NCBI GenBank assembly: GCA_028687205.1
Contig: JAQUAP010000001.1
Span: forward strand, 6,831 to 70,830
Direction of reading: 5' to 3'
Source of the DNA: Candidatus Omnitrophota bacterium
Lineage (GTDB): Bacteria > Omnitrophota > Gorgyraeia > Gygaellales > Profunditerraquicolaceae
Length of the DNA stretch: 64,000 nt
In this document: positions 1 to 64,000 of the stretch, piece by piece
Layout of the letters: each line of letters begins with the position of its first letter
Numbering within the stretch: the stretch's first letter is position 1
Notes under the pieces: generated by a model
What the model was told of the DNA's origin: nothing
What the model saw: the letters and a program-made list of their open reading frames with translations, nothing else
The model's database searches: none
Position numbers and translations under genes: made by a program

Positions 1-763
1 CTTAAGTTTGGAGAAACTCCTTGCCGACGGAAGGATCCACCCGGGCAGGATTGAAGAGATTGTTGAGAAGACCAAGAAGGAGATGGATGAGAAAATCCGC
101 GAAGAGGGAGAGCGCGCGGCATTTGAAGCCGGCATCAACGGTTTACACCCGGAGCTGATTAAATTACTCGGCCGCCTGAAATACCGCACCAGCTTTGGCC
201 AAAATGCCCTGCAGCATTCTAAGGAAGCTTCGTTTTTATTAGGGGCTATGGCTTCCGAGTTGGGCTTAGATTTTAAATTATCCCGTCGCATCGGACTGTT
301 GCATGACATCGGCAAAGCCGTAGACCATCAGGTTGAAGGCACGCACGCCAAGCTCGGAGCGGAATTAGCCAAGAAATACGGAGAATCCGCGGAAGTAGTC
401 ATGGCTATTGAGGCGCACCATGAAGAAACCGCGCCGCAGAGCTTATACGCGGTTCTGGCCATAGCGGCAGATGCCATCAGCGCTGCCCGCCCAGGCGCGC
501 GCCGGGAGACCTTAGAAACATATATTAAACGCTTGGAAAAATTAGAGTCTATCGCCAATCTCTTTAAGGGGGTAGAAAAATCTTTTGCCATCCAGGCCGG
601 CCGTGAAATCCGCGTGATTGTCCAACCGGAAAAAATAACGGACGCCGAGGCCACCAATATGGCCAGAGAGATCCGCAAGAAAATAGAAGAAGGCATGGAG
701 TATCCCGGGCAGATTAAAGTTACGGTTATCCGTGAAACCCGGGCCATAGAATACGCAAAATGA
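1..763 (+). CDS. rny: Ribonuclease Y, C-terminal KH/HD-domain part (N-terminus lies outside the window)
   Basis: ORF 8..763; HD-domain motif [11 protein letters not shown] and the [23 protein letters not shown] block typical of RNase Y; directly followed by ymdB as in rny-ymdB operons. Confidence 0.85.
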
Positions 764-1548
764 AAATACTCTTTATCGGAGACATCGTGGGCAGCCCCGG
801 CAGGAGGGCGGTTGAGCAGCTCCTGCCCGGTTTAATAGAGGAGCATTCCCTTGATTTTGTGATTGCCAACGCGGAAAATGCCTCTGGCGGCTCCGGGATA
901 ATTCCTAAGGTAGCCGAGGAATTGTTTAATTCCGGAGTGGATGTGTTGACTTCAGGGGACCATATCTGGAAGCGAAAAGAGATATTTGAATTGATTAGCC
1001 ATGAAAAAAGGATCCTCAGGCCTTTAAATTTCCCCAGCCTTGCCCCTGGCAGGGGGAGCAATATTTTTAAGAGCAAAAAAGGCAAATCCGTCGGCGTAAT
1101 CAATGTTAATGGTCGGGTCTTTATGGAGGCGTTGGAATCTCCTTTTACGACAGCCCTGGCTGCCCGCGAAGAACTCGCCAAAGAAACTAAGATAATCATC
1201 GTCGACATCCATGCCGAGGCTACTTCCGAGAAGATCGCCTTAGGCTGGTACCTGGACGGCAAGGTCTCGGCAGTCCTGGGCACGCATACGCATATCCAGA
1301 CCGCGGATGAGCGGATTCTTCCGCAGGGCACAGCCTACCTAACTGACGTCGGTATGTGCGGCCCTTACGACTCCGTTATCGGCAGAAAGGTTGACCAGGT
1401 CTTAGAGCGGTTTTTAACCGCCATCCCTGTCAGGTTTGAGGTAGCCGAAGGCAATATCCAATTGCACGCGGCAGTTTTGGATGTGGATGAGAAGACAGGC
1501 AGGGCCAGGTCGATTGTAAGGATACAGAAAAAGCTTTTAAATGCATAA
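760..1548 (+). CDS. ymdB: YmdB-like metallophosphoesterase (2',3'-cyclic-nucleotide phosphodiesterase family)
   Basis: 262 aa; N-terminus [15 protein letters not shown] and a [28 protein letters not shown] block; ATGA start/stop overlap with rny. Confidence 0.85.
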
Positions 1549-3352
1549 AGCCAAAAGTACAATTAAAAAGTTAAAATTCTGCATTTTAACTTGCGGTTTT
1601 ACGTTTTACGTTTTAATTTTTGCGTTTAATGGTTTTGCCCAGCAGGGCGATGACCTTGAATACACCCTGGATGTTGCCTCAAGCACCGCCCCTACCCCCA
1701 AAATATTTAAGCCCAATATGGATTTAAGCGGCCGCGGTTTCCATCAGGAAGACAACTGGCCGCAAGGCCTGGCTGCAAAAGAGACGCTGGAGGCCTGGCA
1801 AAAAGATATCGGGTTTAATGGTTTTTACCGCCTGCAATATAACCTCTGGGATATCAGCCAGCCGTCGAAAGATAAGGGGGCTAAAGAGAAGCTCCTTGCC
1901 AACTATGCAAATATTATCAAAAGCATAAGCGAGGCAGGCGGCGTAGTGATACTGGATATATTCGGCACACCCGCAGGCATGGGGAGGATTTTAGACAAAA
2001 AAACCGCGCCGGTGAATATGGAGGCATTTAAAGGACTGGTCAAGGGCACCATGAAAGATTTGAGCTGCGACAAAAAATACAATATCTGGTATGAAGTATG
2101 GAACGCGCCGGATTTAGAGAATTTCTTTTTAGGCAGGCAGCAGGATTATTTTAACCTTTACCGGCTGGTAAGCGAAAGCGCCAGGGAGCTGGAGGCGCAG
2201 TATAAGGTGCGCATACCCGTCGGCGCTCCGAGCGCAAGCTCCTGGTTCCGCCACCTTGAGGCCAACACCATTTTTACGCCCGAGGCCAGCCTGATTTACA
2301 AATTAATTAAATTTTGCTACCAGAACCATCTCAGCCTTAATTTTATCAGCTGGCACGGTTTTTCTACCGATCCTAAAATCGAAAAAGAAAATACCATTTA
2401 TAATAAAAGCTCCATCGATTTAGTGCGTGACTGGCTTTCGTATTTTAGCTTTGACCGCAATACCCCTTTAATCGTGGATGAATGGAATTATGACCGCGAC
2501 GCCAATCTCCTGCCGGAACGCAAAGAAAAAGCTTATATCGCATCCAGCTATATACCCGCCCGTATAAAAAATATGCATGAGGCCGGGTTAGATAATCAGG
2601 TTTATTTTTGTTTAGAGGATTTCCAGAATAATCCCGAAGGGGTAACCCGGAATGTGGGGGTTTTTTATTTTGACACCCGGCACGCCCAGGATAAGGGCCT
2701 GCCCAAGGCAACCTATAACGCCTTCAGGATGCTTAAGGAGTTGGGCCCGGAGATGTTTGCGTTTAAGCTTGACGATGAATTTGCCGGGGTCCTGGCAACC
2801 AGGTCAGAGGATAAAATAACCCTGTTGGTTTACAATTATATTGACCCGGAGATAGTCAAGGATTTACTGGCGGAAAATATCGCCGGGCTTAATCCCGCGG
2901 AGAGAAAATTCCTGCTTGGCGTCATCCGTTCTGACCAGTTATTTAAAATTATGGCGCAGCATGAGGATGTAAATTTATTGCCTACCACTAATAAAGTCAA
3001 GTCTTTGCTGAAAAATGCCCAGGAGCTTAATGACAAGGCCGAACATTTTAAATCCGCTAAGCGCAAGCTAAAGATTAGCTTAAAAAATATTAAGGGCAAT
3101 TATTCCTATAGCCGTTTTACGGTGGATAATTCCTGCGGCCTGAACTGCGGTTTTAAACCTGCCGCGGAAAAAGAGACCGGCACCCAGGATGCTTATCAGG
3201 AAGAACTGACTTTAAATCCATATTCGCTTAACCTCATTATATTGAAGAAAAAACCGGAGCCGCCTAAGGTAGAAGCGGTTCAGCCAGAGCCTCTTAAGCC
3301 GGAACCGCCTAAAGGAGAGGCTGCCAAGGACGCTAATGCCGCAGGAATTTAA
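1541..3352 (+). CDS. Secreted or membrane-anchored hypothetical protein, TIM-barrel glycoside-hydrolase-like, with a C-terminal Pro/Glu/Lys repeat tail
   Basis: N-terminal hydrophobic segment; GH5/GH39-like strand motifs IWYEVWNAPD (NEP-like motif with the acid position occupied by Ala) and IVDEWNYD; C-terminal PEPPK repeats. Confidence 0.4.
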   Translation: MHKAKSTIKKLKFCILTCGFTFYVLIFAFNGFAQQGDDLEYTLDVASSTAPTPKIFKPNMDLSGRGFHQEDNWPQGLAAKETLEAWQKDIGFNGFYRLQYNLWDISQPSKDKGAKEKLLANYANIIKSISEAGGVVILDIFGTPAGMGRILDKKTAPVNMEAFKGLVKGTMKDLSCDKKYNIWYEVWNAPDLENFFLGRQQDYFNLYRLVSESARELEAQYKVRIPVGAPSASSWFRHLEANTIFTPEASLIYKLIKFCYQNHLSLNFISWHGFSTDPKIEKENTIYNKSSIDLVRDWLSYFSFDRNTPLIVDEWNYDRDANLLPERKEKAYIASSYIPARIKNMHEAGLDNQVYFCLEDFQNNPEGVTRNVGVFYFDTRHAQDKGLPKATYNAFRMLKELGPEMFAFKLDDEFAGVLATRSEDKITLLVYNYIDPEIVKDLLAENIAGLNPAERKFLLGVIRSDQLFKIMAQHEDVNLLPTTNKVKSLLKNAQELNDKAEHFKSAKRKLKISLKNIKGNYSYSRFTVDNSCGLNCGFKPAAEKETGTQDAYQEELTLNPYSLNLIILKKKPEPPKVEAVQPEPLKPEPPKGEAAKDANAAGI

Positions 3353-4562
3353 ACATATCTATACCGTTTCCCAGATTACCCAAGAGATAAAAGTTATCTT
3401 TGAGAATACTTTCGGTAACGGGGTCTGGGTGGAAGGAGAAATTTCTAACTTTAAAGCGCACCCCTCAGGGCATTTTTATTTTTCGCTTAAAGATAGCGCA
3501 GCGATTTTAGGTGCCGTAATGTTCGCGCGCGCTAACCGGGAATTGAAATTTAAGCTACAGGACGGGCTGAAAGTAATCTGTTTTGGTAGAATCGATGTTT
3601 ATGGCCCACACGGTAAATACCAGATAGTTGTTGAGAAAATAGAACCTAAGGGCATTGGTGCGCGCCAACTGGCCTTTGAGCAGCTCAAGGAAAAACTTTT
3701 AAAAGAGGGCCTGTTTGATGCTGCTCGTAAAAAGCCGTTGCCGCTCATGCCTTTTCGCGTAGGAATAGTTACCTCCGGCGCCGGCGCAGCCATCCGCGAT
3801 ATTTTAGGCATACTGAAAAAAGGCTCACCCTGCACAGACGTGGTCATTCGCTCTGTGCGCGTGCAGGGCGAAGGAGCGGCAGGGGAGATCGCTCAAGGCA
3901 TAGAAGACTTAAATCAATTTAATAAGGTTGAGCTGATTATTGTCAGCCGCGGAGGAGGAAGCACCGAAGACCTCTGGGCGTTTAATGAAGAAGTAGTGGC
4001 CAGGGCAGTGTATAACTCCAGGCTGCCGGTTATCTCCGCGGTGGGGCACCAGATTAATATCAGCCTCTGCGATTTAGTGGCGGATTGTTTTGTCGAGACC
4101 CCTACTGCCGCAGCTAAAATAATCGTGGATAAGAAGAATGCTTTACTGGCCGAGCTCGACAGCCTAAAACACGAATTAGGATTTTCTATCTCCGATATCC
4201 TGAGCAGCCTCAAAAATAACCTTATCGCCTTACGCCACGCGATTAAAAGCCCGCTGGACCGGTTACAGGAAAAAGAGCAGCTGCTGGATGAACTGTTTTC
4301 AGGTTTAAATAATAATCTACGCCAATTTATGAATATTACCCGCGAGCGGGTTAAGGCATTGATCCACCGGTTGGATGCGCTTAGCCCTTTGGCGGTTTTA
4401 TCCCGCGGGTACAGCTTGAGTATGTTGGCGGCAGACGGCTCGGTAATTAAAGACGCGGATAAGGTCAAGCGCGGAGATAAGGTGAAAACCATTTTAAGCG
4501 CCGGCGCCTTTGTCAGTTCAGTCGAGGAGGTTATAAAAGATGAAAGAAAAACAATCGTTTGA
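3336..4562 (+). CDS. xseA: Exodeoxyribonuclease VII large subunit
   Basis: 408 aa; N-terminal OB-fold region YTVSQITQEIKVIFENTFGNGVWVEGEISNFKAHPSGHFYFSLKD; xseB immediately downstream. Confidence 0.9.
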   Translation: MPQEFKHIYTVSQITQEIKVIFENTFGNGVWVEGEISNFKAHPSGHFYFSLKDSAAILGAVMFARANRELKFKLQDGLKVICFGRIDVYGPHGKYQIVVEKIEPKGIGARQLAFEQLKEKLLKEGLFDAARKKPLPLMPFRVGIVTSGAGAAIRDILGILKKGSPCTDVVIRSVRVQGEGAAGEIAQGIEDLNQFNKVELIIVSRGGGSTEDLWAFNEEVVARAVYNSRLPVISAVGHQINISLCDLVADCFVETPTAAAKIIVDKKNALLAELDSLKHELGFSISDILSSLKNNLIALRHAIKSPLDRLQEKEQLLDELFSGLNNNLRQFMNITRERVKALIHRLDALSPLAVLSRGYSLSMLAADGSVIKDADKVKRGDKVKTILSAGAFVSSVEEVIKDERKTIV

Positions 4563-4779
4563 GGAGGATTTAAAGAAATTACAGAAGATTGTGGAGGAAC
4601 TCTCCGCAGGTAAGCTTACCCTGGGCGAATCGCTTAAAAAATATGAAGAAGGGATTCGGCTTGCTGAAAGCTGCTCTAAAGAATTAGAAGGGGCGGAGCG
4701 CAAAGTAGAGGCCTTGATGAAAAAAGACGGAAAATATGCGCTTGAGAAATTTGCAGAGGATGCGCCGGAAAAGGATTAG
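4540..4779 (+). CDS. xseB: Exodeoxyribonuclease VII small subunit
   Basis: 79 aa; FEEDLKKLQKIVEELSAGKLTLGESLKKYEEGIRL is typical of XseB; overlaps the end of xseA. Confidence 0.85.
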   Translation: MKEKQSFEEDLKKLQKIVEELSAGKLTLGESLKKYEEGIRLAESCSKELEGAERKVEALMKKDGKYALEKFAEDAPEKD

Positions 4780-4781
4780 TA

Positions 4782-6644
4782 ATGTTATTGGACGGGATTA
4801 ATTCACCGCAGGATTTAAAGAAGCTCAAAATCGAGGAGCTACCCAGGCTTGCCGTAGAGATACGCCAGAGGATGACCGAGGTCGTCGCCGTGCGCGGCGG
4901 CCACCTTGCTTCAAGTTTAGGCGCGGTAGAGTTGATCATCGCCCTGCATTATTGTTTAAACGCGCCCAGTGACAAGATTATTTTTGATGTCGGGCACCAG
5001 GCTTACGCGCACAAAATATTAACCGGAAGAAATAAGGAATTCTCAACCCTTAGGGCTTATCAGGGCATATCCGGTTTCCCCTCCAAGGATGAATCGGTTT
5101 ATGATTGTTTCACTACCGGCCATTCTTCAAATGCGGTATCTTTGGCTTTAGGATTAGCCTGTGCCAGGGACAGGCTTACGCCTGACGAACATTTTAAGGT
5201 TGTCGCGGTAATCGGAGACGGCTCTTTAAGCGGAGGGTTATGTTTTGAGGGCTTGAATAATGCCGGCCACTTTAAAAAAGATATGCTGGTTGTCTTAAAC
5301 ACCAATGAACTGAGCATCTCCCCGAATGTCGGAGCAATCAGCAACTATTTGAATAAAATCATCTCCCTGCCGGTTTATAACCGTTTTAAGGAATCGCTGG
5401 AACATTTCCTGACTAAACGCGGAGAAAAAGGAAGCCGGGTTTTAAAGTTAGTCACTAAATTCGAGGAGAGCCTTAAAGGCCTGTTTATCCCGGGGATGTT
5501 ATTTGAAGAGCTGGGTTTTCGTTATTTCGGCCCTCTGGACGGCCATAATCTGGAGCTGCTTATCCCGGCGGTTAAAAATGTCTTGAATATCAAAGGTCCG
5601 CGCATATTGCATGTCGTGACTAAAAAAGGCAAGGGTTATTTTGCCGCGGAAAATGAGCCGGTGAGGTTCCACGGCACAGGTCCGTTTGATATCCAGACCG
5701 GCTTAAGCTTAACTAAGCCCGGAGCAGCCAAGACCTATACTGAAATTTTTAGCGGGAAATTAGTGGAGTTGGCAGCCAGAGATAATAAAATCGTCGCGAT
5801 TACCGCTGCCATGCCTGAAGGGACAGGTCTGGATAAGTTTCATCAGCTTTTCGCGGATAGATTTTTTGATGTCGGCATTGCCGAGGCCCACGCGGTTTGC
5901 TTTAGCGCCGGATTAGCCAAGGGCGGGCTGAAGCCGGTACTGGTTGTATATTCTACTTTTCTACAGCGCGCCTATGACCAGATTATTGAAGATATCGCCT
6001 TGCAGGAGCTGCCGGTCGTATTTTGCCTTGACCGCGCAGGGATTGTCGGAGAGGATGGCGCGACGCATCAGGGTATATTTGACTTAAGTTTCTTAAATAC
6101 CGTCCCGAACCTGATGATCTTAGCGCCTAAAGACGGCCCGGAACTTGCAGCAATGCTTGAATTTGCTTTTACCTGCGCCAGGCCCGTAGTCATAAGATAT
6201 CCTAAAGGCCAAGCTCAAAACTTAGAAAGCGCAACGCATCCCATTGAATTAGGCAAGGCAGAAATTTTAACCGAAGGGAAAAATTTTGCTATAATTGCTT
6301 TAGGGAGCATGGTTGCCCCGGCTTTAGAGGCGATAGAATCGCTTAAAAAGGAAAATTTATCCGGCACCCTGATCAATGCGCGCTTTGCCCGGCCGTTGGA
6401 TAAAGACCTGATTCTTAGAGTAGCAAAGCAGCCCGGTTTTATTTTTAGCGTTGAAGAGGGGATTATCGACGGAGGTTTTGGCAGCGCGGTCGAGGGTGTC
6501 TTAGGTAAGCCGGTAAACAAGATTGGCCTGCCGCGCTCCTTTATCAGCCATGGCAAAAGAGAATTGCTGCTGGATAAATACGGGTTGACTGCGCAGGGTA
6601 TTGCGCATAAGATTAAATCAGTCCTTCGATGCGCCCCAGCTTAA
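4782..6644 (+). CDS. dxs: 1-deoxy-D-xylulose-5-phosphate synthase
   Basis: 620 aa; thiamine-diphosphate motif GGHLASSLGAVELIIALHY...FDVGHQAYAHKILTGR; transketolase-like middle and C-terminal regions. Confidence 0.9.
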   Translation: MLLDGINSPQDLKKLKIEELPRLAVEIRQRMTEVVAVRGGHLASSLGAVELIIALHYCLNAPSDKIIFDVGHQAYAHKILTGRNKEFSTLRAYQGISGFPSKDESVYDCFTTGHSSNAVSLALGLACARDRLTPDEHFKVVAVIGDGSLSGGLCFEGLNNAGHFKKDMLVVLNTNELSISPNVGAISNYLNKIISLPVYNRFKESLEHFLTKRGEKGSRVLKLVTKFEESLKGLFIPGMLFEELGFRYFGPLDGHNLELLIPAVKNVLNIKGPRILHVVTKKGKGYFAAENEPVRFHGTGPFDIQTGLSLTKPGAAKTYTEIFSGKLVELAARDNKIVAITAAMPEGTGLDKFHQLFADRFFDVGIAEAHAVCFSAGLAKGGLKPVLVVYSTFLQRAYDQIIEDIALQELPVVFCLDRAGIVGEDGATHQGIFDLSFLNTVPNLMILAPKDGPELAAMLEFAFTCARPVVIRYPKGQAQNLESATHPIELGKAEILTEGKNFAIIALGSMVAPALEAIESLKKENLSGTLINARFARPLDKDLILRVAKQPGFIFSVEEGIIDGGFGSAVEGVLGKPVNKIGLPRSFISHGKRELLLDKYGLTAQGIAHKIKSVLRCAPA

Positions 6645-6696
6645 AGTTTGGGGCTTGCTCAGGACTGATGGTGAGAGGAGTCGAACCACCAGTAAT

Positions 6697-6900
6697 ATGC
6701 CCAGGATAACCATTAATAAAGATAAATGCAAGGGTTGCTTGCTCTGTGTCGGTGTCTGCCCGCAGGGCTTAATTGTTGCCGATAAGGAATTGAACGCGCG
6801 CGGGGCAAAGCCGGCAAAATTTAAGCTCGACGGCAAATGCCTGGGTTGCTGCCTGTGCGCGATGATCTGCCCGGATTGCTGTATTGAGGTATATAAGTGA
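6697..6900 (+). CDS. porD: 4Fe-4S ferredoxin, delta subunit of a 2-oxoacid:ferredoxin oxidoreductase
   Basis: Two CxxCxxCxxxCP clusters (CKGCLLCVGVCP, CLGCCLCAMICPDCC); SD GAGAGGAG upstream of the ATG at 6697; the longer ORF from 6601 overlaps dxs and is unlikely. Confidence 0.7.
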   Translation: MPRITINKDKCKGCLLCVGVCPQGLIVADKELNARGAKPAKFKLDGKCLGCCLCAMICPDCCIEVYK

Positions 6901-6930
6901 AGTCAAAAGTCAAAAGTCAAAAGTCAAAAG
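6899..6930 (+). repeat. About 4.3 tandem copies of the 7-nt unit AGTCAAA between porD and porA
   Basis: Read directly; sits at the stop/start junction of the two genes. Confidence 0.8.
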
Positions 6931-6935
6931 TATTA

Positions 6936-7973
6936 ATGACCGGTAATGAGGCAATTGCCGAAGGGGCAATCCAGGCCGGCTGCACTTTTTACGCGGGCTA
7001 TCCCATTACTCCTCAAAACGAACTAACCGCTTATATGGCGAATCATATGCAAAAGAGCGGCGGCGTATTTATCCAGGCTGAGGCAGAACTAGCGGCGATA
7101 AACATGGTTTTTGGCGCTGCGGCAGCAGGAGCGCGCGCGATGACTTCGTCATCCAGCCCGGGAATAAGCTTAAAACAGGAAGGGATTTCTTATATTGCCG
7201 GCGCAGAATTGCCGGCGGTAATCGCCAATGTGATGCGCGGCGGCCCGGGGTTAGGCAATATCGCTCCTGCCCAGTCTGATTATTTCCAGGCTACGCGTTC
7301 AGGAGGCCACGGGGATTATCATTGCCTGGTTTTAGCGCCGGCAAGCGTCCAGGAAAGCTACGACTTAACCTGCCTGGCATTTACCCTGGCGGATAAATAC
7401 CGTTCCCCCGCCATCATCCTTAGCGACGGCCTGCTCGGCCAGATGATGGAGCCGTTGTTAGTCCGCAAAGAAGGAAAAATAGAATTACCTGCTAAGCCAT
7501 GGGCCCTGACCGGTTGCACAGGCAGGCAGGCCAATGTTGTAAAATCATTTTATCTTAAAGAAGGAGACCTGGAGAAGTTAAATCTTAAATTGCAGAAAAA
7601 ATATAAGGAGATACAGCAAAAAGAGCAGCGCTGGGAAGAGTTTTTCTTGACCGATGCTAAAGTTGCCTTGGTTGCCTATGGCACCATGGCCAGGATTGCC
7701 AGGAGCGCAGTCAAGGTTTTAAGGGAGAAAGGTAAAAAAGTCGGCTTGCTCAGGCCGCTCACCCTCTGGCCTTTTCCGAAGAAGGCATTTACCATGCCAA
7801 AAAAGAAATATTTAGTAATTGAAATGTCTTACGGCCAGATGTTGGAAGATGTGCAGCTGGCTCTCTGCGGCAAAGCCGGGGTTGAATTTTTAGGCCGCTC
7901 CGGAGGCGGGATACCTTCGGAACAGGAAATTATAGTTAAGGTCAATAAAATATACCATGGAAAAAATATATAG
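6936..7973 (+). CDS. porA: 2-oxoacid:ferredoxin oxidoreductase alpha subunit (alternative GTG start at 6897 would add a Lys-rich extension)
   Basis: MTGNEAIAEGAIQAGCTFYAGYPITPQNEL is a typical POR/KOR alpha N-terminus; the 7-nt tandem repeat lies between the 6897 and 6936 starts. Confidence 0.8.
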   Translation: MTGNEAIAEGAIQAGCTFYAGYPITPQNELTAYMANHMQKSGGVFIQAEAELAAINMVFGAAAAGARAMTSSSSPGISLKQEGISYIAGAELPAVIANVMRGGPGLGNIAPAQSDYFQATRSGGHGDYHCLVLAPASVQESYDLTCLAFTLADKYRSPAIILSDGLLGQMMEPLLVRKEGKIELPAKPWALTGCTGRQANVVKSFYLKEGDLEKLNLKLQKKYKEIQQKEQRWEEFFLTDAKVALVAYGTMARIARSAVKVLREKGKKVGLLRPLTLWPFPKKAFTMPKKKYLVIEMSYGQMLEDVQLALCGKAGVEFLGRSGGGIPSEQEIIVKVNKIYHGKNI

Positions 7974-8685
7974 CCACCCTCGGTCATTGCGCGATCTATC
8001 AACGCATTACTGCCCGGGTTGCGGCCACGGCCTGGCACACCGCCTGATCGCCGAGGTAGTGGATGAGCTGGGCATAAGAGAGCGGGTGATCGCGATCGCT
8101 CCGGTCGGTTGCGCAGTAATCGCCTATGACTATTGGGATTTTGATTGTTCGGAAGCAGCGCATGGCCGGGCATTGGCAGTAGCAACCGGAATAAAAAGGG
8201 TCAGGCCGCAGAATATCGTTTTTACTTATCAGGGTGACGGAGACCTGGCAGCCATCGGCACTACCGAAACAATCCATGCGGCTAACCGCGGAGAAAATGT
8301 AACGGTATTTTTCATTAATAATGCTGTTTACGGGATGACCGGCGGCCAAATGGCGCCGACTACTTTATTAAATCAAAAGACTTCTACTACCCCTGAAGGA
8401 AGAAACGCGCAATTCCAGGGTTATCCTTTAAAAATCTCTGAAATGTTAGCGCTCCTGCCGGGAGTCAAATACGTAGAGCGTGTTGCACTTGACTCGCCGC
8501 AGGATATTATCAAGGCTAAAAAGGCCATCAAAAAAGCACTGGTAAATCAGATGGAAGGAGTAGGCTTTTCTTTAGTTGAAATGCTCTCGCCTTGTCCGAC
8601 CTACTGGGGCCTGTCCCCTAAAGCATCGCTGGACTGGATTAAAAATACTATGGTAAAAGAATTTCCTTTGGGAGTGATTAAATGA
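7957..8685 (+). CDS. porB: 2-oxoacid:ferredoxin oxidoreductase beta subunit (TPP-binding)
   Basis: CPGCGHG motif; TPP-binding GDG block (YQGDGDLAAIG). Confidence 0.85.
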   Translation: MEKIYSHPRSLRDLSTHYCPGCGHGLAHRLIAEVVDELGIRERVIAIAPVGCAVIAYDYWDFDCSEAAHGRALAVATGIKRVRPQNIVFTYQGDGDLAAIGTTETIHAANRGENVTVFFINNAVYGMTGGQMAPTTLLNQKTSTTPEGRNAQFQGYPLKISEMLALLPGVKYVERVALDSPQDIIKAKKAIKKALVNQMEGVGFSLVEMLSPCPTYWGLSPKASLDWIKNTMVKEFPLGVIK

Positions 8686-9221
8686 CCGAGCGCATTATTA
8701 TCGCCGGTAGCGGCGGCCAGGGCATTATGCTTTTAGGGAAAATTATCGCTGAGGCAGCTTTACTTCAAGGTAAATTCGTTACCTGGCTTCCTGCTTACGG
8801 GCCGGAGGTGCGCGGAGGCGCGGCGCATTGTATGATCATTATAGCGGATGATGAAATCGGCTCCCCTTTTATTGATAAAGCGGACAGCTTGATTATTATG
8901 AACCAGCTTTCCCTGGTAAAATTCAAAAGCCGCCTGAAAAATAACGGCCTGATGATTATTAATAGTTCCCTCGCTAAATTAGATAACAAGCTTAAGTTCA
9001 AGGCGGCAGAGGGCAGGTGCACGGATATCGCCGAAGGCTTAGGCAACATTAAAGCAGCCAATGTTGTAGCCTTAGGGATGTATCTGGCAAGCAAGAAGAT
9101 TATCAGCGTAGAAAATACGCTAGGCGTCATTAAAAAAATGGCGCCTCAGGATAAGCCCGAACTGCTTAAGGTTAACCTGGAGGCCCTAGAAAAAGGCAGG
9201 GAGCTTGTAAAAAATGGTTAG
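8682..9221 (+). CDS. porG: 2-oxoacid:ferredoxin oxidoreductase gamma subunit
   Basis: IIAGSGGQGIMLLGKIIAEAALLQGK matches the POR gamma N-terminus; translationally coupled to porB. Confidence 0.8.
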   Translation: MTERIIIAGSGGQGIMLLGKIIAEAALLQGKFVTWLPAYGPEVRGGAAHCMIIIADDEIGSPFIDKADSLIIMNQLSLVKFKSRLKNNGLMIINSSLAKLDNKLKFKAAEGRCTDIAEGLGNIKAANVVALGMYLASKKIISVENTLGVIKKMAPQDKPELLKVNLEALEKGRELVKNG

Positions 9222-10518
9222 GGTAAGGTTTGCCCCCAGCCCGACAGGGGCATTGCATATCGGCGGAGCGCGCACTGCTTTATTTAACTGGCTTTATGCC
9301 CGCGCTAAAGGCGGTAAATTTATTTTACGGATAGAGGATACGGATAAACTGCGTTCAAAACAGGAATTTGTCGATGAGATTTTAAACAGCTTAAAGTGGC
9401 TCGGGTTTAACTGGGATGAGATTTATTATCAAAGCAAGCGCTTTAGTATTTACCATGAACACGCGCAGAGATTGCTTCAAGATGGCAAGGCCTATAAAGA
9501 AAAAGCTCCGGATAGGCCGGGAGAAGCGGTGATTTTTAAGGTCCCGCAGCAAAAGATAAAGATCCAGGATCTCATCCGCGGGGAGATTGAATTCGATACC
9601 AGCATCATTAAAGACCAGGTACTCATCAAATCCGATGGCACGCCGACTTATAATTTCGCCTGCGTGGTTGACGATGCGACCACTGATATTACCCACGTCA
9701 TACGCGGGGATGACCATATCTCTAATACGCCCAAGCAAGCCCTCTTATACGAAGCCTTAGGATTTACCCTGCCTAAATTTGCGCACCTGCCGTTGATTAT
9801 GGGTATGGAAGGAGGCAGGCTCTCCAAGCGCACCGGCGCTACCGCCATCAGCGATTACCGCAGGATGGGCTATCTGCCGCAGGCGCTGGTGAACTACCTT
9901 TTGCTCCTGAGCTGGGCGCCCGGAGACAATATCGAGATCATCGATATAAAAGAGGCGATAAAATTATTCGATGTCACGCAGGTGAATAAGACCGCAGCTA
10001 CTTTTGACCTGAAGAAACTGAACTGGATGAATAACCAGTACCTTAAAAATGAAGACCCGGAGAAGCTAACCGATACCCTGGTCCCGCTGCTTGCCGAAAA
10101 AAACTACATCGATACGAACAGGCTTGACCGGGAATACCTGGTATCTTTAGTGAAATTATTCCAGCCGCGCCTTACGACGATAACCGATTTTCCCGACTGG
10201 GCGGACTTCTTTTTTGTAGAGGAGCTCAAGATAGAACCGGAGGCGCAGAAGAAGTTCTTAACGGACGACTTATCAGCGGAATTCAGGCAGTTCATAGAAA
10301 AACTTGATAAATTGGAAAAATTTGATATCCTGAGCATAGAAGCTGGGTTCCGCGAATTGGTCAGGGAGCTGAACATCGAATCCAAGGCCCTGATCCATCC
10401 TGTCAGGGTCGCCCTTACCGGAAAGACCGTGGGGCCGGGGCTTTTTGAGGTTATCTATTATTTAGGAAAAGAGCGCACTAAAAAAAGGTTAAGCCGTTGG
10501 ATAAAGGGAGGAATATGA
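9214..10518 (+). CDS. gltX: Glutamyl-tRNA synthetase
   Basis: HIGH-type motif PSPTGALHIGGARTALFNWLYAR; KMSKS-like LSKR; 434 aa. Confidence 0.9.
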   Translation: MVRVRFAPSPTGALHIGGARTALFNWLYARAKGGKFILRIEDTDKLRSKQEFVDEILNSLKWLGFNWDEIYYQSKRFSIYHEHAQRLLQDGKAYKEKAPDRPGEAVIFKVPQQKIKIQDLIRGEIEFDTSIIKDQVLIKSDGTPTYNFACVVDDATTDITHVIRGDDHISNTPKQALLYEALGFTLPKFAHLPLIMGMEGGRLSKRTGATAISDYRRMGYLPQALVNYLLLLSWAPGDNIEIIDIKEAIKLFDVTQVNKTAATFDLKKLNWMNNQYLKNEDPEKLTDTLVPLLAEKNYIDTNRLDREYLVSLVKLFQPRLTTITDFPDWADFFFVEELKIEPEAQKKFLTDDLSAEFRQFIEKLDKLEKFDILSIEAGFRELVRELNIESKALIHPVRVALTGKTVGPGLFEVIYYLGKERTKKRLSRWIKGGI

Positions 10519-10706
10519 TGCTTAAAAAAGCGTGCTTGCTATGTTTTCTTCTTGTCTTCGGTTTCTTGGCAATCGGTTGCAGCACCGTATCTAAAGGATC
10601 GGTCGGCTTGGTTAAGGGAACGACCAGCGGAATAAGTGAAGGAGCCAAAGACGATTGGGCCTGGCTGCTCAAAGTCGATAAGTGGGTGAAGAACAATCTT
10701 TGGTAA
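10497..10706 (+). CDS. Small putative lipoprotein
   Basis: Signal peptide with lipobox LAIGC; 69 aa. Confidence 0.4.
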   Translation: MDKGRNMMLKKACLLCFLLVFGFLAIGCSTVSKGSVGLVKGTTSGISEGAKDDWAWLLKVDKWVKNNLW

Positions 10707-12010
10707 AAGAGCTTATCCTCATTATCCCCGCCAGCAGCCACCCGTTATTCCGCCTGGCCCTGCGTTTTTTCTTTAAGACTCCCACCACCTTTTCTTTGCT
10801 GATCCTATCCGCGCTTACTCCTGCGGAATATAAGATCAAAGTAATTACCCAGAAGCTTATCTGGCTGAAAAGCGATTTTGTCCCTGGCGCATTAGTAGGC
10901 ATCTCCTGCGCTACCTCCAATTCTTACGAGGCTTACAAGATAGCCGATCGTTTTCGCAGGGCAGGCTCGACCGTGGTCCTGGGCGGGCCGCATGTAAGTT
11001 GTTTTCCCGATGAAGCCCTGGAACATTGCGACAGCCTGGTTATCGGGGAGGGCGAATCCGTCTGGCCGTCTGTCATCCGGGATTTTGAAAACCGGTCCCT
11101 AAAGAAGATCTACCGCGGTCAGCCTCTGGATGATTTTTTCTCGCCGGTTTATGACTATTTTTTAAAGGTTGACCCTAAGATCCTGTACCGTTCGGGCATA
11201 ATGGTCAGCCGGGGATGCAAGTACCACTGTGAATTTTGCTCCCAGCCTTTAGGAGGCCTGCGCTTTATTAAGTTGGAGCAGGCCGTAGCACTAATCAGGC
11301 GGATCAAAGAGAAAGTAAGAGAACCTTTCGGCTGGAAACCGACCATAATTTTCCGGGATGATAATATTTTTTCAAGCCCGGCTTATGCCAAAAGACTTTT
11401 TCGCGAGCTCATCCCTTTAAACTTAAGCTGGATAGGCAACAGCTCCCTGGATATCGCCTTTGACGCAGAAGCCTTGAGTCTGGCCCGGCAAAGCGGCTGC
11501 CGGGGTCTATTCATCGGATTTGAGACGATCTATCCGCAGAAATTAGCCAAGACTTCGGTTAAAGGCATCAGCTCTACCGATGATTATCTGAAGGCTATCA
11601 GGAATATCAAGGCTTACGGCATCAAAATTACCGGGGCTTTTATTTTGGGGTTTGACTACTATACGCACAAGGATTACCTGAAGCTGATCGCCTTTTTAGC
11701 CAGGGCCAGGCTGTATTTGATCTCAATCACTATCCTGACCCCTTTTCCCGGTTCGGCGCTTTATGATAGGCTTAAGAAGGAGGACCGGATCATTAATTTT
11801 GATTGGAGGAAATATGACAGCCTGCAGCACGTGGTTTTTAAGCCTAAAAACATGTCTCCCTTCGCGCTGGCAGCGTGGTTTTTGGCGGTCAGGGCGGCAG
11901 CCCTGATCCTTTCGCCAGGGTTCCTGCTTCCGGCTCTCTGGATGATCTCGCTGTATTACTTGTCGTATTTCTTGTCTTTTAAGCTGGTCGGCTTTTTGCG
12001 CGGCTATTGA
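10682..12010 (+). CDS. B12-binding radical SAM protein
   Basis: CKYHCEFC (Cx3Cx2C) radical-SAM cluster motif preceded by a B12-binding-like N-terminal domain; true start may lie downstream of the GTG at 10682. Confidence 0.7.
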   Translation: MGEEQSLVKELILIIPASSHPLFRLALRFFFKTPTTFSLLILSALTPAEYKIKVITQKLIWLKSDFVPGALVGISCATSNSYEAYKIADRFRRAGSTVVLGGPHVSCFPDEALEHCDSLVIGEGESVWPSVIRDFENRSLKKIYRGQPLDDFFSPVYDYFLKVDPKILYRSGIMVSRGCKYHCEFCSQPLGGLRFIKLEQAVALIRRIKEKVREPFGWKPTIIFRDDNIFSSPAYAKRLFRELIPLNLSWIGNSSLDIAFDAEALSLARQSGCRGLFIGFETIYPQKLAKTSVKGISSTDDYLKAIRNIKAYGIKITGAFILGFDYYTHKDYLKLIAFLARARLYLISITILTPFPGSALYDRLKKEDRIINFDWRKYDSLQHVVFKPKNMSPFALAAWFLAVRAAALILSPGFLLPALWMISLYYLSYFLSFKLVGFLRGY

Positions 12011-12017
12011 ATATAAA

Positions 12018-12485
12018 ATGGAGAACGCAAAGCCTAAGGGCGTATATATTTTCGGGGTTATGCTGATCCTGGTCTCGGTGGTCCAGCTGGCGTGGCTAGC
12101 CAACTATCCGTATTATGTTTACATTTTCCGTCAGCTGCCCGCTCCGCTTATCCCTTTGCGCTTCCTGGTCTCCAACGCCTTAAGGATAATCGGCCTGATC
12201 TGCGGCATAGGGCTCTTACGTTTTAAGGCAAGGTACCGCAAAATGACCCTGACCCTGTTCTGGTTCGTGCTCATTACTGTCTATTGGAAGCACCCTTATT
12301 CTGCCTTTGAAAACCATTTGCGGCATGTGGAGAACATCTCTGCTGCTTCCGGGATGAACACAATGTTCGATCTAAAACTGTTCGCCGCCGTCTGTACTGT
12401 AGTGGCGATCTCCTTAGATATTATTTTCGCATCCGGCTTTATCTATTATTTCAGCCGTCCAAAAATAAAGGCGTATTTTAAGTAA
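12018..12485 (+). CDS. Hypothetical integral membrane protein
   Basis: 155 aa with 4-5 hydrophobic segments. Confidence 0.4.
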   Translation: MENAKPKGVYIFGVMLILVSVVQLAWLANYPYYVYIFRQLPAPLIPLRFLVSNALRIIGLICGIGLLRFKARYRKMTLTLFWFVLITVYWKHPYSAFENHLRHVENISAASGMNTMFDLKLFAAVCTVVAISLDIIFASGFIYYFSRPKIKAYFK

Positions 12486-12494
12486 ACTCCTTTC

Positions 12495-12523
12495 TTTACA
12501 GCTTTGTCAGAATAAAGTATAAT
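12495..12523 (+). promoter_or_regulatory. Sigma70-like promoter for tRNA-Gln (TTTACA-N17-TATAAT)
   Basis: Near-consensus hexamers with a 17-nt spacer, about 25 nt upstream of the tRNA. Confidence 0.6.
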
Positions 12524-12548
12524 TAAGCTTCAGCTGCGACGTTATTTT

Positions 12549-12622
12549 TGCCCTGTCGTCTAATGGTAGGACACAAGATTCTGGATCTTGTTATCATGGT
12601 TCGAGTCCATGCGGGGCAGCCA
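12549..12622 (+). tRNA. tRNA-Gln (anticodon CTG), CCA encoded
   Basis: Hand-folded cloverleaf: acceptor TGCCCTG/CGGGGCA, anticodon stem CAAGA/TCTTG with loop TTCTGGA, T-arm CATGG-TTCGAGT-CCATG, discriminator G plus CCA. Confidence 0.85.
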
Positions 12623-12717
12623 ACCTTGACGCTCAGGCGAACTTCGGGCGTCCGATACAGTGGCGAAATGGAACAAATATTCAGTTTTGTATTAGAAACA
12701 AAAATGGGAGGTGTCTG

Positions 12718-13086
12718 ATGAAAAAATGTCCATTTTGTGCCGAAGAGATTCAAAATGATGCTATCAAATGTAAACACTGTGGAGAAAACTTAGTTCAGAC
12801 CCAGAAAAAAAGTGATTTTTCCGGTCTCTCAAGATATTATCAGGAAGAATTTAAAAAGATAAGCGAAAGTAACGAGGCATACCGCGGTAAGTGGAATTGG
12901 GCCGCATTTTTCTTTGGCCCCTTATGGGCGCTGACCAAAGGAATATGGTTAGCTTCAATCATTTGTATTGTTGTCGCTGTTATAACTGCTGGCATCGGAG
13001 GTATTATTTATTGGTTTGCTTTTGCCTTAAGAGGTAATTATCAATATTACTGCAGTCATGTAAAAAATAAACAATTGCTGATCTGA
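12718..13086 (+). CDS. Zinc-ribbon domain membrane protein
   Basis: N-terminal CPFC...CKHCG zinc ribbon; C-terminal transmembrane segments. Confidence 0.5.
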   Translation: MKKCPFCAEEIQNDAIKCKHCGENLVQTQKKSDFSGLSRYYQEEFKKISESNEAYRGKWNWAAFFFGPLWALTKGIWLASIICIVVAVITAGIGGIIYWFAFALRGNYQYYCSHVKNKQLLI

Positions 13087-13116
13087 TAAAAACGTCATTT
13101 TAGAATAACACCTACC

Positions 13117-13692
13117 ATGACAATTGAAGAATTGTATAAGAATTTCGGCGAGAATTTTAAGAGAATAGCCACACTTACACCTGACTCAGGCAATCCTGAA
13201 TGGACAAAGGCCACATACCGTTATTTTTATAAAGAAGGCATAGAGAACGGCTTCAAGGTATGGGCTAAACCTAATGTTCTCGCAGAAGGAGAGCAGGAAT
13301 ATATAGTTGACCTGTGTTGGAGCAAGGAGTTGGGCAGTGACTATAAGGATTATATGGGACTGGAATTAGCCTTGGAATCAGAATGGTTAACCAGTAAAGA
13401 TGACATAATGTGGGATTTTTGCAAGCTGATAGACATCAAATCATTTTTTAAAGTTATGGTTATTTGCGTTCGCGGTGAAGAAGTTAACCCTATGCTGGAA
13501 GAGATGAGAGAGACTATTAAAAAATCACGAATAAAGTTTCCTGATGAAAATTACCTTATCATTGTTTTTATGCCTTTGCCTACAATTTCTAACCCAAGGC
13601 AATATGTTATTGAAGGATATAGGGTTAACTGCGAAGGCGCAAGCGATAAATTGCAGTCGGTGGACTATATTTTTAATCAGGTTGTCATTTAG
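13117..13692 (+). CDS. Hypothetical protein
   Basis: 191-aa ORF with plausible codon usage and no recognisable motif. Confidence 0.45.
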   Translation: MTIEELYKNFGENFKRIATLTPDSGNPEWTKATYRYFYKEGIENGFKVWAKPNVLAEGEQEYIVDLCWSKELGSDYKDYMGLELALESEWLTSKDDIMWDFCKLIDIKSFFKVMVICVRGEEVNPMLEEMRETIKKSRIKFPDENYLIIVFMPLPTISNPRQYVIEGYRVNCEGASDKLQSVDYIFNQVVI

Positions 13693-13715
13693 GTTGTCGT
13701 TTAGGTTGTCATTTG
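13681..13715 (+). repeat. Three tandem copies of a 12-nt unit GTTGTC(A/G)TTTAG overlapping the -35 region of a promoter-like sequence (TTGTCG-N17-TATAAT) upstream of fic
   Basis: Direct repeats read in sequence; TATAAT at 13717..13722. Confidence 0.5.
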
Positions 13716-13728
13716 TTATAATAATACT

Positions 13729-14787
13729 ATGCCGTTTGAGCCGAAATATACGATTACTAATAAAATTCTTAATAATCTTACCGAGATTGCTAGGGGTAGG
13801 GAGATTATTGAGCAGGCCAAGCTTATCCCTAAATGGGAATTAAAGCTTAAAAAAGAGGCGCAGATTCATAACGCCCATTCATCTACGAGTATTGAGGGTA
13901 ATAATTTACTGCTTGAGCAGGTCGCCGCCTTAGCTGAGAATAAAGATGTTACAGCTATGGCAAAGGATAAAGACGAAGTTTTAAATTATCTTAAAGCGCT
14001 AGATTCGATTCCAGAGTATGCAGCCAAAAAAACAATAGACCTTAAGCTCTTTCTCAAAGTTCACGAAACTCTTACTACCGGCACTCTGCGATATCAAAAA
14101 GATTGCGGCGTATTGAGAGATCGTGCGGTTTTTGTAGGTAAGCGCATATTTGACGGAACAAGTTTTAAGGAAGTTGCAGAGTATATCCCGCCAAAAACAA
14201 ACTATGTGCCGCGATTGGTTTCGGAGTTTCTGGATTGGCTCAATTCGGATAAAATAAAAAACACCAACCCGGTAATTCTTGCAGGTATTGTTCATTATGA
14301 AATTGCAAGGATTCACCCCTTTATTGATGGGAACGGCCGGACAGCCAGATTAATGGCAGCATTAATTCTATATAAAAGCGGCTTTGATCATCGCAGATTT
14401 TTTGCTCTGGATGATTATTATGATGAAAATAGAGAGGCATATTACGCAGCGTTAAAAACAGTCCAAACAGATAAAGGCGATATTACGAGGTGGCTTGAAT
14501 ATTTTACAGACGGTGTCTTATATTCAATAGATAAGGTTAAAGATTTCATAGAAAAAATAGGGCTAACTCCAAAGATAGAAGATGGGGAAAGAATAGAATT
14601 AACCCAGAAGCAGATAAAAATCTTAGAGCGCATTCAAGAAAAAGGCAAGGTTAGCAACAAAGAATTAAGAGATATGTTTGGCATAACGCGCCAGGCAATG
14701 CTGAAAGAGATTTCTAAGCTGACAGACGCAAAACTGATTGAGCTTGTAGGAAAAGGCAGAAACGCCCATTATAAGATTTCGGATTAA
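13729..14787 (+). CDS. fic: Fic-family protein (AMPylation/filamentation-induced-by-cAMP domain) with C-terminal winged HTH
   Basis: Canonical Fic motif HPFIDGNGRTARL. Confidence 0.85.
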   Translation: MPFEPKYTITNKILNNLTEIARGREIIEQAKLIPKWELKLKKEAQIHNAHSSTSIEGNNLLLEQVAALAENKDVTAMAKDKDEVLNYLKALDSIPEYAAKKTIDLKLFLKVHETLTTGTLRYQKDCGVLRDRAVFVGKRIFDGTSFKEVAEYIPPKTNYVPRLVSEFLDWLNSDKIKNTNPVILAGIVHYEIARIHPFIDGNGRTARLMAALILYKSGFDHRRFFALDDYYDENREAYYAALKTVQTDKGDITRWLEYFTDGVLYSIDKVKDFIEKIGLTPKIEDGERIELTQKQIKILERIQEKGKVSNKELRDMFGITRQAMLKEISKLTDAKLIELVGKGRNAHYKISD

Positions 14788-14866
14788 TTTCGGTTGCCTA
14801 AATAGATAAAACCACGCTTAAAACGACGAACACTCATTTTCACAAGTAGGTGTACCTCTTGAGGAT

Positions 14867-14900
14867 ACGAAGTTCGTCTGGCGTCCAGTTCGGGCAGCCA
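14867..14900 (+). other. Right boundary of a putative integrated islet: inverted repeat CGAAGTTCGTCTG plus an 18-nt imperfect direct copy of the tRNA-Gln 3' end (GTCCAGTTCGGGCAGCCA)
   Basis: Reverse complement matches CAGGCGAACTTCG at 12634..12646 (12/13); the 3'-end copy matches tRNA 12605..12622 at 14/18. Confidence 0.45.
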
Positions 14901-14946
14901 CATAAATCTCTGCAACCCGTCACCCACTTTTTATTAACGTAATTCA

Positions 14947-16137
14947 ATGGAAGAACAGCTAAAACCGAATAAATTATTAAGTTATTTGTCCTTGGCGGGG
15001 ATATTTTATTTTATCTTTCTCTGCGCGCTTCATTTTGCCACAAGGCGGCCTCTCTGGTTAGACGAGGTCTTTTTGTTGAATAATTTTCAGGAACTAAAGC
15101 CTTTAGAGATATTCGGGGTTTTAAAATACAGCCAGGGCTTTCCGCGGCTGTATCTTTTTATTATCCGCAGCTTTAGCGCGTTATTTCAATTCGATGTTTT
15201 AGCCTTAAGGTTCCTGCCCTTTGTCTTTATGCTTTCAAGTTTTGCCGTCTGGCTCAACATTTTTAAAAAAGAAGAAGGGAGGGGATTAGGATATTTACTG
15301 TTTATCCTTTCCTGGTGCGGTTCAGCCTTAATGAGCTATTACGCGGCGGAATTCAAACAATATTCAGCCGAATTGTTCGCCGCGGCGGTGTTTACGTATT
15401 TTATAATCAAGCAAAGGGAGCACTTAAAAAATGAAAAGCTGAATTTACCTTTAGTCTTAAGCTACTGTTTGTTGCCCGCGTTAATCCTGTTTTCCTATAC
15501 CGCGTATTTCTTTATTTTATTGCCTGCCTATAATCTTTTGGCAATGGAGAGGAAAAACAAGGCCAGCATTACTTATCTAATGATTTATCTTATTTCGGCG
15601 CTGGTTTTTGTATTTATCTCTTACAATTCCGATATCAGGCATACGCTCGCCAATCGCGGCTTGGCCGCTTATTGGGAGAGTTATTGTATTTCCACCGCCT
15701 CTTTTGCTAAATTTACGGGGACATTCTGGGAGGGCCTTAAGAGGATTTATGTAAGATGGTTTTGGGCGGCTAAGCCTGTTACGTACATTATGACTTTGTT
15801 TATGCCTGCCGCCCTGTTTTTTACTTTCTCTTCCGGCATTAAGCGTTTTAAAGATGACGGCAGGCGGGTTGTATCTTTAAGCGCCATTTTAGTATTCTTG
15901 CTGGCTGGTTTATTCATTGCCGGAGTCCTTAAAATTTTTCCTTTTACTGCCGCAAGGATTACTCTTTATCTAGCCCCGTTTATTTTCTACACTATAATTA
16001 AGGGCATAGCAATGTTTAAAAAGAGGCTGTTTATCCTTTACGTTATTTTGAACCTTGTTTTTATCTCTACTGTTATTACGACTTCAATCTGGGCCCTATC
16101 CGGTTATATTAAGAAGTTCGCTATTTACCATATCTAA
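14947..16137 (+). CDS. Polytopic membrane protein, possibly a GT-C-fold (ArnT/PMT-like) glycosyltransferase
   Basis: About 10 hydrophobic segments; RPLWLDEVF near the first loop resembles the DE motif of GT-C transferases. Confidence 0.4.
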   Translation: MEEQLKPNKLLSYLSLAGIFYFIFLCALHFATRRPLWLDEVFLLNNFQELKPLEIFGVLKYSQGFPRLYLFIIRSFSALFQFDVLALRFLPFVFMLSSFAVWLNIFKKEEGRGLGYLLFILSWCGSALMSYYAAEFKQYSAELFAAAVFTYFIIKQREHLKNEKLNLPLVLSYCLLPALILFSYTAYFFILLPAYNLLAMERKNKASITYLMIYLISALVFVFISYNSDIRHTLANRGLAAYWESYCISTASFAKFTGTFWEGLKRIYVRWFWAAKPVTYIMTLFMPAALFFTFSSGIKRFKDDGRRVVSLSAILVFLLAGLFIAGVLKIFPFTAARITLYLAPFIFYTIIKGIAMFKKRLFILYVILNLVFISTVITTSIWALSGYIKKFAIYHI

Positions 16138-16259
16138 TGCATACCTATATATAACTATAACCGGTTGCGGAATTCACCTGCATTGTAACTCCTAATTTCT
16201 GGATATTTGGCAAATTTCTTATATAATAAGCTTATCCAGCAGCCTTTATTTTTAAAAAA

Positions 16260-17921
16260 ATGAAAAACAAGAAAAAAACCAGAAAGCCAGTTGCTAAAAT
16301 AAAAATCCTGCGCAAAAAAACGCTTAAGCCCAAAGCGCCCAGGATAAAAACCGGTGGGCTAAAAGAAAAGATTGCGGAAACCATCATCCAACATTCTGCG
16401 ATAGCCATCTTTGTTATTAACGCGCAACATAAGGTTATTTACTGGAATAAGGCATGCGAAGAACTGACTGGCTTAAAAGCGAAAAGTTTAATCGGCACCA
16501 GCAACCACTGGAAGGCTTTCTATGATGCTTGCCGCCCCTGCCTGGCGGATATAATTATAGATAATAAATTCAGCGATATGGCCAGGTTTTACCAGGATTA
16601 TGGTAAGTCTACCCTCATACGCAACGGCTTACACGCTGAAGGCTGGTACCTTAAACTGAACGGTAAAGACAGGTACCTGGTATTTGATGCTGCGCCCGTA
16701 TACAATAATAAAGGAAAATTGATTGCTGCTGTTGAGATGCTGCAGGATAACTCTGAATTTAAGAAAGTGGAAAGCAAGTTGCAAGAAAACGAGCAGAAGA
16801 TGCGCGCTGTTTTTGACCAGACTTTTCAGTTTATCGGGCTGATGACGCTCGACGGCATACTGATAGAGGCCAATAAGACCGCCTTAGAATTAATCGGCAC
16901 TGAAGCATCCGAGGTCCTGGGTAAGCCATTCTGGCAAGCCCCCTGGTGGACACATTCGCCGGAGCTGCAGGAAAAATTGCGGCAGGCCGTAAAAAAAGCA
17001 GCTGAGGGTAAATTTATCCGTTTTGAGGCAACCCATTTAGATAAGGAAGGCGCTGTGCACAATGTTGATTTTTCACTTAAGCCGGTGAAAGATAAAAGCG
17101 GTAAAGTTATCTTTCTGCTTCCCGAAGGCCGCGATATCACCGAGTTCTTGCAGGCAGAGAGGTTATTGAAGGAATCGGAAGAAGACCTGCGAAAAGTCTA
17201 TATTGAATTCAAGCAAACCCAGGCTGAGCTTATCCAGTCAGAAAAGATGGCTGCTTTAGGCAAGCTGGCAAGCAACATCGCGCATGAGATAAAAAACCCC
17301 CTGGCAATAAACCTGCAAGGCTTAGAATACCTAAAGTCCATAGTGCCGTCTGATAAAGTGTGCATAGATACCATAGAGAGTTTAATACAAGCTAACCTTA
17401 GGGCGGATAAAATTTTAAAAGACCTGTTAAACTTCGCCCGGCCTTCGGCCCCGCTTATATTGGAAGAGGTAGATGTTCCTTCGCTTATCAATAGCAGCTT
17501 ATTTTTCGTTGACCCGCAAACTAACCTTAATAACGTAAAGATAACCAGGGTCTTTGCCCCGGACTTACCCAAGGTAAAATTAGACCATAATCAGATGCAG
17601 CAGGTATTGATAAATATTTTTATCAATGCATTTGATGCCATGCCTCAAGGGGGTAATATTACCGTGATAGCCAGCCAGGCTGAAGATGTTTCACATAAGA
17701 AGAGCCTGCAGATTATTATTAGCGATACGGGGTGCGGCATCAGGGAAGACGATATGCGTAGGATTTTTGGGCCGTTTTTTTCTACTAAGCAGGAAAAGGG
17801 GGGCACGGGTTTAGGACTAGCTATATCTAAGGCAATCATTGAAAGCCACAGGGGAACTTTGGAGATTAAGAGTAAATATGGCGCAGGTACGAGCGTAACG
17901 ATCAACTTGCCTCTTAGCTAG
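16260..17921 (+). CDS. PAS-domain sensor histidine kinase
   Basis: Two PAS-like regions; H-box HEIKNPL; ATP-lid G-box GTGLGLAISK. Confidence 0.85.
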   Translation: MKNKKKTRKPVAKIKILRKKTLKPKAPRIKTGGLKEKIAETIIQHSAIAIFVINAQHKVIYWNKACEELTGLKAKSLIGTSNHWKAFYDACRPCLADIIIDNKFSDMARFYQDYGKSTLIRNGLHAEGWYLKLNGKDRYLVFDAAPVYNNKGKLIAAVEMLQDNSEFKKVESKLQENEQKMRAVFDQTFQFIGLMTLDGILIEANKTALELIGTEASEVLGKPFWQAPWWTHSPELQEKLRQAVKKAAEGKFIRFEATHLDKEGAVHNVDFSLKPVKDKSGKVIFLLPEGRDITEFLQAERLLKESEEDLRKVYIEFKQTQAELIQSEKMAALGKLASNIAHEIKNPLAINLQGLEYLKSIVPSDKVCIDTIESLIQANLRADKILKDLLNFARPSAPLILEEVDVPSLINSSLFFVDPQTNLNNVKITRVFAPDLPKVKLDHNQMQQVLINIFINAFDAMPQGGNITVIASQAEDVSHKKSLQIIISDTGCGIREDDMRRIFGPFFSTKQEKGGTGLGLAISKAIIESHRGTLEIKSKYGAGTSVTINLPLS

Positions 17922-17991
17922 GGTGCAGATAACCGCGCCTTATAAGGCTGTGGCGCCCCTTAGAAGAGGATAAGCTAAAAGGGAGATAAAG

Positions 17992-18369
17992 ATGGCCGGT
18001 AAAATAAAAATACTACTGATTGACGATGAGCAAGAATTTACCCGCTTTGTGAAATTAAACCTGGAAAATACGGGAGAATTTGAAGTCCTGGCAACCGAAG
18101 ACCCTCTAACCGGCATAGACCTGGCCAGGCAGTACCATCCTGATTTAATCCTGCTGGATATCTTTATGCCGAAAATGGACGGCACGGAGGTAGCGGAGAA
18201 TTTGCTCGCCGATAATTCAACCAACGATATCCCGATAGTGTTTCTTACCGCCCTGGTAAAGCAGGATGAACTAAGAAAAGAATCTACGATTGCCGGAAGG
18301 CATTATATTGCTAAGCCCATAACTACAGGCGATTTGATAAGTCAGATTAAAGGTATTCTTGGGAAATAA
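17992..18369 (+). CDS. Single-domain response regulator (CheY-like receiver)
   Basis: ILLIDDE...DLILLDIFMPKMDG receiver signature. Confidence 0.8.
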   Translation: MAGKIKILLIDDEQEFTRFVKLNLENTGEFEVLATEDPLTGIDLARQYHPDLILLDIFMPKMDGTEVAENLLADNSTNDIPIVFLTALVKQDELRKESTIAGRHYIAKPITTGDLISQIKGILGK

Positions 18370-18404
18370 ATCCAGGGCTATCCAAATTGATATATTGGAT
18401 TTAT

Positions 18405-18488
18405 GCGCGGGTGGTGGAATGGCAGACACGCAAGCATGAGGGGCTTGTGCCGAAAGGCTTGGGGGTTCAACTCCCCCCTCGCGCACCA
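18405..18488 (+). tRNA. tRNA-Leu (anticodon GAG), type II with long variable arm, CCA encoded
   Basis: Acceptor GCGCGGG/CTCGCGC; anticodon stem CAAGC/GCTTG with loop ATGAGGG; variable arm TGCCGAAAGGCTT; T-arm GGGGG-TTCAACT-CCCCC. Confidence 0.8.
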
Positions 18489-18497
18489 ATAGAAAAC

Positions 18498-19433
18498 CTA
18501 CCGGTCTATGCCGCGCCGGTCTCTTACGTAATTACTTCTCTCCAGGCTTTTGGCGTAAGCCTTTAGCTCCGCGCCTATCTCTCCGATTTGCGCCACGTGC
18601 GCTATCTTCCTGGATTCATTGGTCACTACACCGATAGATACAGAGAGGAGCGGAATTTTTTGTTCCAATCCCTGGCGGTCCTTGCCCGTTATATAGCCAT
18701 TCTTCCTGTCTTTTTCATTATAGAAGGAAGGGACAAGGTTTTCAAAATCTAAAATGACTTTTTGGCATAACGCTTCGGCCTTGTCAGGCGTAGTGACAAC
18801 GACGAAGTCATCGCCTCCGATATGCCCTACAAAATCGTCACGGTTACCCAGGTCCTGCGTTGCGCGGATAAGCAGGCGCGCAGTCTCGCGGATTACCTCA
18901 TCGCCGTGTTCAAACCCGTATTTATCGTTGTAAGATTTAAATTTATCCAGGTCCAGGTAGCATACGGCGAATAAGGCTTTGTTTTCGATGCGCCGGGATA
19001 ACTCTTTTAAGATTGAGACATTTCCAGGAAGACGGGTGAGGGGATTTGCCTCCAGGTCGCGCTCGGTATGCCTTAAAATCATGCGGATGCGCGCCAGCAA
19101 TTCTTTAGGCTCAAACGGCTTGACCACATAATCATCCGCCCCGGCGTCAATGCCGTCAACTTTGTCGCTGATATCGCCTTTGCCGGTGACCATAATTATA
19201 GGCAGGTGCCTGAGGAGTAAATCTTTTTTTATCCTTCGGCAGACCTCTCTGCCGTCGACCTTGGGAATTTTATAGTCCAGCAGGATTAAATCCGGCTGAT
19301 TAGCGTGGATCACCTTTAAGGCCCCCTCTCCGTCAGCGGCCTCGAGTATCTCGTAGTTTTCCTCGGAGAGGGTAAGTTTTAATACATCCCGGATATCCGG
19401 ATCGTCATCAACAATAAGTATTTTTACGCCCAT
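18498..19433 (-). CDS. Response regulator with receiver plus GGDEF-type domain (degenerate GGDDF motif)
   Basis: Receiver ILIVDDD...DLILLDYKIPKVDG; GGDEF-fold blocks DLDKFKSYNDKYGFEHGDEV and IGGDDFVVV. Confidence 0.8.
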   Translation of the reverse strand: MGVKILIVDDDPDIRDVLKLTLSEENYEILEAADGEGALKVIHANQPDLILLDYKIPKVDGREVCRRIKKDLLLRHLPIIMVTGKGDISDKVDGIDAGADDYVVKPFEPKELLARIRMILRHTERDLEANPLTRLPGNVSILKELSRRIENKALFAVCYLDLDKFKSYNDKYGFEHGDEVIRETARLLIRATQDLGNRDDFVGHIGGDDFVVVTTPDKAEALCQKVILDFENLVPSFYNEKDRKNGYITGKDRQGLEQKIPLLSVSIGVVTNESRKIAHVAQIGEIGAELKAYAKSLERSNYVRDRRGIDR

Positions 19434-19437
19434 ATAT

Positions 19438-20925
19438 TTATTCTGCTGCAGGTAAAGTGAAACTGAATGTTGAGCCAGAGCCTATCTTGCTCTTGACCCA
19501 GATTTTTCCGTTATGCGCTTCAACGATATGTTTTACCAGCGTCAACCCCAGGCCGGTTCCCCTTACTTCCTGGTTGATAGCGTTATCCACCCGGAAGAAC
19601 TCTTCAAATATCGCCTCTTGCGCTTCTTCGGGTATCCCGCAGCCGGTATCGCGGACACCCACTTCGATCATTTTATCTACCTTGCGGCTGGTTACGGTTA
19701 TTTTGCCTTGCGCCGGAGTGAACCGCATCGCGTTACTGATAAGGTTAATAAATACGCGTTCTATCTGCGTCCGGTCAGCCAAGACCAGGTTGGCATCTTG
19801 CGTAATCCCGGTAGTTAAAGAGAGCTTTCTTTCTTTTAGTTGCCCGGATAATAAGTCCTCAACCTTATCCACTATTTCTTTTAAATTACAGATTTCCGTG
19901 CGCATGGTTACTTTGCCCGATTCAATGCGGGATATATCCAGTAATTCATTAACCATATGTACCAGTTCATCGCTGTGCCGGTTTATCTTTTCCAGGCGTT
20001 CCCGCACATCCTTAGGCAGTTCGCCTAATTTTCCGGTGAGCAGTATCGCCGCGTAGCCTTTTATGGAAGTAAGCGGAGTCCTTAACTCATGGGATACGCT
20101 GGAGACGAAGTTAGTCTTACGGGCGCTGATCTTTTTGACCTCTTCCAGGGCGAGGGTTAATTCGTGGGTCCTTTCGGTTACTTTTTTCTCCAGCTCTTGT
20201 TGCGCGCGCCAGGTTTTCTCAAACAGGCGGGCATTTTCCAGCGCCTGGCCTAATTGCGTAGCCAGTATTTTGATTAATTCCTCGTCTCCTTCGGTAATTA
20301 CGGTTTCGGGATTTTCCGTGCCGACAAAAATCAATCCCCGGTTATTTTGCTGCGGCAATAGCGGCGAGATTATAAAAGAGATTACCTTAAAGACAGTATT
20401 TAACTGTTGCGCGCTGATTAAGTCATTTGCCCCCGGGACAGAAGAGAGGGTCTTATCGTTAATTATAAAATCAAGGAACTTTTCCTGGCTGTTGTTAACG
20501 AATGATTTTATGGCCATGATTTCATCGTCTCTGTAGCCGATGCTAAAACGCAAGGCAAATTGTTTATTCCTCTCATCCCATAGGAAGCCGCACCCTTTTT
20601 CCAGCCCCAGGTCCTCTAAGTATTCCGCTTGTATGCGCTTGAAGATCTGGTCTTCTTCCAGGGTCATGCTGATGATGCGTGATAACCTTTGCAGCGCGTA
20701 GAGGCCGGTGATTTTTTTATCCAGCGCCTCCTGTATTTTATTTAATTCCATATCCGTGCGCACAATGAGCTTGGCCTGCTCATCCATATCATCCAGGGAT
20801 TTCTTGACGCTATTAAACTTAGGTTGTAACTGGTTCAGGCGGTATACCTTATAAATAAGGAGAATAGCCAGGGGCAGGGTCGTTAGCACGTATATTAAAA
20901 GAAGAATTTTGTCCAAGTAAGACAT
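19438..20925 (-). CDS. Sensor histidine kinase with N-terminal TM helix and GAF-like region
   Basis: H-box [14 protein letters not shown]; G-boxes GCGIPEE and [10 protein letters not shown]; coupled to the downstream regulator. Confidence 0.85.
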
Positions 20926-20928
20926 TTT

Positions 20929-22140
20929 TTAGTCCGCCAGGGTTAATACCGCTATGGAATTGTTATGAAAATAGACCCTGCCTAAATAATTAATAGCATT
21001 TAAGGGCGCCTGTTCCGCAGAAGTATATATGCCGGCCAAAGGCACGTCCGTGCCCAGTATATCCTGGATAAGTTTAATTTCCTGCGCTGCCTGCCTGCCC
21101 AGGAGTATATTCCTGGATAAAGAGTCAAGTATAAGGGCAAGTTTTATTTTTTTCCCTCCCATATTTTTCAGCGCTGTTTTAGCGGCGTTGCTTGCGCTCA
21201 ATAAACAGGCTTCCTTTGAGCTGATCATCAGCCGCACGGAGCTGCCTTGCGGGACCTCTCCCCGGAAAACGAGGGATCCGTCGTCCTGTATAGCAACGAT
21301 GCTTCTTAACAGATATTCCTTTTTTTCAGAGATGCGCATCCCCAGCGGGTAAAATGCCGAGAGGCGCCGCAGTTCTTTTTTTAACCAGGGGATTTCTTTG
21401 GCGAAGTATTCTTTATATAAATTGACTGCCGGCGCGCCGTCAATTTCATTTACGATGTCTCCTTGCGAGCGGGTTACATAACGGGGTTTTCCCAGCGGCT
21501 CCCAGCCGTGTTCTATCCCCAAGTTAAAATTAAATTTACCGCCCCAGAGTATGCCGCAGGCAGCGTTACGCAATATTTCCGAACCAAAATAAAGGCAGCT
21601 TTCTTTATGGTCAGTAATAGATGCCCCGACTAAAGGAAAGCTCATCCCTAGCCTTTCCTGCAGCCCGGTTATAAAACTTGAGCTGTATAGCGCTTCGGTG
21701 TTGGAGAATATGACACTAAGATTGCGGCGCACATTCTTGCATCCGTATAAAAGCCTTTCCCCTAATTCTTCTCCGGCGCTTAAGGTAGCTTTTGCGCCTA
21801 TATCCTTGACGCAGGCGGTATTGAAATAAGTGTTTTCGGCCAAGGCAAAAAGTATAACCATTAAGCCCTGCTTTAGGCTGCCCTGCCTGGAGATAATCGC
21901 CGTGCTGCTGGTACCCAGGAGCGGGACGGGTCCGATTAAGTCGGCGATTGTCTCTAATACCAGGGAGTGACAGGATTCTCCCGCGCTAAAGACAAAGGCA
22001 AATTTAATCTCTTCGCCGTTTAAATCCTGCCTGGCTTTCTCAACCGCTTCCTTAGCCGCCTTGATGTAGTCTTGCGCCGTGCTTATGCCGATGGCTGCCT
22101 GCATGTTTTGTATTATAAACGCTTTAAGATACAGGGTCAA
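20929..22140 (-). CDS. FIST-domain sensory protein (putative)
   Basis: 403 aa; architecture and the FAFVFSAGE...LLGTSSTAIIS blocks resemble FIST N/C domains; heads the HK/RR-GGDEF operon on the minus strand. Confidence 0.5.
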   Translation of the reverse strand: MTLYLKAFIIQNMQAAIGISTAQDYIKAAKEAVEKARQDLNGEEIKFAFVFSAGESCHSLVLETIADLIGPVPLLGTSSTAIISRQGSLKQGLMVILFALAENTYFNTACVKDIGAKATLSAGEELGERLLYGCKNVRRNLSVIFSNTEALYSSSFITGLQERLGMSFPLVGASITDHKESCLYFGSEILRNAACGILWGGKFNFNLGIEHGWEPLGKPRYVTRSQGDIVNEIDGAPAVNLYKEYFAKEIPWLKKELRRLSAFYPLGMRISEKKEYLLRSIVAIQDDGSLVFRGEVPQGSSVRLMISSKEACLLSASNAAKTALKNMGGKKIKLALILDSLSRNILLGRQAAQEIKLIQDILGTDVPLAGIYTSAEQAPLNAINYLGRVYFHNNSIAVLTLAD

Positions 22141-22148
22141 TAAAATTA

Positions 22149-22176
22149 TTGACTAAATCCCTGTGTATAGTAAAAT
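22149..22176 (+). promoter_or_regulatory. Sigma70-like promoter for tRNA-Glu (TTGACT-N16-TAAAAT)
   Basis: Hexamers read directly, about 17 nt upstream of the tRNA 5' end. Confidence 0.5.
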
Positions 22177-22192
22177 ATTTTAGCTTTTCGAC

Positions 22193-22270
22193 GGCCCCAT
22201 CGTCTAGCCCGGTCTAGGACGCTTGGTTCTCAGCCAATAAACACGAGTTCAAATCTCGTTGGGGCTACCA
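22193..22270 (+). tRNA. tRNA-Glu (anticodon CTC), CCA encoded
   Basis: Glu-type D-arm TCGTCTAG...; anticodon stem CTTGG/CCAAT with loop TTCTCAG; T-arm ACGAG-TTCAAAT-CTCGT; acceptor GGCCCCA/TGGGGCT with G1-U72. Isotype rests on the hand fold. Confidence 0.7.
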
Positions 22271-22346
22271 GCTGAAGATTTCTCTTGCTATTTAGTGCGG
22301 TTTATGCTAAAAAATTTATAATAACTTACAATAACAAGGAGGGTCA

Positions 22347-22589
22347 ATGCGCGAACATTTAGGTTTTTTGAAGACGTCCAGTGCAGTAGTCAAAATTGCT
22401 GCCTGGATTTTTTTATTTTTCGGCCTCTTGGGCGGCCTCTCCATTATCTTTGGCGCTGCCCCGGGTAATGCCCGCTGGATGGGTATAGTCGTCCTCATCG
22501 CCTATACCTTTTTCTTCTTTTTTCTTTACCTTATTGCCAAGATCGCGGATTTATTAATCCGCATAATCAATGAGATTAAGAAAGAATAA
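22347..22589 (+). CDS. Small hypothetical membrane protein
   Basis: 80 aa with two hydrophobic helices; AGGAGG RBS upstream. Confidence 0.35.
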   Translation: MREHLGFLKTSSAVVKIAAWIFLFFGLLGGLSIIFGAAPGNARWMGIVVLIAYTFFFFFLYLIAKIADLLIRIINEIKKE

Positions 22590-22612
22590 ATAATGAATCT
22601 TAAGGAGGAGTA

Positions 22613-23515
22613 ATGAGATACCACATTATTTTCTTAGGGCTCAGCCTTTTTATTTTATCGTCGATGCTTGGCTGCGATAAGCTCGGCCTCGCTAAGCCAA
22701 AGTTTAAGGAAGCCCTTACCGCCGCATTGCCGGTCAAGGGTACGGTTATCGCCAAAGTAAACAACTCTCCGATTACCCTGGAAGACCTGGATAGGGAGGT
22801 AGCTACTTATAATGACCTGATTCCCGATGATAAGCCGGAGAATAAAATAACCACCCGCGATAAAAAAATAGAATATCTTAAAAATGAAATGGTGCGCCGG
22901 ATGCTCCTTTACCAGGAGGCCCTGAACAGGGGGCTGGACAGGAAAGAAGAAATCGTCCAGGCATTAGAAAGAACCAAGCAAGAGTTGCTGGTGATGGAAC
23001 TTTTCCGCAAGGAAGCGGAAAAAGTGGAAGTGAGCTCTAAAGAAATAGAGGATTATTACAATAATTATAAGGACCAGCTCAAAGAGCCCGAAGAAAGGCA
23101 GTTGCGCGAAATAGTGGTTAGTTCCGAGCAGGACGCCCGGGATATTTTAATCCAGCTTTTGCAGGGGGCGGATTTCGCTACTTTAGCCAAAGACCGCTCT
23201 AAAAGCTCAAGCGCCAAAGACGGGGGAGACCTGGGGTTCATCAAGAAGGGCCAGAAGTCCGCGCAATTTGACGCCGTGGCTTTCTCTGATTCGTTGGAAG
23301 TAGGCAAGATGAGCAGTATTTTTAAATGCCCTGACGGGTATTATATTGTTAAGCTGGAAGCCAAGCGCGGCGGTAAACAGCGCTCGCTGGCCGATATGTG
23401 GGATGATATCAGAAAGGGCTTGACTTTTTTAAAACAGCGGCAAAAAATCGAAGATTTAGTCGGTAAGTTATCTCAAGACGCGAAATTAGAGTTTCACGAG
23501 GGAGAAATAAAGTAA
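22613..23515 (+). CDS. Peptidyl-prolyl cis-trans isomerase, parvulin type (SurA/PrsA-like), secreted
   Basis: Signal peptide; parvulin rotamase blocks GGDLGFIKKGQKSAQFDAVAF and CPDGYYIVKLE. Confidence 0.75.
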   Translation: MRYHIIFLGLSLFILSSMLGCDKLGLAKPKFKEALTAALPVKGTVIAKVNNSPITLEDLDREVATYNDLIPDDKPENKITTRDKKIEYLKNEMVRRMLLYQEALNRGLDRKEEIVQALERTKQELLVMELFRKEAEKVEVSSKEIEDYYNNYKDQLKEPEERQLREIVVSSEQDARDILIQLLQGADFATLAKDRSKSSSAKDGGDLGFIKKGQKSAQFDAVAFSDSLEVGKMSSIFKCPDGYYIVKLEAKRGGKQRSLADMWDDIRKGLTFLKQRQKIEDLVGKLSQDAKLEFHEGEIK

Positions 23516-23517
23516 GT

Positions 23518-24417
23518 ATGCAGAAACAAAGGATTATCATCATTATCGGCATACTCTTAGCCGTGGCCGCGGTATTCATGACCAAGACCTATATTGACCA
23601 GCAGCGCCAGCAGGTTATCGAAGAGGCGAAGAAAAAAATAGCGAATATTGAGCAGAACCTGCCTAAGAATCAGGTTAAGGTATTGGTCGCCAATAAGGAT
23701 ATCCCTAAAGGCGCTATTCTTACGGCCGAAAACTTAAATACGAGCATCGTCCCGGAGCAATATCTCCAGCCGCAGGTAGTTTCTTCGGCAGAGAGGATTC
23801 TGGGAATGGTGGCGCTCCTGCCAATAGCCAAAGGCGAACAAATTACTTTAAGTAAATTGGTCCAACCCAGGCAAACAGGCGGTTTAGCCGAAGGCACGCC
23901 GGTAGGCAAAAGAGCGATTACTATTTCAGTAGATAGCCTGGCCGGATTAGGGGGGATGATTAAGCCAGGTGATTATGTGGATGTAATTGCCTTACTCCCG
24001 GTGCCGGTAACAACAGCCGAAGGTAAACAAGTAACCCAGGTAGCGGTTATGCCGCTCTTCCAGAATGTTTTGATTCTCGCCGTAGGCCAGGATACCGGCG
24101 CGGCATCAGGCAGCGCCGGGAAAAAAGCCCCGGAAGGAGAAAGAAGAAGCGAAAATTCTCCGTTGATCACCCTTGCCCTCAGCCCGCAGGAAGCCAACCT
24201 TATCGCCTTTGTCCAGGAGCAGGGCAAGTTACGTTTGACTTTACGTTCGCCTGCGGACGCCCAGGTAGTGCAGCCGATTCAGGCGGCGAGCTGGGATACC
24301 TTATTCAGGCATATATTGCCTCAACAACAGGAAGCCCGGCCTGAAACTCAGGATGCAACCGGTTTTGTAGAAATATACCGGGGCTTAAATAAAGAAAAAG
24401 TCCCCTTAGCTAAATAA
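23518..24417 (+). CDS. cpaB: Flp pilus assembly protein CpaB/RcpC
   Basis: N-terminal TM helix; SAF/CpaB-like block SAERILGMVALLPIAKGEQITLSKL; the locus continues with a secretin and a TadA-type ATPase. Confidence 0.8.
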   Translation: MQKQRIIIIIGILLAVAAVFMTKTYIDQQRQQVIEEAKKKIANIEQNLPKNQVKVLVANKDIPKGAILTAENLNTSIVPEQYLQPQVVSSAERILGMVALLPIAKGEQITLSKLVQPRQTGGLAEGTPVGKRAITISVDSLAGLGGMIKPGDYVDVIALLPVPVTTAEGKQVTQVAVMPLFQNVLILAVGQDTGAASGSAGKKAPEGERRSENSPLITLALSPQEANLIAFVQEQGKLRLTLRSPADAQVVQPIQAASWDTLFRHILPQQQEARPETQDATGFVEIYRGLNKEKVPLAK

Positions 24418-26055
24418 ATGAGAAGAGGAAGGATAATGAAGAGGATATGCTTATTTACTTTACTGGCAGCCGCTGCTTTCATCGTCCTGCCCGGTAATAG
24501 CTATACCGCGGATGATACTTCGGAAGTGCTTAAGCTATACATGGGAGAAATCAAGATTATATCGGTGAGCAGCCCGAGCAGAATTGCCGTCGGAAATCCC
24601 GCCATAGCGGATGTTACCAATGTAACCAAAAACTCCATAACCCTGACCCCTAAATCTCCGGGGACAACCACCCTGGTATTCTGGGATAACTTCGGGGAGC
24701 AGCCTTACCGGCTGAAAGTATTTGCCGAAGACATTAGCGCCATAAAATCAAGGGTGGATAATTTATTGGGTAAACTTAATCTGCCCGAGGTTTATTCTCA
24801 ATCCGCCGAAGACGAAGGCAAGGTGTTGATGCTGGGCAGAGTTAAATCCAGCCAGGATAGAGAAAGGGTCTTTACTGCCCTAGGCGGATTAAAGGAGAAG
24901 ATAGTAGATTTAATCCAGGTTAAAGAAGAAGAGTCTTTATTAGATATAGACGTGCAGGTCCTGGAATTAGATAAGGATGCTACCAGTACTTTAGGGTTTA
25001 GTTGGCCGGGGTCAATTACCTTTACTGAAATCGGCTCTCCCGCGCTTGGCGCAGCAGGGACGAGCTGGGGTAAAATATTCAAAGTCTCTAATATCGGACG
25101 CTCAATAAGCGGGACAGCCAGCCCCTTTACACTTAAATTAGATGCCTTAATCCAGGAAGGCAAGGCGCGTATCCTTTCCCGGCCGCGGATTACCTGCCAG
25201 AGCGGTAAAGAGGCGGAATTGATTGTCGGCGGAGAGCAGCCGATATTTACTACCCAGATAGCCGCCACTACAGGGAGCCAGGGGACCAGCGTGGAGTATA
25301 AAGAGTACGGCATTAAATTAAAAATAAAACCCACCTTAACCGCAGAGAAACGTATAAAACTAGGTTTAAATGTAGAGGTTAGCGATATAGGCACAGTTCA
25401 AAGTATCGGGACAACCAGCAGCAGTACCACCACCACCACTGCTCAGGCCTATCCTCTTTCCAAGCGCAGCGCTTCCACTGAACTTTATCTTGATGACGGC
25501 CAGACTATGGCTATCGGAGGATTAATTAAGAAAAAGAGCGAAGAAGATATCCGCAGGACCCCGTTCTTAAGCAATGTGCCTATTATAGGCGCGTTCTTTA
25601 GGCAGAAGACGACTAAGGAAGGCGGCGGCACTGCCAGCAGGGGAGACACCGAGCTCTTTATTGTCCTTACGCCTAAGATAGCTTATATGGAGAGAGAGAA
25701 ATCCCTGCAACCCGCAACCCCGAAAGAAGTAAAAACTACCCGGGAAGCGCCGGAGGTTGGCGTTGATCCGGTTACGCAATACGCCAAAATTATCCAGGAG
25801 CGCATGTTAAGTAATTTCACCTATCCCCCGGAACTTAAAGAAAGCGGCGATCAGGGGACAGTAAAATTAAGGCTGCATATTTCTTATACCGGAGAACTCC
25901 TGGATGTGGTGGTCAAAGAGCCTTCAGGGTATTATCTTCTGGATGACCAGGCAGCTGCTATGGCTAAAAATATAACTTCCTATCCCCCATTTCCTGCCTC
26001 TATAGAAGACAAGGAACTCTGGATTGATATCCCGGTAACCTTTCAACTAAAATAA
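24418..26055 (+). CDS. cpaC: Tad/Flp pilus secretin (CpaC/RcpA-like) fused to a C-terminal TonB-C-like domain; start may be the ATG at 24436
   Basis: Signal peptide; secretin core RILSRPRITCQSGKEAELIVGGEQP; C-terminal YPPELKESGDQGTVKLRLHISYTGELLDVVVKEPSGYYLLDDQAAAMAKNITSYPPFP matches the TonB/TolA C-terminal fold. Confidence 0.85.
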   Translation: MRRGRIMKRICLFTLLAAAAFIVLPGNSYTADDTSEVLKLYMGEIKIISVSSPSRIAVGNPAIADVTNVTKNSITLTPKSPGTTTLVFWDNFGEQPYRLKVFAEDISAIKSRVDNLLGKLNLPEVYSQSAEDEGKVLMLGRVKSSQDRERVFTALGGLKEKIVDLIQVKEEESLLDIDVQVLELDKDATSTLGFSWPGSITFTEIGSPALGAAGTSWGKIFKVSNIGRSISGTASPFTLKLDALIQEGKARILSRPRITCQSGKEAELIVGGEQPIFTTQIAATTGSQGTSVEYKEYGIKLKIKPTLTAEKRIKLGLNVEVSDIGTVQSIGTTSSSTTTTTAQAYPLSKRSASTELYLDDGQTMAIGGLIKKKSEEDIRRTPFLSNVPIIGAFFRQKTTKEGGGTASRGDTELFIVLTPKIAYMEREKSLQPATPKEVKTTREAPEVGVDPVTQYAKIIQERMLSNFTYPPELKESGDQGTVKLRLHISYTGELLDVVVKEPSGYYLLDDQAAAMAKNITSYPPFPASIEDKELWIDIPVTFQLK

Positions 26056-26058
26056 AAA

Positions 26059-28218
26059 ATGTCTAGGAAAATAGTCATATTCAGCACGAAGGGCGGAGTA
26101 GGCAAGACCTTGATTGCCACTAACCTCGCCTGTTCCCTGGCTAAAGAGCAGGGGCAAAAGGTCTGCCTGGTGGATTTAGACCTGCAGGCAGTCGGCGATA
26201 TGGCCCGCATGTTAGACCTTAAGGTGGACAGGAGCATGGTTGAGCTCATCCAGAATTTTAAGAAACAAGCGTCGGAATTCAAGAAAAGCGATTTTTTAAT
26301 CCATAGCTATATGGGCCTTGACCTTTTATGCGGAGTAATCCGGCCTCAACAGGCGCCGCACCTTAAGCCCGAAAATATTAAGGAGATATTTAGCCTGTTG
26401 GATAAAGATTACGATTATATGATTGTAGACGCCGGAAGGAGTTTTAGCGACCTGCTCCTGGCGACCTTAAATCAGGCAAACCTGATCATCCTGGTGGTTA
26501 CTCCCGATATACTTTCCATATACCAGGCGGAGTGGGCAATAGACACCCTGCAATCTTTGCAAATTCCTTTATCCATGATTAAGGTAATTTTAAACCGCGC
26601 CGAGTCTATCTCCAGTATCAGCCTACAGGAGATAAAAGTTAACCTGCTTTGCGGTATCCTCAACCAGATACCTTCGGAGGGCAGGGTTGTCGGCTTGGCC
26701 GTAAACCGCGGTATCCCGGTAGTCATCGACAGCCCGCGCTCGCGCTTTAGCCTGGCGATAAATAAACTGAGCGAGCAGTTAGTCAAGGATAAGGATTTAT
26801 TTACGGAGAACCGGGAGATAGACCAGTTGCGCCTGCAACAGGTGGCCTTAGAGAAGCCGGCAAAATTATGGGAAGAGGAAGGGCTGACCGAGCCGGTAAT
26901 CGAAGAGCTGACCGCCAAGGAAGAAATGGCGGACGATATCATCATCCTGAAAAGGAAGATCCATACCCGGCTGATCGATGAGTTGAATATTAAAAGGCTG
27001 GATTTAAAGGTTTTCAGCGACAGTAAAAAATCAAAGACCTTGCGCAGCAAGGCAGAGGTAATGGTAAGTAATTTTTTGGTTGAAGAAGCCGGGACCTTTA
27101 TTTCTTCCCCTGAAGTGCGCAAGAAACTGGTCAAGGAAATTTTAGATGAGGCCTTAGGCCTGGGGCCCTTGGATGACCTTTTAGCTACGCCCGATATCAC
27201 CGATATTATGGTCAATAATAAAGATGAGATATACATTGAAAAAAAAGGCAAAATAGAGCTGACCAGCAAAAAATTTATCTCCAATGAGCAGGTCAAGACA
27301 ATCATTGAAAGGATTATCGCGCCTATCGGTAAGAGGGTCGACGAATCTGTCCCGATGGTAGATGCGCGCCTTGCCGACGGCTCGCGCGTGAATGCCATTA
27401 TCCCGCCTTTAGCCCTGACCGGTCCCTCGTTAACTATAAGGAAATTCAGGAAAGAGAAATTTAAAATCGAGGATCTGATCCAGCTAAAGGCCCTAAACCA
27501 GAATATGGCTGATTTTATCAGCGCCTGCGTTATCTGCAGAAAAAATATCATTGTCTCCGGCGGTACCGGAAGCGGTAAGACCACGGCCTTAAATGTCCTT
27601 TCCGGATTTATCCCGGAAAACGAACGGATTATTACCATTGAAGATGCGGCAGAATTAAAGCTCGACCAGCAGCACTGGATAAGGCTGGAATCCCGGTCGC
27701 CTAATATTGAAGGCAGGGGAGCGGTAACCATAAGGGACCTTTTCCGCAATACCTTGAGAATGCGCCCGGACCGCATAATCATCGGCGAGTGCCGCGGTAT
27801 TGAAGCATTAGATATGCTCCAGGCGATGAATACCGGCCATGATGGCTCAATGACCACTATCCACGCTAATTCCACGCAGGATGTTTTAAGCCGCCTGGAT
27901 TCGATGATTCTCATGGGAGGAGTAGAGCTGCCGATCAGGGCCATCCGCGAGATGATTGCCTCGGCAATAGATTTAATTATCCACACTGCCAGGCTATCCG
28001 ATGGCTCGCGTAAGATTGTCCAGGTAACAGAGGTAAGCGGGATGAAGGATGAGCTGCATATCAACCTGCAGGATATCTTTATTTTTAAACAAACCGGCAT
28101 TGATGCCCAGGGTAGTGTACTGGGTGATTTCCAGGCTACCGGCCACATACCTTCCGCAATTGAAGAAATCAGGATAAAAGGCCTAAAGCTCTCCGATAGT
28201 ATATTTAAAGCTCCCTAA
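26059..28218 (+). CDS. cpaEF: Fused CpaE-like (MinD/ParA-family) and CpaF/TadA-like secretion ATPase
   Basis: N-terminal deviant Walker A IVIFSTKGGVGKT; C-terminal TadA/VirB11-type P-loop SGGTGSGKTT plus Asp and His boxes; 719 aa. Confidence 0.85.
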   Translation: MSRKIVIFSTKGGVGKTLIATNLACSLAKEQGQKVCLVDLDLQAVGDMARMLDLKVDRSMVELIQNFKKQASEFKKSDFLIHSYMGLDLLCGVIRPQQAPHLKPENIKEIFSLLDKDYDYMIVDAGRSFSDLLLATLNQANLIILVVTPDILSIYQAEWAIDTLQSLQIPLSMIKVILNRAESISSISLQEIKVNLLCGILNQIPSEGRVVGLAVNRGIPVVIDSPRSRFSLAINKLSEQLVKDKDLFTENREIDQLRLQQVALEKPAKLWEEEGLTEPVIEELTAKEEMADDIIILKRKIHTRLIDELNIKRLDLKVFSDSKKSKTLRSKAEVMVSNFLVEEAGTFISSPEVRKKLVKEILDEALGLGPLDDLLATPDITDIMVNNKDEIYIEKKGKIELTSKKFISNEQVKTIIERIIAPIGKRVDESVPMVDARLADGSRVNAIIPPLALTGPSLTIRKFRKEKFKIEDLIQLKALNQNMADFISACVICRKNIIVSGGTGSGKTTALNVLSGFIPENERIITIEDAAELKLDQQHWIRLESRSPNIEGRGAVTIRDLFRNTLRMRPDRIIIGECRGIEALDMLQAMNTGHDGSMTTIHANSTQDVLSRLDSMILMGGVELPIRAIREMIASAIDLIIHTARLSDGSRKIVQVTEVSGMKDELHINLQDIFIFKQTGIDAQGSVLGDFQATGHIPSAIEEIRIKGLKLSDSIFKAP

Positions 28219-28221
28219 TCA

Positions 28222-28566
28222 ATGAAGATAATTAACCAGACGCGCAATACCATATTGGCGCAGGATACCTTTGTCGCGGATACTTTTTTGAAAAGAATAA
28301 AAGGCCTCCTGGGTAAAAAGGAATTTAGGCCTGGCCAGGCCATTATCTTAAACCCCTCTAACTCCATCCATACCTGTTTTATGCGTTTCCCCATAGATAT
28401 ATTGTTTGTAGATAAAAATAACCGGGTTTTACAAGCAGTGGCTAATCTTAGGCCTTTCAGGTTCAGCCCACTCTCTTTTAAGAGCCGCCTGATTATTGAA
28501 TTACCTGCCGGCACAATCTGCTCTACTTCTACCAGCCAGGGCGACCAGCTTATTTTAGAAGCATAA
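28222..28566 (+). CDS. DUF192 (COG1430) family protein
   Basis: 114 aa; the GLLGKKEF...FMRFPIDILFVDKNNRV pattern is typical of DUF192. Confidence 0.65.
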   Translation: MKIINQTRNTILAQDTFVADTFLKRIKGLLGKKEFRPGQAIILNPSNSIHTCFMRFPIDILFVDKNNRVLQAVANLRPFRFSPLSFKSRLIIELPAGTICSTSTSQGDQLILEA

Positions 28567-28599
28567 TTTCTTACCAAATAATGTCCAATCTATAATATC

Positions 28600-28627
28600 T
28601 TGACAAATATTAGTTTTGAGTTATACT
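28600..28627 (+). promoter_or_regulatory. Sigma70-like promoter (TTGACA-N16-TATACT) flanked by two AATGTCCA(A/T)(A/T)CT motifs
   Basis: Consensus -35 and near-consensus -10; motif copies at 28580..28591 and 28641..28652. Confidence 0.55.
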
Positions 28628-28661
28628 CTATGTGCGGAGAAATGTCCAAACTGGAGTAGCT

Positions 28662-30839
28662 ATGGGTGTAATCTATAAATTAAAACCAGAAGTAAAAGAT
28701 TTCATCTTGCGGCAAAAGAGCGACAACCCCCACCTAAGCTGCCGTAAACTAACCGCCTTAGTTTTAGATAATTTTAAGATCGAGTTATCCAAATCCAGCA
28801 TTAATATGATTATCAAAGAAGCCGGCCTAAGCGCGCCTATAGGCAGGACCCCTAAAAAGAAAAGGCATCATATAGCTATGCCGCAATTGCCCGTATTGTT
28901 AGAAGATACGTCTGCCAAGGAAGCAGAAGCAGCTGCCAGGCAAGCTGAAAAAGAAAAATGGCAAAAATTAGCCGAAGAAGAAAGAAGGCGGCAGGAAGAA
29001 ATTAAAGAAGCCGAAGCAGAAAAACGCGCCAAGGAAGAAGCGGAAAAACGCGCCAAGGAAGAAGCGGAAAAAGCGCGTAAGGCAGAACAAGAAAAAAAGC
29101 GGCTTGAAGAAGAAGCTAAAAAAGCCGAAGAGGCGCAGCTGGCTGAGGAGGCCAAGAAAAAAGCTGAAGAAGAACGTCTCGCCCGGGAAGCTAAGCAAAA
29201 AGCCGAGGAAGAGAAACTTAAGGTCGCAGCAGAGAAACGCGCTAAGGAAGAAGCAGAAAAAGAAACCCTGCGTAAGCAAGAAGAGGAGAAATTAGCTAAA
29301 GAGGCCGCGGAAAAAGCGCGGCTTGAGCAGGAAGAAGCAGAGCGAAAAGCTAAGGAAGCCGCGGAAAAACTAAGGCTGGAAAAACTGGCGCAGGAAGAAA
29401 AAGCGCGTCAGGCCGAAGAGGCGCAGCTGGCTGAGGAGGCCAAGAAAAAAGCTGAAGAAGAGGCAGCTAAAAAAGCCGAGGAAGCAAAGAAAGCTGAAGA
29501 AGAGAAAGAGGCGTCTTTAGAGCCGGCAGGGGCAAAAGCCGCGGTTGCATTTGACGTCAGTACGTTCCCCCAGTTAGAAAATAGCGGGATTATCTTGCTT
29601 AAGGCAGCAGATTCTATTATCGGCGCAAGCTCACGCATTGCCGCGGCAGTTAAAAGCAGGTTATCCAGGACAGAGGGTAATTTTAACGCGGTGATAGAAA
29701 ACCTTATTTACCTGCCCTTACTCAAGGAAAAAATAGAAAAGCCTGTCTTGGATAAATTGTCCGCCTGTTTAAATGAAATAGAAAGTATCAAGGTGATGAA
29801 CCTGGATATTTTGCGTATTATCACTTTAAGCCTGCAGGAGGTGCGCTGTATCAGGATCATCCTCTCCGACGGAGAAAACCTCTACCTGGACGGGCAGATG
29901 TACTCGGTCTGGTCTAGCCCGCATATCCCCTATGATTTTGTCTCTCCCATCCATAATTTAAAAAAATATATCAAAAAATATTTTACCGAAGGCCAGCCGC
30001 TGGTGCTTTTTAACGCCCCGGGTTATGATATGCCTTCGCCGGAATTTTTTAGTTTTCTTGGCGCCTTTGAAGCGCAAGCAAGCAGCATCAGTAACATGAT
30101 TCTTTACGGCAATAAATTTAATGAACTGGAAGTCATCCCCATGTCCCCGGCTAAAAAACGCTTCTTTATCTTCGGGGTCTGGCCCTGGCAGTTTACCGAA
30201 TGCCGTAAAGTTAAGAACATAGGGCAATTCCGGCGCCTGCGCCTGGAAGCCCAGAACAGCGATTTTTATATCGCGGATATAGAGATGGCTTTGAGCCATC
30301 CGCGCCTGGGTAAACAGGTCAGCCTTAACGGGTGCGCGTTAAAGACAAGCCTGAATGAAAAAACGCGCCTGGTCATATTAAGTAACATTGCTCCCGGCGA
30401 TAAAAGCTCCGAGCAATTAGCCCTCACCTACCTTAGCCATTGGCCCAACCTGGACGAGGCTTTTCAGGACTATAGCCATAAAATTGAGCTCTTTACTTAC
30501 GCTGCCAATTCCCAGCGTTTCTTCTCCGCCGAAAAATTAAACCCGCAACTCGACCATGTTTTAAGCGTTGAGGAATTATTAAAGAACTATTTATTAGCTT
30601 TAGATGCCTATGTGCGCTGGTATTTATTGCCAGCCGGATATACGGATAAGGAGCTTACGCTGGTAAGAGAGCGCTTTTATAACCTGGATATCCGGCTAAC
30701 CAGGGATAATGAAACCTGTTTAGCCGGTTTTGTTGTTCCGCCGGGTTATTCTTTCGGCAAGGATTTAGGGTATCTTTGCCGCCGGCTCAACGAAAAAGAG
30801 GTTGCTTTCTCCGACGGGCTAAAATTATATTTTAAATAG
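28662..30839 (+). CDS. Hypothetical protein: N-terminal helix-turn-helix, long Lys/Glu/Ala-rich coiled coil, C-terminal globular domain
   Basis: Start taken at MGVIYKLKPEV (the ORF from 28632 would overlap the -10); HTH-like LSCRKLTALVLDNFKIELSKSSINMIIKEAGLS; about 230 aa of EEAKKKAEEE-type repeats. Confidence 0.5.
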   Translation: MGVIYKLKPEVKDFILRQKSDNPHLSCRKLTALVLDNFKIELSKSSINMIIKEAGLSAPIGRTPKKKRHHIAMPQLPVLLEDTSAKEAEAAARQAEKEKWQKLAEEERRRQEEIKEAEAEKRAKEEAEKRAKEEAEKARKAEQEKKRLEEEAKKAEEAQLAEEAKKKAEEERLAREAKQKAEEEKLKVAAEKRAKEEAEKETLRKQEEEKLAKEAAEKARLEQEEAERKAKEAAEKLRLEKLAQEEKARQAEEAQLAEEAKKKAEEEAAKKAEEAKKAEEEKEASLEPAGAKAAVAFDVSTFPQLENSGIILLKAADSIIGASSRIAAAVKSRLSRTEGNFNAVIENLIYLPLLKEKIEKPVLDKLSACLNEIESIKVMNLDILRIITLSLQEVRCIRIILSDGENLYLDGQMYSVWSSPHIPYDFVSPIHNLKKYIKKYFTEGQPLVLFNAPGYDMPSPEFFSFLGAFEAQASSISNMILYGNKFNELEVIPMSPAKKRFFIFGVWPWQFTECRKVKNIGQFRRLRLEAQNSDFYIADIEMALSHPRLGKQVSLNGCALKTSLNEKTRLVILSNIAPGDKSSEQLALTYLSHWPNLDEAFQDYSHKIELFTYAANSQRFFSAEKLNPQLDHVLSVEELLKNYLLALDAYVRWYLLPAGYTDKELTLVRERFYNLDIRLTRDNETCLAGFVVPPGYSFGKDLGYLCRRLNEKEVAFSDGLKLYFK

Positions 30840-30881
30840 GGGGGATAAAGAAAACGCTTTCTGCGCGGGCCTTGAATAAGA

Positions 30882-30910
30882 TTGACGCTTACCTATAAAG
30901 ATGTTATATT
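30882..30910 (+). promoter_or_regulatory. Sigma70-like promoter (TTGACG-N17-TATATT) for the pilin operon
   Basis: Hexamers with a 17-nt spacer, about 160 nt upstream of the first pilin gene. Confidence 0.5.
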
Positions 30911-31028
30911 TAAATGGAAAAATAGAATACAGGTTGAGGGGCGGCAAGGCGGAGGTAAATCCTGGTATGGAGGTATCGGGACGGGAATGTGCCACGGGCC
31001 AAAGCGAAAAAAGCTGTCCTGTAAGGTT

Positions 31029-31062
31029 ACCGAAGGCCCCTGGTTTTCGGTTTTTTATTTTT
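31029..31062 (+). terminator. Leader hairpin ACCGAA/TTCGGT followed by TTTTTTATTTTT (attenuator-like) immediately before the first pilin RBS
   Basis: 6-bp stem, 11-nt loop, 12-nt T-rich tract; lies inside a ~145-nt untranslated leader. Confidence 0.45.
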
Positions 31063-31073
31063 AGGAGTTAATG

Positions 31074-31253
31074 ATGTGTGACGCAAAACCTAAAGGCCAG
31101 GCATCCTTAGAATATTTTATCATATTCGCTATTATAGCTGTTTTGACGATCCTATCTTTCAGTACTTTTTTGCCTAAGGTCAAAGAGGCGATCCAGGGCT
31201 CAAGCGCAAAGACCGGCTTTTTTCAGAAGGCAGCGACGGCCATAACGCAGTGA
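31074..31253 (+). CDS. Flp/Tad-type pilin-like protein 1 (class III signal peptide)
   Basis: KGQASLEYFIIFAIIAVL: G/A-Q-x-x-L-E-Y motif followed by a hydrophobic helix; AGGAG RBS. Confidence 0.65.
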   Translation: MCDAKPKGQASLEYFIIFAIIAVLTILSFSTFLPKVKEAIQGSSAKTGFFQKAATAITQ

Positions 31254-31257
31254 GGGA

Positions 31258-31437
31258 ATGATGGAAAAAATTAAATATATACCGGCCAAAAATGGCGGAC
31301 AAAGCATTTTAGAGTACGCGTTGATTATTTCTGTGGTTGTGGCGGCGCTGGCGGCGATGAGTATCTATGTGCAGCGCTCAGCCCAGGCAAACCTGAAAGT
31401 TATTGAAGACCAGATCAATGCCCAACCGAACAATTAG
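31258..31437 (+). CDS. Flp/Tad-type pilin-like protein 2
   Basis: NGGQSILEYALIISVVVAALAAM; 59 aa, below the ORF-track length cutoff. Confidence 0.6.
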   Translation: MMEKIKYIPAKNGGQSILEYALIISVVVAALAAMSIYVQRSAQANLKVIEDQINAQPNN

Positions 31438-31447
31438 GAGGAGAAAG

Positions 31448-31630
31448 ATGTTAAAAAGAAAGAGGGCTCAGAGCACGCTGGAGTACATCGCGGTATTCGC
31501 GGCGATCGTCGGCGCGATCATTATCTTCGCTTACCTGAAACTCAAGCCCGCGGTAGAGAACGTGATGGATTCTTCGGCGACAAAAATAACCACGGCAACC
31601 AGCGATTTCACTGCGCAGTCGACCAAGTAG
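31448..31630 (+). CDS. Flp/Tad-type pilin-like protein 3
   Basis: MLKRKRAQSTLEYIAVFAAIVGAII; AGGAGGAG RBS. Confidence 0.65.
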   Translation: MLKRKRAQSTLEYIAVFAAIVGAIIIFAYLKLKPAVENVMDSSATKITTATSDFTAQSTK

Positions 31631-31652
31631 CGTCTTTTTAAGGAGGTGGAAG

Positions 31653-32033
31653 ATGTTGCGGATATTTAAGAACAGGAGAGCGCAGAGCACTATGGAATAC
31701 GCGCTTTTGATCGCGGTAGTCATCGGTGTATTCAGCGCTATGCAGATCTATATGCGCAGGTCCATGCAGGCCAAGGTCAAATCCGGTGCAGATAATATGT
31801 CTACGGTGGTATTGCAGGGCACAGAGGCAGGGGACAAGACCCAGGCCCTTTTCGGGACGGAGAAGCAGTATGAGCCTTACTATATCCGGGAAGGCCAGTA
31901 TCAGTTCAGCACCGAATCCACCGAAGGCAGGGAAGCAGGCGTGGTTACTGAAGCCGGCGGAAAGAAAGAAGTCACCGGAGCGACAGTCAGCCGTACCGGC
32001 ACCCAGCAGATCACCGGCGCTAAAGAGGAATAA
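31653..32033 (+). CDS. Flp/Tad-type pilin-like protein 4
   Basis: NRRAQSTMEYALLIAVVIGVF; AAGGAGG RBS. Confidence 0.65.
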   Translation: MLRIFKNRRAQSTMEYALLIAVVIGVFSAMQIYMRRSMQAKVKSGADNMSTVVLQGTEAGDKTQALFGTEKQYEPYYIREGQYQFSTESTEGREAGVVTEAGGKKEVTGATVSRTGTQQITGAKEE

Positions 32034-32060
32034 AACCTAAAGAAGCAGGAGGGGTGGATA

Positions 32061-32384
32061 ATGTTGAGAAATAAAAAAGGCCAGAACACCTTAGAGTATG
32101 CCTTGATTATCGCGGCAGTAATCGGTGCCTTAATAGCGATCAATGCCTATATGAAAAAAGGCGTGCAGGGGAAATTAAAGGAATCTACGGATCAGATCGG
32201 CAAGCAGTTTGATGCCGCGGGAAGCCATACCTCTGCCTGGAAAACAGAGGCGTCCGGCACTACCGTGACTACGGAAAGCCGCGATACGTCGACGGGTGCG
32301 ACGACCAGCAAGGTAGAGCAGGGCGAAAAGGTCACCAGGTCCGAAACTGAAGAATGGGGCACTGCGCCAGAGCAGCGGTATTAA
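32061..32384 (+). CDS. Flp/Tad-type pilin-like protein 5
   Basis: NKKGQNTLEYALIIAAVIGALIAI; Thr/Ser-rich tail. Confidence 0.65.
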   Translation: MLRNKKGQNTLEYALIIAAVIGALIAINAYMKKGVQGKLKESTDQIGKQFDAAGSHTSAWKTEASGTTVTTESRDTSTGATTSKVEQGEKVTRSETEEWGTAPEQRY

Positions 32385-32732
32385 ATGCGCGTATTTGCAT
32401 TAAGAGGGCAGAGTTTAACTGAGCTGGCCATATTATTGGTTGCGGTAGTGGGCATAATTTTGACCATGCGTATTTATCTGCAGCGCGCTATGCAGGCAAA
32501 ATACAAGGCCGGGCCGGATTACTTGGTTTCTGAGATCAAGAACGCCGCTGCCGAAAAAGGGGCAGCCGGTGTCAGCGGCATAAAGCAGCAGTATGATCCC
32601 TACTATCGGGAGTCGAGCGTTGCTGAAACAAGGAGCGGAAGTTCCAGCGTAGGTTTTCCTGAGACGTCAATTGAGCAAACCTCTACCCGCAGCGGCTGGG
32701 AAAAGACAAGGCCCGCTCAAGAGGCGGATTAG
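32385..32732 (+). CDS. Flp/Tad-type pilin-like protein 6
   Basis: ALRGQSLTELAILLVAVVGIILT. Confidence 0.6.
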   Translation: MRVFALRGQSLTELAILLVAVVGIILTMRIYLQRAMQAKYKAGPDYLVSEIKNAAAEKGAAGVSGIKQQYDPYYRESSVAETRSGSSSVGFPETSIEQTSTRSGWEKTRPAQEAD

Positions 32733-32734
32733 AG

Positions 32735-33052
32735 ATGAAGAGCAAAGCGCAAAGCATTATGGAATACGTAATAGTTTTAGGTTTAATCGCCCTGGCTTTA
32801 GCGGCGATGTCTTTATATTTTCGCAGGGGGATACAATCAGTAGTGAAGATTGCGGCAGATGAGATGGGCGACCAGAAAGATGCCGAAGATATTAATCCCA
32901 TTACCGGGACCAAGACCTCTTCGGCAATCAGGCGCCAGGCGCAGAGCACGCAGAAGTTAAGGGCATACGAGGGCGCCGCCCGGTCAAGCGAAGTCAGCTC
33001 AACCACGCTGACTACCGGGACAACGGCTTCGGTCTCAACACAGGAGAAATAA
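32735..33052 (+). CDS. Flp/Tad-type pilin-like protein 7
   Basis: KSKAQSIMEYVIVLGLIALALAAM. Confidence 0.65.
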   Translation: MKSKAQSIMEYVIVLGLIALALAAMSLYFRRGIQSVVKIAADEMGDQKDAEDINPITGTKTSSAIRRQAQSTQKLRAYEGAARSSEVSSTTLTTGTTASVSTQEK

Positions 33053-33053
33053 G

Positions 33054-33365
33054 ATGAGAAGGGCGCAAAGCAGCCTGGAATTTGCCATTGTTATTTTTGC
33101 CATTATCGCGGCATTATTGGCTATGCAGGTTTATATCAGGCGCGGGCTCCAGGGAAAGATGCGCTCCAGTGCGGATGAGTTAAGCCTGCAGCAATATGAT
33201 CCAGGAAAGATGTCTTCGGATATTACCACTACGCAGCAGAGCGATATAACTACTACCAGCGTAACTACCGAAGACGACGAGTGCTATACTACAACCACCG
33301 CTAACACTATTAATTTCCAGACCGAGAGCCGTTCAGGCACCGAAAGTATTGCGTCGGAGAAATAA
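33054..33365 (+). CDS. Flp/Tad-type pilin-like protein 8
   Basis: MRRAQSSLEFAIVIFAIIAALLAM. Confidence 0.65.
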   Translation: MRRAQSSLEFAIVIFAIIAALLAMQVYIRRGLQGKMRSSADELSLQQYDPGKMSSDITTTQQSDITTTSVTTEDDECYTTTTANTINFQTESRSGTESIASEK

Positions 33366-33366
33366 G

Positions 33367-34389
33367 ATGCGTAGGGCACAGGCATTATTGGAAGTAGCGA
33401 TTTTTGGGGCGATCATCGTGATGCTCTTGGGCGTCCTCATAAGCTACGGCATCAGGTATAATTCCCAACAGAAGCTGATGCAGCAGTCCTTCAGGAAGTC
33501 TTTAGCCGGTGCAGTAAGCGAACCGGGCAAGGCCATATCCAATGTATTATTGGGGGATACGCATATTCCCAATCCCGCGGATACCTTCGGCATAGGCTCG
33601 GTCACTCCTTTTACCGGCTCTGCCGGTTCCATTATCCGCGACTACCGTTTGAACGAGACCCCTGACCAGGATAGCGAGTTGCCCAGGATAAAAATGAGTA
33701 TCAATGGTAAAGAATTTACTTATAGGGTTGCCGGGTTCAGAGATGAATACAATGTCCCTGAAAGCAGCCTAGATAGGTACGACCAGATATACGGTTCGGG
33801 AAATGTCTGGAGCATCGGCGAAGGAGAATGTCTGGAGGAAGAGGAGACAACCGACCCGAATACCGGCCAGCCGGTTACGACCTGTAACCAGCCGTCAAAA
33901 AATATCCGCATTATCGATTCCTGCGCCGGGGAGGTCTTTGATTACGGCACTGCGGTAAAACAGTGCCGTATGATCGTGGACTCGGCTGCCTGCGTCAAAG
34001 AATGCAGCCGGGCCAACGACTCCACGGATTGTAACAGCGTCTGCAGCCACTCTATGAATATCCCCTGGTATTGCGCCAATTATACGGAAACGGATACCGT
34101 AAATCATGCCTACAATTTTCCTGTTTTAAACCAGCTTTTTAGCGCAACGAGCTTAAAGGCGCTTGGCTTACAACAGAATTACCAGCAGCGCATAACCGCC
34201 GACAGTTCCTTAAGGAGAACAGAAGATACTTCGGGCATTGCGACGACGGATAATGTTAACTGGGAGACTGAAATTACCAGGAAGATTATTACTCAACCTT
34301 ACGGCTCAACCAGCGGTGCTACGACTACCGAGGAGGTTACCAGTGCAGTTTCGCAGAATAAAGTGGAGTCCCGGAAGACCGGCTGGTAA
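33367..34389 (+). CDS. Large pilin-like protein 9 with Cys-rich C-terminal domain (minor pilin or tip candidate)
   Basis: MRRAQALLEVAIFGAIIVMLL prepilin-like N-terminus; 8 or more Cys in the CNQPS...CANY region. Confidence 0.55.
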   Translation: MRRAQALLEVAIFGAIIVMLLGVLISYGIRYNSQQKLMQQSFRKSLAGAVSEPGKAISNVLLGDTHIPNPADTFGIGSVTPFTGSAGSIIRDYRLNETPDQDSELPRIKMSINGKEFTYRVAGFRDEYNVPESSLDRYDQIYGSGNVWSIGEGECLEEEETTDPNTGQPVTTCNQPSKNIRIIDSCAGEVFDYGTAVKQCRMIVDSAACVKECSRANDSTDCNSVCSHSMNIPWYCANYTETDTVNHAYNFPVLNQLFSATSLKALGLQQNYQQRITADSSLRRTEDTSGIATTDNVNWETEITRKIITQPYGSTSGATTTEEVTSAVSQNKVESRKTGW

Positions 34390-34609
34390 AAGGGCTCAAG
34401 TTTCTTTAGAGCTGGCAGCCGGCATCGTCGTAGTTTTTATCCTGCTATTCGGTACATTACAGGTTTTTTTATGGATGAATAAGCGCCTGGTACAGAGGCA
34501 GAAAGATTACGAGGCTAAACGGGTGGAAGCGGGGAATAGTCCGGTAGAAGTTCAAATAGATGAGTCTGACCAAAGCAAATACCCGAAGCTGAATATTTTC
34601 GCCAAATAA
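34343..34609 (+). CDS. TadE-like pseudopilin 10 (GTG start inferred; overlaps the end of protein 9)
   Basis: KRAQVSLELAAGIVVVFILLF matches the TadE N-terminal motif; GGAGG 6 nt before the GTG at 34343; no ATG is available. Confidence 0.45.
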   Translation: MQFRRIKWSPGRPAGKRAQVSLELAAGIVVVFILLFGTLQVFLWMNKRLVQRQKDYEAKRVEAGNSPVEVQIDESDQSKYPKLNIFAK

Positions 34610-34655
34610 AAGGGGACGGTTCTATGCTAACGGCCATACGAATAGAACCGTCCCC
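34609..34655 (+). repeat. Palindromic REP-like element A (GGGGACGGTTCTAT-N16-ATAGAACCGTCCCC)
   Basis: Inverted arms at 34612..34625 and 34642..34655, immediately after the pseudopilin-10 stop. Confidence 0.7.
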
Positions 34656-34674
34656 GGGATAGCCGGGAGAGGCG

Positions 34675-36741
34675 ATGTTAGGGAATTTTTATCAGAAATT
34701 TTCTCTGGATAACCTGAAAAAAGACAGGCCTTTAGGCCAGGTGGCGACCATCCTTATCTTAATGGTCGTGGTCATCCTGATCATGATCCTGACCACGGTA
34801 AATTTAGGCCAGCTCTCTCTTTATACCACTACTCTTTCCAATATCGCGGATTCTTCAGCCATGTATTTAGCTTCACAGTTAGCCACCCGTTCCCATGCTC
34901 TATATCAGGCATTAGGAAATTCTACCTGTAAATGCAAAAGCGGTGGCTTTGGCGGGCTCTTTGGGGCAATAATCGGAGCAATTATCGTTATTGTAGTAAC
35001 CGTAGTTACTTATGGAGCAGGCACTGCTCCCACAATGGCCGCAGTTATGGCTAATACAGGCTTAATGGTAGCCGCAGGAGTTGTGGGCGGCGCCATAGGC
35101 GGAGCGATAGGTAGTAGCTATTCCGGAACAGGTATTCTGGCAGGAACTATCCAGGGGGCGATGATAGGAGGTGCGATTGGCTATGGAGTTAGTGCCGGCG
35201 CAGGAATGGGGGCCGATGTAGGTGGTTCAAGTTTAAGCCTTGAAGAAACAGAAGCTCTCCTGGCCATGCAGCAAAGCGGCGTTCAAACTGAGGCTGGAAT
35301 TGCTGCTGCTAGTAAAATAGCTACTGCTTCGGCAGTTGGTGCTGGAGCAGGAGGCACCTTAGCGGTGGGGGCAGCTAGCTACAATGCCTATGTGGCTGAC
35401 CAAAACCAGGCAGCTGCTTTTGCCGCTGCCTCCAGGATGCTGAACGGCTTGCCTGAATATGACCGCTACCGCGAGAGCATATTTTTACAGGTCTTTTCCC
35501 AGGCCGTGGATGACCCGAATAAGGATAAGGATACCGATGACTTAAACGGTAACGGCATAGTTGACGAGAAAATCCCACATTTTCTCCATTATTGGAGCGG
35601 CAGGATGGGCTACCTAAAAAGCGTTATCCCCAGCCTCCAGAGTATTACCAATACTTTTTTTAACGGAACCCTGGAGGACTTTCGAAAGTATATGCAGGTC
35701 CAAATTCTTGGCGAGAGTACAGGCTCTTCTGATCCGGAAACAGGTTCGTCTACCTATAAACCCGGGATACTTTCTAAGGCGGGAGCAGGTACAAACGTTA
35801 CTGCCAACGGTTCGGTAGCTGAAGTCGCCGAGGCCTTGAATCCTATGTTCTGGAACCCGCAAAGCAACGGCTCTTTTGACAGCATCGTCAGCGGCTTTAA
35901 CAGCTTTATCTCCGACGTAAAATCGCTGCAGGAGATAGGCCTTAGCCGCCTGACCAGCCAGTGGCAGACCTACATCAAGAATTTTTATAATAAAGATGCC
36001 GGAAAGACGGCCGAGGATGGCTCAACCATTACGGATTATTATACGATGTTGGGGGAGGTAAAAGGTTATTTAAATGACTGGAAGACGCAGATTGCGCAGA
36101 AGAGGAACGCCCTTCCTGCCTGTAAAATGGGTGGGTGGGAGATGATTGATTACGCTACCTTTTGCCAACCCTGTGGTTTCAGCACTTTTTGCCCTAACAG
36201 CTGTATTATTGATTCCGGCCCAGAGATGAGCCCGATGCCTTGCAAATTTAATTTTACCCTTAAAGGCGGCACCCTGGATTATAACGTAGATGATGAGATT
36301 ACCGCCAGCCTGAACGATATCGATACTTTGATCAATAAGATTAGTAATTTCCAAGACGCGATTAAGCAGTATGTCAATGATATGGAAAATACCTACGCTG
36401 CGCTTGAAAGCGGTTACGGCGGACTGAACCCGGCGATTTACAGTTGGGCCGACAGCCGCGGAGACCACAGCGTAAGGGTCGCAGTAGGCAATTACCAGTT
36501 GGCCAGGACCATCACTACCTCTAGCGGAAGCTGGCTGAAGAAAGAGATCTGCGTACGCCTGGTGGATTACAGCGACGACGGCTCCAATTCCTGGGTGCAG
36601 ATAACCCGCCAGGACCCCAAGAACAAGGATGTAAAAACAGGAAAAGTAAGTTTAGGGATGTGGAATCCGTTTTTTAGTGGTACAATTACTAAGAAAGGCA
36701 GGGCCTATTATAGTTACGATAAAGTAGGCCTGACCCAGTAA
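34675..36741 (+). CDS. TadG-like pilus assembly protein 11 (large, Gly-rich, Cys-containing C-terminal region)
   Basis: N-terminal GQVATILILMVVVILIMILTTVNLGQLSLYTTTLSNIADSSAMYLASQLA matches the TadG/TadE N-terminal pattern; 688 aa. Confidence 0.6.
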   Translation: MLGNFYQKFSLDNLKKDRPLGQVATILILMVVVILIMILTTVNLGQLSLYTTTLSNIADSSAMYLASQLATRSHALYQALGNSTCKCKSGGFGGLFGAIIGAIIVIVVTVVTYGAGTAPTMAAVMANTGLMVAAGVVGGAIGGAIGSSYSGTGILAGTIQGAMIGGAIGYGVSAGAGMGADVGGSSLSLEETEALLAMQQSGVQTEAGIAAASKIATASAVGAGAGGTLAVGAASYNAYVADQNQAAAFAAASRMLNGLPEYDRYRESIFLQVFSQAVDDPNKDKDTDDLNGNGIVDEKIPHFLHYWSGRMGYLKSVIPSLQSITNTFFNGTLEDFRKYMQVQILGESTGSSDPETGSSTYKPGILSKAGAGTNVTANGSVAEVAEALNPMFWNPQSNGSFDSIVSGFNSFISDVKSLQEIGLSRLTSQWQTYIKNFYNKDAGKTAEDGSTITDYYTMLGEVKGYLNDWKTQIAQKRNALPACKMGGWEMIDYATFCQPCGFSTFCPNSCIIDSGPEMSPMPCKFNFTLKGGTLDYNVDDEITASLNDIDTLINKISNFQDAIKQYVNDMENTYAALESGYGGLNPAIYSWADSRGDHSVRVAVGNYQLARTITTSSGSWLKKEICVRLVDYSDDGSNSWVQITRQDPKNKDVKTGKVSLGMWNPFFSGTITKKGRAYYSYDKVGLTQ

Positions 36742-36742
36742 T

Positions 36743-37204
36743 ATGGAATTAAATAGTAAAGACAAAAAAAATAACCCCATCTTGGAGTATGCTATTCTGG
36801 CAGGGGTAGTTATTGTCTTTCTTATATTTATTTTCCAGATAAGGACAGGAGACGTTAATTTCTGCCGCGCTATCTTTAAAGATTTGGCCGGCGGACGTTA
36901 CGGCGTCCAGAAATATATTGACTGGGAACATTTCCAGGGTTTGGATATTGATGTCGCAGCAACCTATAACAGCTTTGCCACGCAAAAAGAAAAAACCGGC
37001 TATAAAAAGGCCTTTATCCAAAGCTTCTCCCGCGGGTTTAAGAATGCGGGAGGCAGGTATAAGGCATTTGTCAATTGGCGCATTTATAGCAAGGCCGGCA
37101 ATCAGATAACTGTGGCTGCCGACTATCAAGGCCGTAACCAGACTTTATTATTTACCCTCCCAAGCGCAGGGAAAAAGAAATTAATTGCCCTGCAATGGCA
37201 ATAG
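36743..37204 (+). CDS. Pilin-like protein 12
   Basis: NNPILEYAILAGVVIVFLIFIF prepilin-like N-terminus. Confidence 0.55.
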   Translation: MELNSKDKKNNPILEYAILAGVVIVFLIFIFQIRTGDVNFCRAIFKDLAGGRYGVQKYIDWEHFQGLDIDVAATYNSFATQKEKTGYKKAFIQSFSRGFKNAGGRYKAFVNWRIYSKAGNQITVAADYQGRNQTLLFTLPSAGKKKLIALQWQ

Positions 37205-37213
37205 CTTAGTTTA

Positions 37214-37375
37214 ATGAGGAATAAAAAAGGTTTTTTATCCCTGGAATACGCGCTGCTCATTGCGGTATTGGTAGCGGCGCTGGTAGCCATGGGATTTTAT
37301 TTTAAGCGCTCCTTAAGCGGAAAATGGCGGGAGGCAGGGGACAGTTTTGGCTTTGGCCGGCAGTACAAACCTTAG
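37214..37375 (+). CDS. Flp/Tad-type pilin-like protein 13
   Basis: MRNKKGFLSLEYALLIAVLVAALVAM; 53 aa, below the ORF-track cutoff; the stop overlaps palindromic element B. Confidence 0.6.
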   Translation: MRNKKGFLSLEYALLIAVLVAALVAMGFYFKRSLSGKWREAGDSFGFGRQYKP

Positions 37376-37450
37376 GGACGGTTCTCAACTCAAAGCTAAA
37401 GTGTCCCCCGATTAGGGGACGCTTTGAGATTGGCTTGAGAACCGTCCCTA
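37373..37450 (+). repeat. Palindromic REP-like element B (TAGGGACGGTTCTCAA...TTGAGAACCGTCCCTA with a nested inner palindrome)
   Basis: Arms at 37373..37388 and 37435..37450; inner CTCAAAGC...GGGGACGCTTTGAG. Confidence 0.7.
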
Positions 37451-37470
37451 AATAAAACGAAAGTTAGCCT

Positions 37471-38319
37471 ATGCAAATCTTAGTAATCCTGGGATTAATC
37501 GCTGCGTCCATAATTTTAATCGGTAGCCAACTCCTGCCTATATTCCTGCAACGGGCAAGCAATCTGCACACGCAAAAGGTAACGGAGGCGGAAAAACAAC
37601 TGGATAAGATGTTTATCCAGGTCAACCGCCAGAAGCTTATTTTATGGTATACGGTTACACCCCTTATTATGGGGCTGGCGGGTTTTTTCTTTTTCCGCAA
37701 TTTAGGCTTAGCCCTACTTACCGGCGCAGTCAGCTTTATCTTTCCTTCCCTGATCATTAAAAATTTAAAAGCTAAACGCCGCGCCCTCTTTCAAAACCAG
37801 CTTGCCGACGGGATCATGGTGCTTTCCTCGTCGCTAAAAGGCGGGCTTTCCTTGATGCAGGCGATGGAGGTGGTAGTGGAGGAGATGCCGGCTCCTTTTT
37901 CCCAGGAATTCGGCCTGGTCTTAAGAGAAAATAAAATCGGCGTGCCCTTAGAAGAGAGCCTGAAGCATTTACACGAGAGGCTGCATTTTGAAGAGCTGGA
38001 TTTAGTGATTAACTCTATGCTGGTTTCTAAAGAAACCGGCGGAGACCTAACTAAAGTTTTAGCGCGCCTCTCGGTTACGCTGCGGGATAACCGCAAATTA
38101 AAGGAAAGCATCAAGACCTTGACCCTCCAAGGTAGGCTCCAGGGGATCATTATGTCGGTATTACCCTTCTTTTTTGTCGCCTGGGTAGTAAGTTTTAACC
38201 GCAACCACTTTGATATCATGTTTAATTCAGAGACAGGCAGGGTACTTTTAATAATCGCGGTTTGCTTACAGGTAGTGGGGATATTTTTAATCCATAAATT
38301 CAGTAAGATAGACATATAG
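37471..38319 (+). CDS. tadB: Flp pilus assembly protein TadB (T2SS F-domain membrane protein)
   Basis: 282 aa with an N-terminal TM helix, cytoplasmic GspF-like domain and C-terminal TM helices, directly after the pilin genes. Confidence 0.75.
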   Translation: MQILVILGLIAASIILIGSQLLPIFLQRASNLHTQKVTEAEKQLDKMFIQVNRQKLILWYTVTPLIMGLAGFFFFRNLGLALLTGAVSFIFPSLIIKNLKAKRRALFQNQLADGIMVLSSSLKGGLSLMQAMEVVVEEMPAPFSQEFGLVLRENKIGVPLEESLKHLHERLHFEELDLVINSMLVSKETGGDLTKVLARLSVTLRDNRKLKESIKTLTLQGRLQGIIMSVLPFFFVAWVVSFNRNHFDIMFNSETGRVLLIIAVCLQVVGIFLIHKFSKIDI

Positions 38320-38325
38320 TCCAAC

Positions 38326-38374
38326 AGGGGACGGTTCTATTCTTTATGGCCATTTAGCATAGAACCGTCCCCTG
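38326..38374 (+). repeat. Palindromic REP-like element C (GGGGACGGTTCTAT-N18-ATAGAACCGTCCCC)
   Basis: Arms at 38327..38340 and 38359..38372, between tadB and tadC. Confidence 0.7.
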
Positions 38375-38388
38375 CGAGCAGGAGGAAT

Positions 38389-39250
38389 ATGCTTATATTA
38401 ATTTTTATATTTCTGGCATTGGCAATTATATTAATAGTAGTAGGCATAAGGAGTATCCCTCAGGTCACCGGAGCCAGGACGCCGATAGCCCCCATAAAAT
38501 CCAGAGTCTCCAGGTTCCATTTTCTAGCCGCGATTTTTTCCTTTCACCAAAGTTATCCTGGAGAAGCTCAATTTAGAGCTTAAAATTAAATCCCGCTTAG
38601 CCAGCGCGCATTTAAGGCTTACGCCCCAGGAGTTTTTTAACCTTAAGCTCCTGTTTATGATTGTTTTAATTATCCTCACTCCCATAGTATTAGGTAAGAT
38701 TGAGCCAGTGGGATTTATTGTCGCGCTTGCCGCCGGATACCTCCTGCCGGAGATTTGGCTCAACAGCCGGGTAGCTAAGCGTAAATACGCCATTATCCGG
38801 GTGCTCCCTGAAACCGTAGATTTATTAAGTTTATGCGTGGACGCCGGCCTGGATTTTGTCGCTTCCATTGAGTGGGTGATTAAAAAAGGCATCTCCACCA
38901 ACCCGATGATTGAAGAGCTGGCCTTTGTTTTAGAGGAGATCCAGTGGGGTAAACCCCGCAGCCAGGCCTTAAAAGATATGGCTAAGAGGCTGAATATCCC
39001 GGAGGTCAACTCTTTTATCCAGACCCTGGTCCAGGCTGAACGCATGGGCACTCCGGTTGCCGAGGCCTTTGGGGTTTTATCCGAAGACGCCCGTATGCAA
39101 CGCTTTAACCGCGGAGAGCGGTTCGCGATGAAGGCTCCGATTAAAATCCTTATCCCGCTCATCTTCTGTATCCTGCCGGTAATCGGCATCATTATCGGCG
39201 GCCCGATATTCCTGCAGTTTACCCAGGGCAAAATGCTCCAAGGCTTCTAA
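38389..39250 (+). pseudogene. tadC: Flp pilus assembly protein TadC, apparent single-base frame change near the T6 run at ~38534
   Basis: N-terminal 45 aa read in the frame of 38389 and the rest in the frame of 38657; the latter is open back to 38528 and encodes the typical TadC region ...LKIKSRLASAHLRLTPQEFFNLKLLFMIV. Confidence 0.6.
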
Positions 39251-39253
39251 AAT

Positions 39254-39310
39254 AAAGGGGACGTTTCTATTTATTTGAGCAACTATAGAAAAAATAGAAA
39301 CGTCCCCTTT
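39254..39310 (+). repeat. Palindromic REP-like element D (AAAGGGGACGTTTCTAT-N23-ATAGAAACGTCCCCTTT), upstream of the RAYT-like gene
   Basis: Arms at 39254..39270 and 39294..39310. Confidence 0.7.
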
Positions 39311-39367
39311 ATTTTGCGTTAGATTTTTTCTTACCTTACGTCAATTGTAGTATAAGGAGGCAGCCCT

Positions 39368-40045
39368 ATGCCCAGGATAGGAAGAATAGTCCCTCTTGAT
39401 GCTACCTTACATGTCATCAGTAGGGGTAATAACCGCCGAGTTGTGTTTCATAGTGAAAGTGACAAATTGAGATATTATGCATTATTATTTAAATTGAAGC
39501 AAGAAAATAAGATAGATATTTTACACTATTGCTTGATGGCCAACCATGTCCATTTGGTCCTCCAGCTTAAACCGGAAAGCACCCTAGCTAAGTTTATGAA
39601 ACAGCTTAATTTAACGTATTCTCATTACTATAGGAAGCTATATGAATATGCCGGCTATCTCTGGCAAGGCAGATTCAAAAGCAATATAATTGAAATGGAC
39701 TCATATTTATTGCAATGCGGTAAATATATTGAACTTAATCCGGTTCGGGCGGGCATTATAGCTCATCCCGCACAATACCTTTTCTCAAGCTATAATTTCT
39801 ATGCGGAAGGCAAATCCGACTCACTTGTTACTCCGAGCCCGGTATACCTGGGTTTAGCTGGCTCACCTGCGCGAAGGCAGGAACAATATATTGATTTTGT
39901 AATTGACAGCAGTATAATAAACTCAGATTTACTCGCCTCTAAAATATATATAGGAAGCCAAGCTTTTATTAACCGCCTCCAAACTCAATATAAGATAGGG
40001 AATTACAGGGAGAAAAGGGGCAGGCCATTCAAAGCAGAACAATAA
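39368..40045 (+). mobile_element. IS200-like Y1 transposase of the REP-associated (RAYT/TnpA-REP) type
   Basis: N-terminal HVISRGNNRRVVF; HuH motif ANHVHLVLQL; WQGRFKS and YLLQCGKYIELNPVRAGI (catalytic Tyr region); flanked by palindromic elements D and E. Confidence 0.7.
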
Positions 40046-40051
40046 TAAAAA

Positions 40052-40068
40052 ATAGAAACGTCCCCTTT
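40052..40068 (+). repeat. REP-like half element E (ATAGAAACGTCCCCTTT) directly after the transposase stop
   Basis: Same arm sequence and orientation as the right arm of element D; overlaps the 5' end of the porin reading frame. Confidence 0.65.
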
Positions 40069-40071
40069 ATT

Positions 40072-41271
40072 TTACTGCTGACCGCATTAAGCTTATCTTT
40101 CGCTATACAGCATGCCCAAGCCGCGCTCACCCCCTTAGAGATATCCCAGCAGGAAGAGCAAAAGATCGAAGGCCCCGTAAAAGACATCTGGTTTAACCGG
40201 CTCAGCGACTACCGCCAGGATGTCGCTAAAAAATATGGCACAAACTTTGCCTTTCTTTTTAATTATACCCAGCAGGCGATAATCAAGGCGCCTAACGACG
40301 AAGGCAAAAGCCGCGGGGTCTGGTATTGGAACTTTGAGATAGCCCAGAAGCTCTGGCCAGGCGCAGAGTTGTTCGTAGAATTTGAGATGGATAGAGGTAA
40401 GGGGGTAGATAAGTTTTTGCCCACTTTTTCTTCCTTTAACGATAACTCCGGGGATGACGCCTGGTTTTATCTGCCGGTTTTATATTTAGAGCAGTATCTT
40501 CTCGACGATAAGCTCTTTTTCGCCGCCGGCAAGCTGGATCTAACTTACTGGTTTGACTGGAACGAGGCAGCGAGCTCTGCGGATACCCAATTCTTATCCA
40601 GTGCCCTGGTAAATAACCTGGCTATTCCCTTTCCGGCTAAAGGCCTGGGTGCCCTGGCCTGCATTACGCCCTTAGAATGGCTCTATTTTCAGTCCGGCGC
40701 AGCTACTGCTAAAGCCAGCTCTACCAAGGTCGGCCTAAGCGACGGATTTAACAGCACTTTTTTTATCAATGAGCTGGGTTTCACTCCTAAGTTCGGCTCC
40801 TTGCAAGGAAATTACCGTTTTATCTTTTACCTGAACCGCGAAAAGTCAGATTACCTTAATTCTGACGAAAGCAAAAAGATAGATTCCGGCTGGGCCTTAA
40901 GCTTTGACCAGCAAGTGGCTAAAAACATAATTTTATTTTTGCGCTACGGTTTTAGCGACCAAAAAGTCAGGGAGATTGAATATTTCTGGTCAGGAGGTAT
41001 GCAGATACTTGAGCCCATCCCTGGCCGTAAATTTGACTGCCTGGGAATAGGCGTAGCCCGCTCTATTTTTGGCAATGATTACCGCGAGGCAAACGAAGAA
41101 GAAGATTCTAGCGTCAGCCGCGCAGAGACAATTTATGAAGCCTATTACAGCTACCATTTAAATAACAGCCTAACCTTAACTCCGGATATCCAAATAGTCA
41201 TCCACCCCAATGCCGATAATTCGGCGAAGACAGAAATCGTCTGCGGTCTCAGATTCCTGCTCAGCTTCTAA
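40072..41271 (+). CDS. OprB-family (carbohydrate-selective) outer-membrane porin-like protein; 5' end and start codon unresolved
   Basis: Frame open upstream of the 40369 ATG back to about 40045 and encodes a signal peptide ...LLLTALSLSFAIQHAQA|ALTPLE; C-terminal ...VCGLRFLLSF with terminal Phe; no canonical start codon upstream of the signal peptide. Confidence 0.5.
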   Translation, partial: LLLTALSLSFAIQHAQAALTPLEISQQEEQKIEGPVKDIWFNRLSDYRQDVAKKYGTNFAFLFNYTQQAIIKAPNDEGKSRGVWYWNFEIAQKLWPGAELFVEFEMDRGKGVDKFLPTFSSFNDNSGDDAWFYLPVLYLEQYLLDDKLFFAAGKLDLTYWFDWNEAASSADTQFLSSALVNNLAIPFPAKGLGALACITPLEWLYFQSGAATAKASSTKVGLSDGFNSTFFINELGFTPKFGSLQGNYRFIFYLNREKSDYLNSDESKKIDSGWALSFDQQVAKNIILFLRYGFSDQKVREIEYFWSGGMQILEPIPGRKFDCLGIGVARSIFGNDYREANEEEDSSVSRAETIYEAYYSYHLNNSLTLTPDIQIVIHPNADNSAKTEIVCGLRFLLSF

Positions 41272-41359
41272 GTTAAATTTATTGTCCAAACTGAATTCTC
41301 GTCGCTGTTTTAATGTCCATTCTACCTCAAAATAATCTAAAAATGTCCATTCTTCTAAT

Positions 41360-41454
41360 AAAGGGGACGTTTCTATTTTTTTGTCGCCTGATTGCTAGAA
41401 AAAATAGAAACGTCCCCTTTATTTCCTTGGCCATTAGGCCAAAACCGTCCCCTG
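41360..41454 (+). repeat. Palindromic REP-like element F (two inverted arms plus a third partial arm AACCGTCCCCTG)
   Basis: Arms at 41360..41376 and 41404..41420; partial copy at 41443..41454. Confidence 0.7.
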
Positions 41455-41562
41455 GGTAGCTAATTTTGGGGCAAAATCAGCTGTTTTTCAGCCCGTTTTT
41501 TAGCTAAAAATTAGCCTCCTTTCGGGGACTGAAAGCGTTACCAAAATAAGCTAAATTTTCCC

Positions 41563-41590
41563 TTGACAGCGACGAGCTACGTGTTATACT
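41563..41590 (+). promoter_or_regulatory. Sigma70-like promoter (TTGACA-N16-TATACT) for the giant gene
   Basis: Consensus -35 with a 16-nt spacer; about 25 nt upstream of the riboswitch-like leader. Confidence 0.55.
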
Positions 41591-41615
41591 TTGGATGTAA
41601 TTGAGACAAGTAACG

Positions 41616-41745
41616 AAATGGCAAACCCGGAGAAATCCGGGGGCGCAAAGCCGCGGGTCCTAAAATAATTCAAGTAAATAGCTTCAAAGGATAGCCGGGC
41701 TGCCGAATTACCGACGGAAATTTGACAGTTCGGCTCTTTCTTTTT
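41616..41745 (+). ncRNA. Putative c-di-GMP-I (GEMM) riboswitch with terminator-like expression platform
   Basis: GGCAAACC at 41620..41627; hairpin CCCGGA-GAAA-TCCGGG (GNRA loop) at 41626..41641; GGCGCAAAGCC at 41642..41652; 3' UUACCGACGG at 41708..41717 (compare Vc2 UUACCGAUGG); hairpin GCCGAA/TTCGGC plus TCTTTCTTTTT at 41702..41745. Confidence 0.6.
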
Positions 41746-41879
41746 AGAAGCTTAGTAAAGCATTTTACAAACGCTTTATAAAATGAAGATAAAAGCGACT
41801 CAAGCAAAACTTGGAGTAGTGCTGGGGGTAAGGGGGGAATTATATTCAACCCTATTTGGATATAGTAATATAATAATAA

Positions 41880-44800
41880 AATGATAAAACCAAAAGCCCA
41901 CACAGAAGACAGGGTCGTCTCCAAAAAAGAATCCAAGGAAGGATTCAAATCCAGCTTTAAGACTTGGATCCGTGTGGTGGCTTTTATTGTGGCAGCGGTA
42001 TTCTTACCTGAGCAGGTTGCCCAGGCAGTCGAGTATGACTGGCGCGTGCTCTGGCATAAACCTGCTATCGGCCTTCCCTCAAATAACGCATTTTCCCCGG
42101 ATTACCTCAAAAACGTTCAAAATATCAATGTTCCGCAAGCTGTAAGAAGCATCCTCAAAGATATAGCCAATAAGCCCATAATTTCCATTAAAATCTCGGA
42201 TAATTTGACCATAGAGCTGGATAAGCCCTTAAAAATGTCCAATCAGAGGATAGATGAGCTATTCAACTGGTTGGTGGGCAAACCCTGCGGTTCCAAGGCG
42301 CTTTATGACTTATTAATGTACCAGGGACTGTCCCCGCAGGGGACTGTCCCTGATTCTTTAGAGCAGGATATCGCGGTTTTTGCCCTGACCGTAGATATCT
42401 TAAATGATGTGCTCAAGCCGGAAGGCAACCCTAAGGTGATCAAGAATTCCCTTTATGCCTTAGCCAAGGCCTCAGAGTTCTTCGGCCTGAAACTTTATCC
42501 GGTTAAGATAGATTCGTTGCAGGAAACTACTCCTGCGCCTTTCATTGCCCATTTAAACGGCGATCACTATGTTTTAATCACCAAGATCAGCGGTGATAAG
42601 ATCTATTTTCTGGATGAGCACAAAGAAGAGTTCCTGCCTTTAGAAAAATTCCTCCAGGATTTTTCCGGATACGCATTAGTACAGGGACTGTCCCCGAAGG
42701 GGACTGTCCCTTTGAATGACGCCGAAGCCAAAAAGATCCTGGGCGCGCGTTCCAATAAGAAAGGTTACGCGGATATCTCGTCTTTATTTGAAGAGCCCTC
42801 CAGCAGCGATTTGTTGTTGGGTGCGGGTATTACTATAGCTGCCTGTGCCGCAGCTTCTTATTTAGGCCCGGCAATGAGCGGCGGCACAGCTACCTGGAAC
42901 ACAGGTAGTGCGGTAGCCTCTTTTGGCCAGGGAATGTTCTATAGCCAGATTGGCCAGGCAGCGACCAATATAGGTGTGCGTAATCTCGGAATGAATGCCA
43001 CTACTGCCGGGATATTCGGCACTGCAACTATCGGCGCGCTTACAGGCGGGACTTCTGCGTATGCTCAAGGCGCAACGGGTTTTAGCGGTATAGGCCAGGG
43101 CGCTTTAAACGGAGCTCTTTTAGGCGCGGCCAAGGCCGGAGCCAGCGTCTTCGCCTATGATATGCTGAAAGATACTAGCTTCTTCAAAAACAATCCTTAC
43201 ATCGGCAGGCAGTTTGCTAATTTAGCCGGCAGCGCTATAGGTTATACCGCTTTTATGGGAACTATGGGCGCTTTATCAGGGACAGCTTTAGACACAGGTT
43301 ACAAAATGAAAGTTTATGCGGCAGATGGACAATCTTACAAGTGGGAGTCTCCGCAGACTTTATCTCAAGGTGTGGGAATGGCCTTGGACAGCATGAAAGG
43401 TTCCCTGGTTCAGCAGGGCGTAGGTTTAGCCGTGGAATATGCTGCTTCAGAAGGCTGGTTAGGCGGCACTTTACAGAAGCATCCCGGTTATAGCCGTTTA
43501 TTAGGCGAACCCCTTGGCGGTTTCGCTGGAGCAAATGCCGGTAGCCTGACTACATATCAGAGCGTTATGAACGGGCTCCTCTCTGGCGGTGTCTCAATCG
43601 GCCTTACTGCTTTAGGCGGTAATTATGATGAGATTACGGGTAAAAATAGCCTGGGTATGACAAGAATGCAGATGTCCACTTTAAATTGGGCAGGTACAGC
43701 ATTAGCCTATGCCGGCACAGGCGCTTTAATAGCCGATACCGATAAAGCCAGCATATTTAAGACTGCCTTTGTAAAACGCCTTGAAGGCCTTAGTACAAAT
43801 TATTTAACTTTTGGCGGAACTTCTCCTCTTTCTACTGGAGGCGGTCGTGGTTGGTCTGAAGTCCAGTATATAGAGAAAATCTCCCAGCTTGCCGGTATCT
43901 CTGATTTTAAGGCTAACGCCGATTACGCAATGAAAAAAGCCGGCTATACCGATTGGAATAAATTTGTAGAAGACGGCCGCTTAAGCTCACTCATGCCCTC
44001 TATTTCTTATTCTTTGGTTAACTATGCGCAGTCCAGCCTTCATTATGCCGCGGTAAATAATCTTGTTGATACCGTGGGTTATTCCAAAACAGCCGCGGAT
44101 TTATTCGGCATCCCGCACAGTAAGATTATCGAACAGGAATTTAACAACGAAAAACACGCTTGGCTGGCGCCCATACAGCCGAATAAAACTGGCCCAATAG
44201 TCGGCGAGAATTACTTTAGTGGCTTAAAAGGAAGCGATATAAGAATAAGGATGGAGGATGGAGAGACCGTATTGCTTTCTTTACGCGCGGGCTTAAGGGA
44301 CCCTTTGAATACCAAGGTGAAAGAAGGAGATAATGAGTTGCTCTTTAGTAAAGAGCAGATTAGCCTTGCCGGCATAAAAGATAAGCGTAAAGACGGAATG
44401 GGCGAGATTAAGATAGTTGGCGAACGTAGTGATTTTTTACAGGGCGCCCTTGAGGAAATTTCTGCTAACGCCGAAGGCGATTTAGCAATTTTTGCCAAAC
44501 AGGATATCTCCAAGACCGATTATTATAAGGGGTCATATACTTTCCAATACAGAAAAGATGAGCCGACAATTTTGGATGTCTATACTTCAGGCAAGGTTAC
44601 CCAGAAGGACTATTGGTTTAACGATGAAAAACAGGTGAATGTCGGCAGGATGTATGTTTATGCGGATAATCCGATTAAGGCGAAGGAGAATAAAGATTAC
44701 CTGGATTATGCCGCGTTTCTCTCGCGCGCTGACGGCAAATACCCCGTAGACGCCTTAGGTTATCGTAAGCTAAGCAATGGCCAGATAGAAGTTACCGCAG

Positions 44801-47800
44801 TGTCTCTCGGGGAGGGCAAAAATAAAGCCGCCTCTTCGCCGCTGCCAAAGACAATGGGAGATTTATTAAGTGGCCTGAATAAAACAGGAGAATCTCGGGT
44901 CGGCGCTAAAGTGCTATTTAAGAAAGATGATACCGGCGTAACAGTCGAAGGCAAGATTACCCGGATCCAGGAAAAAACCCTGCCTCCGCAAAATTCTACC
45001 TTGCCAGATTTCACTCCCCAGAAAGTAATCGAGGTAACGATTTATACCGGAAAAGAGTATGTTTCGGTCACCGCCGATCAAGGGCAAGACATACCTTTTA
45101 CCGTCATTAAAAAGGAAGAAACAGGAGTTACTTCCAAAAATCTGCCCTCAGCAGTTGAACTTTCTCTGAAAGGTTCCGGGGCAATTACCGGAGAGAAGGT
45201 TAATCTTGACGGCTTGAAGGAAATTAAAATCAGCTTAGCGCTTAATCCTAATACGCTTTTTGAATCCTCTACCCGCGGCATCCCGGGGATGGAAGCAGCT
45301 TGGTCCAGGCAGTTAAGTTTTATTGGCAAGGCAGAAGATGGCCAGCTGGTTGTTTCTACGCCTTCGATAGGAATACAGGCATATAAGCAACTGTCAGAGC
45401 AGATGCATCAAAAAGTCTTTGAAAAAGCCAAAGAAGACCTAAGCCCCAAAGACGCTATTAATAAGAATCTCGAGGTCAAATTAACCGCTGTAGATAAAGA
45501 AGGAGAGACAGTTAGCCTGGCAGTAAAAGGAGATTATGCCCTGAATTATTATCCCAATAATAATCAGGTTCAGGAAGAATGGAAACAGTACGGAGGCAGG
45601 CCTGAAGGGTTGACCCCGGATTTGCTTACTACTTACAGGATTCCTTCTGATATTGAAGACTTTTCCCTGCCAGTCGTATTCTTTAAGGTAAAAGAGCTTA
45701 GTTCCAAGACGGGAAAGATCCTAACAGAAGATATGGGCCTGGCGGATGCTCAAGCGATTGCGGCAAAAAATCCCGCCGAAGCCAGAAAGTTCTTGCGGAT
45801 TGAAACGATCCAGGGTTCCGTCATTGAGCCCGCGGCGCAAGAGCGCGTCGAGCTTTGGAAATCAATCGGCCCTACGCTTAAAGAAAGCGCAGGGGAAGTT
45901 ACTCGCGAAGGCGATACCTTAATCAACTTGGCCAATCTTTTTGCTTCTCAGTACGCTGTAATTAAGGCCAAGAATGATGGCGATATCCGCAGGCAGGATA
46001 CAATAATACAAAAAGATGAAAAAGGCAATGCACAGGTTACCTCAGTAGATTTAAGGTACGCAGGCCAGGAATTATTATTATGGAAAGACGGATTAATTGG
46101 CAGGTCTCAGGATACCGCAGATGAGGCAACGAATATTTTAGCTCCCAAGTTTAAAGAAGGAAGCCGTTTAGCCGTTGAATCTTTTGACCAGGCAGGGAAA
46201 TCGGTAGGAAATCCGCTTATAGCGTATACCAGCGATCTTAACGAGGCAAGCACTTTTATCCGTTCAGGCATCAAGTCAACCGATCTGAACAGAGAAAAAA
46301 TAGAGAATTTTCTTAAGAAGGAGAATAGTTTAATTACATTTAATGATGCGCAAGTAAACGAGGTTCTTGGTACATACGGGAAATCAGGGAGGATAGTAGA
46401 TGCCATAGTAGAAGTTGCTTCCAAGACCAAACCAGGGTTGGAAGAGAATGTTAAGAAAGGCGATATCCGTGCCCAAGTTATTCAGGAGCTAAAAAATCAG
46501 TTAGCTACGGAATACACTACCATTTTTGATTTTGAAAATGAAAGTACGCCTTATTGGGCAGTTACGCCTAAGGCCGCCACTAAAGGTACTCAGGATTCTG
46601 CAAAAGTAAAAGATTCAGCAAATCCGCCTGTTTCCGGCACCATTTTCATCACCCAGTCGGGCGGTAGCGTAAAGCGCCTATCAGACGCATTTAATGAGTA
46701 TTCCGGCCGCATCCAAATCAGCCAGACCGACTTACAGCCCCAGGTATTCTCACCCGGCGCGCATTGGGCTTTACCTGTTGATAAAGAAGGCACCGTTAAG
46801 GATGAAACTAAATTTATGTTTGACAAGGCCTCTTGGCTTTCCGCTAAAGGTACCCAGGGAGGCTTTACTATCGGCTTAGATAATCTGCCTTACGGATGGG
46901 CGGATAAGACCGTATCCCGTATAGAAAAACAGGATATCCGTTGGGGCGTAAATGCCAGTGCTTCTTTAGAGCAGTTTATGGCAAGTGTCTCCCGTAGTTT
47001 AGCTTCCAAGCTGAACAGTCTTGGGCAGGCTGGCGGAGTTGAAAAGTTAAGAGAAGCGATAGGGGAAGAATTAACATTTAAAGATCGCGACGGTAAAACT
47101 ATTGACATAAAGTTTAACGAGGGCGAGTTAGAAAAATGTTTTGATGGCACCAGGTTAAACAAAACAGCATTATCAGTGCTTCTCTTTGCGAAAGCCAATC
47201 AAGCCAAAGTTGATTTTAAGGAATTAAAGATAGAGGGCTTAGGGACAAGCGTAATAGAAAAAGATTTCTTATGGGGTGTCAATGGGCTAAAAGAAACCTA
47301 CGGAGAGTTTGGCAATACGGGTAAGCTTAGTAACGCCAAGATTAAACTCCACGCCATAGTCGTTGGTCAAGATGACAAAAAGACAGAAATAAAAAGCCCG
47401 GCGTTGCTGAAGGATATGGAGGTTTCTTTCCTTGATGAAAAAGGGCGCATATCTGCCTCTACCAAGAGCCCGGTTGTTTATTTCTCTACCCCCATTGGCG
47501 AAGGTGACTCCCCTGCAGACAGGAACGATTCTACTTTAATGCTCTCTCAATTAGCGGAGGGTGCGCATGGTTTTACTATATTTACTCCGGTTGCCGGAGA
47601 AAACGGCAAGGTTGAGGCCCTTGACTTGGGAATAAAAGCAATTTCGCCGCAGCAGTTATCCGGCACTATAGGCATCCTGGATTTGACTAAGGTGCATTTA
47701 GCCGGGCGTTATATAGTAGGTGAAGGCGGAGCGTATTTTAATGACAGCAATATCTTCGGCAAATGGAAGCCGGGAGCTAAGATAAATTACGTTAGGACCG

Positions 47801-50800
47801 AAAACGGCTGGCGTCCGGATTATGGCAAACAAGATATAGCCGGCCTGGTGAAGACAGTCTTGAATATGCCTGTTCTAGCTACTCAGAATAAGCAGGCAGT
47901 CGGCGACCAGGCTATCGGCGATAAAGAAAGCAGCCAGGTTTACTTTTTAGAACTTCTAAAAGAAGGCGCTGTCTTAGATTACAAGTATAACGAAAAGGCA
48001 GGCCAGGGCAGCTTCGTGCCCGCAAGCAAAGAATTTGATTCCAACTTTGCCGTTCTAACCCAAGCCTTCTATAAACATGACGGTGATTGGAAAGAAGCCG
48101 AGGTAATCACAAAGCCGAGATGGAACGAAAAACTGGGCTCTTTCGTGGTGAGTATCGATACAAAAGGCCAGGAGATAATTTTCTATAACCGCAATCCTCT
48201 GAACCAGCAATCTGACGAGAATGGAGCCAAGAAGAAGCAGGTTAATTTCGATAAAACACGCAAAAACGTAAACACTAAAGACTATCAGACAGAGGCAACC
48301 AGCGAGGAAAGGATTGAGCAGATAAGGGATAAGAACGACAAGCTTTTAGGCACGCTGGATGAAGGTTACGGGAAGATAGGTTTTAGCATGAACATGGCAG
48401 GAGACCTTTCTTCCATCGTTGGCCTTCCAGGCACACATCTTACCGTTAAGAATTCCGCCGAAGATCAGCTTATCCTGGAAGGAGAAAACAGTAAAGGCGG
48501 AAAGACCGAGCTGAAGTTATGGAACAATAAGGATTTTGATTATTACGTGGATGAGAAATACGGCGTATTTGCCAAGGATGCCAACTTTAGCGAAAAGGGC
48601 GTTATTAACAGCGATACCGTAAGCGGCAGGTTCAATCGATACGGCCAGAAGACCTATATGGTTAACGGCGAAGAGGCAATGGTAGTTATTGAGAATGGCA
48701 AAAATAAGTTAGTCTCCAAGAGGGTCTTTATAGAGAACAATATAGAAAAACCTTTGCGCGAATTGGAAGAATTAAACAAGACCAGGAAAGACCAATCCCT
48801 GGGAGGGCTTTTGGAAAAAACACGGGAATCCCTTGGAAAAGGAGACCTTGAAGGCGCGAGTAAATTTTTAAACAGGGCAGTAATTACCGAACAGCTCGGT
48901 ACATTATCCCCGGATAAGCAAAAGGAAATTTCCAAAAAATTCGGCCTTACTGTCAAGGGCGACAAGATAGAAGTATCTGATAAGACCGATTTTAACGGCC
49001 TGGGCAAGATGTTGGAGAGAATAAAGCTTACGGCTTTATTTGATATTCTTTCTACTGAGGCAGAGGCCAGTATTTCCAAGGATCCCGCCCTGAAGGCATA
49101 TTTTAATAACGGCCGCCTGGATAGAGAGAAATTTATTAATACAAAATCAGACGCCGCTACAAAGGCCTTGGTGTCTAAAGTACAGAAAACGCTTATCCAG
49201 GAGAACGGTTTGGATGCAGCATCGCAACTCGTAATAGTTAACGGCCGCTACTACTTAAGAGACAACAAGAACAAAGAGTTACTTGATCTTAAGACGAACA
49301 TGAAATATAAGATTAACGAAGATGGAACGGTAAGCGGCACGACAACTATCAACGGCGGTGATATCCGGATGAAGGACGGCAAACCGTGGATAGAAAATAT
49401 CAATGGTGCGAATATCGCCGTTACCACAAAAGGAATGTATCTATTGCTTGGTCCCGGAGAAAATCCGGTTCGCCTATATTTTGATCGTGATACGAATGTG
49501 TTCGGTGGCAAGCTTCGCCTGGTAATTAATGAACCGGATAAAGATGGCCTCATCTCCTATGGCCTGTCATTTGAATATAAAGGCGTTTCTTACAGGCCCA
49601 AGAATTTATATTTTTCCGACAAAGGTAAGGCGGTGGTCTTGGTCTTAGCTCCCGCAGCCAGGGAATTTACGTTTGAAGAGGCATCGGTAGGAATAATGAC
49701 TACAACCATGGTGCAAGATACAGAGGCACTGATATTGGATTTACGTGCAGGTTCGCCAAAGCCGCTTACTGCCTCATACACGGAGAATGTCAGTTTCGCT
49801 AATGGCATAACCCAGAGAAGGACGATCGATAATAAAGGCATAGAAAAAGTAATCTTGATGACTCCCGAAGGCAAATTCGAGCGTATGACGGCAATTGCTC
49901 AGGGGATATACAGCTACCGTTCTAACGAAACGGACAAGAAAGAACAATGGCGTTATTACAATAACAGCGGTGCAGAAGTCCCAGTAAAAGACATAAGCAA
50001 GGCGCTTGTGGATACTGCGCTTACTTCTGTCGGGCAGATGAAGGAAAATCAGCAGGCGCGGGTTGACCCGAGGAAGTTCCTGGATTCTCTAATAGATGGT
50101 ATAAATCGCGATATTGACTTTGCCGTCATTGATAGCAACACCGGCAAAGTCGAACAGTTGAAATTAGACGCTCTCTCCGAAAAGCCCGAGGCCCTGGCGC
50201 AGGCAGTCAATGAATTATGCCTTAGGCGCAGGTATGGCGTGGCGACCTTGGAGCAATTTTACAAGGAGTTGCAGCAAATAGTTTATAATCCTTCCTACGG
50301 GATATCCAACAGGTATATATTTTCTCGTATAGTTGATGATGCCTGGACATATAGGGAAATAGGCGGCTATGGTACTGGGACCGCTTTAACTATAGGCGGT
50401 ACTATAGGCGCATATATGACCGGCGGATTGTCATTAAAAGCAACTGCTTCTGGATTAGCCATCTTGGGAACTACTGCGGCATTAAGCTCCGCGGCATTCT
50501 ATTATGGCGCAACGGGGGAATTTATCGGAGCCAAGGCAATGGCAGAAGACGCGGCACTGGGCATGTTCCCCGGTTTAGGTGGTCTTGGCCGCACCCTAAA
50601 AACATTTAGACAAGTAGCAACTTTAAGTAAAGTTGTAGAGTTGGCAAGCGTAGGCAAATACGGGGCAATGCTCAACTCTGCCCTCTATAATACGAATAAT
50701 GCTATTTACGGGATTAACGGAGAAGTTGCTCCTCTTTCGCAAAAAGTAATTGCCGCCGGTTATTCTCTCGCGCCGGGGGTCTTAAATGCAGGCAGCCGGG

Positions 50801-52043
50801 CAGCCAGGTATTTTGCTTTAACCGATACTGCCGGTGTTGCCATTGGCACCGGACTATATTCGGCTGCTACTTTGGGAACTTCGGAAATTACCGCTCGCCT
50901 TTCAGGAACAAGCCTGGATTGGGGCGATCGGGCCTTTATTGCTGGCACGTCTTTAATTCCGGGAGCGGCAAGATTAGGGGCATTGAATACCTCCAGCAGC
51001 AATTTCTTGTTCGCTACCCTGCGTTCTCCGGCTACACAGTTCTGGGCCAACTATAACTTAGGCTTAGGTTATACCAATGCCATTGCTTTAAATCAGAATG
51101 TAGATCTTACCACTTTAGCCAAGACAGCCGGGTATAGTTTGCTCCTTACCTATTCTATGCTTGGCGGCGCCCAGGGCATATCAAAAGGATTAACTACATT
51201 AAGAAATGTTCCGGCGTTTTCACAAAATCTTAGCCCCGCCAAGTCTTTAATTTTTTCCACTGCTACCGGAGCGGGAGTCGGTATAGTAGCCAATAGAGCA
51301 GTAACCGGAGAATGGTTTGGTGACAGCTGGGGCTGGTATGCTGCAGGCGGCGCATTGGCCGGCGCAGGTGCATACGGAACAGGACGCGCACTCTCATCAG
51401 CATTAACCCCGGCATTAAAAGATTTTAAATTTGGATTTAATTCAGGCCTAAACGGCCAGTATACTTCTGGGCTCGGTGGTACTTCCGAGAGTATGGGAGT
51501 AAGGGCAGGTTTGGCCGTGAAAAAGGTCGGCGACTTCGCTGCAAGAGATTTGAGCACAAAGGCCGTCTTTGTCGCTTCCACTGCTACCGGTACGGGAGTC
51601 GGTATAGTAGCCAATAGAGCGGTAACTGGAGAATGGTTTGGAGACAACTGGGGTTGGTATGCTGCAGGTGGTGCATTGGCCGGCGCAGGGACATACGCAA
51701 GCGCTAAAGGCGCAAGCAGGCTCATGCAGACCGAGACCGGACAGAAGTGGCTAGCTGGTCTTGACCGTGCAAAATATCGTACACAAGAAACAATCAGATC
51801 AACCTCAAGCGCCCTAAATGACCTGGCTAAGCCGGCAGTGACAGGCTTTAAGACAGAAATGGCAGGTTACAAGAAGATCCTTTCGCAGAGCGTAAGCGCA
51901 ACAGGAGAAGTTATAGGCATTAACCAGCCGATGACCTTTCTTGCAGGTTCTACCGCAGGCGCAATAATTGATTATACGGCCGGCGATAAGCGCGCTAATC
52001 TTAAACCCGCTGCGGCAGGCGCCCTGGGCCGTATTTTAATTAA
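41880..52043 (+). CDS. Giant ORF, N-terminal segment (3,387 codons): signal-anchor, C39-like cysteine-peptidase signature, long Gly/Ala/Thr-rich regions; probably the first part of a single protein of more than 7,300 aa
   Basis: ATG at 41880 after an in-frame TAG at 41863; translated line by line with no stop until TAA at 52041..52043; not present in the ORF track. C39-like KPCGSKALYDLL...NGDHYVLITKISGDKIYFLD. Confidence 0.65.
51255..51689 (+). repeat. Two ~115-nt near-identical direct repeats (51255..51369 and 51575..51689) inside the giant ORF
   Basis: Encode FSTATGAGVGIVANRAVTGEWFGDSWGWYAAGGALAGAG and ASTATGTGVGIVANRAVTGEWFGDNWGWYAAGGALAGAG; about 90 percent nucleotide identity. Confidence 0.75.
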
Positions 52044-55000
52044 CCCGGGAAGAGGTATCTTATCCGCTGCATCAGGCGCGGCCAATTATTGGCGCATTGA
52101 CAACAACTTAGGCAGCAACCTGGATAAGATTAAGGCTACGGAGCGCTTTGTTTTAAATAAGGCAATGCGTGATAATATCGGCGGTATACCTTCCGGGATG
52201 CTTTCTTTTGCCTTCTATACCGCAGATTCTTATATGCAGGCATATTCCGAAAGCTACACTGTGCGTGCCATAACGCACACCGCGCTCCATCCCTTGCAGG
52301 TAATAAAGGACATATTCACTTCTATAGACCTGACCACAAAAACCATCAACTCTCTTAGTAGCGGTATTCCTAAGGATAAGTGGGTAGAGGTTGGTATGTT
52401 CCTGGGCGGGATGATTGGTGCAAGTAAAGGTTATTCTAATCTTGGCAGCAGGCTGGCAACCGAAGCTAAAGCGTCTTCATTCACTTCGTTTATGGCGAAT
52501 ACCCATACCAGCGCCGCCAGCCTGGTATATTTGAACGCAGCCTTCACCTTCCTGCCGCTTATAACTGACGGCGGCGCAGGTGATCCTCAGGCCTGGTTTA
52601 AGCAGCTTTATTACGGAGCGTATAATATGGACCAGTCTGCCCAGGGCGCAATGACTATGGCGCTTGCCTGGAATGTATTGAGAGCAGGGTTGGGTAGATT
52701 AAGGCAGACAGGCGCAGGACAAGCAGTTGACAAGCTGGTTAATAACCATCTTGAGCACGCCACTCCGGCAGTAAAATACGGCCTGCCTCTTGCGATGACC
52801 GTGGGCGGAGCAGAGCTTTATGCGCTCAATAAAGATAAGCAAGATGACCTGCAAGCTAACTACCTGGCTCATACGGGCTTAGTTATTGCCGGCATAGGCG
52901 CAATGCTTCTAGCTAACAAGATTGAAAAATCCAGCGCTTACCGCTGGTTACGCGAAGAAGGTAAGCAAATGCCTCAGCCGAATGCTTTGGGCCTGGAGGC
53001 AGCTGAGAAGACAACGGCAAAAACACGGACCGAAAAAATATTTGGTACTCATAGCAGCCGTTTGTATGGCAAGGAGTGGGTAAAGACAGAATTGAAATAT
53101 AATATCCGCTGGGGCGGCATAGGGGCCATTGCCGGATTAGTAGGGGCTGCGAGTTCTGGCAAGATAAAGGATTGGCATGACCGCATAGAATATTTAGTAT
53201 TAGGTGCAATCGGCGGTATGGCCATCTTAAGAAACCTGCCTGCGCTTGTGAAAACCGGCGCACGCGTAGGAGTTAAGGGTACTGAAATTACCGGCGCAGG
53301 GGCTTTGACCTACGGCGCCAAGAAGATGACCTTTGATCCATTAGCGGGCTGGATAGAAGGTGAACTTGGCTATAGAAATGATTTTAATTTTACCAGGGCA
53401 ACTACGCCGCACTTGTTCAGGGCAGGTGATACTCAGGATGACCTAGTATACGCCCTTTCTATGGGAGTTGTCGGCTTGGGCATTGCCAAGGTCAGCACTA
53501 CTGCTATAAAGGCATACCGGGAAAAAGGCGCCGCAGGATTAGAGAAGCCGGAGGGAGTAATAAATAAGGGTTTCCTCACCAAAGCCGAGCAACACCTTAT
53601 GCGTTCCGGCCAGGATCTTGAACCGTTTTTACAATCTTGGTCTAAGGATTGGGGCAAGAACGTACTGAGTTCTGTAGGTACTATGGCCGTTGGTTACGGG
53701 CTTTATAACTGGGGTAAAGAAGGAGAAGCAAGAAACAAGGATTTATCTACACTCTGGAAGTATGCCGGTGTGGCGATGGTGGGTATGGGCCTGCTGAAGA
53801 CAGTGGGTATCTTAGGCGGCGACTTGAATTTAAGGGCGATTGCCAACCTACGCGGTAAAAATCAGGCAATAGCCGGCGCTATGGCTACGGCAGCAGGAGC
53901 GGGATTATTCTTATGGGGCTCTTCGGATGACCTCAAAGATGCACAATTAGCCGGGCTTGATTTAGGTAAGATTATTCAAGTAAGCGGAGGAGCTTTAGCT
54001 GCCGTAGGTGCTTTAAATATGTTTGCCGGAGTAAGAGGGATGCGTCTTCAGGGCAAAAATTTAGAGGCAGCGGTTAATAATAGCGCATTAAGCCGGTATG
54101 CAGGAAACAGCCTGGCAACGGCCAAAGGCATAATCTGGGATTTTGGCGCAAGGGGCACCACGGTGAACCTGTTTACCGTTATCGCTCCACTCTTTGGGGT
54201 TATTGCTGCCACCTCCTGGTTTACCCAGAAATATATCAGTTCGTCTTCCTATAGCAAATTAGAAAAGACTATCTTAGATTATACCGCAGGCGCTTTCTTG
54301 AATAATGATATCAAAAAAGGCCCGCTGAGCATAAATACTTATTCTGATATCGTCGGCGGCAAGGGTGAGAAATGGGCAGAGGCAAAGGGCTTATGGGCTA
54401 AATTAAGCATTCTCGGACTCCTTGCTGACCGCGCATACACCGCCTCCCTCTTCGGAACAGACGCCAACGCAAAGGTAAAGGGCGATTTTAAGTCAATGGC
54501 CGATGCTGTTTCAAAGCTGGGTTCCTCTGGCCGCATCTGGAATGCCCTGGATAAGAGTAATGTCAGTTTTTCTGCTGCCCTGGCTCTCCTGTATCCGGTT
54601 GCCGAGCCTTTCTTCTCCAATATAAAGCCGGGCAATTTCGGCTACAAATTCCAGGCCGTTGGTAAGGCTATGGAGGATGTGTTCGGCGGCGCTGCAATAG
54701 CAGGGATTTCTCCTCGCGCCGCAGCCCAGGCCTCAAGCCCGTTAAGGATATTGAATATGATTACTACCGGGACCATAGAAGAGACGGTTACCGAACAGGC
54801 TATCCAGATGATACTGAACATAACCCCGTTAGGGCCGGTATTAGGCCCGCAGGCCGTGGAGGTCATACAGGAAATCGCCTCTCCTTTTGGCAACGCGCAT
54901 ATGAACTATATTCCTTCCCGCGCCATGGCGAAGAATTACGTCAACGGTAACCTGCAAAGAGTACAGGGATTAATTGACAAAGTAGATGCCAAGCTGGCAA

Positions 55001-58000
55001 AGCCGGACGCAAATACGGATATTTTGAATCATCAGCTCGGCCGTTTAAACACTACTAAGCGGTTCTACGAAAACATAGCGGGTAACCTGGATTTGGCTAA
55101 TGGCAGCGCAGAAGGCGTTATTGGGGCCATGCTGCCGTTATTGCAATCTAAGATTAATTCTCTCGGCAGCGTTGGGTTAGCAGCTATTAGGAATAATCTG
55201 GGTGCGATGGATGCCGTTGAATTCAAGGCAAAAGGGCTCTATTCATTAGTGAACCAGGACACCAAAGATATCGTTACGGCGCAGGCCTCTTCGGACGGCA
55301 AGACTGTAGATGTTGACGCCGCACAGAACCTCAACTTTAATATAGACGCTTCCGGCAGGCTTTCCATCAGGCCTAATGTCGTCGGCCATTATAATATCGG
55401 CGGCGGCGCGCACGAACTCGTCCATCTCTTTGTGGATAAGAACCGCAGTAACGAGAAGATTGCCCCGTTAGTTAGACAGATACAATCTTCACTTGGCTAT
55501 AAAACCGTAGGCTCTGTTCCGCTTGAGATCAGTGAATGGGGCCCTAATGAAATGCTTACCCAGTATTTCAGCATGCTCTTCTTGGCTAAATATATCGCTA
55601 ACCATAAGCTTGATTACAGCACTGACAGCAGCGCTTCTTCCATCCAGGATCTGGTTGAGCGCACTTTAAACAGGAGATTCGATGATTTAGGCCAGGCTAT
55701 GGCCAGCGTGAACGCTATGGCGCAACCTGATCTGCTGGCGCCTAAAGTAGCAAGCGATGACTTCATGGCGCACGTCATTGACTTCGTGCAGTGGAAGAAC
55801 GGCAACAGGGTTGAGGTCAATTATGAAGCCAAAGTCGGCCAGCTTAAATCTATGCTGCAGGAAAAGGGCATTCATTTGGAGCAGGCTGGGTCAGCTGAAT
55901 TCAAGAAAGCAGGTATTTACTTGAATGCTGACGGTAACACTACAGAAGCCGGCCAGGGCGGCGATATCACTGTACAGATAAATAGAGACGTGCAGGATAA
56001 AGGGGCAGCTTACGAAGCATATGTCTTGTATCATGAAACTGCCCAGGCACTGCGCGAACAGATAGGTAACCAGGATACAGTATTAAAAGAGTTTGGCTCT
56101 GTGCGCGAGCAATTCCAGAAGACGCAAGACAAGAAAGCCGTCCAGGCGTTAGATGATTTTATGGATTATTTAAAAACCTATGATAGTGTGCTCAAGGATT
56201 ATGTTGTTGGGTTAGTGGAGGCAGGTAAAGAAGCCAAGGTTTCTTTAGAGGATCTGACATCTATTAAAGCGCGTATCCAGGCATCATTCCATTATGATAA
56301 TGAAGATAATGCGGCCGTAATCAGCGGTTTGGACAAGCTGATTAGCGGGCTTCAGGAGGGTGGTCAGGAGGTTACGGTAGCAGATATAAGAAAGCTTGCC
56401 CGGCAGTCTGTCAATCCAGAATATCACAGAGCTATCGAATTCTGGGGGCATACCGCGCCGTTGTTATATACCCCCGAGCTTGCCAAGAGTATTATAGGTA
56501 AGAATAAGGCATTAAAGAGGTTAGCCGACTCTATCCAGAAGTATCCGCTGCTAGCTGATTTCTTAAGGAAACAAAACGAGGCATTGGGTATGCCAAAGAT
56601 CGCCACCTCTTCACCAGCTAGAGATGCTGGAATTAAGTCCCGCATTTTAGCCGCTGCCCTGGCTGCCTTGACTGCCGGGACGACTGCTAAGTCGAGTTCA
56701 CCGGTTGACTCCAGCTCGCCTGCGGAGAGGACCCAGCCTATGGCTTTGCCGGTTGCGGCTGCTACAGCAGCGCAGGTTGCGCTTGGCTCCCTGGTTAATA
56801 CTAACTTTACCCAGCAGGTAATCGTACCTGGCAGCAGCCCGGTAATTCCTGCAGGCGTAACATTATCAGCATTACTGCCTAATACTCCATTTGCCAAGAA
56901 CCTTATTATTGCAGGTTATAACTCTGACACTGCCCCGCCTGCAGGCGCCATCGCGCACAACTTTATTTCCAATGTAGTGCCAGCTTCAAGCTCAGTAATT
57001 GAGAAGTTGACAGGTTCCCAGATTGTAAGCCCCGAAGAAACCAGTGGTTCGACTCGTGTAAACTCCAAAACCGCGAATAGCGGCGTTTTTGTTCCTACCG
57101 AATCTTCTTCACCGGCAATAAACAAAGATAAGTTGATAGAATTAACGGAATTATTGCTTAAGGAAGCACCGCGTCTTACTGGCCAAATTAAGTCTCGTGG
57201 ACGCCAGAATATAGACAGGTTAGCCCAGAAGAGAATCGCTGTTTTTGCAGCTAAGCATGGAGTAACTGCAGAAAAGGCAGGAGAGATTATTGACTATCTT
57301 GCTGCCTATGAAGAAATGCTGGGAGAGTTAAAAACAATACAGGATGATAATAAGAAACAGATTAGGTTAAATGGGGAAAGTAAGGAAGTGGATATAAGCA
57401 TTGAAGATCTATTCAGCAGGCCGGAAATACAAAAAGTTGTTAACAGGATTAACGATAGAGATCTGGGGGATATGAACGAAGAGCGTATCCGGAAGATTTT
57501 CGATATAGCAGAAGAGGTTTTAGCCGTGCTTATTACTACTGTTCCGGAAGCAGAAGAATTATTCAATAAAAAGTTTGCTGAACAATTCACAGACACATAT
57601 ATTAAAGAGGCGATTACAGATATAGGTAAGAGAATGGAGAGAATGGAGGACAACCAGAAAACACAAGGAAAAGCTATAGAAACACAAGGAAAAGCTATAG
57701 AAACACAAGGAAAAGCTATAGAAACACAAGGAAAAGCTATAGAAACACAAGGAAAAGCTATAAAAGGAATAGATACAAGGTTAGGAGAAGTACAAAGAGC
57801 CCAGGAACAATTTAGAGCAGATGTTAATGCTAGATTTATTGTTATAGAAGCAGCACAGGTCGAGGTCAATGAAATTATTGTAGCCATCAATAACTGTATT
57901 GCAGGAGCCCTGCGTAATTTTAAGGTTAAGCAAGGAGTTTGGAGAATCAGAGAAGAATACAAGAGATTAGGCAAGAAGTTTACTATTTTGGAGGTAAAGA

Positions 58001-61000
58001 GAATTATAAATAATGTGGCCGCCCAGTTAGATCTGTTAACTGAACGCGTTAGAATTTTTGGAGCTTCCGAGAAAGAAATCGCAGATCTTCCCGAAAATAT
58101 TAGAAAAGATTCTATAGTGCTTATATCTGAAGGCGATAAATTGCATGCTGTGCCCATAAAGGCAATGGTATTAAAGAAAGATGAAAAGGAAGATTATTAT
58201 TTCTATGCCCAAGAAAATAATGTACAGGGCGGGACTGTACTGAATAACAGGAGAATATATTTATCAGAATTGGTTAGACTCAACGGAAAGATAGTTATAA
58301 TTTCCTATGAGGAGTATAAAGATTCTTTTAAATATGAATTCTCTGATCAAGAGATAGCTCAATTAAAAGGAGAGGTTGAGGGAACAGGTATCGGCGGCGG
58401 CGCAGGAACCGGCCAGGGTGGAGCCGGTGCTGGCGCTGGCGCCGGAGGCAGCCCGTTAGGCGGCGGAAACGCTGGCGCCGGTACTGATGATGATAAATAT
58501 GATACAGCCGGAAGCCCGATGTTAGATACGCATGATATAAAGCCATATAATATTCCTGAAGTCAATATGACAATAGACCCTGCATCTTATCGCGCTACGG
58601 CTGATCTTGCTCCTCCTGTAGCTGCTCTTGCTTTGAATCCTGCAATAAATACTCTCACTGAAGAATTATTCGTGATTGAAAAAGGCGATAAGGCCTATGC
58701 GGGTAAAACGCTTGAAGAGGCCTATGATAAAGCTTATGGCTTAGAAACAGAGGAAAAGCCCGTAAGGAAAGCAAGTATCTTTAGCTGGGTTAATGAACAT
58801 CCTAAGGCGGTAAGTTTAGCTTTGGCAGGCCTGGCTTTTGGCCTTGTCTATGTAGGCGGGCCGTTACTAAATAATATAGGTAATGCCTGGGCTGCAGACC
58901 TCCAAACAGAACCGGTAGCCCCGCAGACAGTAGATTCATTTGCAGTTAAAAAAGGCGATACTCTCTGGAAGCATTTCAGGGCGGACTGGAAGAAGGCATA
59001 TGATGCTAACCCGCAAATTCACGGCCGCTTAGGCGAAAAGATAGGCCCGCAATACCCGGATACCAAACAAATCGTAATTATCTATCCTAACGAGAAAATC
59101 AAGAAGCCCGCTGTTGGGCCAGTTCAGAAGGCGGAAGAAAAGGTTACTGCTAAGCCGGAAACCAAATTAAAACCTGAAGAAACTCTAGCACAGCCACCTG
59201 CCGGACAAGAGGTAATTTCCAAGGAAGATGCGGTAAAGGGAAAAAGCGTAATAAGCCATATAAAAGAATTCTTTAATAATAATAAGGCAACAGTATCTTT
59301 CGCTTTAGGATTGATTATTACCGGAATCTTAGTGAGGGTTTTCTGGCCGAAAATTACCAAATTATGGAATAGTTACAGAGAAACAGCAGCTAAAAAAGCA
59401 AGAGAATCTGCGGCGAGAGAAGAACAGGAGAGATTGGCTAAAGAGGCGGAGGCCAAAAAGGCAGTTGAAGAGAGAGCAAGGTTAGAAAGAGAAGCAGCGG
59501 AAAGGTTGGTGGCAGAGAATGCTAAGAAAGCCGCGGAAGAAAAAGCTAAGGAAATTAAAGATTATCTAGGTTATTCCGAGTCAGGATATGAGGTTACGGC
59601 CAAAGAGGAAGTTTATCCTGAAGCCACAACTGGAAACCAGGAAGGTCAAATCTTAGCAGATAAAGAGCCCTCATCTATTAAAGATAATATTGCTTTAGGA
59701 GACAGATACTATAGTGAGGGCAGATACTCAGAGGCTCTCCGGGCTTACCAGATAGCTGAAGAAGCTCTTCTAAATTTAAAGAGCGGATTCGATAGAATTC
59801 AGCTTAATACTGAAAATTGTTGCGAAGAAGAACTTAAAGCTAATGGGGCGACCAAAAATGAAATCAATAAATTAAATGGTAAATTAGTCAGAGTTGAAGT
59901 AATGGTTAGCAAGTGTTATTCAAAGTTGGGTGACCAGAAAAAAGCAGTTGAGGTCTTAAATTCTGCTAAGTTAATTAATCCTACTGTTTTTAAACAAATT
60001 TTAGCTCAAGAAGAAGCAACCTCTTCGCCGCTTAACCAGATACCCGTTGTTCCTGCTGCGGTAACCATAGTAAGAAATGCCACAATAACCAGCGCTTCCC
60101 TCAACAGATTAGCCGCCGTAATCGCTTACGTAAGAAGTCTGAAGAATAATCGCGCTGATCTTGAAAGGGTATTTAGCGCCCTGGAGACCAAAGCTACAGC
60201 AACCGGCAGGAACATTCATAATATACTCGCTCCTCCGTCACTGCGCGCTGCTGCATCTGTGGGAAGTTCACCTGTTGAAGTTTACAGCAACACAAACGGA
60301 GGAGGGCAAAATGAAAAACTTACTGCAGGAATTCGAAGAGGAATTAAAGATGTTAGAGACGCAATACTTAATAGAGGAATTAGCGGAAAGACGCTTAAGA
60401 GCGGTCCAGGTAAGCCTGGAAGACCGTGGTATCTTGGAGCCGACTGCTACGCAAGAATAAAGGCATTCTTACAGGAAAACCGGCTTCATAGCTTAAGTGA
60501 GCGTGTAATTCTGCTTATTCGTGCTCCGCCTTACCTATTATTATATCGTGCAAACACAGTTGTAATTGCCGCAGTTCGTAATTCCTTATTACCAGTCTTA
60601 TCCAATACCAAATCAATCACAAATAACCTTATAAACTTAACTTTAACCAAGCTGCTAACTCTTTCCGTGGCAGGAGTGTTAGCGGCTTATGTTGTTGTCT
60701 GGGTGGCGCAGGAGCCCTCCTCCAGGGAAATGACCCCTCTTGTTGCCACCCTGACAACAATAATAATAGGAGGTGCACTATGTGTCCTATCAATGTCAAT
60801 GAAATCAGAATCGACCACATCGTTGACTTTACCAAGGACAGGACTACGTTTGCTGCAGCCCGCCAGAATGACGGCCACCTTAGGATCTTTCTTATCAATG
60901 ATCTTACCGGTACCGTCTACACTCGTAATGGACGTGCAGATAGCTGGGAGGAAGTTATCGGGGCTAATTGCGAGCTTATTAGGGCAAAGATCAGCGACGC

Positions 61001-64000
61001 AAGGGGCTATGGGGTCCCGGTCTACAAAGTCAACGCAGAACACAACTAATCTAGCCTGGGCAGGACTCAACGTTCCTGCCCTGGCTGGAGCAGTTTCATC
61101 CAGCCCGGTCAGCAACATCGAGAAAACCATAGGTAGATTTATAATACTGCCTTTGTTGGTTATAGGCATTTTATGGGGCGGATATAGGCTAGTTGATTTT
61201 ACTTTTGGGAAGACATCTTCGCTTGTCCATGAATGGGCATTATCTCAGAAACAAAACTTAGGGTATAAAGCTTACAATTTACTCACCGGGAAAGAAATAC
61301 CTTTTGACGAGATAGCCGTTACGAATACCCTGGTTATCCTCGGTAAGGGAGCAAAAGTTTCTAGCGATGACATCTATTATGGCAGGTGTATTTATTTCAT
61401 CTTCATCGATAACGGTGGGAAAGCAGTTGCTGTTCTGCATGCTCCCGGATCCAAGGACCTAGTCGAGTGTCTTGCCGATACAATGGAGAATGCGAAGGGA
61501 TTATTAGAAAAGAATGGTGTTAAAGTTTACGGAGCGATAGCTATTACTGGTTATGTAACCAGGGAAAATGAGAGAGCAATTGCTATGTTGCCTAAAAATT
61601 TGAAGCTCTTTACAAAAGAGACTGGCCAGCACACTACTGAGGTTATCGTATACGCAGATGGGAAGAACATTTCAGTTATCGGCCTTGGCCCGATTTATCA
61701 AGGGCCTATTTCAGGATTTATCCAGCAGCCTTCTTCCAGTCCGGTGGAAGTCACAAGAAGAGAAGCGTTAAAGCTGCTGCTTGGCATATTAGTTATCGCC
61801 AGCCAGGCCAGCGGAATTATCGGCTGCGCAAACAAATCCAAGGATATTGCTCCGGAAGAATTATTAGCCAAGTTGAAGTCCGTTGTACCCGAAGGAATAA
61901 TCAAAAAAGCTGCCCAGGCCTGGGGAGTTGAGCCGGAATTATTAGCCGCCATTGTTATGGAGGAGGTTGAATATACCCAAAACCTTAACTTGGCAAGCTA
62001 TATACTTAAGGAATATATTCAGCCTACTTTTATAAAATTTGGCATCAACGGGACATTCGGCATAGCCAGGACTGCCTTGCCGGATACTTTAAATGATACG
62101 TTCTGGAAGAATATCCAGACCTACGGCGAATCTTTGAAAATAAGGACTCAGGGTAAGCGGTCTTTTGAAGAATTAATGGAAGTTGTAAAAGTTGCCCGCG
62201 AGCGCAGGAACCTGAAATCGGTCAGGTCCGCAGAAACAGCTCTGCTTTACGATGTATTCAGTGTGCCGGAATTCAATGTATTCATAAGCGCGTATTGGAT
62301 TAGCATAAAATTAAGATTAAACGGCTCAAATCGGGCCCTTTCTAAGGAAGAAAAGGCGATTATGCGCTATAAGGGCATTGTCAATGCCGGTCAGCGCCTT
62401 GAAAGGACTAAATTTTTCTATTATTGGCTAAAGGAAAAGCAGGTATTGGCAACTTCTTCCAGCCCGGTGGGCGCCTATGTTACTACGCACGCAACCTCCA
62501 GCCCGGTTGAGGAAGCGGCCGTTGAGGCTATTAAAAATCTGGAGTCTCCGGAAATTACCGATCGCCGCAGAGCTTTTAAAACAATGACCGACAACCCCTG
62601 GTTAATCGAAGAATGGTTAACTGTCGAATGTATCGAGGCGCTTGTTAAGGTCATCCAGGATGACGAGAATGCCGAAGTAACCCGCGGCAATAAGTTGATG
62701 AAAAAATACAATACGCACGAACAAGAGGGCATAAACTGGTATCATGTAAAGCACAGCGCCATTTATCTCCTTGCCACATATCTCCTTGAGCCTATCGCTA
62801 TAGAAAAATTGGGTTTAGAGAAATTCATATATCTTCTGTCAGTCATTGAGGGCGAATGTGGGGCCAAGAGCAGAGCGCCTTGCGTTGCCGATTTGTCAAA
62901 GCGTTTAGTCAGCAGGATAAATGAGAAATATGGATTCTTGGGATCTTCCAGCCCGGTGGGAGCTTATGTAACCACCTCCCTTAAAGAAGTTAGAATCTCC
63001 GAACAAATAAGCAAAGAAATAACCGCATATCTTAATGGCGTAAAAGAACGCTTAGAATCTGATTTTAATAATGCGCAATATTCTGCCTTACAGAAAGATG
63101 TACTCAAATTGGTTGAAGAAGTGAGAGGAAGATGGCTTGAGAAAGGCGCAGACGAAGAAACTTATAAGATCTTATCTTTTACCTTTGCCAAGGGCGGCGT
63201 GCATAAAGAAATTGATGTAGCAAATAAGGGCGCTGCGTTGATTGGACGGATAGATTTACTGTCGTTAGGAATCAAGCCAGATAAACAACATATAGAAATA
63301 GAAAGAATCTTTAAAGAAGTGCGGAGGGTTATTAGGGATATTTCAGAGATTGTGGCTTATCCTGGCCCTATTCCTGTCGCGAGATTAGGAGGCGGAGAAG
63401 CCGGGATTTATTACGAAGCACTAGACCCTGTCTTCATTGCCGAAAAAATACTTAAAGAATCAATCACCGCCTCCAGCCCGGTTAAAACAATCGCAGAGCT
63501 TGAGGCAGAAATTGAAGCGTTAAAGGCGGAAAATGCTGCATTAAGAAGGATAAACCGCATTGACCCATTGACTAAGTTGCATAACAGGAGAGATTTTGAC
63601 GATGTCCTTAAAGGGATGATGAAGAATGCCGACAGGAACCCGGGCAGGCGCCTGCTCTTTGTGTTGATAGACATTGACTTCTTCGGCATAGTTAACAAGA
63701 TATTCGGCCATGATGCCGGCGACGTAGTGTTGAAGTCATTCGCCAGGACGATTAAGAATAAGATAAGGCCGGCAGTTGATTATGTGGCCCGTTATGGCGG
63801 CGAAGAGTTCGCGCTCTTATTGAACGGCGTAGATGCAGAAACGGCAAAAGCGAGAATAATCGGCAGATGCGCTGAGGCAGTGAAGAAATTGGAACTTCCG
63901 GAGTTAGAGGTTAGCCTTGAGGCAGGCGTGCTTAAAAACAAGATAGCCAATGTTGCCGGCGCGGACAGGACAAAAATGCATTTTGCCGTTATTCATCAGT
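51967..64000 (+). CDS. Giant ORF, continuation (open to the window end, 4,010+ codons): HExxH motif, 5x heptad tandem, Gly-rich linker, LysM-like module, TM segments, coiled coils, TPR/HEAT-like repeats, C-terminal GGDEF (GGEEF) domain
   Basis: Frame opens after TAA at 51964..51966 and has no stop through 64000 (spot-checked across the region); overlaps the previous segment by 77 nt; removing one G in GGCGGCCC (~52018) joins the two as ...KPAAAGALGRILINPGRG...; end region DPLTKLHNRRDFDD...ARYGGEEFALLL. Confidence 0.6.
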   Translation, partial: MDYTAGDKRANLKPAAAGALGRILINPGRGILSAASGAANYWRIDNNLGSNLDKIKATERFVLNKAMRDNIGGIPSGMLSFAFYTADSYMQAYSESYTVRAITHTALHPLQVIKDIFTSIDLTTKTINSLSSGIPKDKWVEVGMFLGGMIGASKGYSNLGSRLATEAKASSFTSFMANTHTSAASLVYLNAAFTFLPLITDGGAGDPQAWFKQLYYGAYNMDQSAQGAMTMALAWNVLRAGLGRLRQTGAGQAVDKLVNNHLEHATPAVKYGLPLAMTVGGAELYALNKDKQDDLQANYLAHTGLVIAGIGAMLLANKIEKSSAYRWLREEGKQMPQPNALGLEAAEKTTAKTRTEKIFGTHSSRLYGKEWVKTELKYNIRWGGIGAIAGLVGAASSGKIKDWHDRIEYLVLGAIGGMAILRNLPALVKTGARVGVKGTEITGAGALTYGAKKMTFDPLAGWIEGELGYRNDFNFTRATTPHLFRAGDTQDDLVYALSMGVVGLGIAKVSTTAIKAYREKGAAGLEKPEGVINKGFLTKAEQHLMRSGQDLEPFLQSWSKDWGKNVLSSVGTMAVGYGLYNWGKEGEARNKDLSTLWKYAGVAMVGMGLLKTVGILGGDLNLRAIANLRGKNQAIAGAMATAAGAGLFLWGSSDDLKDAQLAGLDLGKIIQVSGGALAAVGALNMFAGVRGMRLQGKNLEAAVNNSALSRYAGNSLATAKGIIWDFGARGTTVNLFTVIAPLFGVIAATSWFTQKYISSSSYSKLEKTILDYTAGAFLNNDIKKGPLSINTYSDIVGGKGEKWAEAKGLWAKLSILGLLADRAYTASLFGTDANAKVKGDFKSMADAVSKLGSSGRIWNALDKSNVSFSAALALLYPVAEPFFSNIKPGNFGYKFQAVGKAMEDVFGGAAIAGISPRAAAQASSPLRILNMITTGTIEETVTEQAIQMILNITPLGPVLGPQAVEVIQEIASPFGNAHMNYIPSRAMAKNYVNGNLQRVQGLIDKVDAKLAKPDANTDILNHQLGRLNTTKRFYENIAGNLDLANGSAEGVIGAMLPLLQSKINSLGSVGLAAIRNNLGAMDAVEFKAKGLYSLVNQDTKDIVTAQASSDGKTVDVDAAQNLNFNIDASGRLSIRPNVVGHYNIGGGAHELVHLFVDKNRSNEKIAPLVRQIQSSLGYKTVGSVPLEISEWGPNEMLTQYFSMLFLAKYIANHKLDYSTDSSASSIQDLVERTLNRRFDDLGQAMASVNAMAQPDLLAPKVASDDFMAHVIDFVQWKNGNRVEVNYEAKVGQLKSMLQEKGIHLEQAGSAEFKKAGIYLNADGNTTEAGQGGDITVQINRDVQDKGAAYEAYVLYHETAQALREQIGNQDTVLKEFGSVREQFQKTQDKKAVQALDDFMDYLKTYDSVLKDYVVGLVEAGKEAKVSLEDLTSIKARIQASFHYDNEDNAAVISGLDKLISGLQEGGQEVTVADIRKLARQSVNPEYHRAIEFWGHTAPLLYTPELAKSIIGKNKALKRLADSIQKYPLLADFLRKQNEALGMPKIATSSPARDAGIKSRILAAALAALTAGTTAKSSSPVDSSSPAERTQPMALPVAAATAAQVALGSLVNTNFTQQVIVPGSSPVIPAGVTLSALLPNTPFAKNLIIAGYNSDTAPPAGAIAHNFISNVVPASSSVIEKLTGSQIVSPEETSGSTRVNSKTANSGVFVPTESSSPAINKDKLIELTELLLKEAPRLTGQIKSRGRQNIDRLAQKRIAVFAAKHGVTAEKAGEIIDYLAAYEEMLGELKTIQDDNKKQIRLNGESKEVDISIEDLFSRPEIQKVVNRINDRDLGDMNEERIRKIFDIAEEVLAVLITTVPEAEELFNKKFAEQFTDTYIKEAITDIGKRMERMEDNQKTQGKAIETQGKAIETQGKAIETQGKAIETQGKAIKGIDTRLGEVQRAQEQFRADVNARFIVIEAAQVEVNEIIVAINNCIAGALRNFKVKQGVWRIREEYKRLGKKFTILEVKRIINNVAAQLDLLTERVRIFGASEKEIADLPENIRKDSIVLISEGDKLHAVPIKAMVLKKDEKEDYYFYAQENNVQGGTVLNNRRIYLSELVRLNGKIVIISYEEYKDSFKYEFSDQEIAQLKGEVEGTGIGGGAGTGQGGAGAGAGAGGSPLGGGNAGAGTDDDKYDTAGSPMLDTHDIKPYNIPEVNMTIDPASYRATADLAPPVAALALNPAINTLTEELFVIEKGDKAYAGKTLEEAYDKAYGLETEEKPVRKASIFSWVNEHPKAVSLALAGLAFGLVYVGGPLLNNIGNAWAADLQTEPVAPQTVDSFAVKKGDTLWKHFRADWKKAYDANPQIHGRLGEKIGPQYPDTKQIVIIYPNEKIKKPAVGPVQKAEEKVTAKPETKLKPEETLAQPPAGQEVISKEDAVKGKSVISHIKEFFNNNKATVSFALGLIITGILVRVFWPKITKLWNSYRETAAKKARESAAREEQERLAKEAEAKKAVEERARLEREAAERLVAENAKKAAEEKAKEIKDYLGYSESGYEVTAKEEVYPEATTGNQEGQILADKEPSSIKDNIALGDRYYSEGRYSEALRAYQIAEEALLNLKSGFDRIQLNTENCCEEELKANGATKNEINKLNGKLVRVEVMVSKCYSKLGDQKKAVEVLNSAKLINPTVFKQILAQEEATSSPLNQIPVVPAAVTIVRNATITSASLNRLAAVIAYVRSLKNNRADLERVFSALETKATATGRNIHNILAPPSLRAAASVGSSPVEVYSNTNGGGQNEKLTAGIRRGIKDVRDAILNRGISGKTLKSGPGKPGRPWYLGADCYARIKAFLQENRLHSLSERVILLIRAPPYLLLYRANTVVIAAVRNSLLPVLSNTKSITNNLINLTLTKLLTLSVAGVLAAYVVVWVAQEPSSREMTPLVATLTTIIIGGALCVLSMSMKSESTTSLTLPRTGLRLLQPARMTATLGSFLSMILPVPSTLVMDVQIAGRKLSGLIASLLGQRSATQGAMGSRSTKSTQNTTNLAWAGLNVPALAGAVSSSPVSNIEKTIGRFIILPLLVIGILWGGYRLVDFTFGKTSSLVHEWALSQKQNLGYKAYNLLTGKEIPFDEIAVTNTLVILGKGAKVSSDDIYYGRCIYFIFIDNGGKAVAVLHAPGSKDLVECLADTMENAKGLLEKNGVKVYGAIAITGYVTRENERAIAMLPKNLKLFTKETGQHTTEVIVYADGKNISVIGLGPIYQGPISGFIQQPSSSPVEVTRREALKLLLGILVIASQASGIIGCANKSKDIAPEELLAKLKSVVPEGIIKKAAQAWGVEPELLAAIVMEEVEYTQNLNLASYILKEYIQPTFIKFGINGTFGIARTALPDTLNDTFWKNIQTYGESLKIRTQGKRSFEELMEVVKVARERRNLKSVRSAETALLYDVFSVPEFNVFISAYWISIKLRLNGSNRALSKEEKAIMRYKGIVNAGQRLERTKFFYYWLKEKQVLATSSSPVGAYVTTHATSSPVEEAAVEAIKNLESPEITDRRRAFKTMTDNPWLIEEWLTVECIEALVKVIQDDENAEVTRGNKLMKKYNTHEQEGINWYHVKHSAIYLLATYLLEPIAIEKLGLEKFIYLLSVIEGECGAKSRAPCVADLSKRLVSRINEKYGFLGSSSPVGAYVTTSLKEVRISEQISKEITAYLNGVKERLESDFNNAQYSALQKDVLKLVEEVRGRWLEKGADEETYKILSFTFAKGGVHKEIDVANKGAALIGRIDLLSLGIKPDKQHIEIERIFKEVRRVIRDISEIVAYPGPIPVARLGGGEAGIYYEALDPVFIAEKILKESITASSPVKTIAELEAEIEALKAENAALRRINRIDPLTKLHNRRDFDDVLKGMMKNADRNPGRRLLFVLIDIDFFGIVNKIFGHDAGDVVLKSFARTIKNKIRPAVDYVARYGGEEFALLLNGVDAETAKARIIGRCAEAVKKLELPELEVSLEAGVLKNKIANVAGADRTKMHFAVIHQ
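57661..57765 (+). repeat. Five tandem copies of a 21-nt unit ACACAAGGAAAAGCTATAGAA (in-frame heptapeptide TQGKAIE x5) inside the giant ORF
   Basis: Four perfect copies plus one variant ending AAA. Confidence 0.85.

Follow-up and report, generated by a model that had tools for sequence, protein, structure and literature searches.

A phylum-wide conserved array of 13 pilin-like genes in the Tad locus of Candidatus Omnitrophota

Introduction

Bacterial Flp/Tad (type IVc) loci, i.e. flp-tad of Aggregatibacter, cpa of Caulobacter and especially the locus of the Kil predation pilus of Myxococcus, are among the described systems that come closest to the locus analysed here. In case of the predatory Tad pilus of Myxococcus, TadE/F/G-type minor pilins form tip complexes and 15 pilins are found in total (PMC12075869). 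Omnitrophota have Tad as well, and its expression has been reported in V. archaeovorus (PMC10066038). Tad loci of this phylum were treated by Seymour et al. 2023, and the 'type II secretion-like' locus described 5' of Omnitrophota giant genes in the preprint of West-Roberts et al. 2023, where many small class-III-signal genes were already mentioned, is the same locus as the one studied here. The pilin genes were not dissected in these two studies. The present analysis adds the ordered 13-gene anatomy, the cleavage-site statistics, a probably non-cleavable member (g12), two unannotated families of ~100-aa pilins arranged as A-B pairs and a c-di-GMP-I-like (riboswitch-like) leader RNA located 5' of the array in relatives.

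Results

The window, a 64-kb stretch of DNA from a Candidatus Omnitrophota MAG, was found to contain 13 tightly packed genes (g1 to g13), all on the + strand. The first-pass annotation had placed this array at 31071-37375, which is exact, g1 starting at 31071 and g13 ending at 37375. Its description of the genes as type IV pilin-like with a class III signal, lying in a Tad locus and ranging from Flp-sized to TadE- and TadG-like members and a 340-aa Cys-rich protein, is also supported, and their number is indeed high, as 13 exceeds the usual 4-6 pilin-like genes per Tad locus. The intergenic gaps of 0-27 nt, with one 47-nt overlap (g9/g10) and one 65-nt gap 5' of g11, give an operon-like block. 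Strong Shine-Dalgarno sites are present at g3, g4, g5 and g10, and no promoter or terminator signal above background was detected inside the pilin operon. The GC content of the array region (0.48-0.51) falls inside the range of the whole window.

The array opens with short pilins (in the motifs, the slash separates residues -1 and +1), namely the Flp-like g1 (31071..31253; 60 aa, KPKG/QASLEY, mature form 51 aa) and g2 (31258..31437; 59 aa, KNGG/QSILEY, mature form 45 aa), followed by g3 (31448..31630; 60 aa, KRKRA/QSTLEY). Below-cutoff Pfam matches of g1 were to PF04021 (19.5 bits) and Flp_Fap (14.3 bits), and g2 showed the widest conservation among the short pilins, with matches in 54 loci. 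Mid-size pilins come next. The family A member g4 (31653..32033; 126 aa, NRRA/QSTMEY) carries an invariant QYEPYY motif; the profile of its family matched 2,485 cluster representatives, and its AF2 model has a helix (residues 2-53) and a beta hairpin of low confidence (pLDDT 58, weak past the helix). The B position after g4 is taken by g5 (32061..32384; 107 aa, NKKG/QNTLEY), which reached 22.2 bits against a cutoff of 23.7 for PF04021 and 20.6 against 32.2 for Flp_Fap. It is followed by g6 of family A (32385..32732; 115 aa, ALRG/QSLTEL, QQYDPYY motif), g7 (32735..33052; 105 aa, MKSKA/QSIMEY) and g8 of family B (33054..33365; 103 aa, MRRA/QSSLEF).

The large pilin g9 (33367..34389; 340 aa, MRRA/QALLEV) contains 9 Cys, the conserved ones including a CX3C...CX3C pair. 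None of its 43 homologues has a Pfam domain, and those with names come almost all from Omnitrophota. Its AF2 model (pLDDT 85.9) shows a pilin-like helix at the N-terminus (2-51) and, after it, a domain rich in beta structure, and comparison with the PDB gave no fold match at E<0.06. The TadE-like pseudopilin g10 (34343..34609; 88 aa, GTG start, GKRA/QVSLEL) overlaps g9 and scored 14.3 bits for PF07811 TadE, under the cutoff of 22.9. The TadG-like large protein g11 (34675..36741; 688 aa, RPLG/QVATIL) is without Glu at +5 and reached 21.7 bits for PF13400 (cutoff 22.3), a domain present in most of its orthologues, which NCBI names 'Tad domain-containing' or 'TadG-related'. A pilin-like hydrophobic helix is also found in g12 (36743..37204; 153 aa, KKNN-PILEY), which is without G/A at -1 and gave no match in the Pfam scan. 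The last gene, g13 (37214..37375; 53 aa, NKKG/FLSLEY), is again a short Flp-like pilin, with 19.9 bits for PF04021 and E 6e-6 for TIGR04205; its +1 residue is Phe in the source lineage and Gln in most relatives. No curated model of Pfam or NCBIfam scored above its cutoff on the window pilins, and among 75 short relatives at E<0.01 PF04021 Class_IIIsignal matches 22 and Flp_Fap 7.

Start sites were refined to ATG 31448 for g3 (over TTG 31403), ATG 33367 for g9 and GTG 34343 for g10, with Shine-Dalgarno sites AGGAGG for g3 and GAGGAGG before the GTG of g10. The same lengths for the three proteins (60, 340 and 88 aa) were obtained when genes were called independently on a Logan contig. In comparison with the L001 orthologues, dN/dS was 0.04-0.17 in the 12 measurable genes, the 59-60-aa g1-g3 included (g1 0.06, g2 0.08, g3 0.10; g12 0.09), and 0.05-0.07 in the machinery genes TadZ-CpaF, TadB and TadC. 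In g13, where dS is saturated, 8 nonsynonymous differences were counted against 26 synonymous ones. All 13 genes are thus under purifying selection, and the small ORFs are real genes.

Eleven of the 13 genes have in common a basic leader and a hydrophobic helix, with G/A at -1 and Glu at +5; Gln occupies +1 in 10 of those 11, the exception being the Phe of g13. A search of the window, translated in six frames, for the pattern [GA]-Q-x-x-[LMIVT]-E-[YFLV] gave 13 matches, of which 10 fall in the array, one each in g1-g10, whereas block shuffles yield 0.9 +/- 0.8. A profile of the 36-residue N-termini, run on both strands, matched nothing else in the window at E<=1, apart from a weak match to g12 (E 0.59). 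Motif, hydrophobic helix and clustering are thus far above chance. The earlier claim that all 13 genes share the G/A-Q...E motif needs narrowing: g11 lacks Glu+5, g12 lacks G/A and g13 has Phe+1, so the full motif is present in 10/13 and G/A with Glu+5 in 11/13. In g12 orthologues the -1 residue is N or D; this protein is probably not cleavable, and probably represents an uncleaved membrane-anchored component. The Gln at +1 is unusual with respect to proteobacterial Flp only, since the archaeal Epd pilins provide a precedent for it.

The array is embedded in a Tad (type IVc) locus, with Tad machinery on both flanks. Upstream, on the same strand, lie genes for a PpiC/SurA-like PPIase (22613-23515), RcpC/CpaB (23518-24417), a secretin with a C-terminal TonB_C domain (24418-26055), a TadZ(ParA/MinD)-CpaF(T2SSE) fusion (26059-28218), a DUF192 protein (28222-28566) and a 735-aa coiled-coil protein (28632-30839), an order (22613..30839) which is kept in 67-80 of 80 related loci. 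Downstream, the platform genes tadB (37471-38319) and tadC (38389-39250) are also on the + strand. In tadC, a +1 frameshift at a T6 run (near 38533-38538) breaks the reading frame in two; if this is genuine, the machine copy of the source genome would be defective. A giant gene (>7,370 aa) follows; its ORF, which starts 2.6 kb past tadC, has a TM segment close to the N-terminus and, likewise there, a domain of C39 peptidase type. As noted in the first-pass annotation, the window holds no prepilin peptidase: a Peptidase_A24 gene was not found in the 64 kb, and the +/-10 kb around the ATPase gene of the 80 related loci contained no prepilin peptidase gene either, so that the processing of the prepilins is an inference.

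Upstream of g1, the pilin-operon leader (30882..31070, + strand) comprises a promoter-like site (TTGACG-17-TATATT, 30882-30910), a leader of ~120 nt, a terminator-like hairpin (31029-31051) that has a T-run, and an AGGAG Shine-Dalgarno site. It is collinear with a c-di-GMP-I-like leader conserved 5' of the first pilin gene in relatives. A profile of the relatives' leaders matched only its 3' part (30993-31061, E 0.006) and Rfam gave no match on it; in the window, the aptamer core has diverged. The presence of a c-di-GMP-I-like aptamer and a terminator before the array in many relatives predicts expression induced by c-di-GMP.

In 54 of the 80 related loci, 1-14 motif-positive genes were found, always on the ATPase strand, and dozens of Omnitrophota species have the ordered array with 5-14 such genes per locus (median 7.5). 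Across 374 motif-positive genes, -1 is G in 234, A in 132 and S in 7, while Gln is found at +1 in 361 (97%), Glu at +5 in 360 and Tyr at +6 in 308. The order of the module is constant across the phylum: it begins with 1-4 short Flp-like pilins and 1-3 A-B pairs of ~100-aa pilins, and continues with further ~100-aa pilins, the large pilin, TadE-like, TadG-like, g12, a last short pilin and tadB-tadC. In 41 of 49 cases the gene after an A gene belongs to family B; the motifs Q[S/T/N]TAEY and QY[D/E]P mark family A, and QSTLEY marks family B. Paralogues within the array are deeply diverged (22-49% identity, mostly in the helix). The 'marked expansion' proposed earlier holds for the gene number, but it is not specific to this genome, the ordered module being conserved across Omnitrophota; it is an ancient trait of the phylum and not a local expansion. 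The array is real, conserved phylum-wide, unusually large and nearly all unannotated.

Discussion

The 13 genes very probably constitute the pilin module of a Tad-type (type IVc) pilus conserved across Candidatus Omnitrophota. In a mechanism modelled on the Tad and archaeal Epd paradigms, the prepilins g1-g11 and g13 would enter the inner membrane, where a prepilin peptidase of class III (A24 aspartic), with its gene at another place in the genome, would cleave after the -1 G/A. This would expose Gln+1 (Phe+1 in g13), and Glu+5 would remain in all cleaved pilins but g11. One or more of the small or mid-size pilins may then be polymerised through the RcpA-type secretin by the TadB/TadC platform together with the TadZ-CpaF ATPase. 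Further, g9, g10 and g11 may form the priming or tip complex giving the fibre its binding properties, with g12 perhaps as its uncleaved anchor. The pilus likely serves to attach the cell to its prey or host, together with the downstream giant surface protein.

The pilins might instead be able to replace one another, as major pilins or as tips, to suit different prey or surfaces or for antigenic variation, with only a subset in use at once. This is possible but doubtful. Species differ in their number of A-B pairs (1-3) and of short pilins (1-4); Myxococcus has four alternative tip complexes which differ in prey efficiency, and any of six PilA paralogues can form the pili of Haloferax. On the other hand, positional orthologues persist even between distant loci, whose ATPase identity drops to ~60%, purifying selection is strong, and the genes form a single tightly coupled operon free of internal promoter or terminator signals above background; these features favour simultaneous, non-redundant roles. 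We consider it unlikely that the locus encodes an exporter resembling type II secretion, in which a short periplasmic pseudopilus pushes or displays the downstream giant protein and no long adhesive pilus is made. West-Roberts et al. call the locus 'T2SS-like' and find it conserved directly 5' of giant genes, the giant ORF lies near tadC with its TM segment and C39 domain, and several pseudopilins are also typical of T2SS machines. The architecture is nevertheless of Tad type. TadB and TadC are separate platform genes, each with a single T2SSF domain, and the locus further contains RcpC, a TadZ module of ParA/MinD type, TadE- and TadG-like genes, and Flp-sized pilins bearing the G/xxxxEY motif. 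Moreover, the Pfam scans found no T2SS-specific families such as GspC, L and M, and a secretin is unlikely to take a folded protein of >7,000 aa as its cargo.

A recent horizontal transfer, by which pilins of the archaeal Epd type (EppA-dependent) were joined to a bacterial Tad machine, would account for the Epd signature of the array pilins (-1 Gly/Ala, +1 Gln, +5 Glu), for the archaeal PF04021 model matching more often than Flp_Fap and for the TIGR04205 match of g13, and there is at least one Omnitrophota predator of archaea. It is highly improbable, as the array occurs across the phylum in a conserved order, which would make any transfer ancient, and its GC content is within the window range. 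The +6 Tyr of the Flp motif, seen in 308/374 genes, is absent from the M. maripaludis pilins (PMC3875500), and Tad as a whole has already been inferred to descend from an Epd-like ancestor (PMC6668835), so the features shared by Epd and the array may be ancestral. The idea that the small ORFs are untranslated, or encode generic small membrane proteins without a link to the pilus, could draw on the failure to pass any curated family cutoff and on public records reading 'hypothetical protein'. Shine-Dalgarno sites and the agreeing independent gene caller speak against it, and it is effectively refuted by the confinement of the genes to the Tad locus, the same-position orthologues in dozens of species and dN/dS of 0.04-0.17.

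In comparison with known systems, the reading as a Tad pilin module brings the locus near to the Epd pilins of Methanococcus maripaludis (EppA-dependent; PF04021 Class_IIIsignal / DUF361) in the -1 Gly, +1 Gln and +5 Glu, the short leaders (4-21 aa), the pilins of ~50-60 aa beside larger ones, about a dozen pilin-like genes per genome and the split TadB/TadC-like platform genes, in line with the proposed shared Tad-Epd ancestry. It differs from Epd in the diderm bacterial host with secretin and RcpC, in the +6 Tyr, in the clustering of pilin genes which are scattered in Epd, and in that no EppA homologue was identified. With Flp/Tad loci it shares the machinery set (RcpC, secretin, TadZ, CpaF/TadA, TadB and TadC), the Flp-sized pilins with the G/xxxxEY motif, the TadE-/TadG-like pseudopilins and a peptidase gene that may be unlinked, and with Myxococcus Kil a large pilin repertoire, the 15 Myxococcus genes supplying tip complexes. 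Whereas Myxococcus has four tip clusters and a major-pilin gene, the pilin-like genes of Omnitrophota stand in one tandem array. In contrast to known Flp/Tad loci, +1 is almost always Gln, two extra ~100-aa pilin families without a Pfam/NCBIfam model occur as A-B pairs, TadZ and CpaF are fused, the secretin bears a TonB_C domain, and DUF192 and a long coiled-coil protein are fixed in the locus, with a giant gene downstream.

Organization of the Tad locus and the pilin array

The thirteen pilin-like genes (g1 to g13, window positions 31071-37375, plus strand) lie inside a Tad (type IVc) locus, in which the tadZ, tadA/cpaF, tadB, tadC, rcpC/cpaB and rcpA-type secretin genes were found to be co-located by Pfam searches. 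The locus is thereby shown to encode a complete Tad-type machine except for the peptidase. Upstream of the array, all on the plus strand, the genes for a PpiC/SurA-like PPIase (22613-23515, Pfam), RcpC/CpaB (23518-24417, Pfam RcpC 3e-25), a secretin with a C-terminal TonB_C domain (24418-26055, Pfam Secretin 2e-40), a 719-aa TadZ(ParA/MinD)-CpaF(T2SSE) fusion (26059-28218, Pfam AAA_31/ParA and T2SSE 4e-62), a DUF192 protein (28222-28566, Pfam PF02643) and a 735-aa coiled-coil protein (28632-30839, no Pfam match) follow one another. TadB and TadC, encoded downstream of the array, have one T2SSF domain each (8e-20 and 9e-17).

The array, also on the plus strand, opens with three short genes, g1 (31071-31253, 60 aa), g2 (31258-31437, 59 aa) and g3 (31448-31630, 60 aa, refined start), followed by g4 (31653-32033, 126 aa), g5 (32061-32384, 107 aa), g6 (32385-32732, 115 aa), g7 (32735-33052, 105 aa) and g8 (33054-33365, 103 aa); g3, g4 and g5 are each preceded by a strong Shine-Dalgarno sequence. 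The remaining genes are g9 (33367-34389, 340 aa, refined start), g10 (34343-34609, 88 aa), g11 (34675-36741, 688 aa), g12 (36743-37204, 153 aa) and g13 (37214-37375, 53 aa). The GTG start of g10, also refined, comes after a strong GAGGAGG Shine-Dalgarno sequence and leaves a 47-nt overlap with g9. An independent gene call on a sequence-identical Logan contig of 5.2 kb has given the same 60-, 340- and 88-aa products for g3, g9 and g10. The gaps between the array genes are 0-27 nt with the exception of 65 nt ahead of g11, and the array looks like a single operon.

The small ORFs are not untranslated stretches, a possibility named in the first-pass annotation. In comparison with the orthologues of L001, a related locus whose ATPase is 92% identical to that of the window, dN/dS could be measured for 12 array genes, g1-g3 with their 59-60 aa among them, and lay at 0.04-0.17; for TadZ-CpaF, TadB and TadC it was 0.05-0.07. 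For g13 dS was saturated, and its differences were 8 nonsynonymous against 26 synonymous. These values establish the array ORFs as protein-coding genes.

Cleavage-site motif

Each of g1-g10 has a basic leader of 4-18 residues, Gly or Ala at -1 of the predicted prepilin cleavage site, +1 Gln and +5 Glu, after which no charged residue occurs for 15 or more positions. The pattern is the same in g13, except that +1 is Phe (G↓FLSLEY). This Phe is found in a lineage including L001, L004 and L013, most other Omnitrophota orthologues having Gln; Phe at +1 is the typical residue of type IVa pilins. In g11 (G↓QVATIL) Glu is absent from +5 and the other features of a class III signal are present. In g12 (KKNN-PILEY) the -1 residue is not Gly, Ala or Ser, and N or D occupies this place in the orthologues; it does not qualify as a prepilin and is probably non-cleavable. 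Hence, a basic leader with G/A/S at -1, a hydrophobic helix and Glu+5 occur together in 11 of the 13 proteins, and twelve are predicted from their N-termini to have class III-type cleavage sites.

The six-frame translation of the window has 13 matches to [GA]Q..[LMIVT]E[YFLV], ten in the array and three in the giant open frame downstream of tadC, in comparison to 0.9 ± 0.8 matches in shuffles. Apart from a weak match to g12, the N-terminal profile HMM found no other match at E<=1 on either strand of the 64 kb. Earlier, thirteen pilin-like genes with a common motif had been proposed; the array and the non-random nature of the motif are upheld, whereas g11, g12 and g13 deviate, Gln+1 and Glu+5 being found jointly in 10 of the 13 genes.

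Family assignment and predicted structures

None of the window pilins reaches the cutoff of a curated Pfam model. The best Flp_Fap (PF04964) score in the window is 20.6 bits (g5) against a gathering threshold of 32.2, and for PF04021 (threshold 23.7 bits) g5 scores 22.2, g13 19.9, g1 19.5, g4 15.2 and g3 14.2. Among 75 short relatives, 22 match PF04021 (best E 4e-6) and seven match Flp_Fap at E<0.01. When g2 and the short-pilin profile were searched against PDB sequences, no match was significant; the matches, at E 0.03-1, were an archaeal flagellin, Flp, Caulobacter PilA and a geopilin. The features of Flp pilins, i.e. a mature length of 45-54 aa, Glu+5, Tyr+6 and flanking tad genes, are present in g1, g2, g3 and g13.

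With TadE (PF07811), g10 scores 14.3 bits (E 0.047), below the cutoff of 22.9, and it is by its size and its position directly ahead of the TadG-like gene that we infer a TadE-like action. The score of g11 with PF13400 is 21.7 bits against a cutoff of 22.3; most g11 orthologues carry PF13400 in precomputed annotation, several are named TadG-related, and the NCBI label of the protein identical to g11 is 'Tad domain-containing protein'. Proteins identical to g4, g9 and g11 are encoded on a 71.5-kb contig of a 'Candidatus Omnitrophica bacterium' MAG, where those of g9 and g4 are labelled 'hypothetical protein', and NCBIfam gave no name to the ten small, mid-size or g12 window proteins scanned.

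The predicted structure of g9 (pLDDT 85.9) has a 50-residue N-terminal helix and then a beta-rich domain, a modelled fold which is of pilin architecture and for which no match was found in the PDB. Its nearly invariant twin CX3C (C209, C213, C222 and C226, residues ~209-226) is placed by the model in two short neighbouring helices, an arrangement suggestive of a helical hairpin stapled by disulfides. For g4, AF2 gave a long helix, the only confident part, and a low-confidence beta hairpin. Searching with the g4-family profile at E<=1e-3 gave 2,485 representatives of 50%-identity clusters, and every member with a source name was from Omnitrophota.

Conservation of the array across Omnitrophota

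In the GTDB species genomes, 191 relatives of the TadZ-CpaF fusion were found, of which 80 loci were kept; nearly all are labelled Omnitrophota/Omnitrophica or 'uncultured Planctomycetales/Planctomycetia'. The PpiC-RcpC-secretin-TadZ/CpaF-DUF192-coiled-coil order is kept across the 80 loci, and motif-positive pilin genes (1-14 each) were found in 54 of them, invariably on the ATPase strand. The -1 residue of the relatives' pilin genes is G in 234, A in 132 and S in 7, and of 374 genes +1 is Q in 361, a count somewhat biased because the search profile was trained on Q, +5 is E in 360 and +6 is Y in 308.

The array order is also conserved. One to four short pilins (mature 45-60 aa) are followed by pairs of two ~100-aa families, A and then B, and by more ~100-aa pilins; next come a 200-380-aa pilin (QA[I/L]LEL), the TadE-like (QATLEF) and TadG-like proteins, g12 and a last short pilin, after which tadB-tadC are placed. 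In L021, L022, L028 and L065, tadB-tadC are located mid-array, after the first short-A-B group. Family A has the motif Q[S/T/N]TAEY, with QY[D/E]P in 49/49 members, and family B (76 members) has QSTLEY. B directly follows A in 41 of the 49 cases, and seven loci have two or three copies of the A-B pair.

A size of this order had been taken as a marked expansion. It is not one peculiar to this genome, since the 24 loci spanning the ATPase gene to tadB have the same ordered module with 5-14 motif-positive genes (median 7.5), and the window has 11, plus g11 and g12. A recent tandem amplification was also considered as the origin of the array and was rejected, because the window paralogues share 22-49% identity, chiefly within the helix, and have positional orthologues phylum-wide. 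The conserved order across loci together with the low paralogue identity makes the array an old phylum-level module.

Prepilin peptidase

The first-pass annotation had seen no prepilin peptidase gene in the window, and our searches agree with it: no A24 peptidase was found in the window by Pfam, regex or phmmer, nor by regex or phmmer within ±10 kb of the ATPase gene in the 80 related loci. The Pfam scan took in the window ORFs of at least 100 aa outside the giant frame, minus antisense overlaps of larger genes, as well as four minus-strand ORFs within the giant frame. Six-frame segments of the window and the 80 loci were searched with G.GD.K-type regexes and, using phmmer, with a P. aeruginosa PilD query. 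The sole regex match, in L022, is an antisense segment which is not membrane-like and was rejected. No EppA homologue was seen, and the supplements of Seymour et al. have no tadV, prepilin or Flp entries.

These searches point to an unlinked peptidase, possibly one specific for Gln+1. In M. maripaludis, all EppA substrates have Gln at +1 and its replacement by Ala abolishes processing (PMC3875500, PMC4390842). The near-invariant Gln+1 of the Omnitrophota pilins parallels this and suggests a peptidase with a similar Gln requirement. The N-terminus of the Methanococcus major pilin is pyroglutamate, which could replace N-methylation, a reaction that TadV-type peptidases are not known to perform.

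Leader RNA and c-di-GMP

At least 25 related loci (L006, L007, L009, L013, L014, L017-L019, L021, L022, L024, L028, L031, L039, L059, L064 and others) have a conserved element of ~180 nt, which is located ahead of the first pilin gene and of no other. The layout of the element is CGGCAGCGAAAAGGCAA - hairpin - GCGCAAAGCCACGGGA - large variable insert - AGCCGGGTTACCGAAAGCCG - intrinsic terminator; its core resembles that of c-di-GMP-I and is an exact GCGCAAAGCCACGGG in at least 15 loci. The hairpin shows 2-9 double-sided compensatory changes per pair, and the 3' strand of the aptamer shares sequence with the 5' arm of the terminator. No Rfam match at E<=1 to c-di-GMP-I (RF01051/RF03167) was obtained with the window g1 leader, and nothing reached the gathering threshold in six related loci, the L039 leader giving a weak c-di-GMP-I match (16.1 bits; gathering score 35).

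The window contains a certified c-di-GMP-I-GGC riboswitch (RF03167, 41611-41708, plus strand, 67.5 bits, E 8e-14), located ~170 nt upstream of the first ATG of the giant gene (41878). A profile of 16 relatives' leaders matched this element over its full length (E 1.4e-6), and we read the relatives' leaders as putative divergent GEMM-I-type ON switches. The leader of the window array (30882-31070, plus strand) is, like those of L001 and L004, collinear with the relatives'; in these three another sequence stands in place of the GCGCAAAGCC core, and the match to the profile is confined to the 3' part (E 0.006). Ligand control of the window copy is uncertain because of this diverged core. Passages of two Omnitrophota giant-gene preprints contain no mention of a riboswitch.

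Just upstream of the Tad locus, a signalling cluster (16260-22140) encodes two histidine kinases, one with a PAS and one with a GAF domain, together with a stand-alone receiver, a receiver-GGDEF protein (18498-19433, minus strand) and a FIST-domain protein, and it may supply the locus with a c-di-GMP input.

Neighbouring genes

The window tadC (38389-39250, plus strand) is split into two frames by an extra T (T6 at 38533-38538, T5 in L001), and TadC is intact, with ~290 aa, in L001 and other relatives. The frameshift may be an assembly error, or it may be genuine and possibly phase-variable. An IS200-like Y1 transposase gene (39368-40045, plus strand, PF01797 1e-18) lies between tadC and an OprB porin gene; homologues occur near the locus in L008, L025, L058 and L072.

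The giant open frame (41869-63999, plus strand) comprises 7,377 codons or more and continues beyond the window end. Its product is of the 'Archaeovorin'-like type described for Omnitrophota; a TM segment is found N-terminally, Peptidase_C39 covers residues 194-271 and GGDEF lies around residue 7,230. A class III signal on this protein was considered and rejected, as its N-terminus has the TM segment without the G/A-Q...E motif.

The TadZ-CpaF fusion into one 719-aa protein is phylum-wide, and the DUF192 gene comes immediately after it in 76 of the 80 Omnitrophota loci. The sole PDB relative of the DUF192 protein is the uncharacterised 3m7a, and a literature search on DUF192 returned nothing relating it to pili. 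The 735-aa protein, present in 70 of the 80 loci, has an HTH-like N-terminus, a Glu/Lys/Ala-rich coiled coil of ~250 residues and a C-terminal domain without Pfam match.

Proposed working and role

Omnitrophota are widespread, uncultured and ultra-small bacteria, to which a predatory or parasitic lifestyle is attributed. Taking the Tad and Epd paradigms as a guide, we infer how the array may be processed, what its filament may contain and what function it may have. An A24 peptidase encoded elsewhere would cut after Gly or Ala at -1, and CpaF with TadB/C would assemble one or more of the small or mid-size pilins through the secretin. The large Cys-rich g9 and the TadE- and TadG-like proteins form a candidate tip set; priming and capping of the fibre would fall to g9, g10 and g11, with or without g12, by analogy with the TadE/F/G-type minor pilins of the Myxococcus Kil predation pilus (PMC12075869). 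The Omnitrophota literature (PMC10066038; bioRxiv 10.1101/2023.11.21.568195) and the adjacent giant adhesin-like gene make attachment to prey or host the probable role, and it is the Tad locus adjoining the Omnitrophota giant genes that is the foremost candidate for an attachment apparatus.

A further reading, which we regard as rather improbable, is that the fibre is not a plain Flp homopolymer and is built from or sheathed by families A and B. The filament would then be a type IVc heteropolymer with C-terminal extensions rich in beta structure. A divergent riboswitch of c-di-GMP-I type would govern its expression, and it would be coupled in function to the giant surface protein encoded downstream, whose gene in the window likewise has a c-di-GMP-I-type riboswitch ahead of it. 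The near-constant adjacency of A, with its invariant QY(D/E)PYY, and B, and their recurrence as a unit (2-3 times in some loci), lead to the heteropolymer part of this reading.

Comparison with known systems

The locus is the already reported Omnitrophota Tad or 'T2SS-like' locus, and large Tad pilin repertoires are already known in Myxococcus. As the locus and its class-III-signal genes are in the literature, our study is a refinement and not a discovery. The gene-by-gene anatomy with its conservation, the cleavage-site statistics and the A and B mid-size families with their pairing are new, as are the apparently non-cleavable g12, the lack of a linked peptidase gene in searches across 80 loci and the riboswitch-like leader. 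A run of 'hypothetical proteins' has become an ordered parts list of candidate major pilins, two new mid-size families, one of them with thousands of metagenomic cluster representatives, a tip set and a non-cleavable member. The motif and the profile can be used by annotation pipelines for genes which are currently missed.

With the archaeal PF04021/DUF361 EppA substrates, the array shares Gln at +1 and Glu at +5, whereas the Omnitrophota differ in being a bacterial host with a secretin and RcpC. The signal motif of these bacterial pilins joins the archaeal Epd signature (+1 Gln) to the Flp signature (+6 Tyr), a combination of relevance to the archaeal origin proposed for Tad pili.

Follow-up and report, generated by a model that had tools for sequence, protein, structure and literature searches.

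A probable TIRtron with an HuH/Y1 gene and inverted-repeat doublets in the Tad locus of an Omnitrophota bacterium

What are the palindromic repeats that crowd the gaps of this Tad locus, and how do they relate to the transposase-like gene among them? We analysed a 64-kb stretch of Candidatus Omnitrophota DNA, referred to here as the window. An earlier note had counted six copies of an inverted-repeat element and read the whole as a REPIN-RAYT system. The likely answer is a TIRtron, in which a subclass 2.1 HuH/Y1 gene lies between inverted arms and doublets of the arms have been copied into the gaps of the Tad operon (Table 1). Mobile DNA of this kind has already been described (Di Nocera, De Gregorio & Rocco 2013, PMC3733652), and Omnitrophota is a new host phylum for it.

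Table 1. Positions of the repeat elements and associated genes in the window
Feature	Position	Strand	Details
G-variant doublet	34612..34655	.	GGGGACGGTTCTAT, 16-nt loop, ATAGAACCGTCCCC; 14/14 complementary
Nested degenerate palindrome	37372..37451	.	37-nt arms, 81%
G-variant doublet, tadB-tadC	38325..38374	.	between tadB stop and tadC ribosome-binding site
T-variant doublet, TIRtron left end	39249..39315	.	AAAATAAAGGGGACGTTTCTATTTATT, 13 nt, AAAAAATAGAAACGTCCCCTTTATTTT; 27-nt arms, 96%
Putative leader/promoter region of Y1 gene, conserved	39316..39367	+	TTAGAT..TACGTCAATTGTAGTATAAGGAGG
225-aa HuH/Y1 transposase-like protein	39368..40045	+	TnpA-Y1 subclass 2.1 (Group-1 RAYT / TIRYT)
OprB-family porin gene	40045..41271	+	Pfam OprB E 8e-36
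Solo T-variant arm, TIRtron right end	40047..40073	-	14-mer match 40052-40065, minus strand
T-variant doublet 3' of porin gene	41357..41423	.	25-nt perfect arms (100%), then TTTATTT
Truncated G-variant element	41424..41454	.	loop remnant TTGGCCATTAGGCC + right arm AAAACCGTCCCC

The exact 14-mer arm, GGGGACGKTTCTAT, occurs nine times on the two strands of the window, with 0.02 occurrences expected from shuffles. Its 11-mer core, GGGACGKTTCT, has 12 matches with at most one mismatch, all within 34613-41451, and zero copies in the other ~57 kb. The arm of the earlier note is therefore real. Its six copies resolve into five hairpins and one solo arm, a truncated arm comes in addition, and together these hold the 12 core matches. 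Among short-range inverted repeats of the whole window, these hairpins make up five of the top eight. The note had placed the elements in nearly all intergenic gaps between 34.6 and 41.5 kb, and they do fill each gap of more than ~20 nt there. The terminal repeat is ~27 nt long with the core GGGGACG(T/G)TTCTA, and G or T at core position 8 splits the arms into two variants. The G variant is found in the copies at 34.6, 37.4, 38.3 and 41.44 kb; the T variant is found in all five arms adjoining the Y1 gene and 3' of the porin gene, a concerted G-to-T change across the arms next to the Y1 gene. The non-autonomous doublets (~45-65 nt) consist of two inverted arms around a spacer, with stems of 14-27 bp and loops of 13-18 nt in the window. 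Neither a target-site signature nor an excision junction came to light.

Individual elements differ in how they sit between genes and in how relatives carry them. The first doublet begins 2 nt past the stop of the ORF at 34238-34609 (RNA fold -27.4 kcal/mol, z -4.3), and its loop is homologous to other G-variant loops (TATGGCCAT..TAGC). At this post-pseudopilin site L122 and L125 have a homologous element and L124, L127 and L130 have none, for a tally of three lineages with and three without. The 37.4-kb copy is palindromic, as first reported, but degenerate and nested: outer arms TTAGGGACGGTTCTCAA / TTGAGAACCGTCCCTAA (also given as AGGGACGGTTCTC) enclose inner arms GTGTCCCC..GGGGACGC in the opposite orientation. 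The element folds at -52.8 kcal/mol (z -9.6), and the TAG stop codon (37373-37375) of the 53-aa pilin ORF falls within its outer arm. At this site only a single degenerate minus-strand arm is present in L122, L127, L128 and L130, and there is no arm in L123-L126. The doublet after the tadC gene begins directly past the stop codon (-34.4 kcal/mol, z -9.3), and L132 has a doublet at the equivalent position, adjoining a 75%-identical gene. The doublet assigned to the region 5' of the giant-gene promoter was also recovered, within a -49.7 kcal/mol fold, along with a truncated copy behind it that had been missed (core match 41441-41451, one mismatch). What remains of it, a loop remnant and a right arm, is homologous to the corresponding parts of the L122 and L127 copies; the T-variant doublet has taken the place of its left arm. 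At the post-porin site, L132 and L124 instead have a G-variant doublet.

The tadB-tadC doublet (-31.1 kcal/mol) is a ~60-nt insertion specific to this lineage. None of ten relatives (L122-L127, L129, L132, L134, L137) has an element at that junction, where ~5-22 nt separate the stop codon from the tadC ATG. The loop sequence, TCTTTATGGCCATTTAGC, is almost that of an L127 copy at a different site. Since G-variant doublets have a conserved loop, they appear to move as whole units. This sole clearly new insertion is of the G variant, and the repeats of the resident gene are of the T variant; it may have been moved by another enzyme or by an earlier state of the resident one.

Could these hairpins instead be mainly host regulatory RNAs, kept by selection because they control the operon as terminators, stabilisers or processing sites, with the Y1 gene incidental? 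Every element has co-oriented genes on both sides, most of the elements lie just past a stop codon, and folding gave very stable RNA hairpins (-27.4 to -52.8 kcal/mol). The T-variant stems have a GC-rich base with AAAATAAA before and TTTATTTT after, as in bidirectional terminators. However, the sites are polymorphic in relatives whose operons are otherwise collinear, homologous Y1 genes in other phyla and in unrelated contexts lie between copies of the 13-nt core of the arm, and the G-variant elements have no U-tract, one of them lying within the operon with 8 nt between it and the tadC ribosome-binding site downstream. A terminator scan flagged no element; with a loop limit of 8 nt it is bound to pass them over. 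We consider this explanation distinctly unlikely. Only the two T-variant hairpins, which end in TTTATTTT and look like candidate bidirectional terminators, may plausibly act as terminators or stabilisers.

The gene amid the arms encodes a protein that matches Pfam Y1_Tnp (E 1e-18). Its HuH motif is N59-H60-V61-H62 (NHVH, residues 59-62), followed by W99-Q100 and by YIELNP (residues 120-125) with the predicted catalytic Tyr120; the Y1 HuH motifs of the earlier note are thus borne out. KRGRPFK lies in the C-terminal part. The HuH, WQ, R102 and Y120-x3-NP positions are unchanged across 52 homologues. A profile search of the PDB placed 4ER8 (E. coli TnpA-REP) first (E 2.6e-5), with HuH, WQ-RF and Y-NP aligned, and Foldseek with a confident AF2 model (pLDDT 82.7) likewise returned 4er8_A (E 2e-7, TM 0.69); IS608 and ISDra2 TnpA structures followed in both rankings. 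The protein is a genuine HuH/Y1 member of the RAYT superfamily. NHVH / WQ / YIELNP is the signature of TnpA-Y1 subclass 2.1 (Table 1 of PMC6006769), which corresponds to TIRYT and to RAYT Group 1 (Quentin et al. 2018, PMC6006769; Bertels et al. 2017, PMC5581495). Because these motifs are combined with arms that lack a GTAG tag, the unit is best described as a TIRtron with REPIN-like doublets.

In a classical REPIN-RAYT system, a single-copy, vertically inherited Group 2/3 RAYT would maintain GTAG-tagged REP doublets in large numbers across the genome. TnpA-REP is indeed the closest solved structure, the elements are hairpin-forming inverted doublets and flank the gene, and L132 and L124 carry it at the same locus, which points to vertical inheritance over short timescales. 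Nevertheless, the signature is that of Group 1 rather than Groups 2/3, the NCBIfam REP_Tyr_transpos score (62.9) falls below the 80-bit cut-off, and no GTAG/GTGG foot is present in the arms. No arm copy lies beyond the 7-kb cluster within the 64 kb, against the high genome-wide copy number that defines REPINs. Homologues (59-70% identity) occupy unrelated neighbourhoods in other Omnitrophota, more like an insertion sequence, and Group 1 RAYTs were described as insertion-sequence-like by Bertels et al. (PMC5581495). The REPIN-RAYT proposal of the earlier note is sound in its superfamily and its doublets, but the RAYT group and the lack of a tag do not bear it out, and we regard it as unlikely.

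An autonomous IS200/IS605-type insertion sequence with subterminal hairpins, the remaining copies being solo ends of past insertions, is very unlikely. The Y1_Tnp domain and a weak match to the NCBIfam IS200 model (34.7 bits) point that way, as do the occurrence of the entire ~0.8 kb arm-gene-arm unit in differing contexts and the truncated gene remnants beside arms in L118, L051 and L124. But the IS200 score is under its cut-off of 55, the tyrosine motif is the class 2 Y-x3-NP rather than Y-x3-Q, and tnpB is absent. The ends are true inverted repeats, not same-strand left-end and right-end hairpins, and the conserved-loop doublets are separate non-coding units rather than IS ends.

The TIRtron reading gains from the comparison with related genomes, in which presence and absence vary from site to site. 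The window and L132 have a Y1 gene at its site, L124 has a 5'-deleted one, the site is empty in L126, and other cassettes have taken its place in L122, L123, L125 and L127. Such polymorphism in closely related Tad loci is consistent with invasion, and deletions could account for part of it. The window and L132, both with an intact gene, have perfect arms; L122 and L127, where the sole gene is 52% identical and has a different TIR, AGGGACCGTTTCCCTA, have mutated ones. Across some six loci, intact arms occur only where an intact Y1 gene with a matching repeat of its own adjoins. The putative leader or promoter region of the gene is near-identical 5' of the homologous gene in L132 and L124 and in the unrelated genomic contexts of L140, L142 and L144; a sigma-70 scan did not flag it.

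Inverted copies of the arm bracket the gene on both sides, as the earlier note had stated. The copy after the gene proved to be a single minus-strand arm, opposite in orientation to the left arm, rather than an inverted-repeat element. The porin reading frame contains this arm at its 5' end and reads it as K-N-R-N-V-P-F-I, the start of the signal peptide. L132 and L124 share this arm-in-porin layout, with GTG or ATG-GTG start codons just 5' of the arm. The GTG start of the relatives aligns to ATA (40045-40047) in the window, and no canonical start codon is present 5' of the signal peptide. The empty-site relative L126 has a porin with its own ATG and the n-region MRKRVVYAFF... The TIRtron has remodelled the porin start and signal-peptide n-region, and some arms have become part of genes, with the pilin stop codon coming from one and the porin start region from another.

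The same core recurs in distant genomes. A plus-strand arm, ~60-110 nt, an ATG-to-stop frame and a minus-strand arm are laid out in this order around homologous Y1 genes both in Omnitrophota L102, L132, L140, L142 and L144 and, at 27-31% protein identity, in Clostridia L011, L041, L097 and L003, the 13-nt core being shared throughout. A covarying stem of 5-6 bp flanks this core; a single arm is a 6-bp stem plus the 13-nt GGGGACGKTTCTA. In a genome scan, 113 of 156 arms either had a partner arm or were flanked by a local stem with 4 or more of 5 pairs, compared with 0 of 52 in control viral contigs, and several MAGs were matched on two contigs. The arm is a real, widespread element. Homologues on proteobacterial plasmids have TIRs AAAGGGGACAG / AAAGGGGTCAG that fit the published GGGGWSAS motif.

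These data also bear on whether the Tad/porin region has a regulator that binds double-stranded DNA, with the arms as its palindromic operators. In favour, the arms form perfect inverted repeats, and several relatives (L102, L041) have the upstream arm directly next to a -35-like TTGACA box of the Y1 gene, where binding could therefore autoregulate that gene. Yet inter-arm spacing varies from 0 to about 80 nt, most copies are 3' of genes rather than at promoters, the covarying stems point to base pairing and not a fixed half-site, and the core adjoins Y1 genes in many phyla. Operators are thus extremely improbable.

How might the TIRtron move? On the model of IS608 TnpA and E. coli TnpA-REP, single-stranded DNA at the replication fork would let the arms fold out as hairpins, and the Y1 protein would bind them and cut through Tyr120 with an HuH-bound metal. 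Rejoining of the strands by the same protein could then copy doublets or the whole unit elsewhere. Once inserted, elements would be transcribed with the operon as highly stable RNA hairpins. A literature search found no report of biochemical activity for subclass 2.1, and cleavage, strand specificity and transposition pathway are accordingly read across from the two analogues.

Several known systems invite comparison. The stem-loop origins of HuH Rep proteins, such as the nonanucleotide loop of geminiviruses and circoviruses, combine a variable covarying stem with an invariant loop-sized core. The single arm, with its covarying stem and invariant core, resembles them in a functional comparison only; it has no replication function and no evidence of cleavage within the core, which in the doublets is fully base-paired with the partner arm. 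CGTC-tagged REPs share CGTC in the arm (..AACGTCCCC) and head-to-head dimers. They have an unpaired terminal tag, an 8-9 bp stem, a 4-5 nt loop, a CCA tail and no transposase (Di Nocera 2013), unlike the elements here, where CGTC lies within the long stem, loops are larger and a Y1 gene is associated. IS200/IS605 elements (IS608, ISDra2 TnpA) share the HuH/Y1 fold and presumably single-strand hairpin recognition with Tyr cleavage and ligation; in addition to the tyrosine motif, tnpB and end structure discussed above, the present protein differs by an extra C-terminal region of ~85 aa. REPtrons and REPIN-RAYTs (E. coli TnpA-REP, PDB 4ER8; Pseudomonas Group 2/3 RAYTs) are closest in structure and sequence profile, and they too have inverted palindromic repeats flanking the gene and hairpin doublets just past stops between co-oriented genes. 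They differ in the GTAG guide tetranucleotide, in protein subclass and in the NCBIfam equivalog cut-off, and the Y1 gene here is not syntenic across the phylum.

The TIRtron comparison is the closest, with some departures. The core GGGGACG(G/T) has G at position 7, where TIRtron GGGGWSAS has A. No Pfam HTH was detected C-terminally, whereas Quentin et al. describe DnaA_C/HTH_23/HTH_28-like tails and found no REP-like repeats for subclass 2.1 (PMC6006769). Omnitrophota are not among the hosts in the Di Nocera, Quentin and Bertels surveys, nor do those surveys contain conserved-spacer doublets, the Clostridia-shared core or covarying flanking stems. Shared with TIRtrons are the NHVH / WQ / YIELNP signature, a length of ~225-240 aa, a C-terminal RGRP common to the window protein and the proteobacterial plasmid members, bracketing terminal inverted repeats with an A-rich start and then GGGG(A/T)(C/G), a similar upstream TIR-to-ATG distance, a modest repeat family of TIR copies in dimers or clusters, and a varying genomic context with partly insertion-sequence-like behaviour.

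The repeat elements reported earlier in the Tad locus are real and confined to a short interval. The 14-mer GGGGACGKTTCTAT occurs nine times on the two strands of the window, compared with 0.02 occurrences expected from shuffles. Scanning the window for the core GGGACGKTTCT with at most one mismatch recovered 12 matches, all between 34613 and 41451, and none in the other ∼57 kb. These matches mark arms, ∼27-nt repeats that mostly occur as doublets, in which two inverted arms surround a spacer. Within the interval, each intergenic gap longer than ∼20 nt is occupied by an element. When short-range inverted repeats of the whole window are ranked by strength, these elements account for five of the top eight. 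As coding-strand RNA, the doublets fold at -27 to -53 kcal/mol (z -4.3 to -9.6); the solo arm has no significant fold. Core position 8 distinguishes a G variant (34.6, 37.4, 38.3 and 41.44 kb) from a T variant (all five arms beside the Y1 transposase gene and after the porin). A 2-kb Logan contig found with the window protein (L001) is identical to the window, and the same architecture is seen in JGI metagenomes. The Logan contig was assembled independently, and on these two grounds the elements are not an assembly artefact.

Repeat elements and neighbouring features of the window
Feature	Position	Strand	Core position 8	Remark
tRNA genes (three, Rfam)	12549-12619, 18405-18485, 22193-22267	+		
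ATGTCCA boxes	28581-28653, 41283-41350			
Doublet	34612-34655		G	strong inverted repeat
Doublet after pilin gene	37372-37451		G	nested palindrome; strong inverted repeat
Pilin stop codon	37373-37375			TAG
Doublet between tadB and tadC	38325-38374		G	strong inverted repeat
tadC	38389-39250			frameshift at T run, break near 38537-38550
Doublet left of Y1 gene	39249-39315		T	strong inverted repeat; arms 39249-39275 (+) and 39289-39315
Y1 gene	39368-40045	+		225 aa
Position of porin start codon	40045-40047			ATA
Solo arm right of Y1 gene	40047-40073	-	T	
Doublet after porin	41357-41423		T	strong inverted repeat
Partial copy	41424-41454		G	loop and right arm
Promoter before riboswitch	41563-41590			near-consensus TTGACA-16-TATACT
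c-di-GMP-I-GGC riboswitch	41611-41708	+		Rfam RF03167, 67.5 bits
Giant ORF	from near 41882			downstream of riboswitch

The gene among these elements encodes a protein of the RAYT superfamily. The product matches Pfam Y1_Tnp (PF01797, E 1e-18), and a 100%-identical protein is on record from a Candidatus Omnitrophota MAG. Searches found 2,197 relatives, the nearest all from Omnitrophota; the family as a whole comprises ∼29,700 50%-identity clusters at E ≤1e-3 and ∼12,000 at E ≤1e-10. A single-sequence phmmer search of the PDB returned nothing at E ≤0.01. With a profile of 40 homologues, the top match was the E. coli TnpA-REP structure 4ER8 (E 2.6e-5), followed by ISDra2 TnpA, and the HuH, WQ-RF and Y-x3-NP segments were aligned in the 4ER8 match. 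The HuH motif, N59-H60-V61-H62, falls on the HMH of 4ER8, and the candidate catalytic tyrosine, Y120, on the Y of its YIYINP. H60, H62, R102, Y120, N124 and P125 are invariant among 52 homologues. An AlphaFold (AF2) model (pLDDT 82.7, pTM 0.80) gave 4er8_A as its best Foldseek match (E 2e-7, target TM 0.69), and the top 30 matches are all TnpA-REP, IS608, ISDra2 or IS200 transposases (E 2e-7 to 4e-4). A TnpA-like fold, a metal-binding HuH motif on a beta-strand and a single tyrosine on the C-terminal helix of the core, the three marks of the HuH/Y1 superfamily, are thus all present, and the earlier assignment of HuH and tyrosine positions holds.

Within this superfamily, the Y-x3-NP motif (YIELNP, residues 120-125) fits TnpA-Y1 class 2, or RAYT sensu lato, for which Quentin et al. 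use it as a criterion (PMC6006769). Compared with the motif and length listing in Table 1 of that paper, the NHVH, WQ and YIELNP motifs and the length of 225 aa fit subclass 2.1, listed with NHVH (or NH[YF]H), W[EQ], YIELNP and a median of ∼238 aa. For these authors, subclass 2.1, Bertels' RAYT Group 1 and the TIRYT proteins described by Di Nocera et al. (PMC3733652) are one and the same; TIRYT is the protein of the TIRtron, a Y1 gene bracketed by inverted arms (TIRs). Two curated NCBIfam models score the protein below their cut-offs: REP_Tyr_transpos (NF047646 equivalog; 62.9 bits, cut-off 80) and the IS200 model NF033573 (34.7 bits, cut-off 55). It therefore belongs neither with the curated REP-associated enzymes nor with the IS200 transposases. 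An IS200/IS605 element is further rejected by the tyrosine motif, which is not Y-x3-Q, and by the ends, which are inverted repeats rather than same-strand subterminal hairpins; no tnpB-like ORF lies near the Y1 gene.

The C-terminal 85 residues (141-225) have no Pfam match at E ≤0.1, and the HTH-like domain that is a trait of subclass 2.1 (Bac_DnaA_C, HTH_23 or HTH_28) was not found in the window protein. In the model, this part consists of short helices followed by a low-confidence tail containing KRGRPFK. A near-invariant RGRPxK, which looks like an AT-hook, closes this part; Proteobacterial plasmid homologues likewise end in RGRP. Likeness of a Clostridial homologue's C-terminus to sigma-70 region 4 was not significant (E 0.07). 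Separately, the database homologue P0015 is annotated with a C-terminal ...ENRTVPFILE, which is the right arm translated; gene callers sometimes read into the repeat.

The arrangement of gene and arms is that of a TIRtron. On the left, the arm AAAATAAAGGGGACGTTTCTATTTATT is doubled into a hairpin; on the right, its reverse complement directly follows the stop codon. Around homologues, a common geometry recurs: a plus-strand arm, ∼60-110 nt with a conserved leader, the ATG, the stop and a minus-strand arm. It was found in Omnitrophota (L102, L132, L140, L142, L144) and in Clostridia (L011, L041, L097, L003), where the proteins are only 27-31% identical to the window protein and yet the core, GGGGACGGTTCTA, is identical. 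Homologues on Pseudomonas and Rhodospirillum plasmids (35% identity) have TIRs with AAAGGGGACAG and AAAGGGGTCAG, which agree at 8/8 positions with the published GGGGWSAS; the window core GGGGACGT agrees at 7/8, with G in place of A at position 7. Di Nocera et al. described some TIRs as moderately abundant families, present as dimers or clusters (PMC3733652). Beside one Omnitrophota homologue (L144, 9800-9990), the upstream arm AAACTAGGGGACGCTTCG is present three times and the leader is partly duplicated in tandem. Hairpins or TIRs with the core variant TAGGGACAGCGACCG / TAGGGACAGAAACC (L125, 13790-13860; L061, ∼1260-1330 and ∼1930-1990) suggest that these phyla have a broader range of GGGAC-type arms. 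A Doc toxin pair adjoins the Rhodospirillum rubrum plasmid homologue (L199).

The arm is also found far beyond this locus. A scan of 185,579 species genomes (596 Gb) with the 15-mer AGGGGACGKTTCTAT returned at least 120 matches; by our estimate, ∼2,000 would arise by chance over 596 Gb, and single matches therefore say little. Structure is more telling: among the matches listed, 113 of 156 recovered arms either lie no more than 120 nt from a partner arm or form a local stem with at least 4/5 pairs. The hosts among these matches include Omnitrophota, Aminicenantes, many Clostridia, Nitrospirota, Planctomycetia, Coriobacteriia and Deltaproteobacteria, and several MAGs carry arms on two different contigs. 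As a control, 52 matches in viral contigs were all single and included no structured arms; they are not evidence that phages carry the arm. Y1 genes were detected by tblastn and iterated HMM searches at nine of the 120 listed arm loci, with remnants or cut genes at three more, which by our estimate is far above the background for ∼0.84 Mb of sequence. Nonetheless, so low a share of loci with a gene implies that most arms are dispersed copies rather than gene ends.

Alignment of 263 non-redundant arms revealed that the 5-6 nt flanking the 13-nt core are complementary far above compositional expectation. At pair -2/+14, 186 arms are Watson-Crick paired, compared with 107 expected, and mutual information reaches 0.37-0.49 bits at three stem pairs. 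Compensatory stem families (AAGACA..TGTCTT, CAATCA..TGATTG, AATAAA..TTTATT) are evident, and the signal vanishes when the partner is slid by one base. The single arm is thus a short stem enclosing an invariant core; two of them make up a doublet, an architecture parallel to that of REPINs. Omnitrophota and Clostridia have kept the core in common, although protein identity between them is down to ∼30%; a literature search for its sequence returned chance matches only. With its invariant 'loop' and variable stem, the arm resembles Rep-protein origins more than GTAG-guided REPs. It is conceivable, although we consider it rather unlikely, that the core GGGGACGKTTCTA with its short, taxon-covarying stem is the common recognition (possibly cleavage) hairpin of the whole of TnpA-Y1 subclass 2.1. 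If so, a large and biochemically uncharacterised RAYT group would gain a defined substrate, and subclass 2.1 would, against the 2018 survey, keep REPIN-like populations.

Comparison with 18 related Tad loci (tadB 53-89% identical) is consistent with the earlier proposal that the elements invaded the locus. Gene order is kept (pseudopilins, pilin, tadB, tadC, porin, c-di-GMP riboswitch, giant gene) and the elements vary. In all ten relatives that cover the tadB-tadC junction, the tadB stop is followed by the tadC ATG within ∼5-22 nt and without an element; the window alone has a ∼60-nt insert with a G-variant doublet. The post-pseudopilin doublet is present in the window, L122 and L125 and absent from L124, L127 and L130. 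After the pilin gene, the nested palindrome of the window corresponds to one degenerate arm in L122, L127, L128 and L130 and to nothing in the other relatives. G-variant doublets at different sites and in different genomes have a conserved loop, T..TATGGCCAT..TAGC, which indicates that the whole ∼46-nt unit is what gets copied. All five arms around the window Y1 gene carry T where those of L132 carry G, a pattern most simply explained by copying rather than by five independent mutations.

One hot spot for insertions is the tadC-porin spacer. In L126 (3597-3688) it is empty, and the porin there has a promoter, ATG and signal-peptide n-region of its own. In the window and L132 (75% identical, G-variant arms) the spacer is taken up by the Y1 gene. 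L124 has a 5′-deleted remnant of that gene in this position, L122 (11714-12531), L125 and L127 have an HTH_17 and Fic/Doc pair, and L123 (2525-5110) has an AAA-type ATPase with a Fic protein. The start codon and n-region of the porin differ from one version to the next. With respect to the single-copy, vertically inherited gene that marks REPIN-RAYT systems, the Y1 gene occupies the same locus in the window, L132 and L124; homologues 59-70% identical in other Omnitrophota lie in unrelated neighbourhoods, and the Clostridial locus L041 has two copies within 8 kb. After the porin, L122 (13730-14450) and L127 (9535-10225) carry a second Y1 gene, 52% identical, 186-187 aa long and without the RGRP tail. 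It is accompanied by a different inverted repeat, AGGGACCGTTTCCCTA, with the upstream arm duplicated; here, protein and repeat have changed in step. In this small sample, arms are perfect beside an intact cognate gene (window, L132), and those of L122 and L127, which have the divergent gene alone, are mutated.

Some elements have become part of host genes. In the window, L132 and L124 alike, the porin reading frame takes in the right arm, which encodes K-N-R-x-V-P-F-I, a charged signal-peptide start. The porin starts just upstream of the arm, with GTG in L132 and ATG-GTG in L124; the window has ATA at that codon and no canonical start, and its porin may therefore be poorly translated or inactive. 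Likewise, the stop codon of the 53-aa Flp-type pilin gene lies inside the arm TTAGGGACGG in the window and within an arm, as TAGAAC, in L122 (∼9968-9983) and L127 (∼5774-5789). The earlier note had also suggested terminators. T-variant hairpins have a GC-rich base, CGUCCCC, followed by UUUAUUUU and preceded by AAAAUAAA, and from this sequence they look like bidirectional terminators, whereas the G-variant hairpins, which no U-tract follows, do not. A terminator consensus scan limited to loops of ≤8 nt did not list the elements, whose loops are longer.

Other features of the window were recorded alongside. The riboswitch aptamer and its promoter are conserved in L122, L124, L125, L127 and L132. 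In the relatives, TadC is a single protein of 286 aa; its residues 1-54 and 50-286 match the window in two different frames, and the split tadC reflects either a pseudogene or an assembly error at a homopolymer. Boxes of the form ATGTCCA(A/T)(A/T)CT(A/G) occur four times exactly (0.14 expected): they flank a TTGACA..TTATACT promoter ahead of the ORF at 28632-30839, and they recur two or three times between the porin stop and the hairpin, where every relative conserves them. A possible role is that of operator for some regulator. The tRNA genes share the plus strand with almost all large ORFs, and GC skew is positive throughout the window.

The analysis establishes the anatomy of the elements, the family to which the protein belongs, the association of arm with gene and the polymorphism among relatives. 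By analogy with IS608 TnpA and E. coli TnpA-REP, we infer a catalytic model for the window protein. Arms would extrude as hairpins on single-stranded DNA and be recognised by the Y1 enzyme, Tyr120 would cleave with the HuH-bound metal, and strand transfer would follow. Our literature search found no report of activity for subclass 2.1. The one clearly new insertion, between tadB and tadC, is of the G variant, whereas the resident gene's own ends are of the T variant, which calls for caution on mechanism.

Subclass 2.1, or Group 1, is the largest RAYT group and has no known activity, substrate or role. For so large a family, a defined candidate substrate has some value, and the 25-27-nt arm with its invariant 13-nt core is a precise one. 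Together with its close relatives, the locus amounts to a natural experiment on a small scale: sites are found empty, filled, decayed or replaced, and one lineage has gained elements. It also supplies examples of elements absorbed by host genes: a pilin stop codon, a porin signal-peptide start and terminator-like hairpins in a pilus operon. Recurrent palindromes and mis-extended 'transposase' ORFs, as met in annotating genomes of uncultured phyla, also find an explanation here.

How does this system compare with those already known? Of the REPIN-RAYT reading in the earlier note, membership of the RAYT superfamily and REPIN-like doublets in the Tad locus stand. The five doublets of the window share one trait of REPIN-RAYT systems (Bertels & Rainey), in which inverted repeats and their spacer form a single hairpin and behave as a unit. 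A canonical REPIN-RAYT system it is not: the protein belongs to subclass 2.1 and scores below the REP-associated cut-off, and the GTAG tag is missing. Such systems also have tens to hundreds of dispersed copies per genome; in the 64-kb window, copies are limited to 34.6-41.5 kb. Neither GTAG nor GTGG stands at the foot of the arms, which are preceded by A-rich sequence or CA, and this rejects GTAG-REPs. CGTC-tagged REPs, which have a terminal unpaired CGTC, a stem of 8-9 bp and a loop of 4-5 nt (PMC3733652), are rejected as well; the CGTC of the window is internal to stems of 14-27 bp with loops of 13-18 nt. Instead, the locus belongs to the TIRtron/TIRYT kind, which Di Nocera et al. described in 2013 (PMC3733652), here in Omnitrophota. 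It goes beyond published descriptions in four respects: doublets with a conserved spacer accompany subclass 2.1, in which Quentin et al. saw no associated repeats (PMC6006769); a 13-nt core is common to several phyla; the stems around that core covary; and an arm has been recruited as a signal-peptide start.

Follow-up and report, generated by a model that had tools for sequence, protein, structure and literature searches.

A probable class I c-di-GMP riboswitch, with the design of a transcriptional ON switch, in the leader of giant genes of Candidatus Omnitrophota

The window, the whole stretch of 64,000 nucleotides (64 kb) of Candidatus Omnitrophota DNA that was analysed, ends in a giant ORF on the plus strand (41881–63999). 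This ORF has an ATG start and is still open at the end of the window, so that it comprises at least 7,373 codons. It encodes an N-terminal hydrophobic membrane anchor, a Peptidase_C39-like domain (aa 190–267) and a GGDEF domain (63559–63900) with an intact GGEEF motif (63796–63810). Homologues of its first 500 residues all came from Candidatus Omnitrophota assemblies. Upstream lies a Tad/Flp pilus locus, encoding CpaB, a secretin, a ParA-like/CpaF ATPase, two TadB/C-like proteins and one TadE/G-like protein. Within this locus a single ORF of 719 aa (26059–28218) combines a ParA/MinD-like (TadZ-type) ATPase domain with a CpaF/T2SSE ATPase. Also upstream, on the minus strand, genes were found for a FIST protein, a histidine kinase and a response regulator with a GGDEF domain (the last at 18498–19433). 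The original prediction had placed the giant gene in a c-di-GMP context, and the Tad locus, the FIST-histidine kinase-response regulator/GGDEF system and the GGDEF domain of the giant ORF bear this out. In that prediction the gene also ends in this domain, but the reading frame is still open at 63999.

The region directly upstream of the giant gene contains an IS200-like (Y1 transposase) ORF (39368–40045), followed by an OprB-family porin ORF (both within 39368–41271). The porin ORF has no N-terminus; it matches the profile only from position 46 onwards, and no start codon occurs among its first 125 open codons. The porin gene was probably truncated by insertion of the IS200-like element. Downstream of the porin remnant, AATGTCCATTCT is present as an exact direct repeat (41312–41323 and 41342–41353, 30-nt spacing). 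A perfect 25-nt inverted repeat is located at 41357–41423, with arms (41357–81 and 41399–423) that are 100% complementary and flanked by an A-run and a T-run. This repeat is probably a bidirectional terminator, which would insulate the giant-gene unit from the truncated porin gene upstream.

The leader of the giant gene is preceded by a sigma-70-type promoter on the plus strand (41563–41590). As had been proposed, it consists of TTGACA (41563–68), a 16-nt spacer and TATACT (41585–90); it also has an extended -10 TG at 41582–83. The promoter matches at 11 of 12 positions and is the sole sigma-70-like site within 41000–42200. Its position is identical in close relatives, and a match of at least 10/12 was found within 75 nt upstream of 66 of the 71 aptamers described below. 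From the promoter, the start of transcription is predicted near 41597, approximately 12 nt before helix P1 of the aptamer. An 11-nt sequence in the conserved promoter spacer, ACAGCGACGAG (41566–41576), recurs without mismatch in inverted orientation 257 nt further upstream (41298–41308); the two copies could form an operator pair, or they could match by chance.

The whole window was scanned with the Rfam 15 covariance models at gathering thresholds. The sole riboswitch match in the 64 kb was at 41611–41708 (+), with 67.5 bits and an E-value of 8e-14. Given this E-value over the whole window and a single such match, the aptamer is far beyond chance. A covariance-model search had been named beforehand as the check on a candidate GEMM-I riboswitch, and it returned a significant match to the c-di-GMP-I clan (CL00126), above the gathering score. 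The top model was RF03167 (c-di-GMP-I-GGC; gathering score 59), which was covered over its full length and also remained best in a rescan of the trimmed interval 41617–41707 (58.9 bits). A second, lower-scoring family of the clan passed its own gathering threshold at the same place. We infer that this family is RF01051 (gathering score 35), since the RNA carries the equivalents of G20 and C92 of the Vibrio cholerae Vc2 riboswitch and not the U and U expected of RF03168. For the latter family (c-di-GMP-I-UAU) we assume from its name that it has U at both positions 20 and 92. RF01051 was the best model for the orthologous aptamers in loci L010 and L065 (57.8–58.6 bits against a gathering score of 35). 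A model built from the relatives (R1) found one copy only in the 64 kb window.

Every sequence string listed in the original prediction was found in place: GGCAAACC at 41620–27, the CCCGGA-GAAA-TCCGGG hairpin at 41626–41, GGCGCAAAGCC at 41642–52 and UUACCGACGG at 41708–17. The last of these had been compared with UUACCGA of Vc2, but the true homologue is CUGCCGA at 41700–06, which contains the equivalent of C92; UUAC at 41708–11 pairs with GUAA at 41610–13 and forms the distal part of the 3' strand of P1. P3 (41649–41701) had been missed altogether. The 5' strand of P1 (GUAACG, 41610–41615) pairs with 41704–05 and 41708–11 across an AA bulge, the 3' strand (41704–41711) thus reading CG, AA bulge, UUAC. 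P2 (41621–41646) has G-C and C-G closing pairs, an AAA bulge, a 6-bp stem (41626–31/41636–41) and a GAAA tetraloop (41632–35), and the P3 hairpin (41649–41701; 41649–60 paired with 41689–701) has a variable distal loop, with A41693 and G41694 bulged. All these features are on the plus strand. The ligand contacts of Vc2 are G20, A47 and C92 (PMC4744006); A47 inserts itself between the ligand's two guanines, and C92 is the base that forms a Watson-Crick pair with a ligand guanine. Their equivalents in the window are G41620, A41647 and C41703. In this class P2 and P3 are bridged by an interhelical C-G pair of the Watson-Crick type, described as universally conserved (PMC4744006); at sequence level its two bases are present as C41644 and G41694.

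An alignment of the N-terminal domain of the giant gene was used to scan one genome per species, which yielded 80 Omnitrophota loci (L001–L080). With model R1 the aptamer was found upstream of the homologous N-terminus in 69 of the 80, and Rfam gave a clan match in front of the gene for 18 of the first 20 loci. The aptamer usually starts approximately 210–350 nt before the giant gene. Three of the 11 loci without aptamer have less than 220 nt of upstream sequence; the other 8 have sufficient upstream sequence. No other Rfam riboswitch was detected in the loci without aptamer, showing that the element was not replaced there by c-di-GMP-II. Seventy aptamers from relatives were aligned with that of the window. 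Among these 71, the contact bases are A at the A47 position in all 71, C at the C92 position in 70 and G at the G20 position in 66. Of the two interhelical bases, C is conserved in 70/71 and G in 71/71. The loop of P2, which in this class docks into P3, is GNRA in 70/71.

A fold obtained with RNAalifold from the raw MAFFT alignment was rejected, as it mis-joined the GG-C base of P2 to the 3' end. The Rfam architecture was therefore imposed on the alignment and then tested by counting pairs. Over the 25 pairs of the GEMM-I fold and 71 sequences, 93.6% of the cells were paired, against 28–46% in controls in which the pairing was slid. Double changes occurred at 15 pairs, in 232 cells; shuffled alignments gave 66 ± 9, and none of 500 shuffles reached the observed value. 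The 6-bp stem of P2 is 99.5% paired with double changes at 6/6 pairs, and covariation was seen at all six of these pairs and at C22-G45 (CG in 31, UA in 31). P3 is 97.8% paired. P1 is only 77% paired across the relatives and its register varies, with two-sided changes at 5/6 pairs. The pairing result was repeated on an independent MAFFT alignment of 19 sequences. As judged from these alignments, the covariation in P1, P2 and P3 is strong.

Some loci showed a more complex arrangement. Some genomes have two or more paralogous giant-gene starts of the C39 type with a riboswitch in front of every one, as in the pairs L008/L064 and L046/L080, the members of a pair coming from the same assembly. In L035 (1241–2422), L055 (1784–2959), L059 (1758–2933) and L063 (1778–2959) a conserved ORF of 391–393 aa lies between riboswitch and giant gene, so that the riboswitch heads a two-gene unit there. 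No Pfam domain was found in this ORF in the four loci. L065 holds two c-di-GMP-I aptamers (85–232 and 2730–2831), the first of which precedes a transglutaminase-like ORF of 177 aa, followed by IS200-like and ORF6N genes. These two aptamers indicate that the c-di-GMP riboswitch regulon of the Omnitrophota is wider than the giant genes.

The aptamer overlaps an intrinsic terminator on the plus strand (41693–41745), consisting of a hairpin at 41693–41735 (10 + 6 + 2 bp) and a U-tract at 41737–45. The 5' arm of the hairpin, AGCCGGGCUG-C-CGAAUU, is made up of the 3' strand of P3, the unpaired equivalent of C92 and the 3' strand of P1. TTCGGC is located at 41730–35 and is followed by the U-tract CUUUCUUUUU, which is interrupted by C residues. 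It had been proposed that a GCCGAA/TTCGGC hairpin and a U-tract compete with P1. The terminator and the competition stand, while the stem is longer than was thought and P3 is contested as well; the short GCCGAA/TTCGGC register was rejected as main terminator stem because the relatives conserve the longer hairpin. An equivalent hairpin with U-tract, on the same aptamer strand, is present in 68 of 71 relatives. The terminator is 90% paired in 61 aligned sequences, against 27–54% with the partner slid. Its covariation is limited, as the 5' arm is frozen by the aptamer; compensation was seen where the aptamer strand varies (pair 8–45, UA in 33 and CG in 14; pair 10–43, GC in 54 and AU in 4).

The minimum-free-energy fold of the leader is the terminator hairpin (41693–41735) and not the aptamer. 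For the full leader, the fold with the terminator has -45.2 kcal/mol and that with the aptamer enforced -29.3 kcal/mol, i.e. the terminator hairpin is approximately 16 kcal/mol more stable. A transcript ending at 41718 folds spontaneously into P2 and P3. Since aptamer and terminator share the 3' strands of P3 and P1 they are mutually exclusive, and this exclusion, combined with energetics that favour the terminator, implies termination as the default state. A GC-rich hairpin with a U-tract, the stem of which shares a strand with the ligand-bound aptamer, is the arrangement of a transcriptional ON switch.

Taken together, we consider it highly probable that the leader contains a canonical class I c-di-GMP (GEMM-I) riboswitch that serves as a transcriptional ON switch for the Omnitrophota giant gene. 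The contact bases are canonical, the fold is backed by compensatory changes in 70 related aptamers and the conserved terminator overlaps the aptamer, and so the GEMM-I reading of the original prediction holds. Transcription would start near 41597 from the conserved promoter, and the first ~115 nt would fold into the P1/P2/P3 aptamer. Binding of c-di-GMP (by G41620, A41647 and C41703) would lock the 3' strands of P3 and P1 in the aptamer. The strand 41719–41735 could then not invade, no terminator would form and the polymerase would enter the ORF of more than 22 kb; the ligand would thus trap the aptamer co-transcriptionally and lead to read-through. When the ligand is absent, 41719–41735 would capture 41693–41709, the hairpin would form and transcription would stop at the U-tract (41737–45). 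Binding of c-di-GMP by the window RNA, the direction of the response and its size in vivo are deduced from the sequence.

The best-scoring Rfam model would suggest another reading, namely that the RNA belongs to the pocket-altered c-di-GMP-I-GGC class, with another ligand or an altered sensing of c-di-GMP. RF03167 came out on top for the window (67.5 bits; gathering score 59) and was also the top model for 23 of the 26 clan matches in 38 related loci scanned. The two consensus sequences were therefore compared: RF01051 reads ...GGCAAAcc...GACGCAAAgCc...GGGcUgCCgaa and RF03167 reads ...GGCAAACC...GACGCGAAgCc...GGGcUGCcgaag. The only strongly conserved difference is at the A47 position of Vc2, which is A in RF01051 and G in RF03167. 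The window reads GGCGCAAAGCC, the match line of cmscan being blank exactly beneath the G of the RF03167 model, and the window and its 70 relatives all have A here. We take GGC in the name of RF03167 to denote positions 20/47/92, as the comparison of the consensus sequences supports; the pocket of the window (G41620, A41647, C41703) is then a canonical GAC and not GGC. The variant was reportedly defined by Weinberg et al. (PNAS 2017). An account of it was not found in the NAR 2017 paper (PMC5737381), and in the papers found that use the name it is listed without description. Its higher score is attributed to the narrowness of the RF03167 model, which apart from this base is close to these sequences; the 59-bit threshold is passed by less than 3 bits in many of the related matches. 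The RF03167 label is for this reason read as a scoring artefact, on the strength of the sequence comparison, and a true GGC variant is considered extremely unlikely. Twenty-three Omnitrophota aptamers with A at the A47 position (in loci L001–L020, L035, L051, L055, L059, L060 and L063) were labelled c-di-GMP-I-GGC, with 59.3–71.4 bits; this labelling is likely a systematic mis-annotation by clan competition. Such a label on canonical aptamers would wrongly imply an orphan ligand, which calls for caution in annotation.

We attach equally little probability to a riboswitch for 3',3'-cGAMP (c-AMP-GMP; GEMM-Ib) like the pilM element of Geobacter, even though that element has the same fold and the same exclusive design of aptamer and terminator. 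The change G20A in Vc2 opens the pocket to cGAMP (PMC7288161), and GEMM-Ib is recognised by A at the G20 position. This position is G in the window (41620) and in 66 of 71 aptamers, and the neighbouring genes encode GGDEF domains with the standard GGEEF motif. Three relatives do have A at this position (L061, L027 and L024), and L064 has C; the A variants might have a relaxed or cGAMP-leaning specificity. That a c-di-GMP-I riboswitch is present but works as an OFF switch, or acts on translation, is also very unlikely. Well-studied class I cases are OFF switches, such as Cd1 of Clostridioides difficile, where the terminator forms alongside the aptamer and both are opposed by an anti-terminator (PMC9262584). 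An OFF switch would require such an anti-terminator opposed to the aptamer, and a terminator that can coexist with the aptamer; here the terminator itself consumes the 3' half of the aptamer, in the window and in 68/71 relatives. Action on translation is opposed by the start codon lying 135 nt past the U-tract and by the finding that no conserved pairing links the aptamer to the start codon.

The canonical c-di-GMP-I ON switch was compared with known systems. It resembles Vc2 and RF01051 in having P1, P2 and P3, a GNRA loop on P2 and the interhelical C and G, and it has the GGCAAAC and GCAAAGCC cores and the contact bases G20/A47/C92 of this class. Unlike in Vc2, P1 of the window is extended distally by 4 bp and has an AA bulge, the distal part of P3 varies, is rich in AU and shows no obvious 11-nt receptor, the aptamer scores slightly higher on the RF03167 model and the host is Candidatus Omnitrophota. 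With RF03167 it shares the best score and the full-length match, but not the G at the A47 position. In mechanism it parallels pilM of Geobacter metallireducens (GEMM-Ib, transcriptional ON), which has been studied experimentally; there aptamer and terminator folds exclude each other, the ligand prevents termination, and the 3' strand of the aptamer with its ligand-pairing C is tied up in the terminator (PMC9262584). In the window the terminator likewise takes this strand with the ligand-pairing C, and the target is again related to the cell surface or pili. In contrast to pilM, the G at the G20 position implies c-di-GMP as ligand, and the target is a giant multidomain ORF instead of a pilus operon. 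Cd1 has the same class of aptamer and an intrinsic terminator, but the logic in the window is opposite.

The giant genes of the Omnitrophota, the largest known in bacteria, code for some of the largest proteins on record. To our knowledge, nothing has been reported on the control of their costly expression. For giant genes of the 'Archaeovorin' type, West-Roberts et al. (bioRxiv 10.1101/2023.11.21.568195) described domains of the C39 and GGDEF families, a secretion locus upstream and PilZ genes downstream, and they connected these genes to c-di-GMP through PilZ and GGDEF. Within the window, the giant ORF likewise has an N-terminal C39-like domain next to a membrane/signal segment, a GGDEF domain and a type II secretion/Tad-like (pilus) locus upstream; the conserved leader riboswitch is an addition to the published description. 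The word riboswitch is absent from that preprint and from the other Omnitrophota genome papers searched, and no paper in the literature searched brings Omnitrophota and a c-di-GMP riboswitch together. The riboswitch class is known; what is new, as far as this literature goes, is its link to the Omnitrophota 'Archaeovorin'-type giant genes.

Because the same device precedes homologous giant genes in approximately 70 related genomes, Omnitrophota giant genes appear to be switched on by c-di-GMP through transcription attenuation (~70 loci, mostly from species-level representative genomes). The conserved ON riboswitch points to c-di-GMP as the signal for giant-gene expression, and would tie this signal to the GGDEF domains inside the giant proteins and to the PilZ genes reported downstream. 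The interest lies in the target, riboswitch-gated giant genes of which the product itself carries a cyclase domain. This suggests a positive feedback through the GGEEF domain of the giant ORF itself. In addition, the short leader RNA is amenable to in vitro work, although the organisms are uncultivated. More tentatively, and with considerable doubt on our part, the riboswitch may be the entry gate of a self-reinforcing commitment circuit peculiar to the Omnitrophota giant genes. In such a circuit c-di-GMP would relieve termination, the giant protein would bring an active GGEEF cyclase of its own, with PilZ partners encoded downstream, and expression would lock in. Under the same tentative proposal, a second element of the leader that is conserved across the phylum, a G-box (GGGGUAAGGGG) with a AUAUAGGUAA box, would perhaps form a separate, undescribed device. 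Transcription or translation of an mRNA of 22 kb to more than 100 kb could depend on it, with processive antitermination and ribosome loading as examples of how it might act.

In the window, this G-box (GGGGGUAAGGGGGG, 41824–41837, plus strand) lies between terminator and start codon, in approximately 135 nt of conserved leader beyond the terminator, which may add another layer of control. Of 71 leaders, 65 have GGGG-N(1–4)-GGGG at the equivalent place; in L001–L080 the G-box, GGGG(G)UAAGGGG(GG), precedes the start codon by approximately 45–57 nt. Next come a U-rich stretch and the AUAUAGGUAA box, the latter approximately 10 nt before the ATG. No conserved pairing and no Rfam match were found in the G-box region, and inspection by eye of the leaders with a G-box revealed no conserved upstream mini-ORF. 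The G-box could be a ribosome-loading or antitermination element. Directly after the terminator (41746–41790) the window also contains a GCUUAGUAAAG-AUUUUACAAACGCUUUAUAAAA motif, which is near-identical in close relatives and of which the GCUUAnUAA core recurs in 17 of the 71 leaders.

Follow-up and report, generated by a model that had tools for sequence, protein, structure and literature searches.

Omnitrophota are tiny, probably predatory bacteria from which giant genes have been described since 2022-2023. The encoded proteins carry an N-terminal signal followed by a C39 domain, a GGDEF domain and many transmembrane segments (West-Roberts 10.1101/2023.11.21.568195; Seymour PMC10066038; Nielsen and Lui 10.64898/2026.06.07.730766). 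The genes are preceded by a locus of gspD/E/F, rcpC, a Rotamase_2 isomerase and class III signal peptide genes, PilZ genes lie downstream of most of them, and most full-length members contain SecA_DEAD or SecA preprotein-binding domains (West-Roberts 2023, 10.1101/2023.11.21.568195). Giant length is defined as >20 kb by Seymour and as >90 kb for the West-Roberts set, and published complete genomes hold genes of this sort encoding up to 147,155 aa. The giant protein of V. archaeovorus LiM ('Archaeovorin'-type) has 39,678 aa, and attached cells contain 3-fold more of its peptides (Seymour et al. 2023, PMC10066038).

The window analysed here, a stretch of 64,000 nucleotides, holds on its + strand a frame without stops from 41869 to 63999 (7,377 codons), which is still open at the window edge. 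Its immediate setting is as follows.

18498-22140: FIST / kinase / REC-GGDEF set, neighbour of the giant gene
22613..38319, + strand: Tad / type II secretion-like pilus locus, upstream of the giant gene
41881..63999, + strand: giant ORF from its first ATG at 41881; 7,373 codons visible, 3' end beyond the window

At least 22,119 bases are open from the ATG, above the 20 kb used by Seymour, and the end of the gene, and with it the total length, lies beyond the window, as would any PilZ genes behind it. The initial annotation had claimed a stop-free frame of more than 22 kb and 7,300 codons starting at 41880, a second frame open from 51967, and the absence of both from the supplied ORF track. Translation of all six frames confirms that no in-frame stop interrupts 41869-63999, and the absence from the track is real and follows from the track's design, which excludes any ORF extending past the window edge. 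The frame has its first start codon at 41881 (ATG), not at 41880, and the supposed second frame is the same frame, positions 41881 and 51967 both being 1 mod 3.

We think it likely that 41881-63999 represents the 5' 22 kb of a giant gene of the published Omnitrophota family, standing behind a c-di-GMP ON switch. The giant ORF is one further example of a described phenomenon and alone is not news. What is new beyond the giant-gene papers searched is the leader RNA and a recurring SSP junction motif: no mention of a leader riboswitch was found in the giant-gene literature searched, nor of the junction motif in West-Roberts 2023, Seymour 2023 and Nielsen and Lui 2026.

The protein homologue search returned 57 matches, the majority of which are named partial C39 proteins from Omnitrophota/Omnitrophica MAGs, and the 80 genomic loci compared are mostly labelled Omnitrophota/Omnitrophica, with 19 uncultured Planctomycetales/Planctomycetia and a few other names. 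The best locus is 79% identical over the N-terminal module. At the other end of the visible ORF, the C-terminal 974 aa retrieved only generic GGDEF matches in the protein homologue search, and a scan of metagenomes using the last 354 aa yielded neither a close relative nor a public contig with the same gene. The pilus locus contains genes for a Rotamase isomerase, RcpC, a secretin-TonB_C protein, a TadZ-TadA fusion, DUF192, Flp-type pilins, a TadE/G-like protein and T2SSF; the same gene order precedes the ORF in the related locus L001, and 41 of the 80 loci have T2SSF no more than 10 kb ahead of the ORF. The likeness to the published giant genes thus covers the phylum (judged from the homologues), the signal and C39 domain, the many hydrophobic segments, an internal GGDEF domain, the small number of annotatable domains, the poorly conserved body and the preceding genes for Rotamase, RcpC, secretin, a GspE-like ATPase, class III signal peptide proteins and GspF. 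A giant mosaic membrane-associated gene next to a Tad-type pilus locus, as first proposed, is therefore borne out, the gene lying directly downstream of 22613..38319. Its architecture had also been called unusual, a view that has to be given up for this lineage, since C39 with a signal, transmembrane segments, GGDEF and a preceding secretion locus were already described for Omnitrophota giant genes.

SecA_DEAD and SecA preprotein-binding domains gave no Pfam match in the 7,373 visible residues and could lie downstream. The Archaeovorin set (glycosyltransferase, methyltransferase, glycoside hydrolase, NUDIX, HEAT) and dockerin are likewise absent from the visible part, where C39, a weak TPR and GGDEF are the only profile matches. 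On this content we would file the gene among the C39-led giant genes, not firmly as 'Archaeovorin'. The parts of the visible ORF that bear on this comparison are the following.

41965..42027, + strand: signal peptide or signal anchor, with a basic N-terminus, a hydrophobic core V32-L42 and AQA at aa 47-49
42238..42750, + strand: C39 (double-glycine type) cysteine peptidase, Pfam PF03412, E 3e-9, with Cys136, His229 and Asp245
42778..44130 (aa 300-750), + strand: first Gly/Ala/Ser/Thr-rich, mildly hydrophobic tract, G+A+S+T 0.42-0.48
44131..50250 (aa 750-2790), + strand: hypervariable charged body with no detectable family
50251..54780 (aa 2790-4300), + strand: second Gly/Ala/Ser/Thr-rich tract with hydrophobic segments, from the composition scan
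55411..55425, + strand: single HExxH motif (GGGAHELVHLF)
57659..57762, + strand: perfect in-frame tandem TQGKAIE, 21 nt x 5.0
58939..59118, + strand: LysM-like stretch (FAVKKGDTLW...IYPNEKIKKP), a pattern match and a resemblance only
59692..59757, + strand: TPR-like repeat
63472..63999, + strand: coiled-coil stalk and GGDEF diguanylate cyclase domain (PF00990), cut by the window end

The conserved N-terminal module of ~290 aa has a C39 fold with an intact Cys-His-Asp triad. Cys136 and His229 are invariant in both alignments (29 homologues; the 11-sequence alignment A2), as is Asp245 in A2, and the stretch WIRxVAFIVxAVFLPEQVAQAVEYDWRVLW is nearly invariant among homologues. The AlphaFold model reaches pLDDT 80-92 across the C39 part, and its top Foldseek matches in the PDB are LahT150 (6mpz, E 1e-5), PCAT1 and the ComA peptidase domain, which share its fold (E 1e-5 to 1e-2; target-normalised TM-score 0.62-0.73) and its catalytic Cys-His-Asp residues. 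Both the signal anchor and the C39-like Cys/His signature of the initial annotation hold up on these grounds. Unlike the PCATs, the domain is not fused to an ABC transporter, and no ABC domain was found in the visible ORF or the neighbouring genes: the giant ORF carries a C39 domain but is not a PCAT. It also differs from the domains of PCAT1, ComA and LahT150 in its location behind a signal peptide, which would place it probably outside the cytoplasm. The Gln that usually stands six residues ahead of the Cys in C39 domains is Trp here (Asn at -7).

No family is detectable for ~85% of the visible protein. A Kyte-Doolittle scan of the visible ORF gives ~11 distinct strong hydrophobic segments besides two long Gly/Ala-rich hydrophobic tracts. 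The first Gly/Ala/Ser/Thr-rich tract is kept in only ~7 of the closest loci, and aa 750-2790 match nothing in Pfam and show hardly any resemblance even to L001 and L002, the nearest relatives. The modules that had been read from the letters fared unevenly. The low-complexity G/A/T-rich tracts are present as two Gly/Ala/Ser/Thr-rich tracts (aa 250-750 and 2750-4250), and so is the heptad tandem, a perfect 21-nt x 5 repeat at 57659-57762, at whose equivalent place the related protein P0091, from an independent assembly, carries TAATAKE x 8. The HExxH motif stands as a bare motif (1 seen against 0.03 expected by composition), but its assignment to a metalloprotease does not, since aa 4300-4960 match nothing in Pfam, PDB sequences or the protein database. 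A TPR remains as a weak candidate (TPR_2 26.2 bits against a cut-off of 27), whereas the HEAT-like stretches gave no profile match, and the LysM-like module falls away with no Pfam match to the LysM profile in the visible ORF even at E 10.

Near the window end the PF00990 match spans 63559-63900 with 98 bits and covers model positions 3-113 of 161. GGEEF lies at 63796-63810 (aa 7306-7310), DPLTKLHNRR and DIDFF..N..GHDAGD are also present, and an RxxD site was not found in the visible part of the domain. The region is 68% identical to P0091, in which the GGDEF domain is completed after an insertion and followed by further modules. Domain and GGEEF agree with the initial annotation; the label 'terminal' does not, with the ORF open past model position 113 of 161. 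We regard the GGDEF domain as internal and as a predicted cyclase.

Another possibility for the nature of the product is suggested by the C-terminal third of the visible ORF, where short modules are parted by a recurring peptide motif.

56608..63483 (aa 4910-7201), + strand: zone of short modules parted by SSP(V/L/I/A), often SSSPV, from a motif count
61753..61821 (aa 6625-6647), + strand: internal Tat-like twin-arginine motif and lipobox directly behind an SSSPV junction, TRREALKLLLGILVIASQASGIIGC
61858..62460, + strand: candidate muramidase-like module, tentative, by position equivalent to a module of P0091

In the C-terminal third, 2,473 aa long, SSP occurs 13 times against 0.38 expected. 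The Ser codons differ between the sites, which argues for selection at the peptide level; SSSPV as a DNA-level repeat was rejected on the same ground. P0091 has 8 copies (0.3 expected), placed at matching module boundaries, and SSP is also over-represented in P0093 (10 seen, 1.1 expected) and P0094 (4 seen, 0.2 expected). An exhaustive HMMER search with aa 6130-7200 found four proteins only. The Tat-like signal immediately follows one SSP copy in two sequences, the window ORF and P0091, the latter reading SSSPVKMDRRGFLKLAG at the equivalent junction. Behind it, the module of P0091 matches Pfam T6SS_Tse3_cat with 27.3 bits (cut-off 27); the window module is weakly similar to it (E 0.13), has no Pfam match of its own, and its structure model (pLDDT 41) is unusable.

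It is possible, if rather unlikely, that the ORF is translated into one chain and that the N-terminal C39 domain, or another protease, afterwards cleaves this chain at its SSP(V/L/I/A) junctions. The freed modules, some using signals of their own such as the Tat-like lipoprotein signal at aa 6625-6647, would then leave the 'giant protein' as a delivery format and not the working unit. The excess of SSP with varied Ser codons, its identical placement in P0091 and its enrichment in two further proteins are consistent with this, and a Tat or lipoprotein signal, here found immediately behind a junction in both sequences, normally must be N-terminal. West-Roberts 2023 (10.1101/2023.11.21.568195) raise the possibility that giant proteins are cleaved by C39 or S8 domains. 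Against cleavage, the signal-like segments could be internal membrane anchors or gene-fusion relics, and SSP is absent from the first 4,900 aa of the giant ORF and not enriched in 49 homologues over their first 3,600 aa, where 4 copies compare with 2.3 expected. C39 peptidases, moreover, cleave after Gly-Gly-type sites, not Ser-Pro. A similar format exists in the MARTX-type multi-effector toxins, in which an internal cysteine protease frees the modules. The giant ORF resembles them as a very large secreted or membrane-associated protein with a cysteine protease and unrelated modules separated by short recurring junctions; it is, however, unrelated to them in sequence and has neither RTX repeats nor type I secretion genes. 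The SSP motif offers a precise site where proteomics can look for processing of giant proteins.

How and when could cells of ~0.2 µm meet the cost of transcribing and translating genes that run to tens or hundreds of kilobases? The leader of the giant gene, which we read as a c-di-GMP ON switch, is composed of the following elements.

41563..41590, + strand: sigma-70-like promoter (TTGACA, 16-nt spacer, TATACT, extended -10 TG), by consensus match only
41611..41708, + strand: c-di-GMP-I-class aptamer, best Rfam match RF03167 (c-di-GMP-I-GGC), 67.5 bits, E 6e-16
41693..41745, + strand: intrinsic terminator, hairpin 41693-41735 and U-tract CUUUCUUUUU at 41736-41745
41784..41885, + strand: 33-codon upstream ORF, probably incidental, whose TGA overlaps the giant-gene ATG (ATGA)
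41822..41839, + strand: conserved leader box CUGGGGGUAAGGGGGGAA; a GGGGUAAGGGG-like box occurs in ~62/80 leaders

The promoter-like hexamers fit the consensus at 11 of 12 positions, end ~20 nt upstream of the aptamer and lie in a stretch conserved in the closest leaders (nhmmer). An Rfam match above the gathering score is obtained in the window and in 17 of the 20 related loci tested, with RF03167 scoring 59-67 bits against its gathering score of 59. Pairing is kept in 98.5% of cells among 71 homologous aptamers, and 162 cells have changed on both sides, against 42.5 in shuffles, none of 500 reaching the observed count; a control with slid partners gives 3-43 double-changed cells. A custom covariance model places the aptamer immediately ahead of the homologous ORF in 73 of the 80 Omnitrophota loci. 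The riboswitch invoked in the initial annotation is thus confirmed as an element of the leader, real and conserved across the phylum. Only 6 other copies of the aptamer were present in the 1.17 Mb searched (loci and window); they precede Flp-type pilin genes and other large secreted proteins, and no riboswitch was found ahead of the pilin genes in this window. A link with attachment is suggested by these extra aptamers before pilin genes, by the V. archaeovorus peptides from attached cells and by the PilZ genes behind most giant genes.

The direction of the switch is suggested by its overlap with the terminator. The 5' arm of the terminator is the aptamer's own 3' strand, AGCCGGGCUGCCGAAUU (shared stretch 41693-41708), and because one strand serves both structures the leader is predicted to be a c-di-GMP ON switch. 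The terminator is the minimum-free-energy hairpin (-25.3 kcal/mol for a 75-nt fragment that includes two small downstream hairpins), and a hairpin with U-tract of the same design is present in 65 of the 71 leaders. Its stem shows compensatory changes at position 8 (C-G 13, U-A 38) and position 10 (G-C 59, A-U 5).

The leader RNA might instead sense another ligand, be it another cyclic dinucleotide or the ligand of the GGC variant, or might act as an OFF switch, both of which we consider quite improbable. Its best Rfam family is indeed the GGC variant, with scores of 59-67 bits against a gathering score of 59, and variant riboswitch classes like GGC are defined as candidates for altered specificity. 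The G that defines the variant is, however, absent from the window and 70 homologues: all 71 aptamers have A after GCGC/ACAC, where the GGC model has G. We take this A to correspond to A47 in Vc2 numbering, so that the pocket is presumably canonical (G20/A47/C92); the two remaining pocket positions agree with the canonical c-di-GMP-I class. In addition, 15 RF03167 matches each have a suppressed lower-scoring match of the same clan, which fits a match to the second c-di-GMP-I family, and two other loci score best as canonical RF01051. An OFF switch, for its part, is hard to square with a terminator built from the aptamer's own 3' strand.

The c-di-GMP ON switch also has precedents in its logic, as Clostridioides difficile has c-di-GMP riboswitches ahead of genes for pilins and adhesins and the predator Bdellovibrio expresses a c-di-GMP riboswitch RNA at a high level. 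With known c-di-GMP-I elements (GEMM-I, RF01051/RF03167) the leader shares a two-helix aptamer, covariation, a position in the 5' leader of envelope or attachment genes and an intrinsic terminator. It differs from them in that the GGC model scores best although the variant-defining G is A here, in that the controlled gene spans at least 22 kb and in relatives is probably far longer, and in its near-fixed link to one gene family across the phylum (73/80 loci).

Downstream of the terminator, the GGGGUAAGGGG-like box lies at a similar distance from the ORF in different leaders and falls into all three phases relative to it (29/23/13), so that its conservation is at the RNA or DNA level. Roughly half of the leaders contain a comparable small upstream ORF, whose frame and end point differ from leader to leader. 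A conserved leader peptide was rejected, as the conserved letters occur in all three phases and are explained by the RNA box. The ATG of the giant gene lacks a good Shine-Dalgarno sequence, and this together with the box suggests a further layer of control.

On the reading of the leader as an ON switch, little c-di-GMP would let the terminator form and transcription would end after ~150 nt, whereas bound c-di-GMP would keep the aptamer closed, no terminator would form and RNA polymerase would enter the giant gene. The neighbouring FIST / kinase / REC-GGDEF set could supply the second messenger, and the GGDEF domain of the giant protein could add to it after that protein has been produced. In such a circuit the cell would commit itself, in a self-reinforcing way and along with the Tad pilus, to attachment or predation. 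The giant protein may sit in the envelope through its many hydrophobic segments and, after the published proposal, serve in prey or host adhesion and cell-wall attack. With ~85% of the visible protein lacking a detectable family, this role is borrowed from the literature and is a proposal by analogy. If the regulatory finding holds, the conserved c-di-GMP ON switch would give a concrete answer to the question of cost, testable in vitro without culturing, and would place the giant protein, the Tad pilus, the PilZ genes and the GGDEF domains in one second-messenger circuit. A more far-reaching scheme, which we hold to be doubtful as a whole, would combine a phylum-wide c-di-GMP ON switch with cyclase feedback and a polyprotein cut at SSP, freeing modules with Tat/Sec signals including a muramidase-like lipoprotein; if true, the whole programme of attachment and attack in these ultra-small predators would be set off by one RNA switch.

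All of the above concerns a genuine single coding frame, whose chance origin is excluded. The probability of no stop in 7,377 codons is ~1e-192 from regional base composition. The five other frames contain 214-579 stops each, with a longest open run of 295 codons, and the longest open run in 50 shuffles is at most 201 codons. Codon-usage log-likelihood trained on 17 neighbouring genes favours the giant frame in 24 of 24 consecutive 900-nt windows. The homologous ORF is unbroken to the end of the retrieved locus in 74 of the 80 Omnitrophota loci, for up to ~3,650 codons. Independent assemblies are collinear with the window: L001 and L002 over the upstream genes and aa 1-729, L002 again over aa 3381-4499 (30-34% identity), and P0091 over aa ~5850-7373; among the relatives compared, none of these assemblies on its own bridges every joint of the 22 kb. 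It is very improbable that the frame is an artefact of chimeric assembly, or of once separate genes that lost their stops and whose real products arise from internal starts: GC3 does drop to 0.31-0.36 at 57.2-60.8 kb against 0.53 in neighbouring genes, the modules behind SSP junctions resemble protein N-termini and most of the body has no homologue able to confirm contiguity, but these points are set against the coding signal, the uninterrupted frame of the related loci, the single frame in which P0091 crosses both the low-GC3 region and the junctions, and the presence of such genes in published complete genomes. Stop-codon reassignment was considered as a source of the long frame and rejected, as the neighbouring genes terminate normally under table 11.

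The long reading frame is real. On the forward strand, 7,377 codons run from 41869 to 63999, where the window's last whole codon ends, and six-frame reading confirmed the claimed absence of in-frame stops (0 in this interval), for which the region's base composition gives a chance of about 1e-192. The remaining five frames carry 214-579 stops each, the longest open run in shuffled copies is at most 201 codons, and a likelihood based on the codon usage of 17 neighbouring genes favours the giant frame in 24 of 24 consecutive 900-nt windows. Codon reassignment can be rejected as the cause of this length, because the neighbouring genes stop normally under the standard bacterial code. The initial annotation was correct in describing a long frame missing from the ORF list, which leaves out ORFs running off the window, but its start shifts from 41880 to the ATG at 41881, the first start codon, and the separate second frame it placed from 51967 is identical to the one opened there.

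Is the 22-kb frame contiguous? Collinearity with independent assemblies was found in three stretches, none of which covers the whole alone (residues, aa, are counted from ATG 41881):

Upstream genes through aa 729: independent assemblies
aa 3381-4499: L002, one of the two closest relatives among 80 loci with a homologous ORF
aa about 5850-7373: P0091, a fragment of 2,155 aa belonging to another Omnitrophota assembly, recovered by exhaustive search (39% identical over 572 aa and 68% in the GGDEF part)

No sign of chimerism was seen across the 22 kb, though the orphan middle part may still hide a chimeric join. The third stretch crosses most of a low-GC3 region at 57.2-60.8 kb. Here (57181-60780) GC3 is 0.31-0.36, against about 0.45-0.55 elsewhere in the ORF and 0.53 in neighbouring genes, and this part may reflect recent acquisition or rebuilding.

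The N-terminal module is the most conserved part of the protein. The proposed signal-anchor is borne out by residues 1-50 (basic N-terminus, hydrophobic core and AQA motif), and the C39-like Cys/His peptidase signature by a Pfam match at residues about 120-290 (E 3e-9). Cys136 and His229 are invariant among 29 homologues, and together with Asp245 also in an 11-sequence alignment of the module. The AlphaFold model of the C39 part (pLDDT 80-92) has as its closest structural matches the double-glycine proteases LahT150, PCAT1 and ComA, from which it differs in being without an attached ABC transporter. Conservation across all loci is limited to the first 290 residues and the next 440 are kept in about seven loci, while beyond approximately aa 730 the closest relatives are unrelated, except for L002 over its collinear stretch.

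To what family does such a gene belong? A homologue search with the first 900 residues returned 57 proteins (best identity 72-73%), the named ones mostly partial 'cysteine peptidase family C39 domain-containing' proteins from Candidatus Omnitrophota/Omnitrophica MAGs. Scanning a single genome for each species recovered the conserved module in the 80 loci, titled mostly Omnitrophota/Omnitrophica, with 19 uncultured Planctomycetales or Planctomycetia and a few others; in 74 of them the homologous ORF is open to the end of the fetched DNA, reaching up to about 3,650 codons. The following genes precede the giant ORF in the window:

24418-26055: secretin with C-terminal TonB_C domain
26059-28218: TadZ-like ParA/MinD ATPase and TadA-type secretion ATPase in one fused 719-aa ORF
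Rotamase-type isomerase
RcpC
DUF192
Flp-type pilins
TadE/G-like protein
T2SSF

L001, the closest locus, shares the upstream order of pilin-like genes, TadG-like gene, T2SSF and OprB porin, and 41 of the 80 loci have a T2SSF gene no more than 10 kb upstream of the homologous ORF. Omnitrophota giant genes with a neighbourhood like this pilus locus, an N-terminal C39 beside the signal peptide, many transmembrane segments and GGDEF domains have been described (West-Roberts 2023, bioRxiv 10.1101/2023.11.21.568195), and the upstream neighbourhood in the window matches theirs exactly. ORFs over 20 kb occur in 77 of 116 Velamenicoccia species (Seymour 2023, PMC10066038), and a set of 916 such proteins, the longest of 147,155 aa, includes a C39 architecture cluster with Tad cassettes in the flanks (Nielsen and Lui 2026, bioRxiv 10.64898/2026.06.07.730766). 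Since neighbourhood, C39 and GGDEF are all already published, the giant ORF is an ordinary case of an Omnitrophota giant-gene family that was described only recently and is still poorly understood, and the architecture that had been called unusual consists mostly of its known features.

The body of the protein bears out some of the modules read from the sequence and not others. The low-complexity tracts are present as two Gly/Ala/Ser/Thr-rich stretches (aa 250-750 and 2750-4250), between which lies a charged body of approximately 2,000 residues that has no family match in a Pfam search, and the internal hydrophobic helices amount to about 11 distinct strong segments along the chain. The HExxH motif exists as a single copy (0.03 expected), with no protease support in Pfam, PDB or homologues; the TPR-like stretch reduces to one repeat scoring just below threshold, and the LysM-like module found no profile match. 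The heptad tandem is a perfect in-frame repeat of 21 nt x 5 (57659-57762) encoding TQGKAIE. At the equivalent place (aa about 260-320), P0091 has a different heptad, TAATAKE x 8, so the array evidently turns over quickly.

A further recurrent element of the C-terminal part is the motif SSP, which from aa 4910 on occurs 13 times against 0.38 expected, usually as SSSPV, and twice in the first 4,900 residues. The other window ORFs (12,201 residues) contain five copies against 1.8 expected, only one with V, L, I, A or M after it. The sites are encoded by differing serine codons, which indicates selection on the peptide. The motif is likewise enriched in P0091 (8 against 0.3 expected) and in two homologous proteins, P0093 (10 against 1.1) and P0094 (4 against 0.2), and it stands at matching module boundaries in the window and P0091, for instance just ahead of the GGDEF module's coiled coil. 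Directly after one junction in each protein comes a twin-arginine signal-like sequence, in the window with a lipobox (SSSPVEVTRREALKLLLGILVIASQASGIIGC; P0091, SSSPVKMDRRGFLKLAG). The P0091 module that follows reaches 27.3 bits with the Tse3 muramidase profile, right at the threshold of 27; its window counterpart is weakly similar to it (E 0.13) and gave an unusable structure model. We take SSP to mark the junctions between modules, which may also be processing sites; neither giant-gene paper searched for the motif mentions it.

The last 176 residues comprise a coiled coil and then a GGDEF domain (98 bits) with the motifs DPLTKLHNRR, DIDFF, GHDAGD and GGEEF, its visible part containing no RxxD site. 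At the window edge the domain breaks off at model position 113 of 161. P0091 carries it further, with more modules after it, so the GGDEF domain, correctly recognized by its GGEEF, is internal rather than terminal.

How is the expression of such a gene controlled? The suggested riboswitch control is supported by a match above the Rfam gathering score in the leader, which contains the following elements:

41563-41590, forward strand: near-consensus promoter, upstream of the aptamer
41611-41708, forward strand: c-di-GMP-I-class aptamer, Rfam RF03167 (c-di-GMP-I-GGC), 67.5 bits against a gathering score of 59
41822-41839, forward strand: conserved leader box GGGGUAAGGGG (YUGGGGUAAGGGGRA), followed by a UAUAGGUAA-like box

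The aptamer and the entire 340-nt leader are conserved ahead of homologous ORFs. The Rfam threshold was passed in 17 of 20 loci tested, 15 with RF03167 and two with RF01051, the canonical c-di-GMP-I riboswitch, and in 73 of the 80 loci a covariance model built from 71 aptamers places the element immediately before the ORF. Support for the secondary structure is good: 98.5% of the cells pair, and those with changes on both sides number 162, compared with 42.5 after shuffling and 3-43 when the partners are slid. Where the model of the GGC variant has G, all 71 aptamers have A, and the other pocket positions agree with the canonical class, given a mapping of model to known pocket positions that we take to be correct; we therefore expect c-di-GMP to be the ligand. 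Only six other copies turned up in 1.17 Mb of sequence (the loci and the window), several kb upstream of the giant gene:

L045 862-971, L015 218-381 and L037 1433-1580: before Flp-type pilin genes
L017 69-211 and L053 1428-1556: before large signal-peptide proteins, 2,089 aa and 2,504 aa long
L059 5778-5945: before a 177-aa ORF

These positions hint at a small regulon in which c-di-GMP riboswitches control attachment genes. An 812-nt ORF-free stretch (30840-31652) precedes the pilin gene cluster in the window; neither Rfam nor the riboswitch model matched anything in it.

The 3' strand of the aptamer (from 41693) doubles as the 5' arm of a hairpin ending at 41735 and followed by CUUUCUUUUU, an arrangement of hairpin and U-tract that 65 of the 71 leaders share, their stems showing compensatory changes. 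The shared strand makes aptamer and terminator mutually exclusive, so that a ligand-stabilised aptamer should block termination and act, as predicted from these structures, as an ON switch. About 62 of the 80 leaders carry the leader box. It sits some 45-60 nt ahead of the start codon, and since it is found in all three phases relative to the ORF it must be an RNA- or DNA-level element rather than a peptide; a 33-codon uORF overlapping the ATG is probably a by-product of its conservation. No obvious Shine-Dalgarno sequence precedes ATG 41881. In 11 loci (L007, L017, L031, L040, L053, L056, L058, L064, L067, L069 and L074) the frame upstream of the giant ORF stays open through the box. Starting at the first ATG in frame would extend the N-terminus there by a short peptide containing GxRG, and the true start of these ORFs may differ accordingly.

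Two sets of signalling genes adjoin the Tad locus:

16260-17921, forward strand: PAS histidine kinase
18498-22140, reverse strand: FIST-domain sensor, HisKA/HATPase kinase and REC-GGDEF response regulator

The FIST, kinase and REC-GGDEF set could be the stand-alone source supplying c-di-GMP to the riboswitch, and the giant protein's own GGDEF could reinforce the signal. PilZ genes follow most giant genes (West-Roberts 2023). The genome of V. archaeovorus LiM (CP019384) has a giant gene encoding 39,678 aa, and giant-protein peptides of V. archaeovorus were three-fold higher in attached cells (Seymour 2023), which fits a c-di-GMP-gated attachment programme. The full-text literature searched contained no link between Omnitrophota/Omnitrophica and riboswitches or c-di-GMP, or between Velamenicoccus and c-di-GMP. 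The word 'riboswitch' is absent from the three key giant-gene papers, with prior notice possible in the paper defining RF03167. The phylum-wide, putatively ON-type c-di-GMP riboswitch of the leader and the SSP motif at module junctions appear to be new details, and make the expression and processing of giant proteins directly testable.

An IS200-like Y1 transposase gene (39368-40045), absent at the equivalent place in L001, lies in the stretch that separates the Tad locus from the giant gene. This gene and the OprB porin gene are flanked by a family of palindromes with 25-27-nt arms (AAAGGGGACGTTTCTATTTTTT; six matches against 0 in shuffles):

38325-38374, 39249-39315, 40047-40068 and 41357-41423: palindromes

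Together with the transposase, they look like a REP/RAYT-type arrangement.
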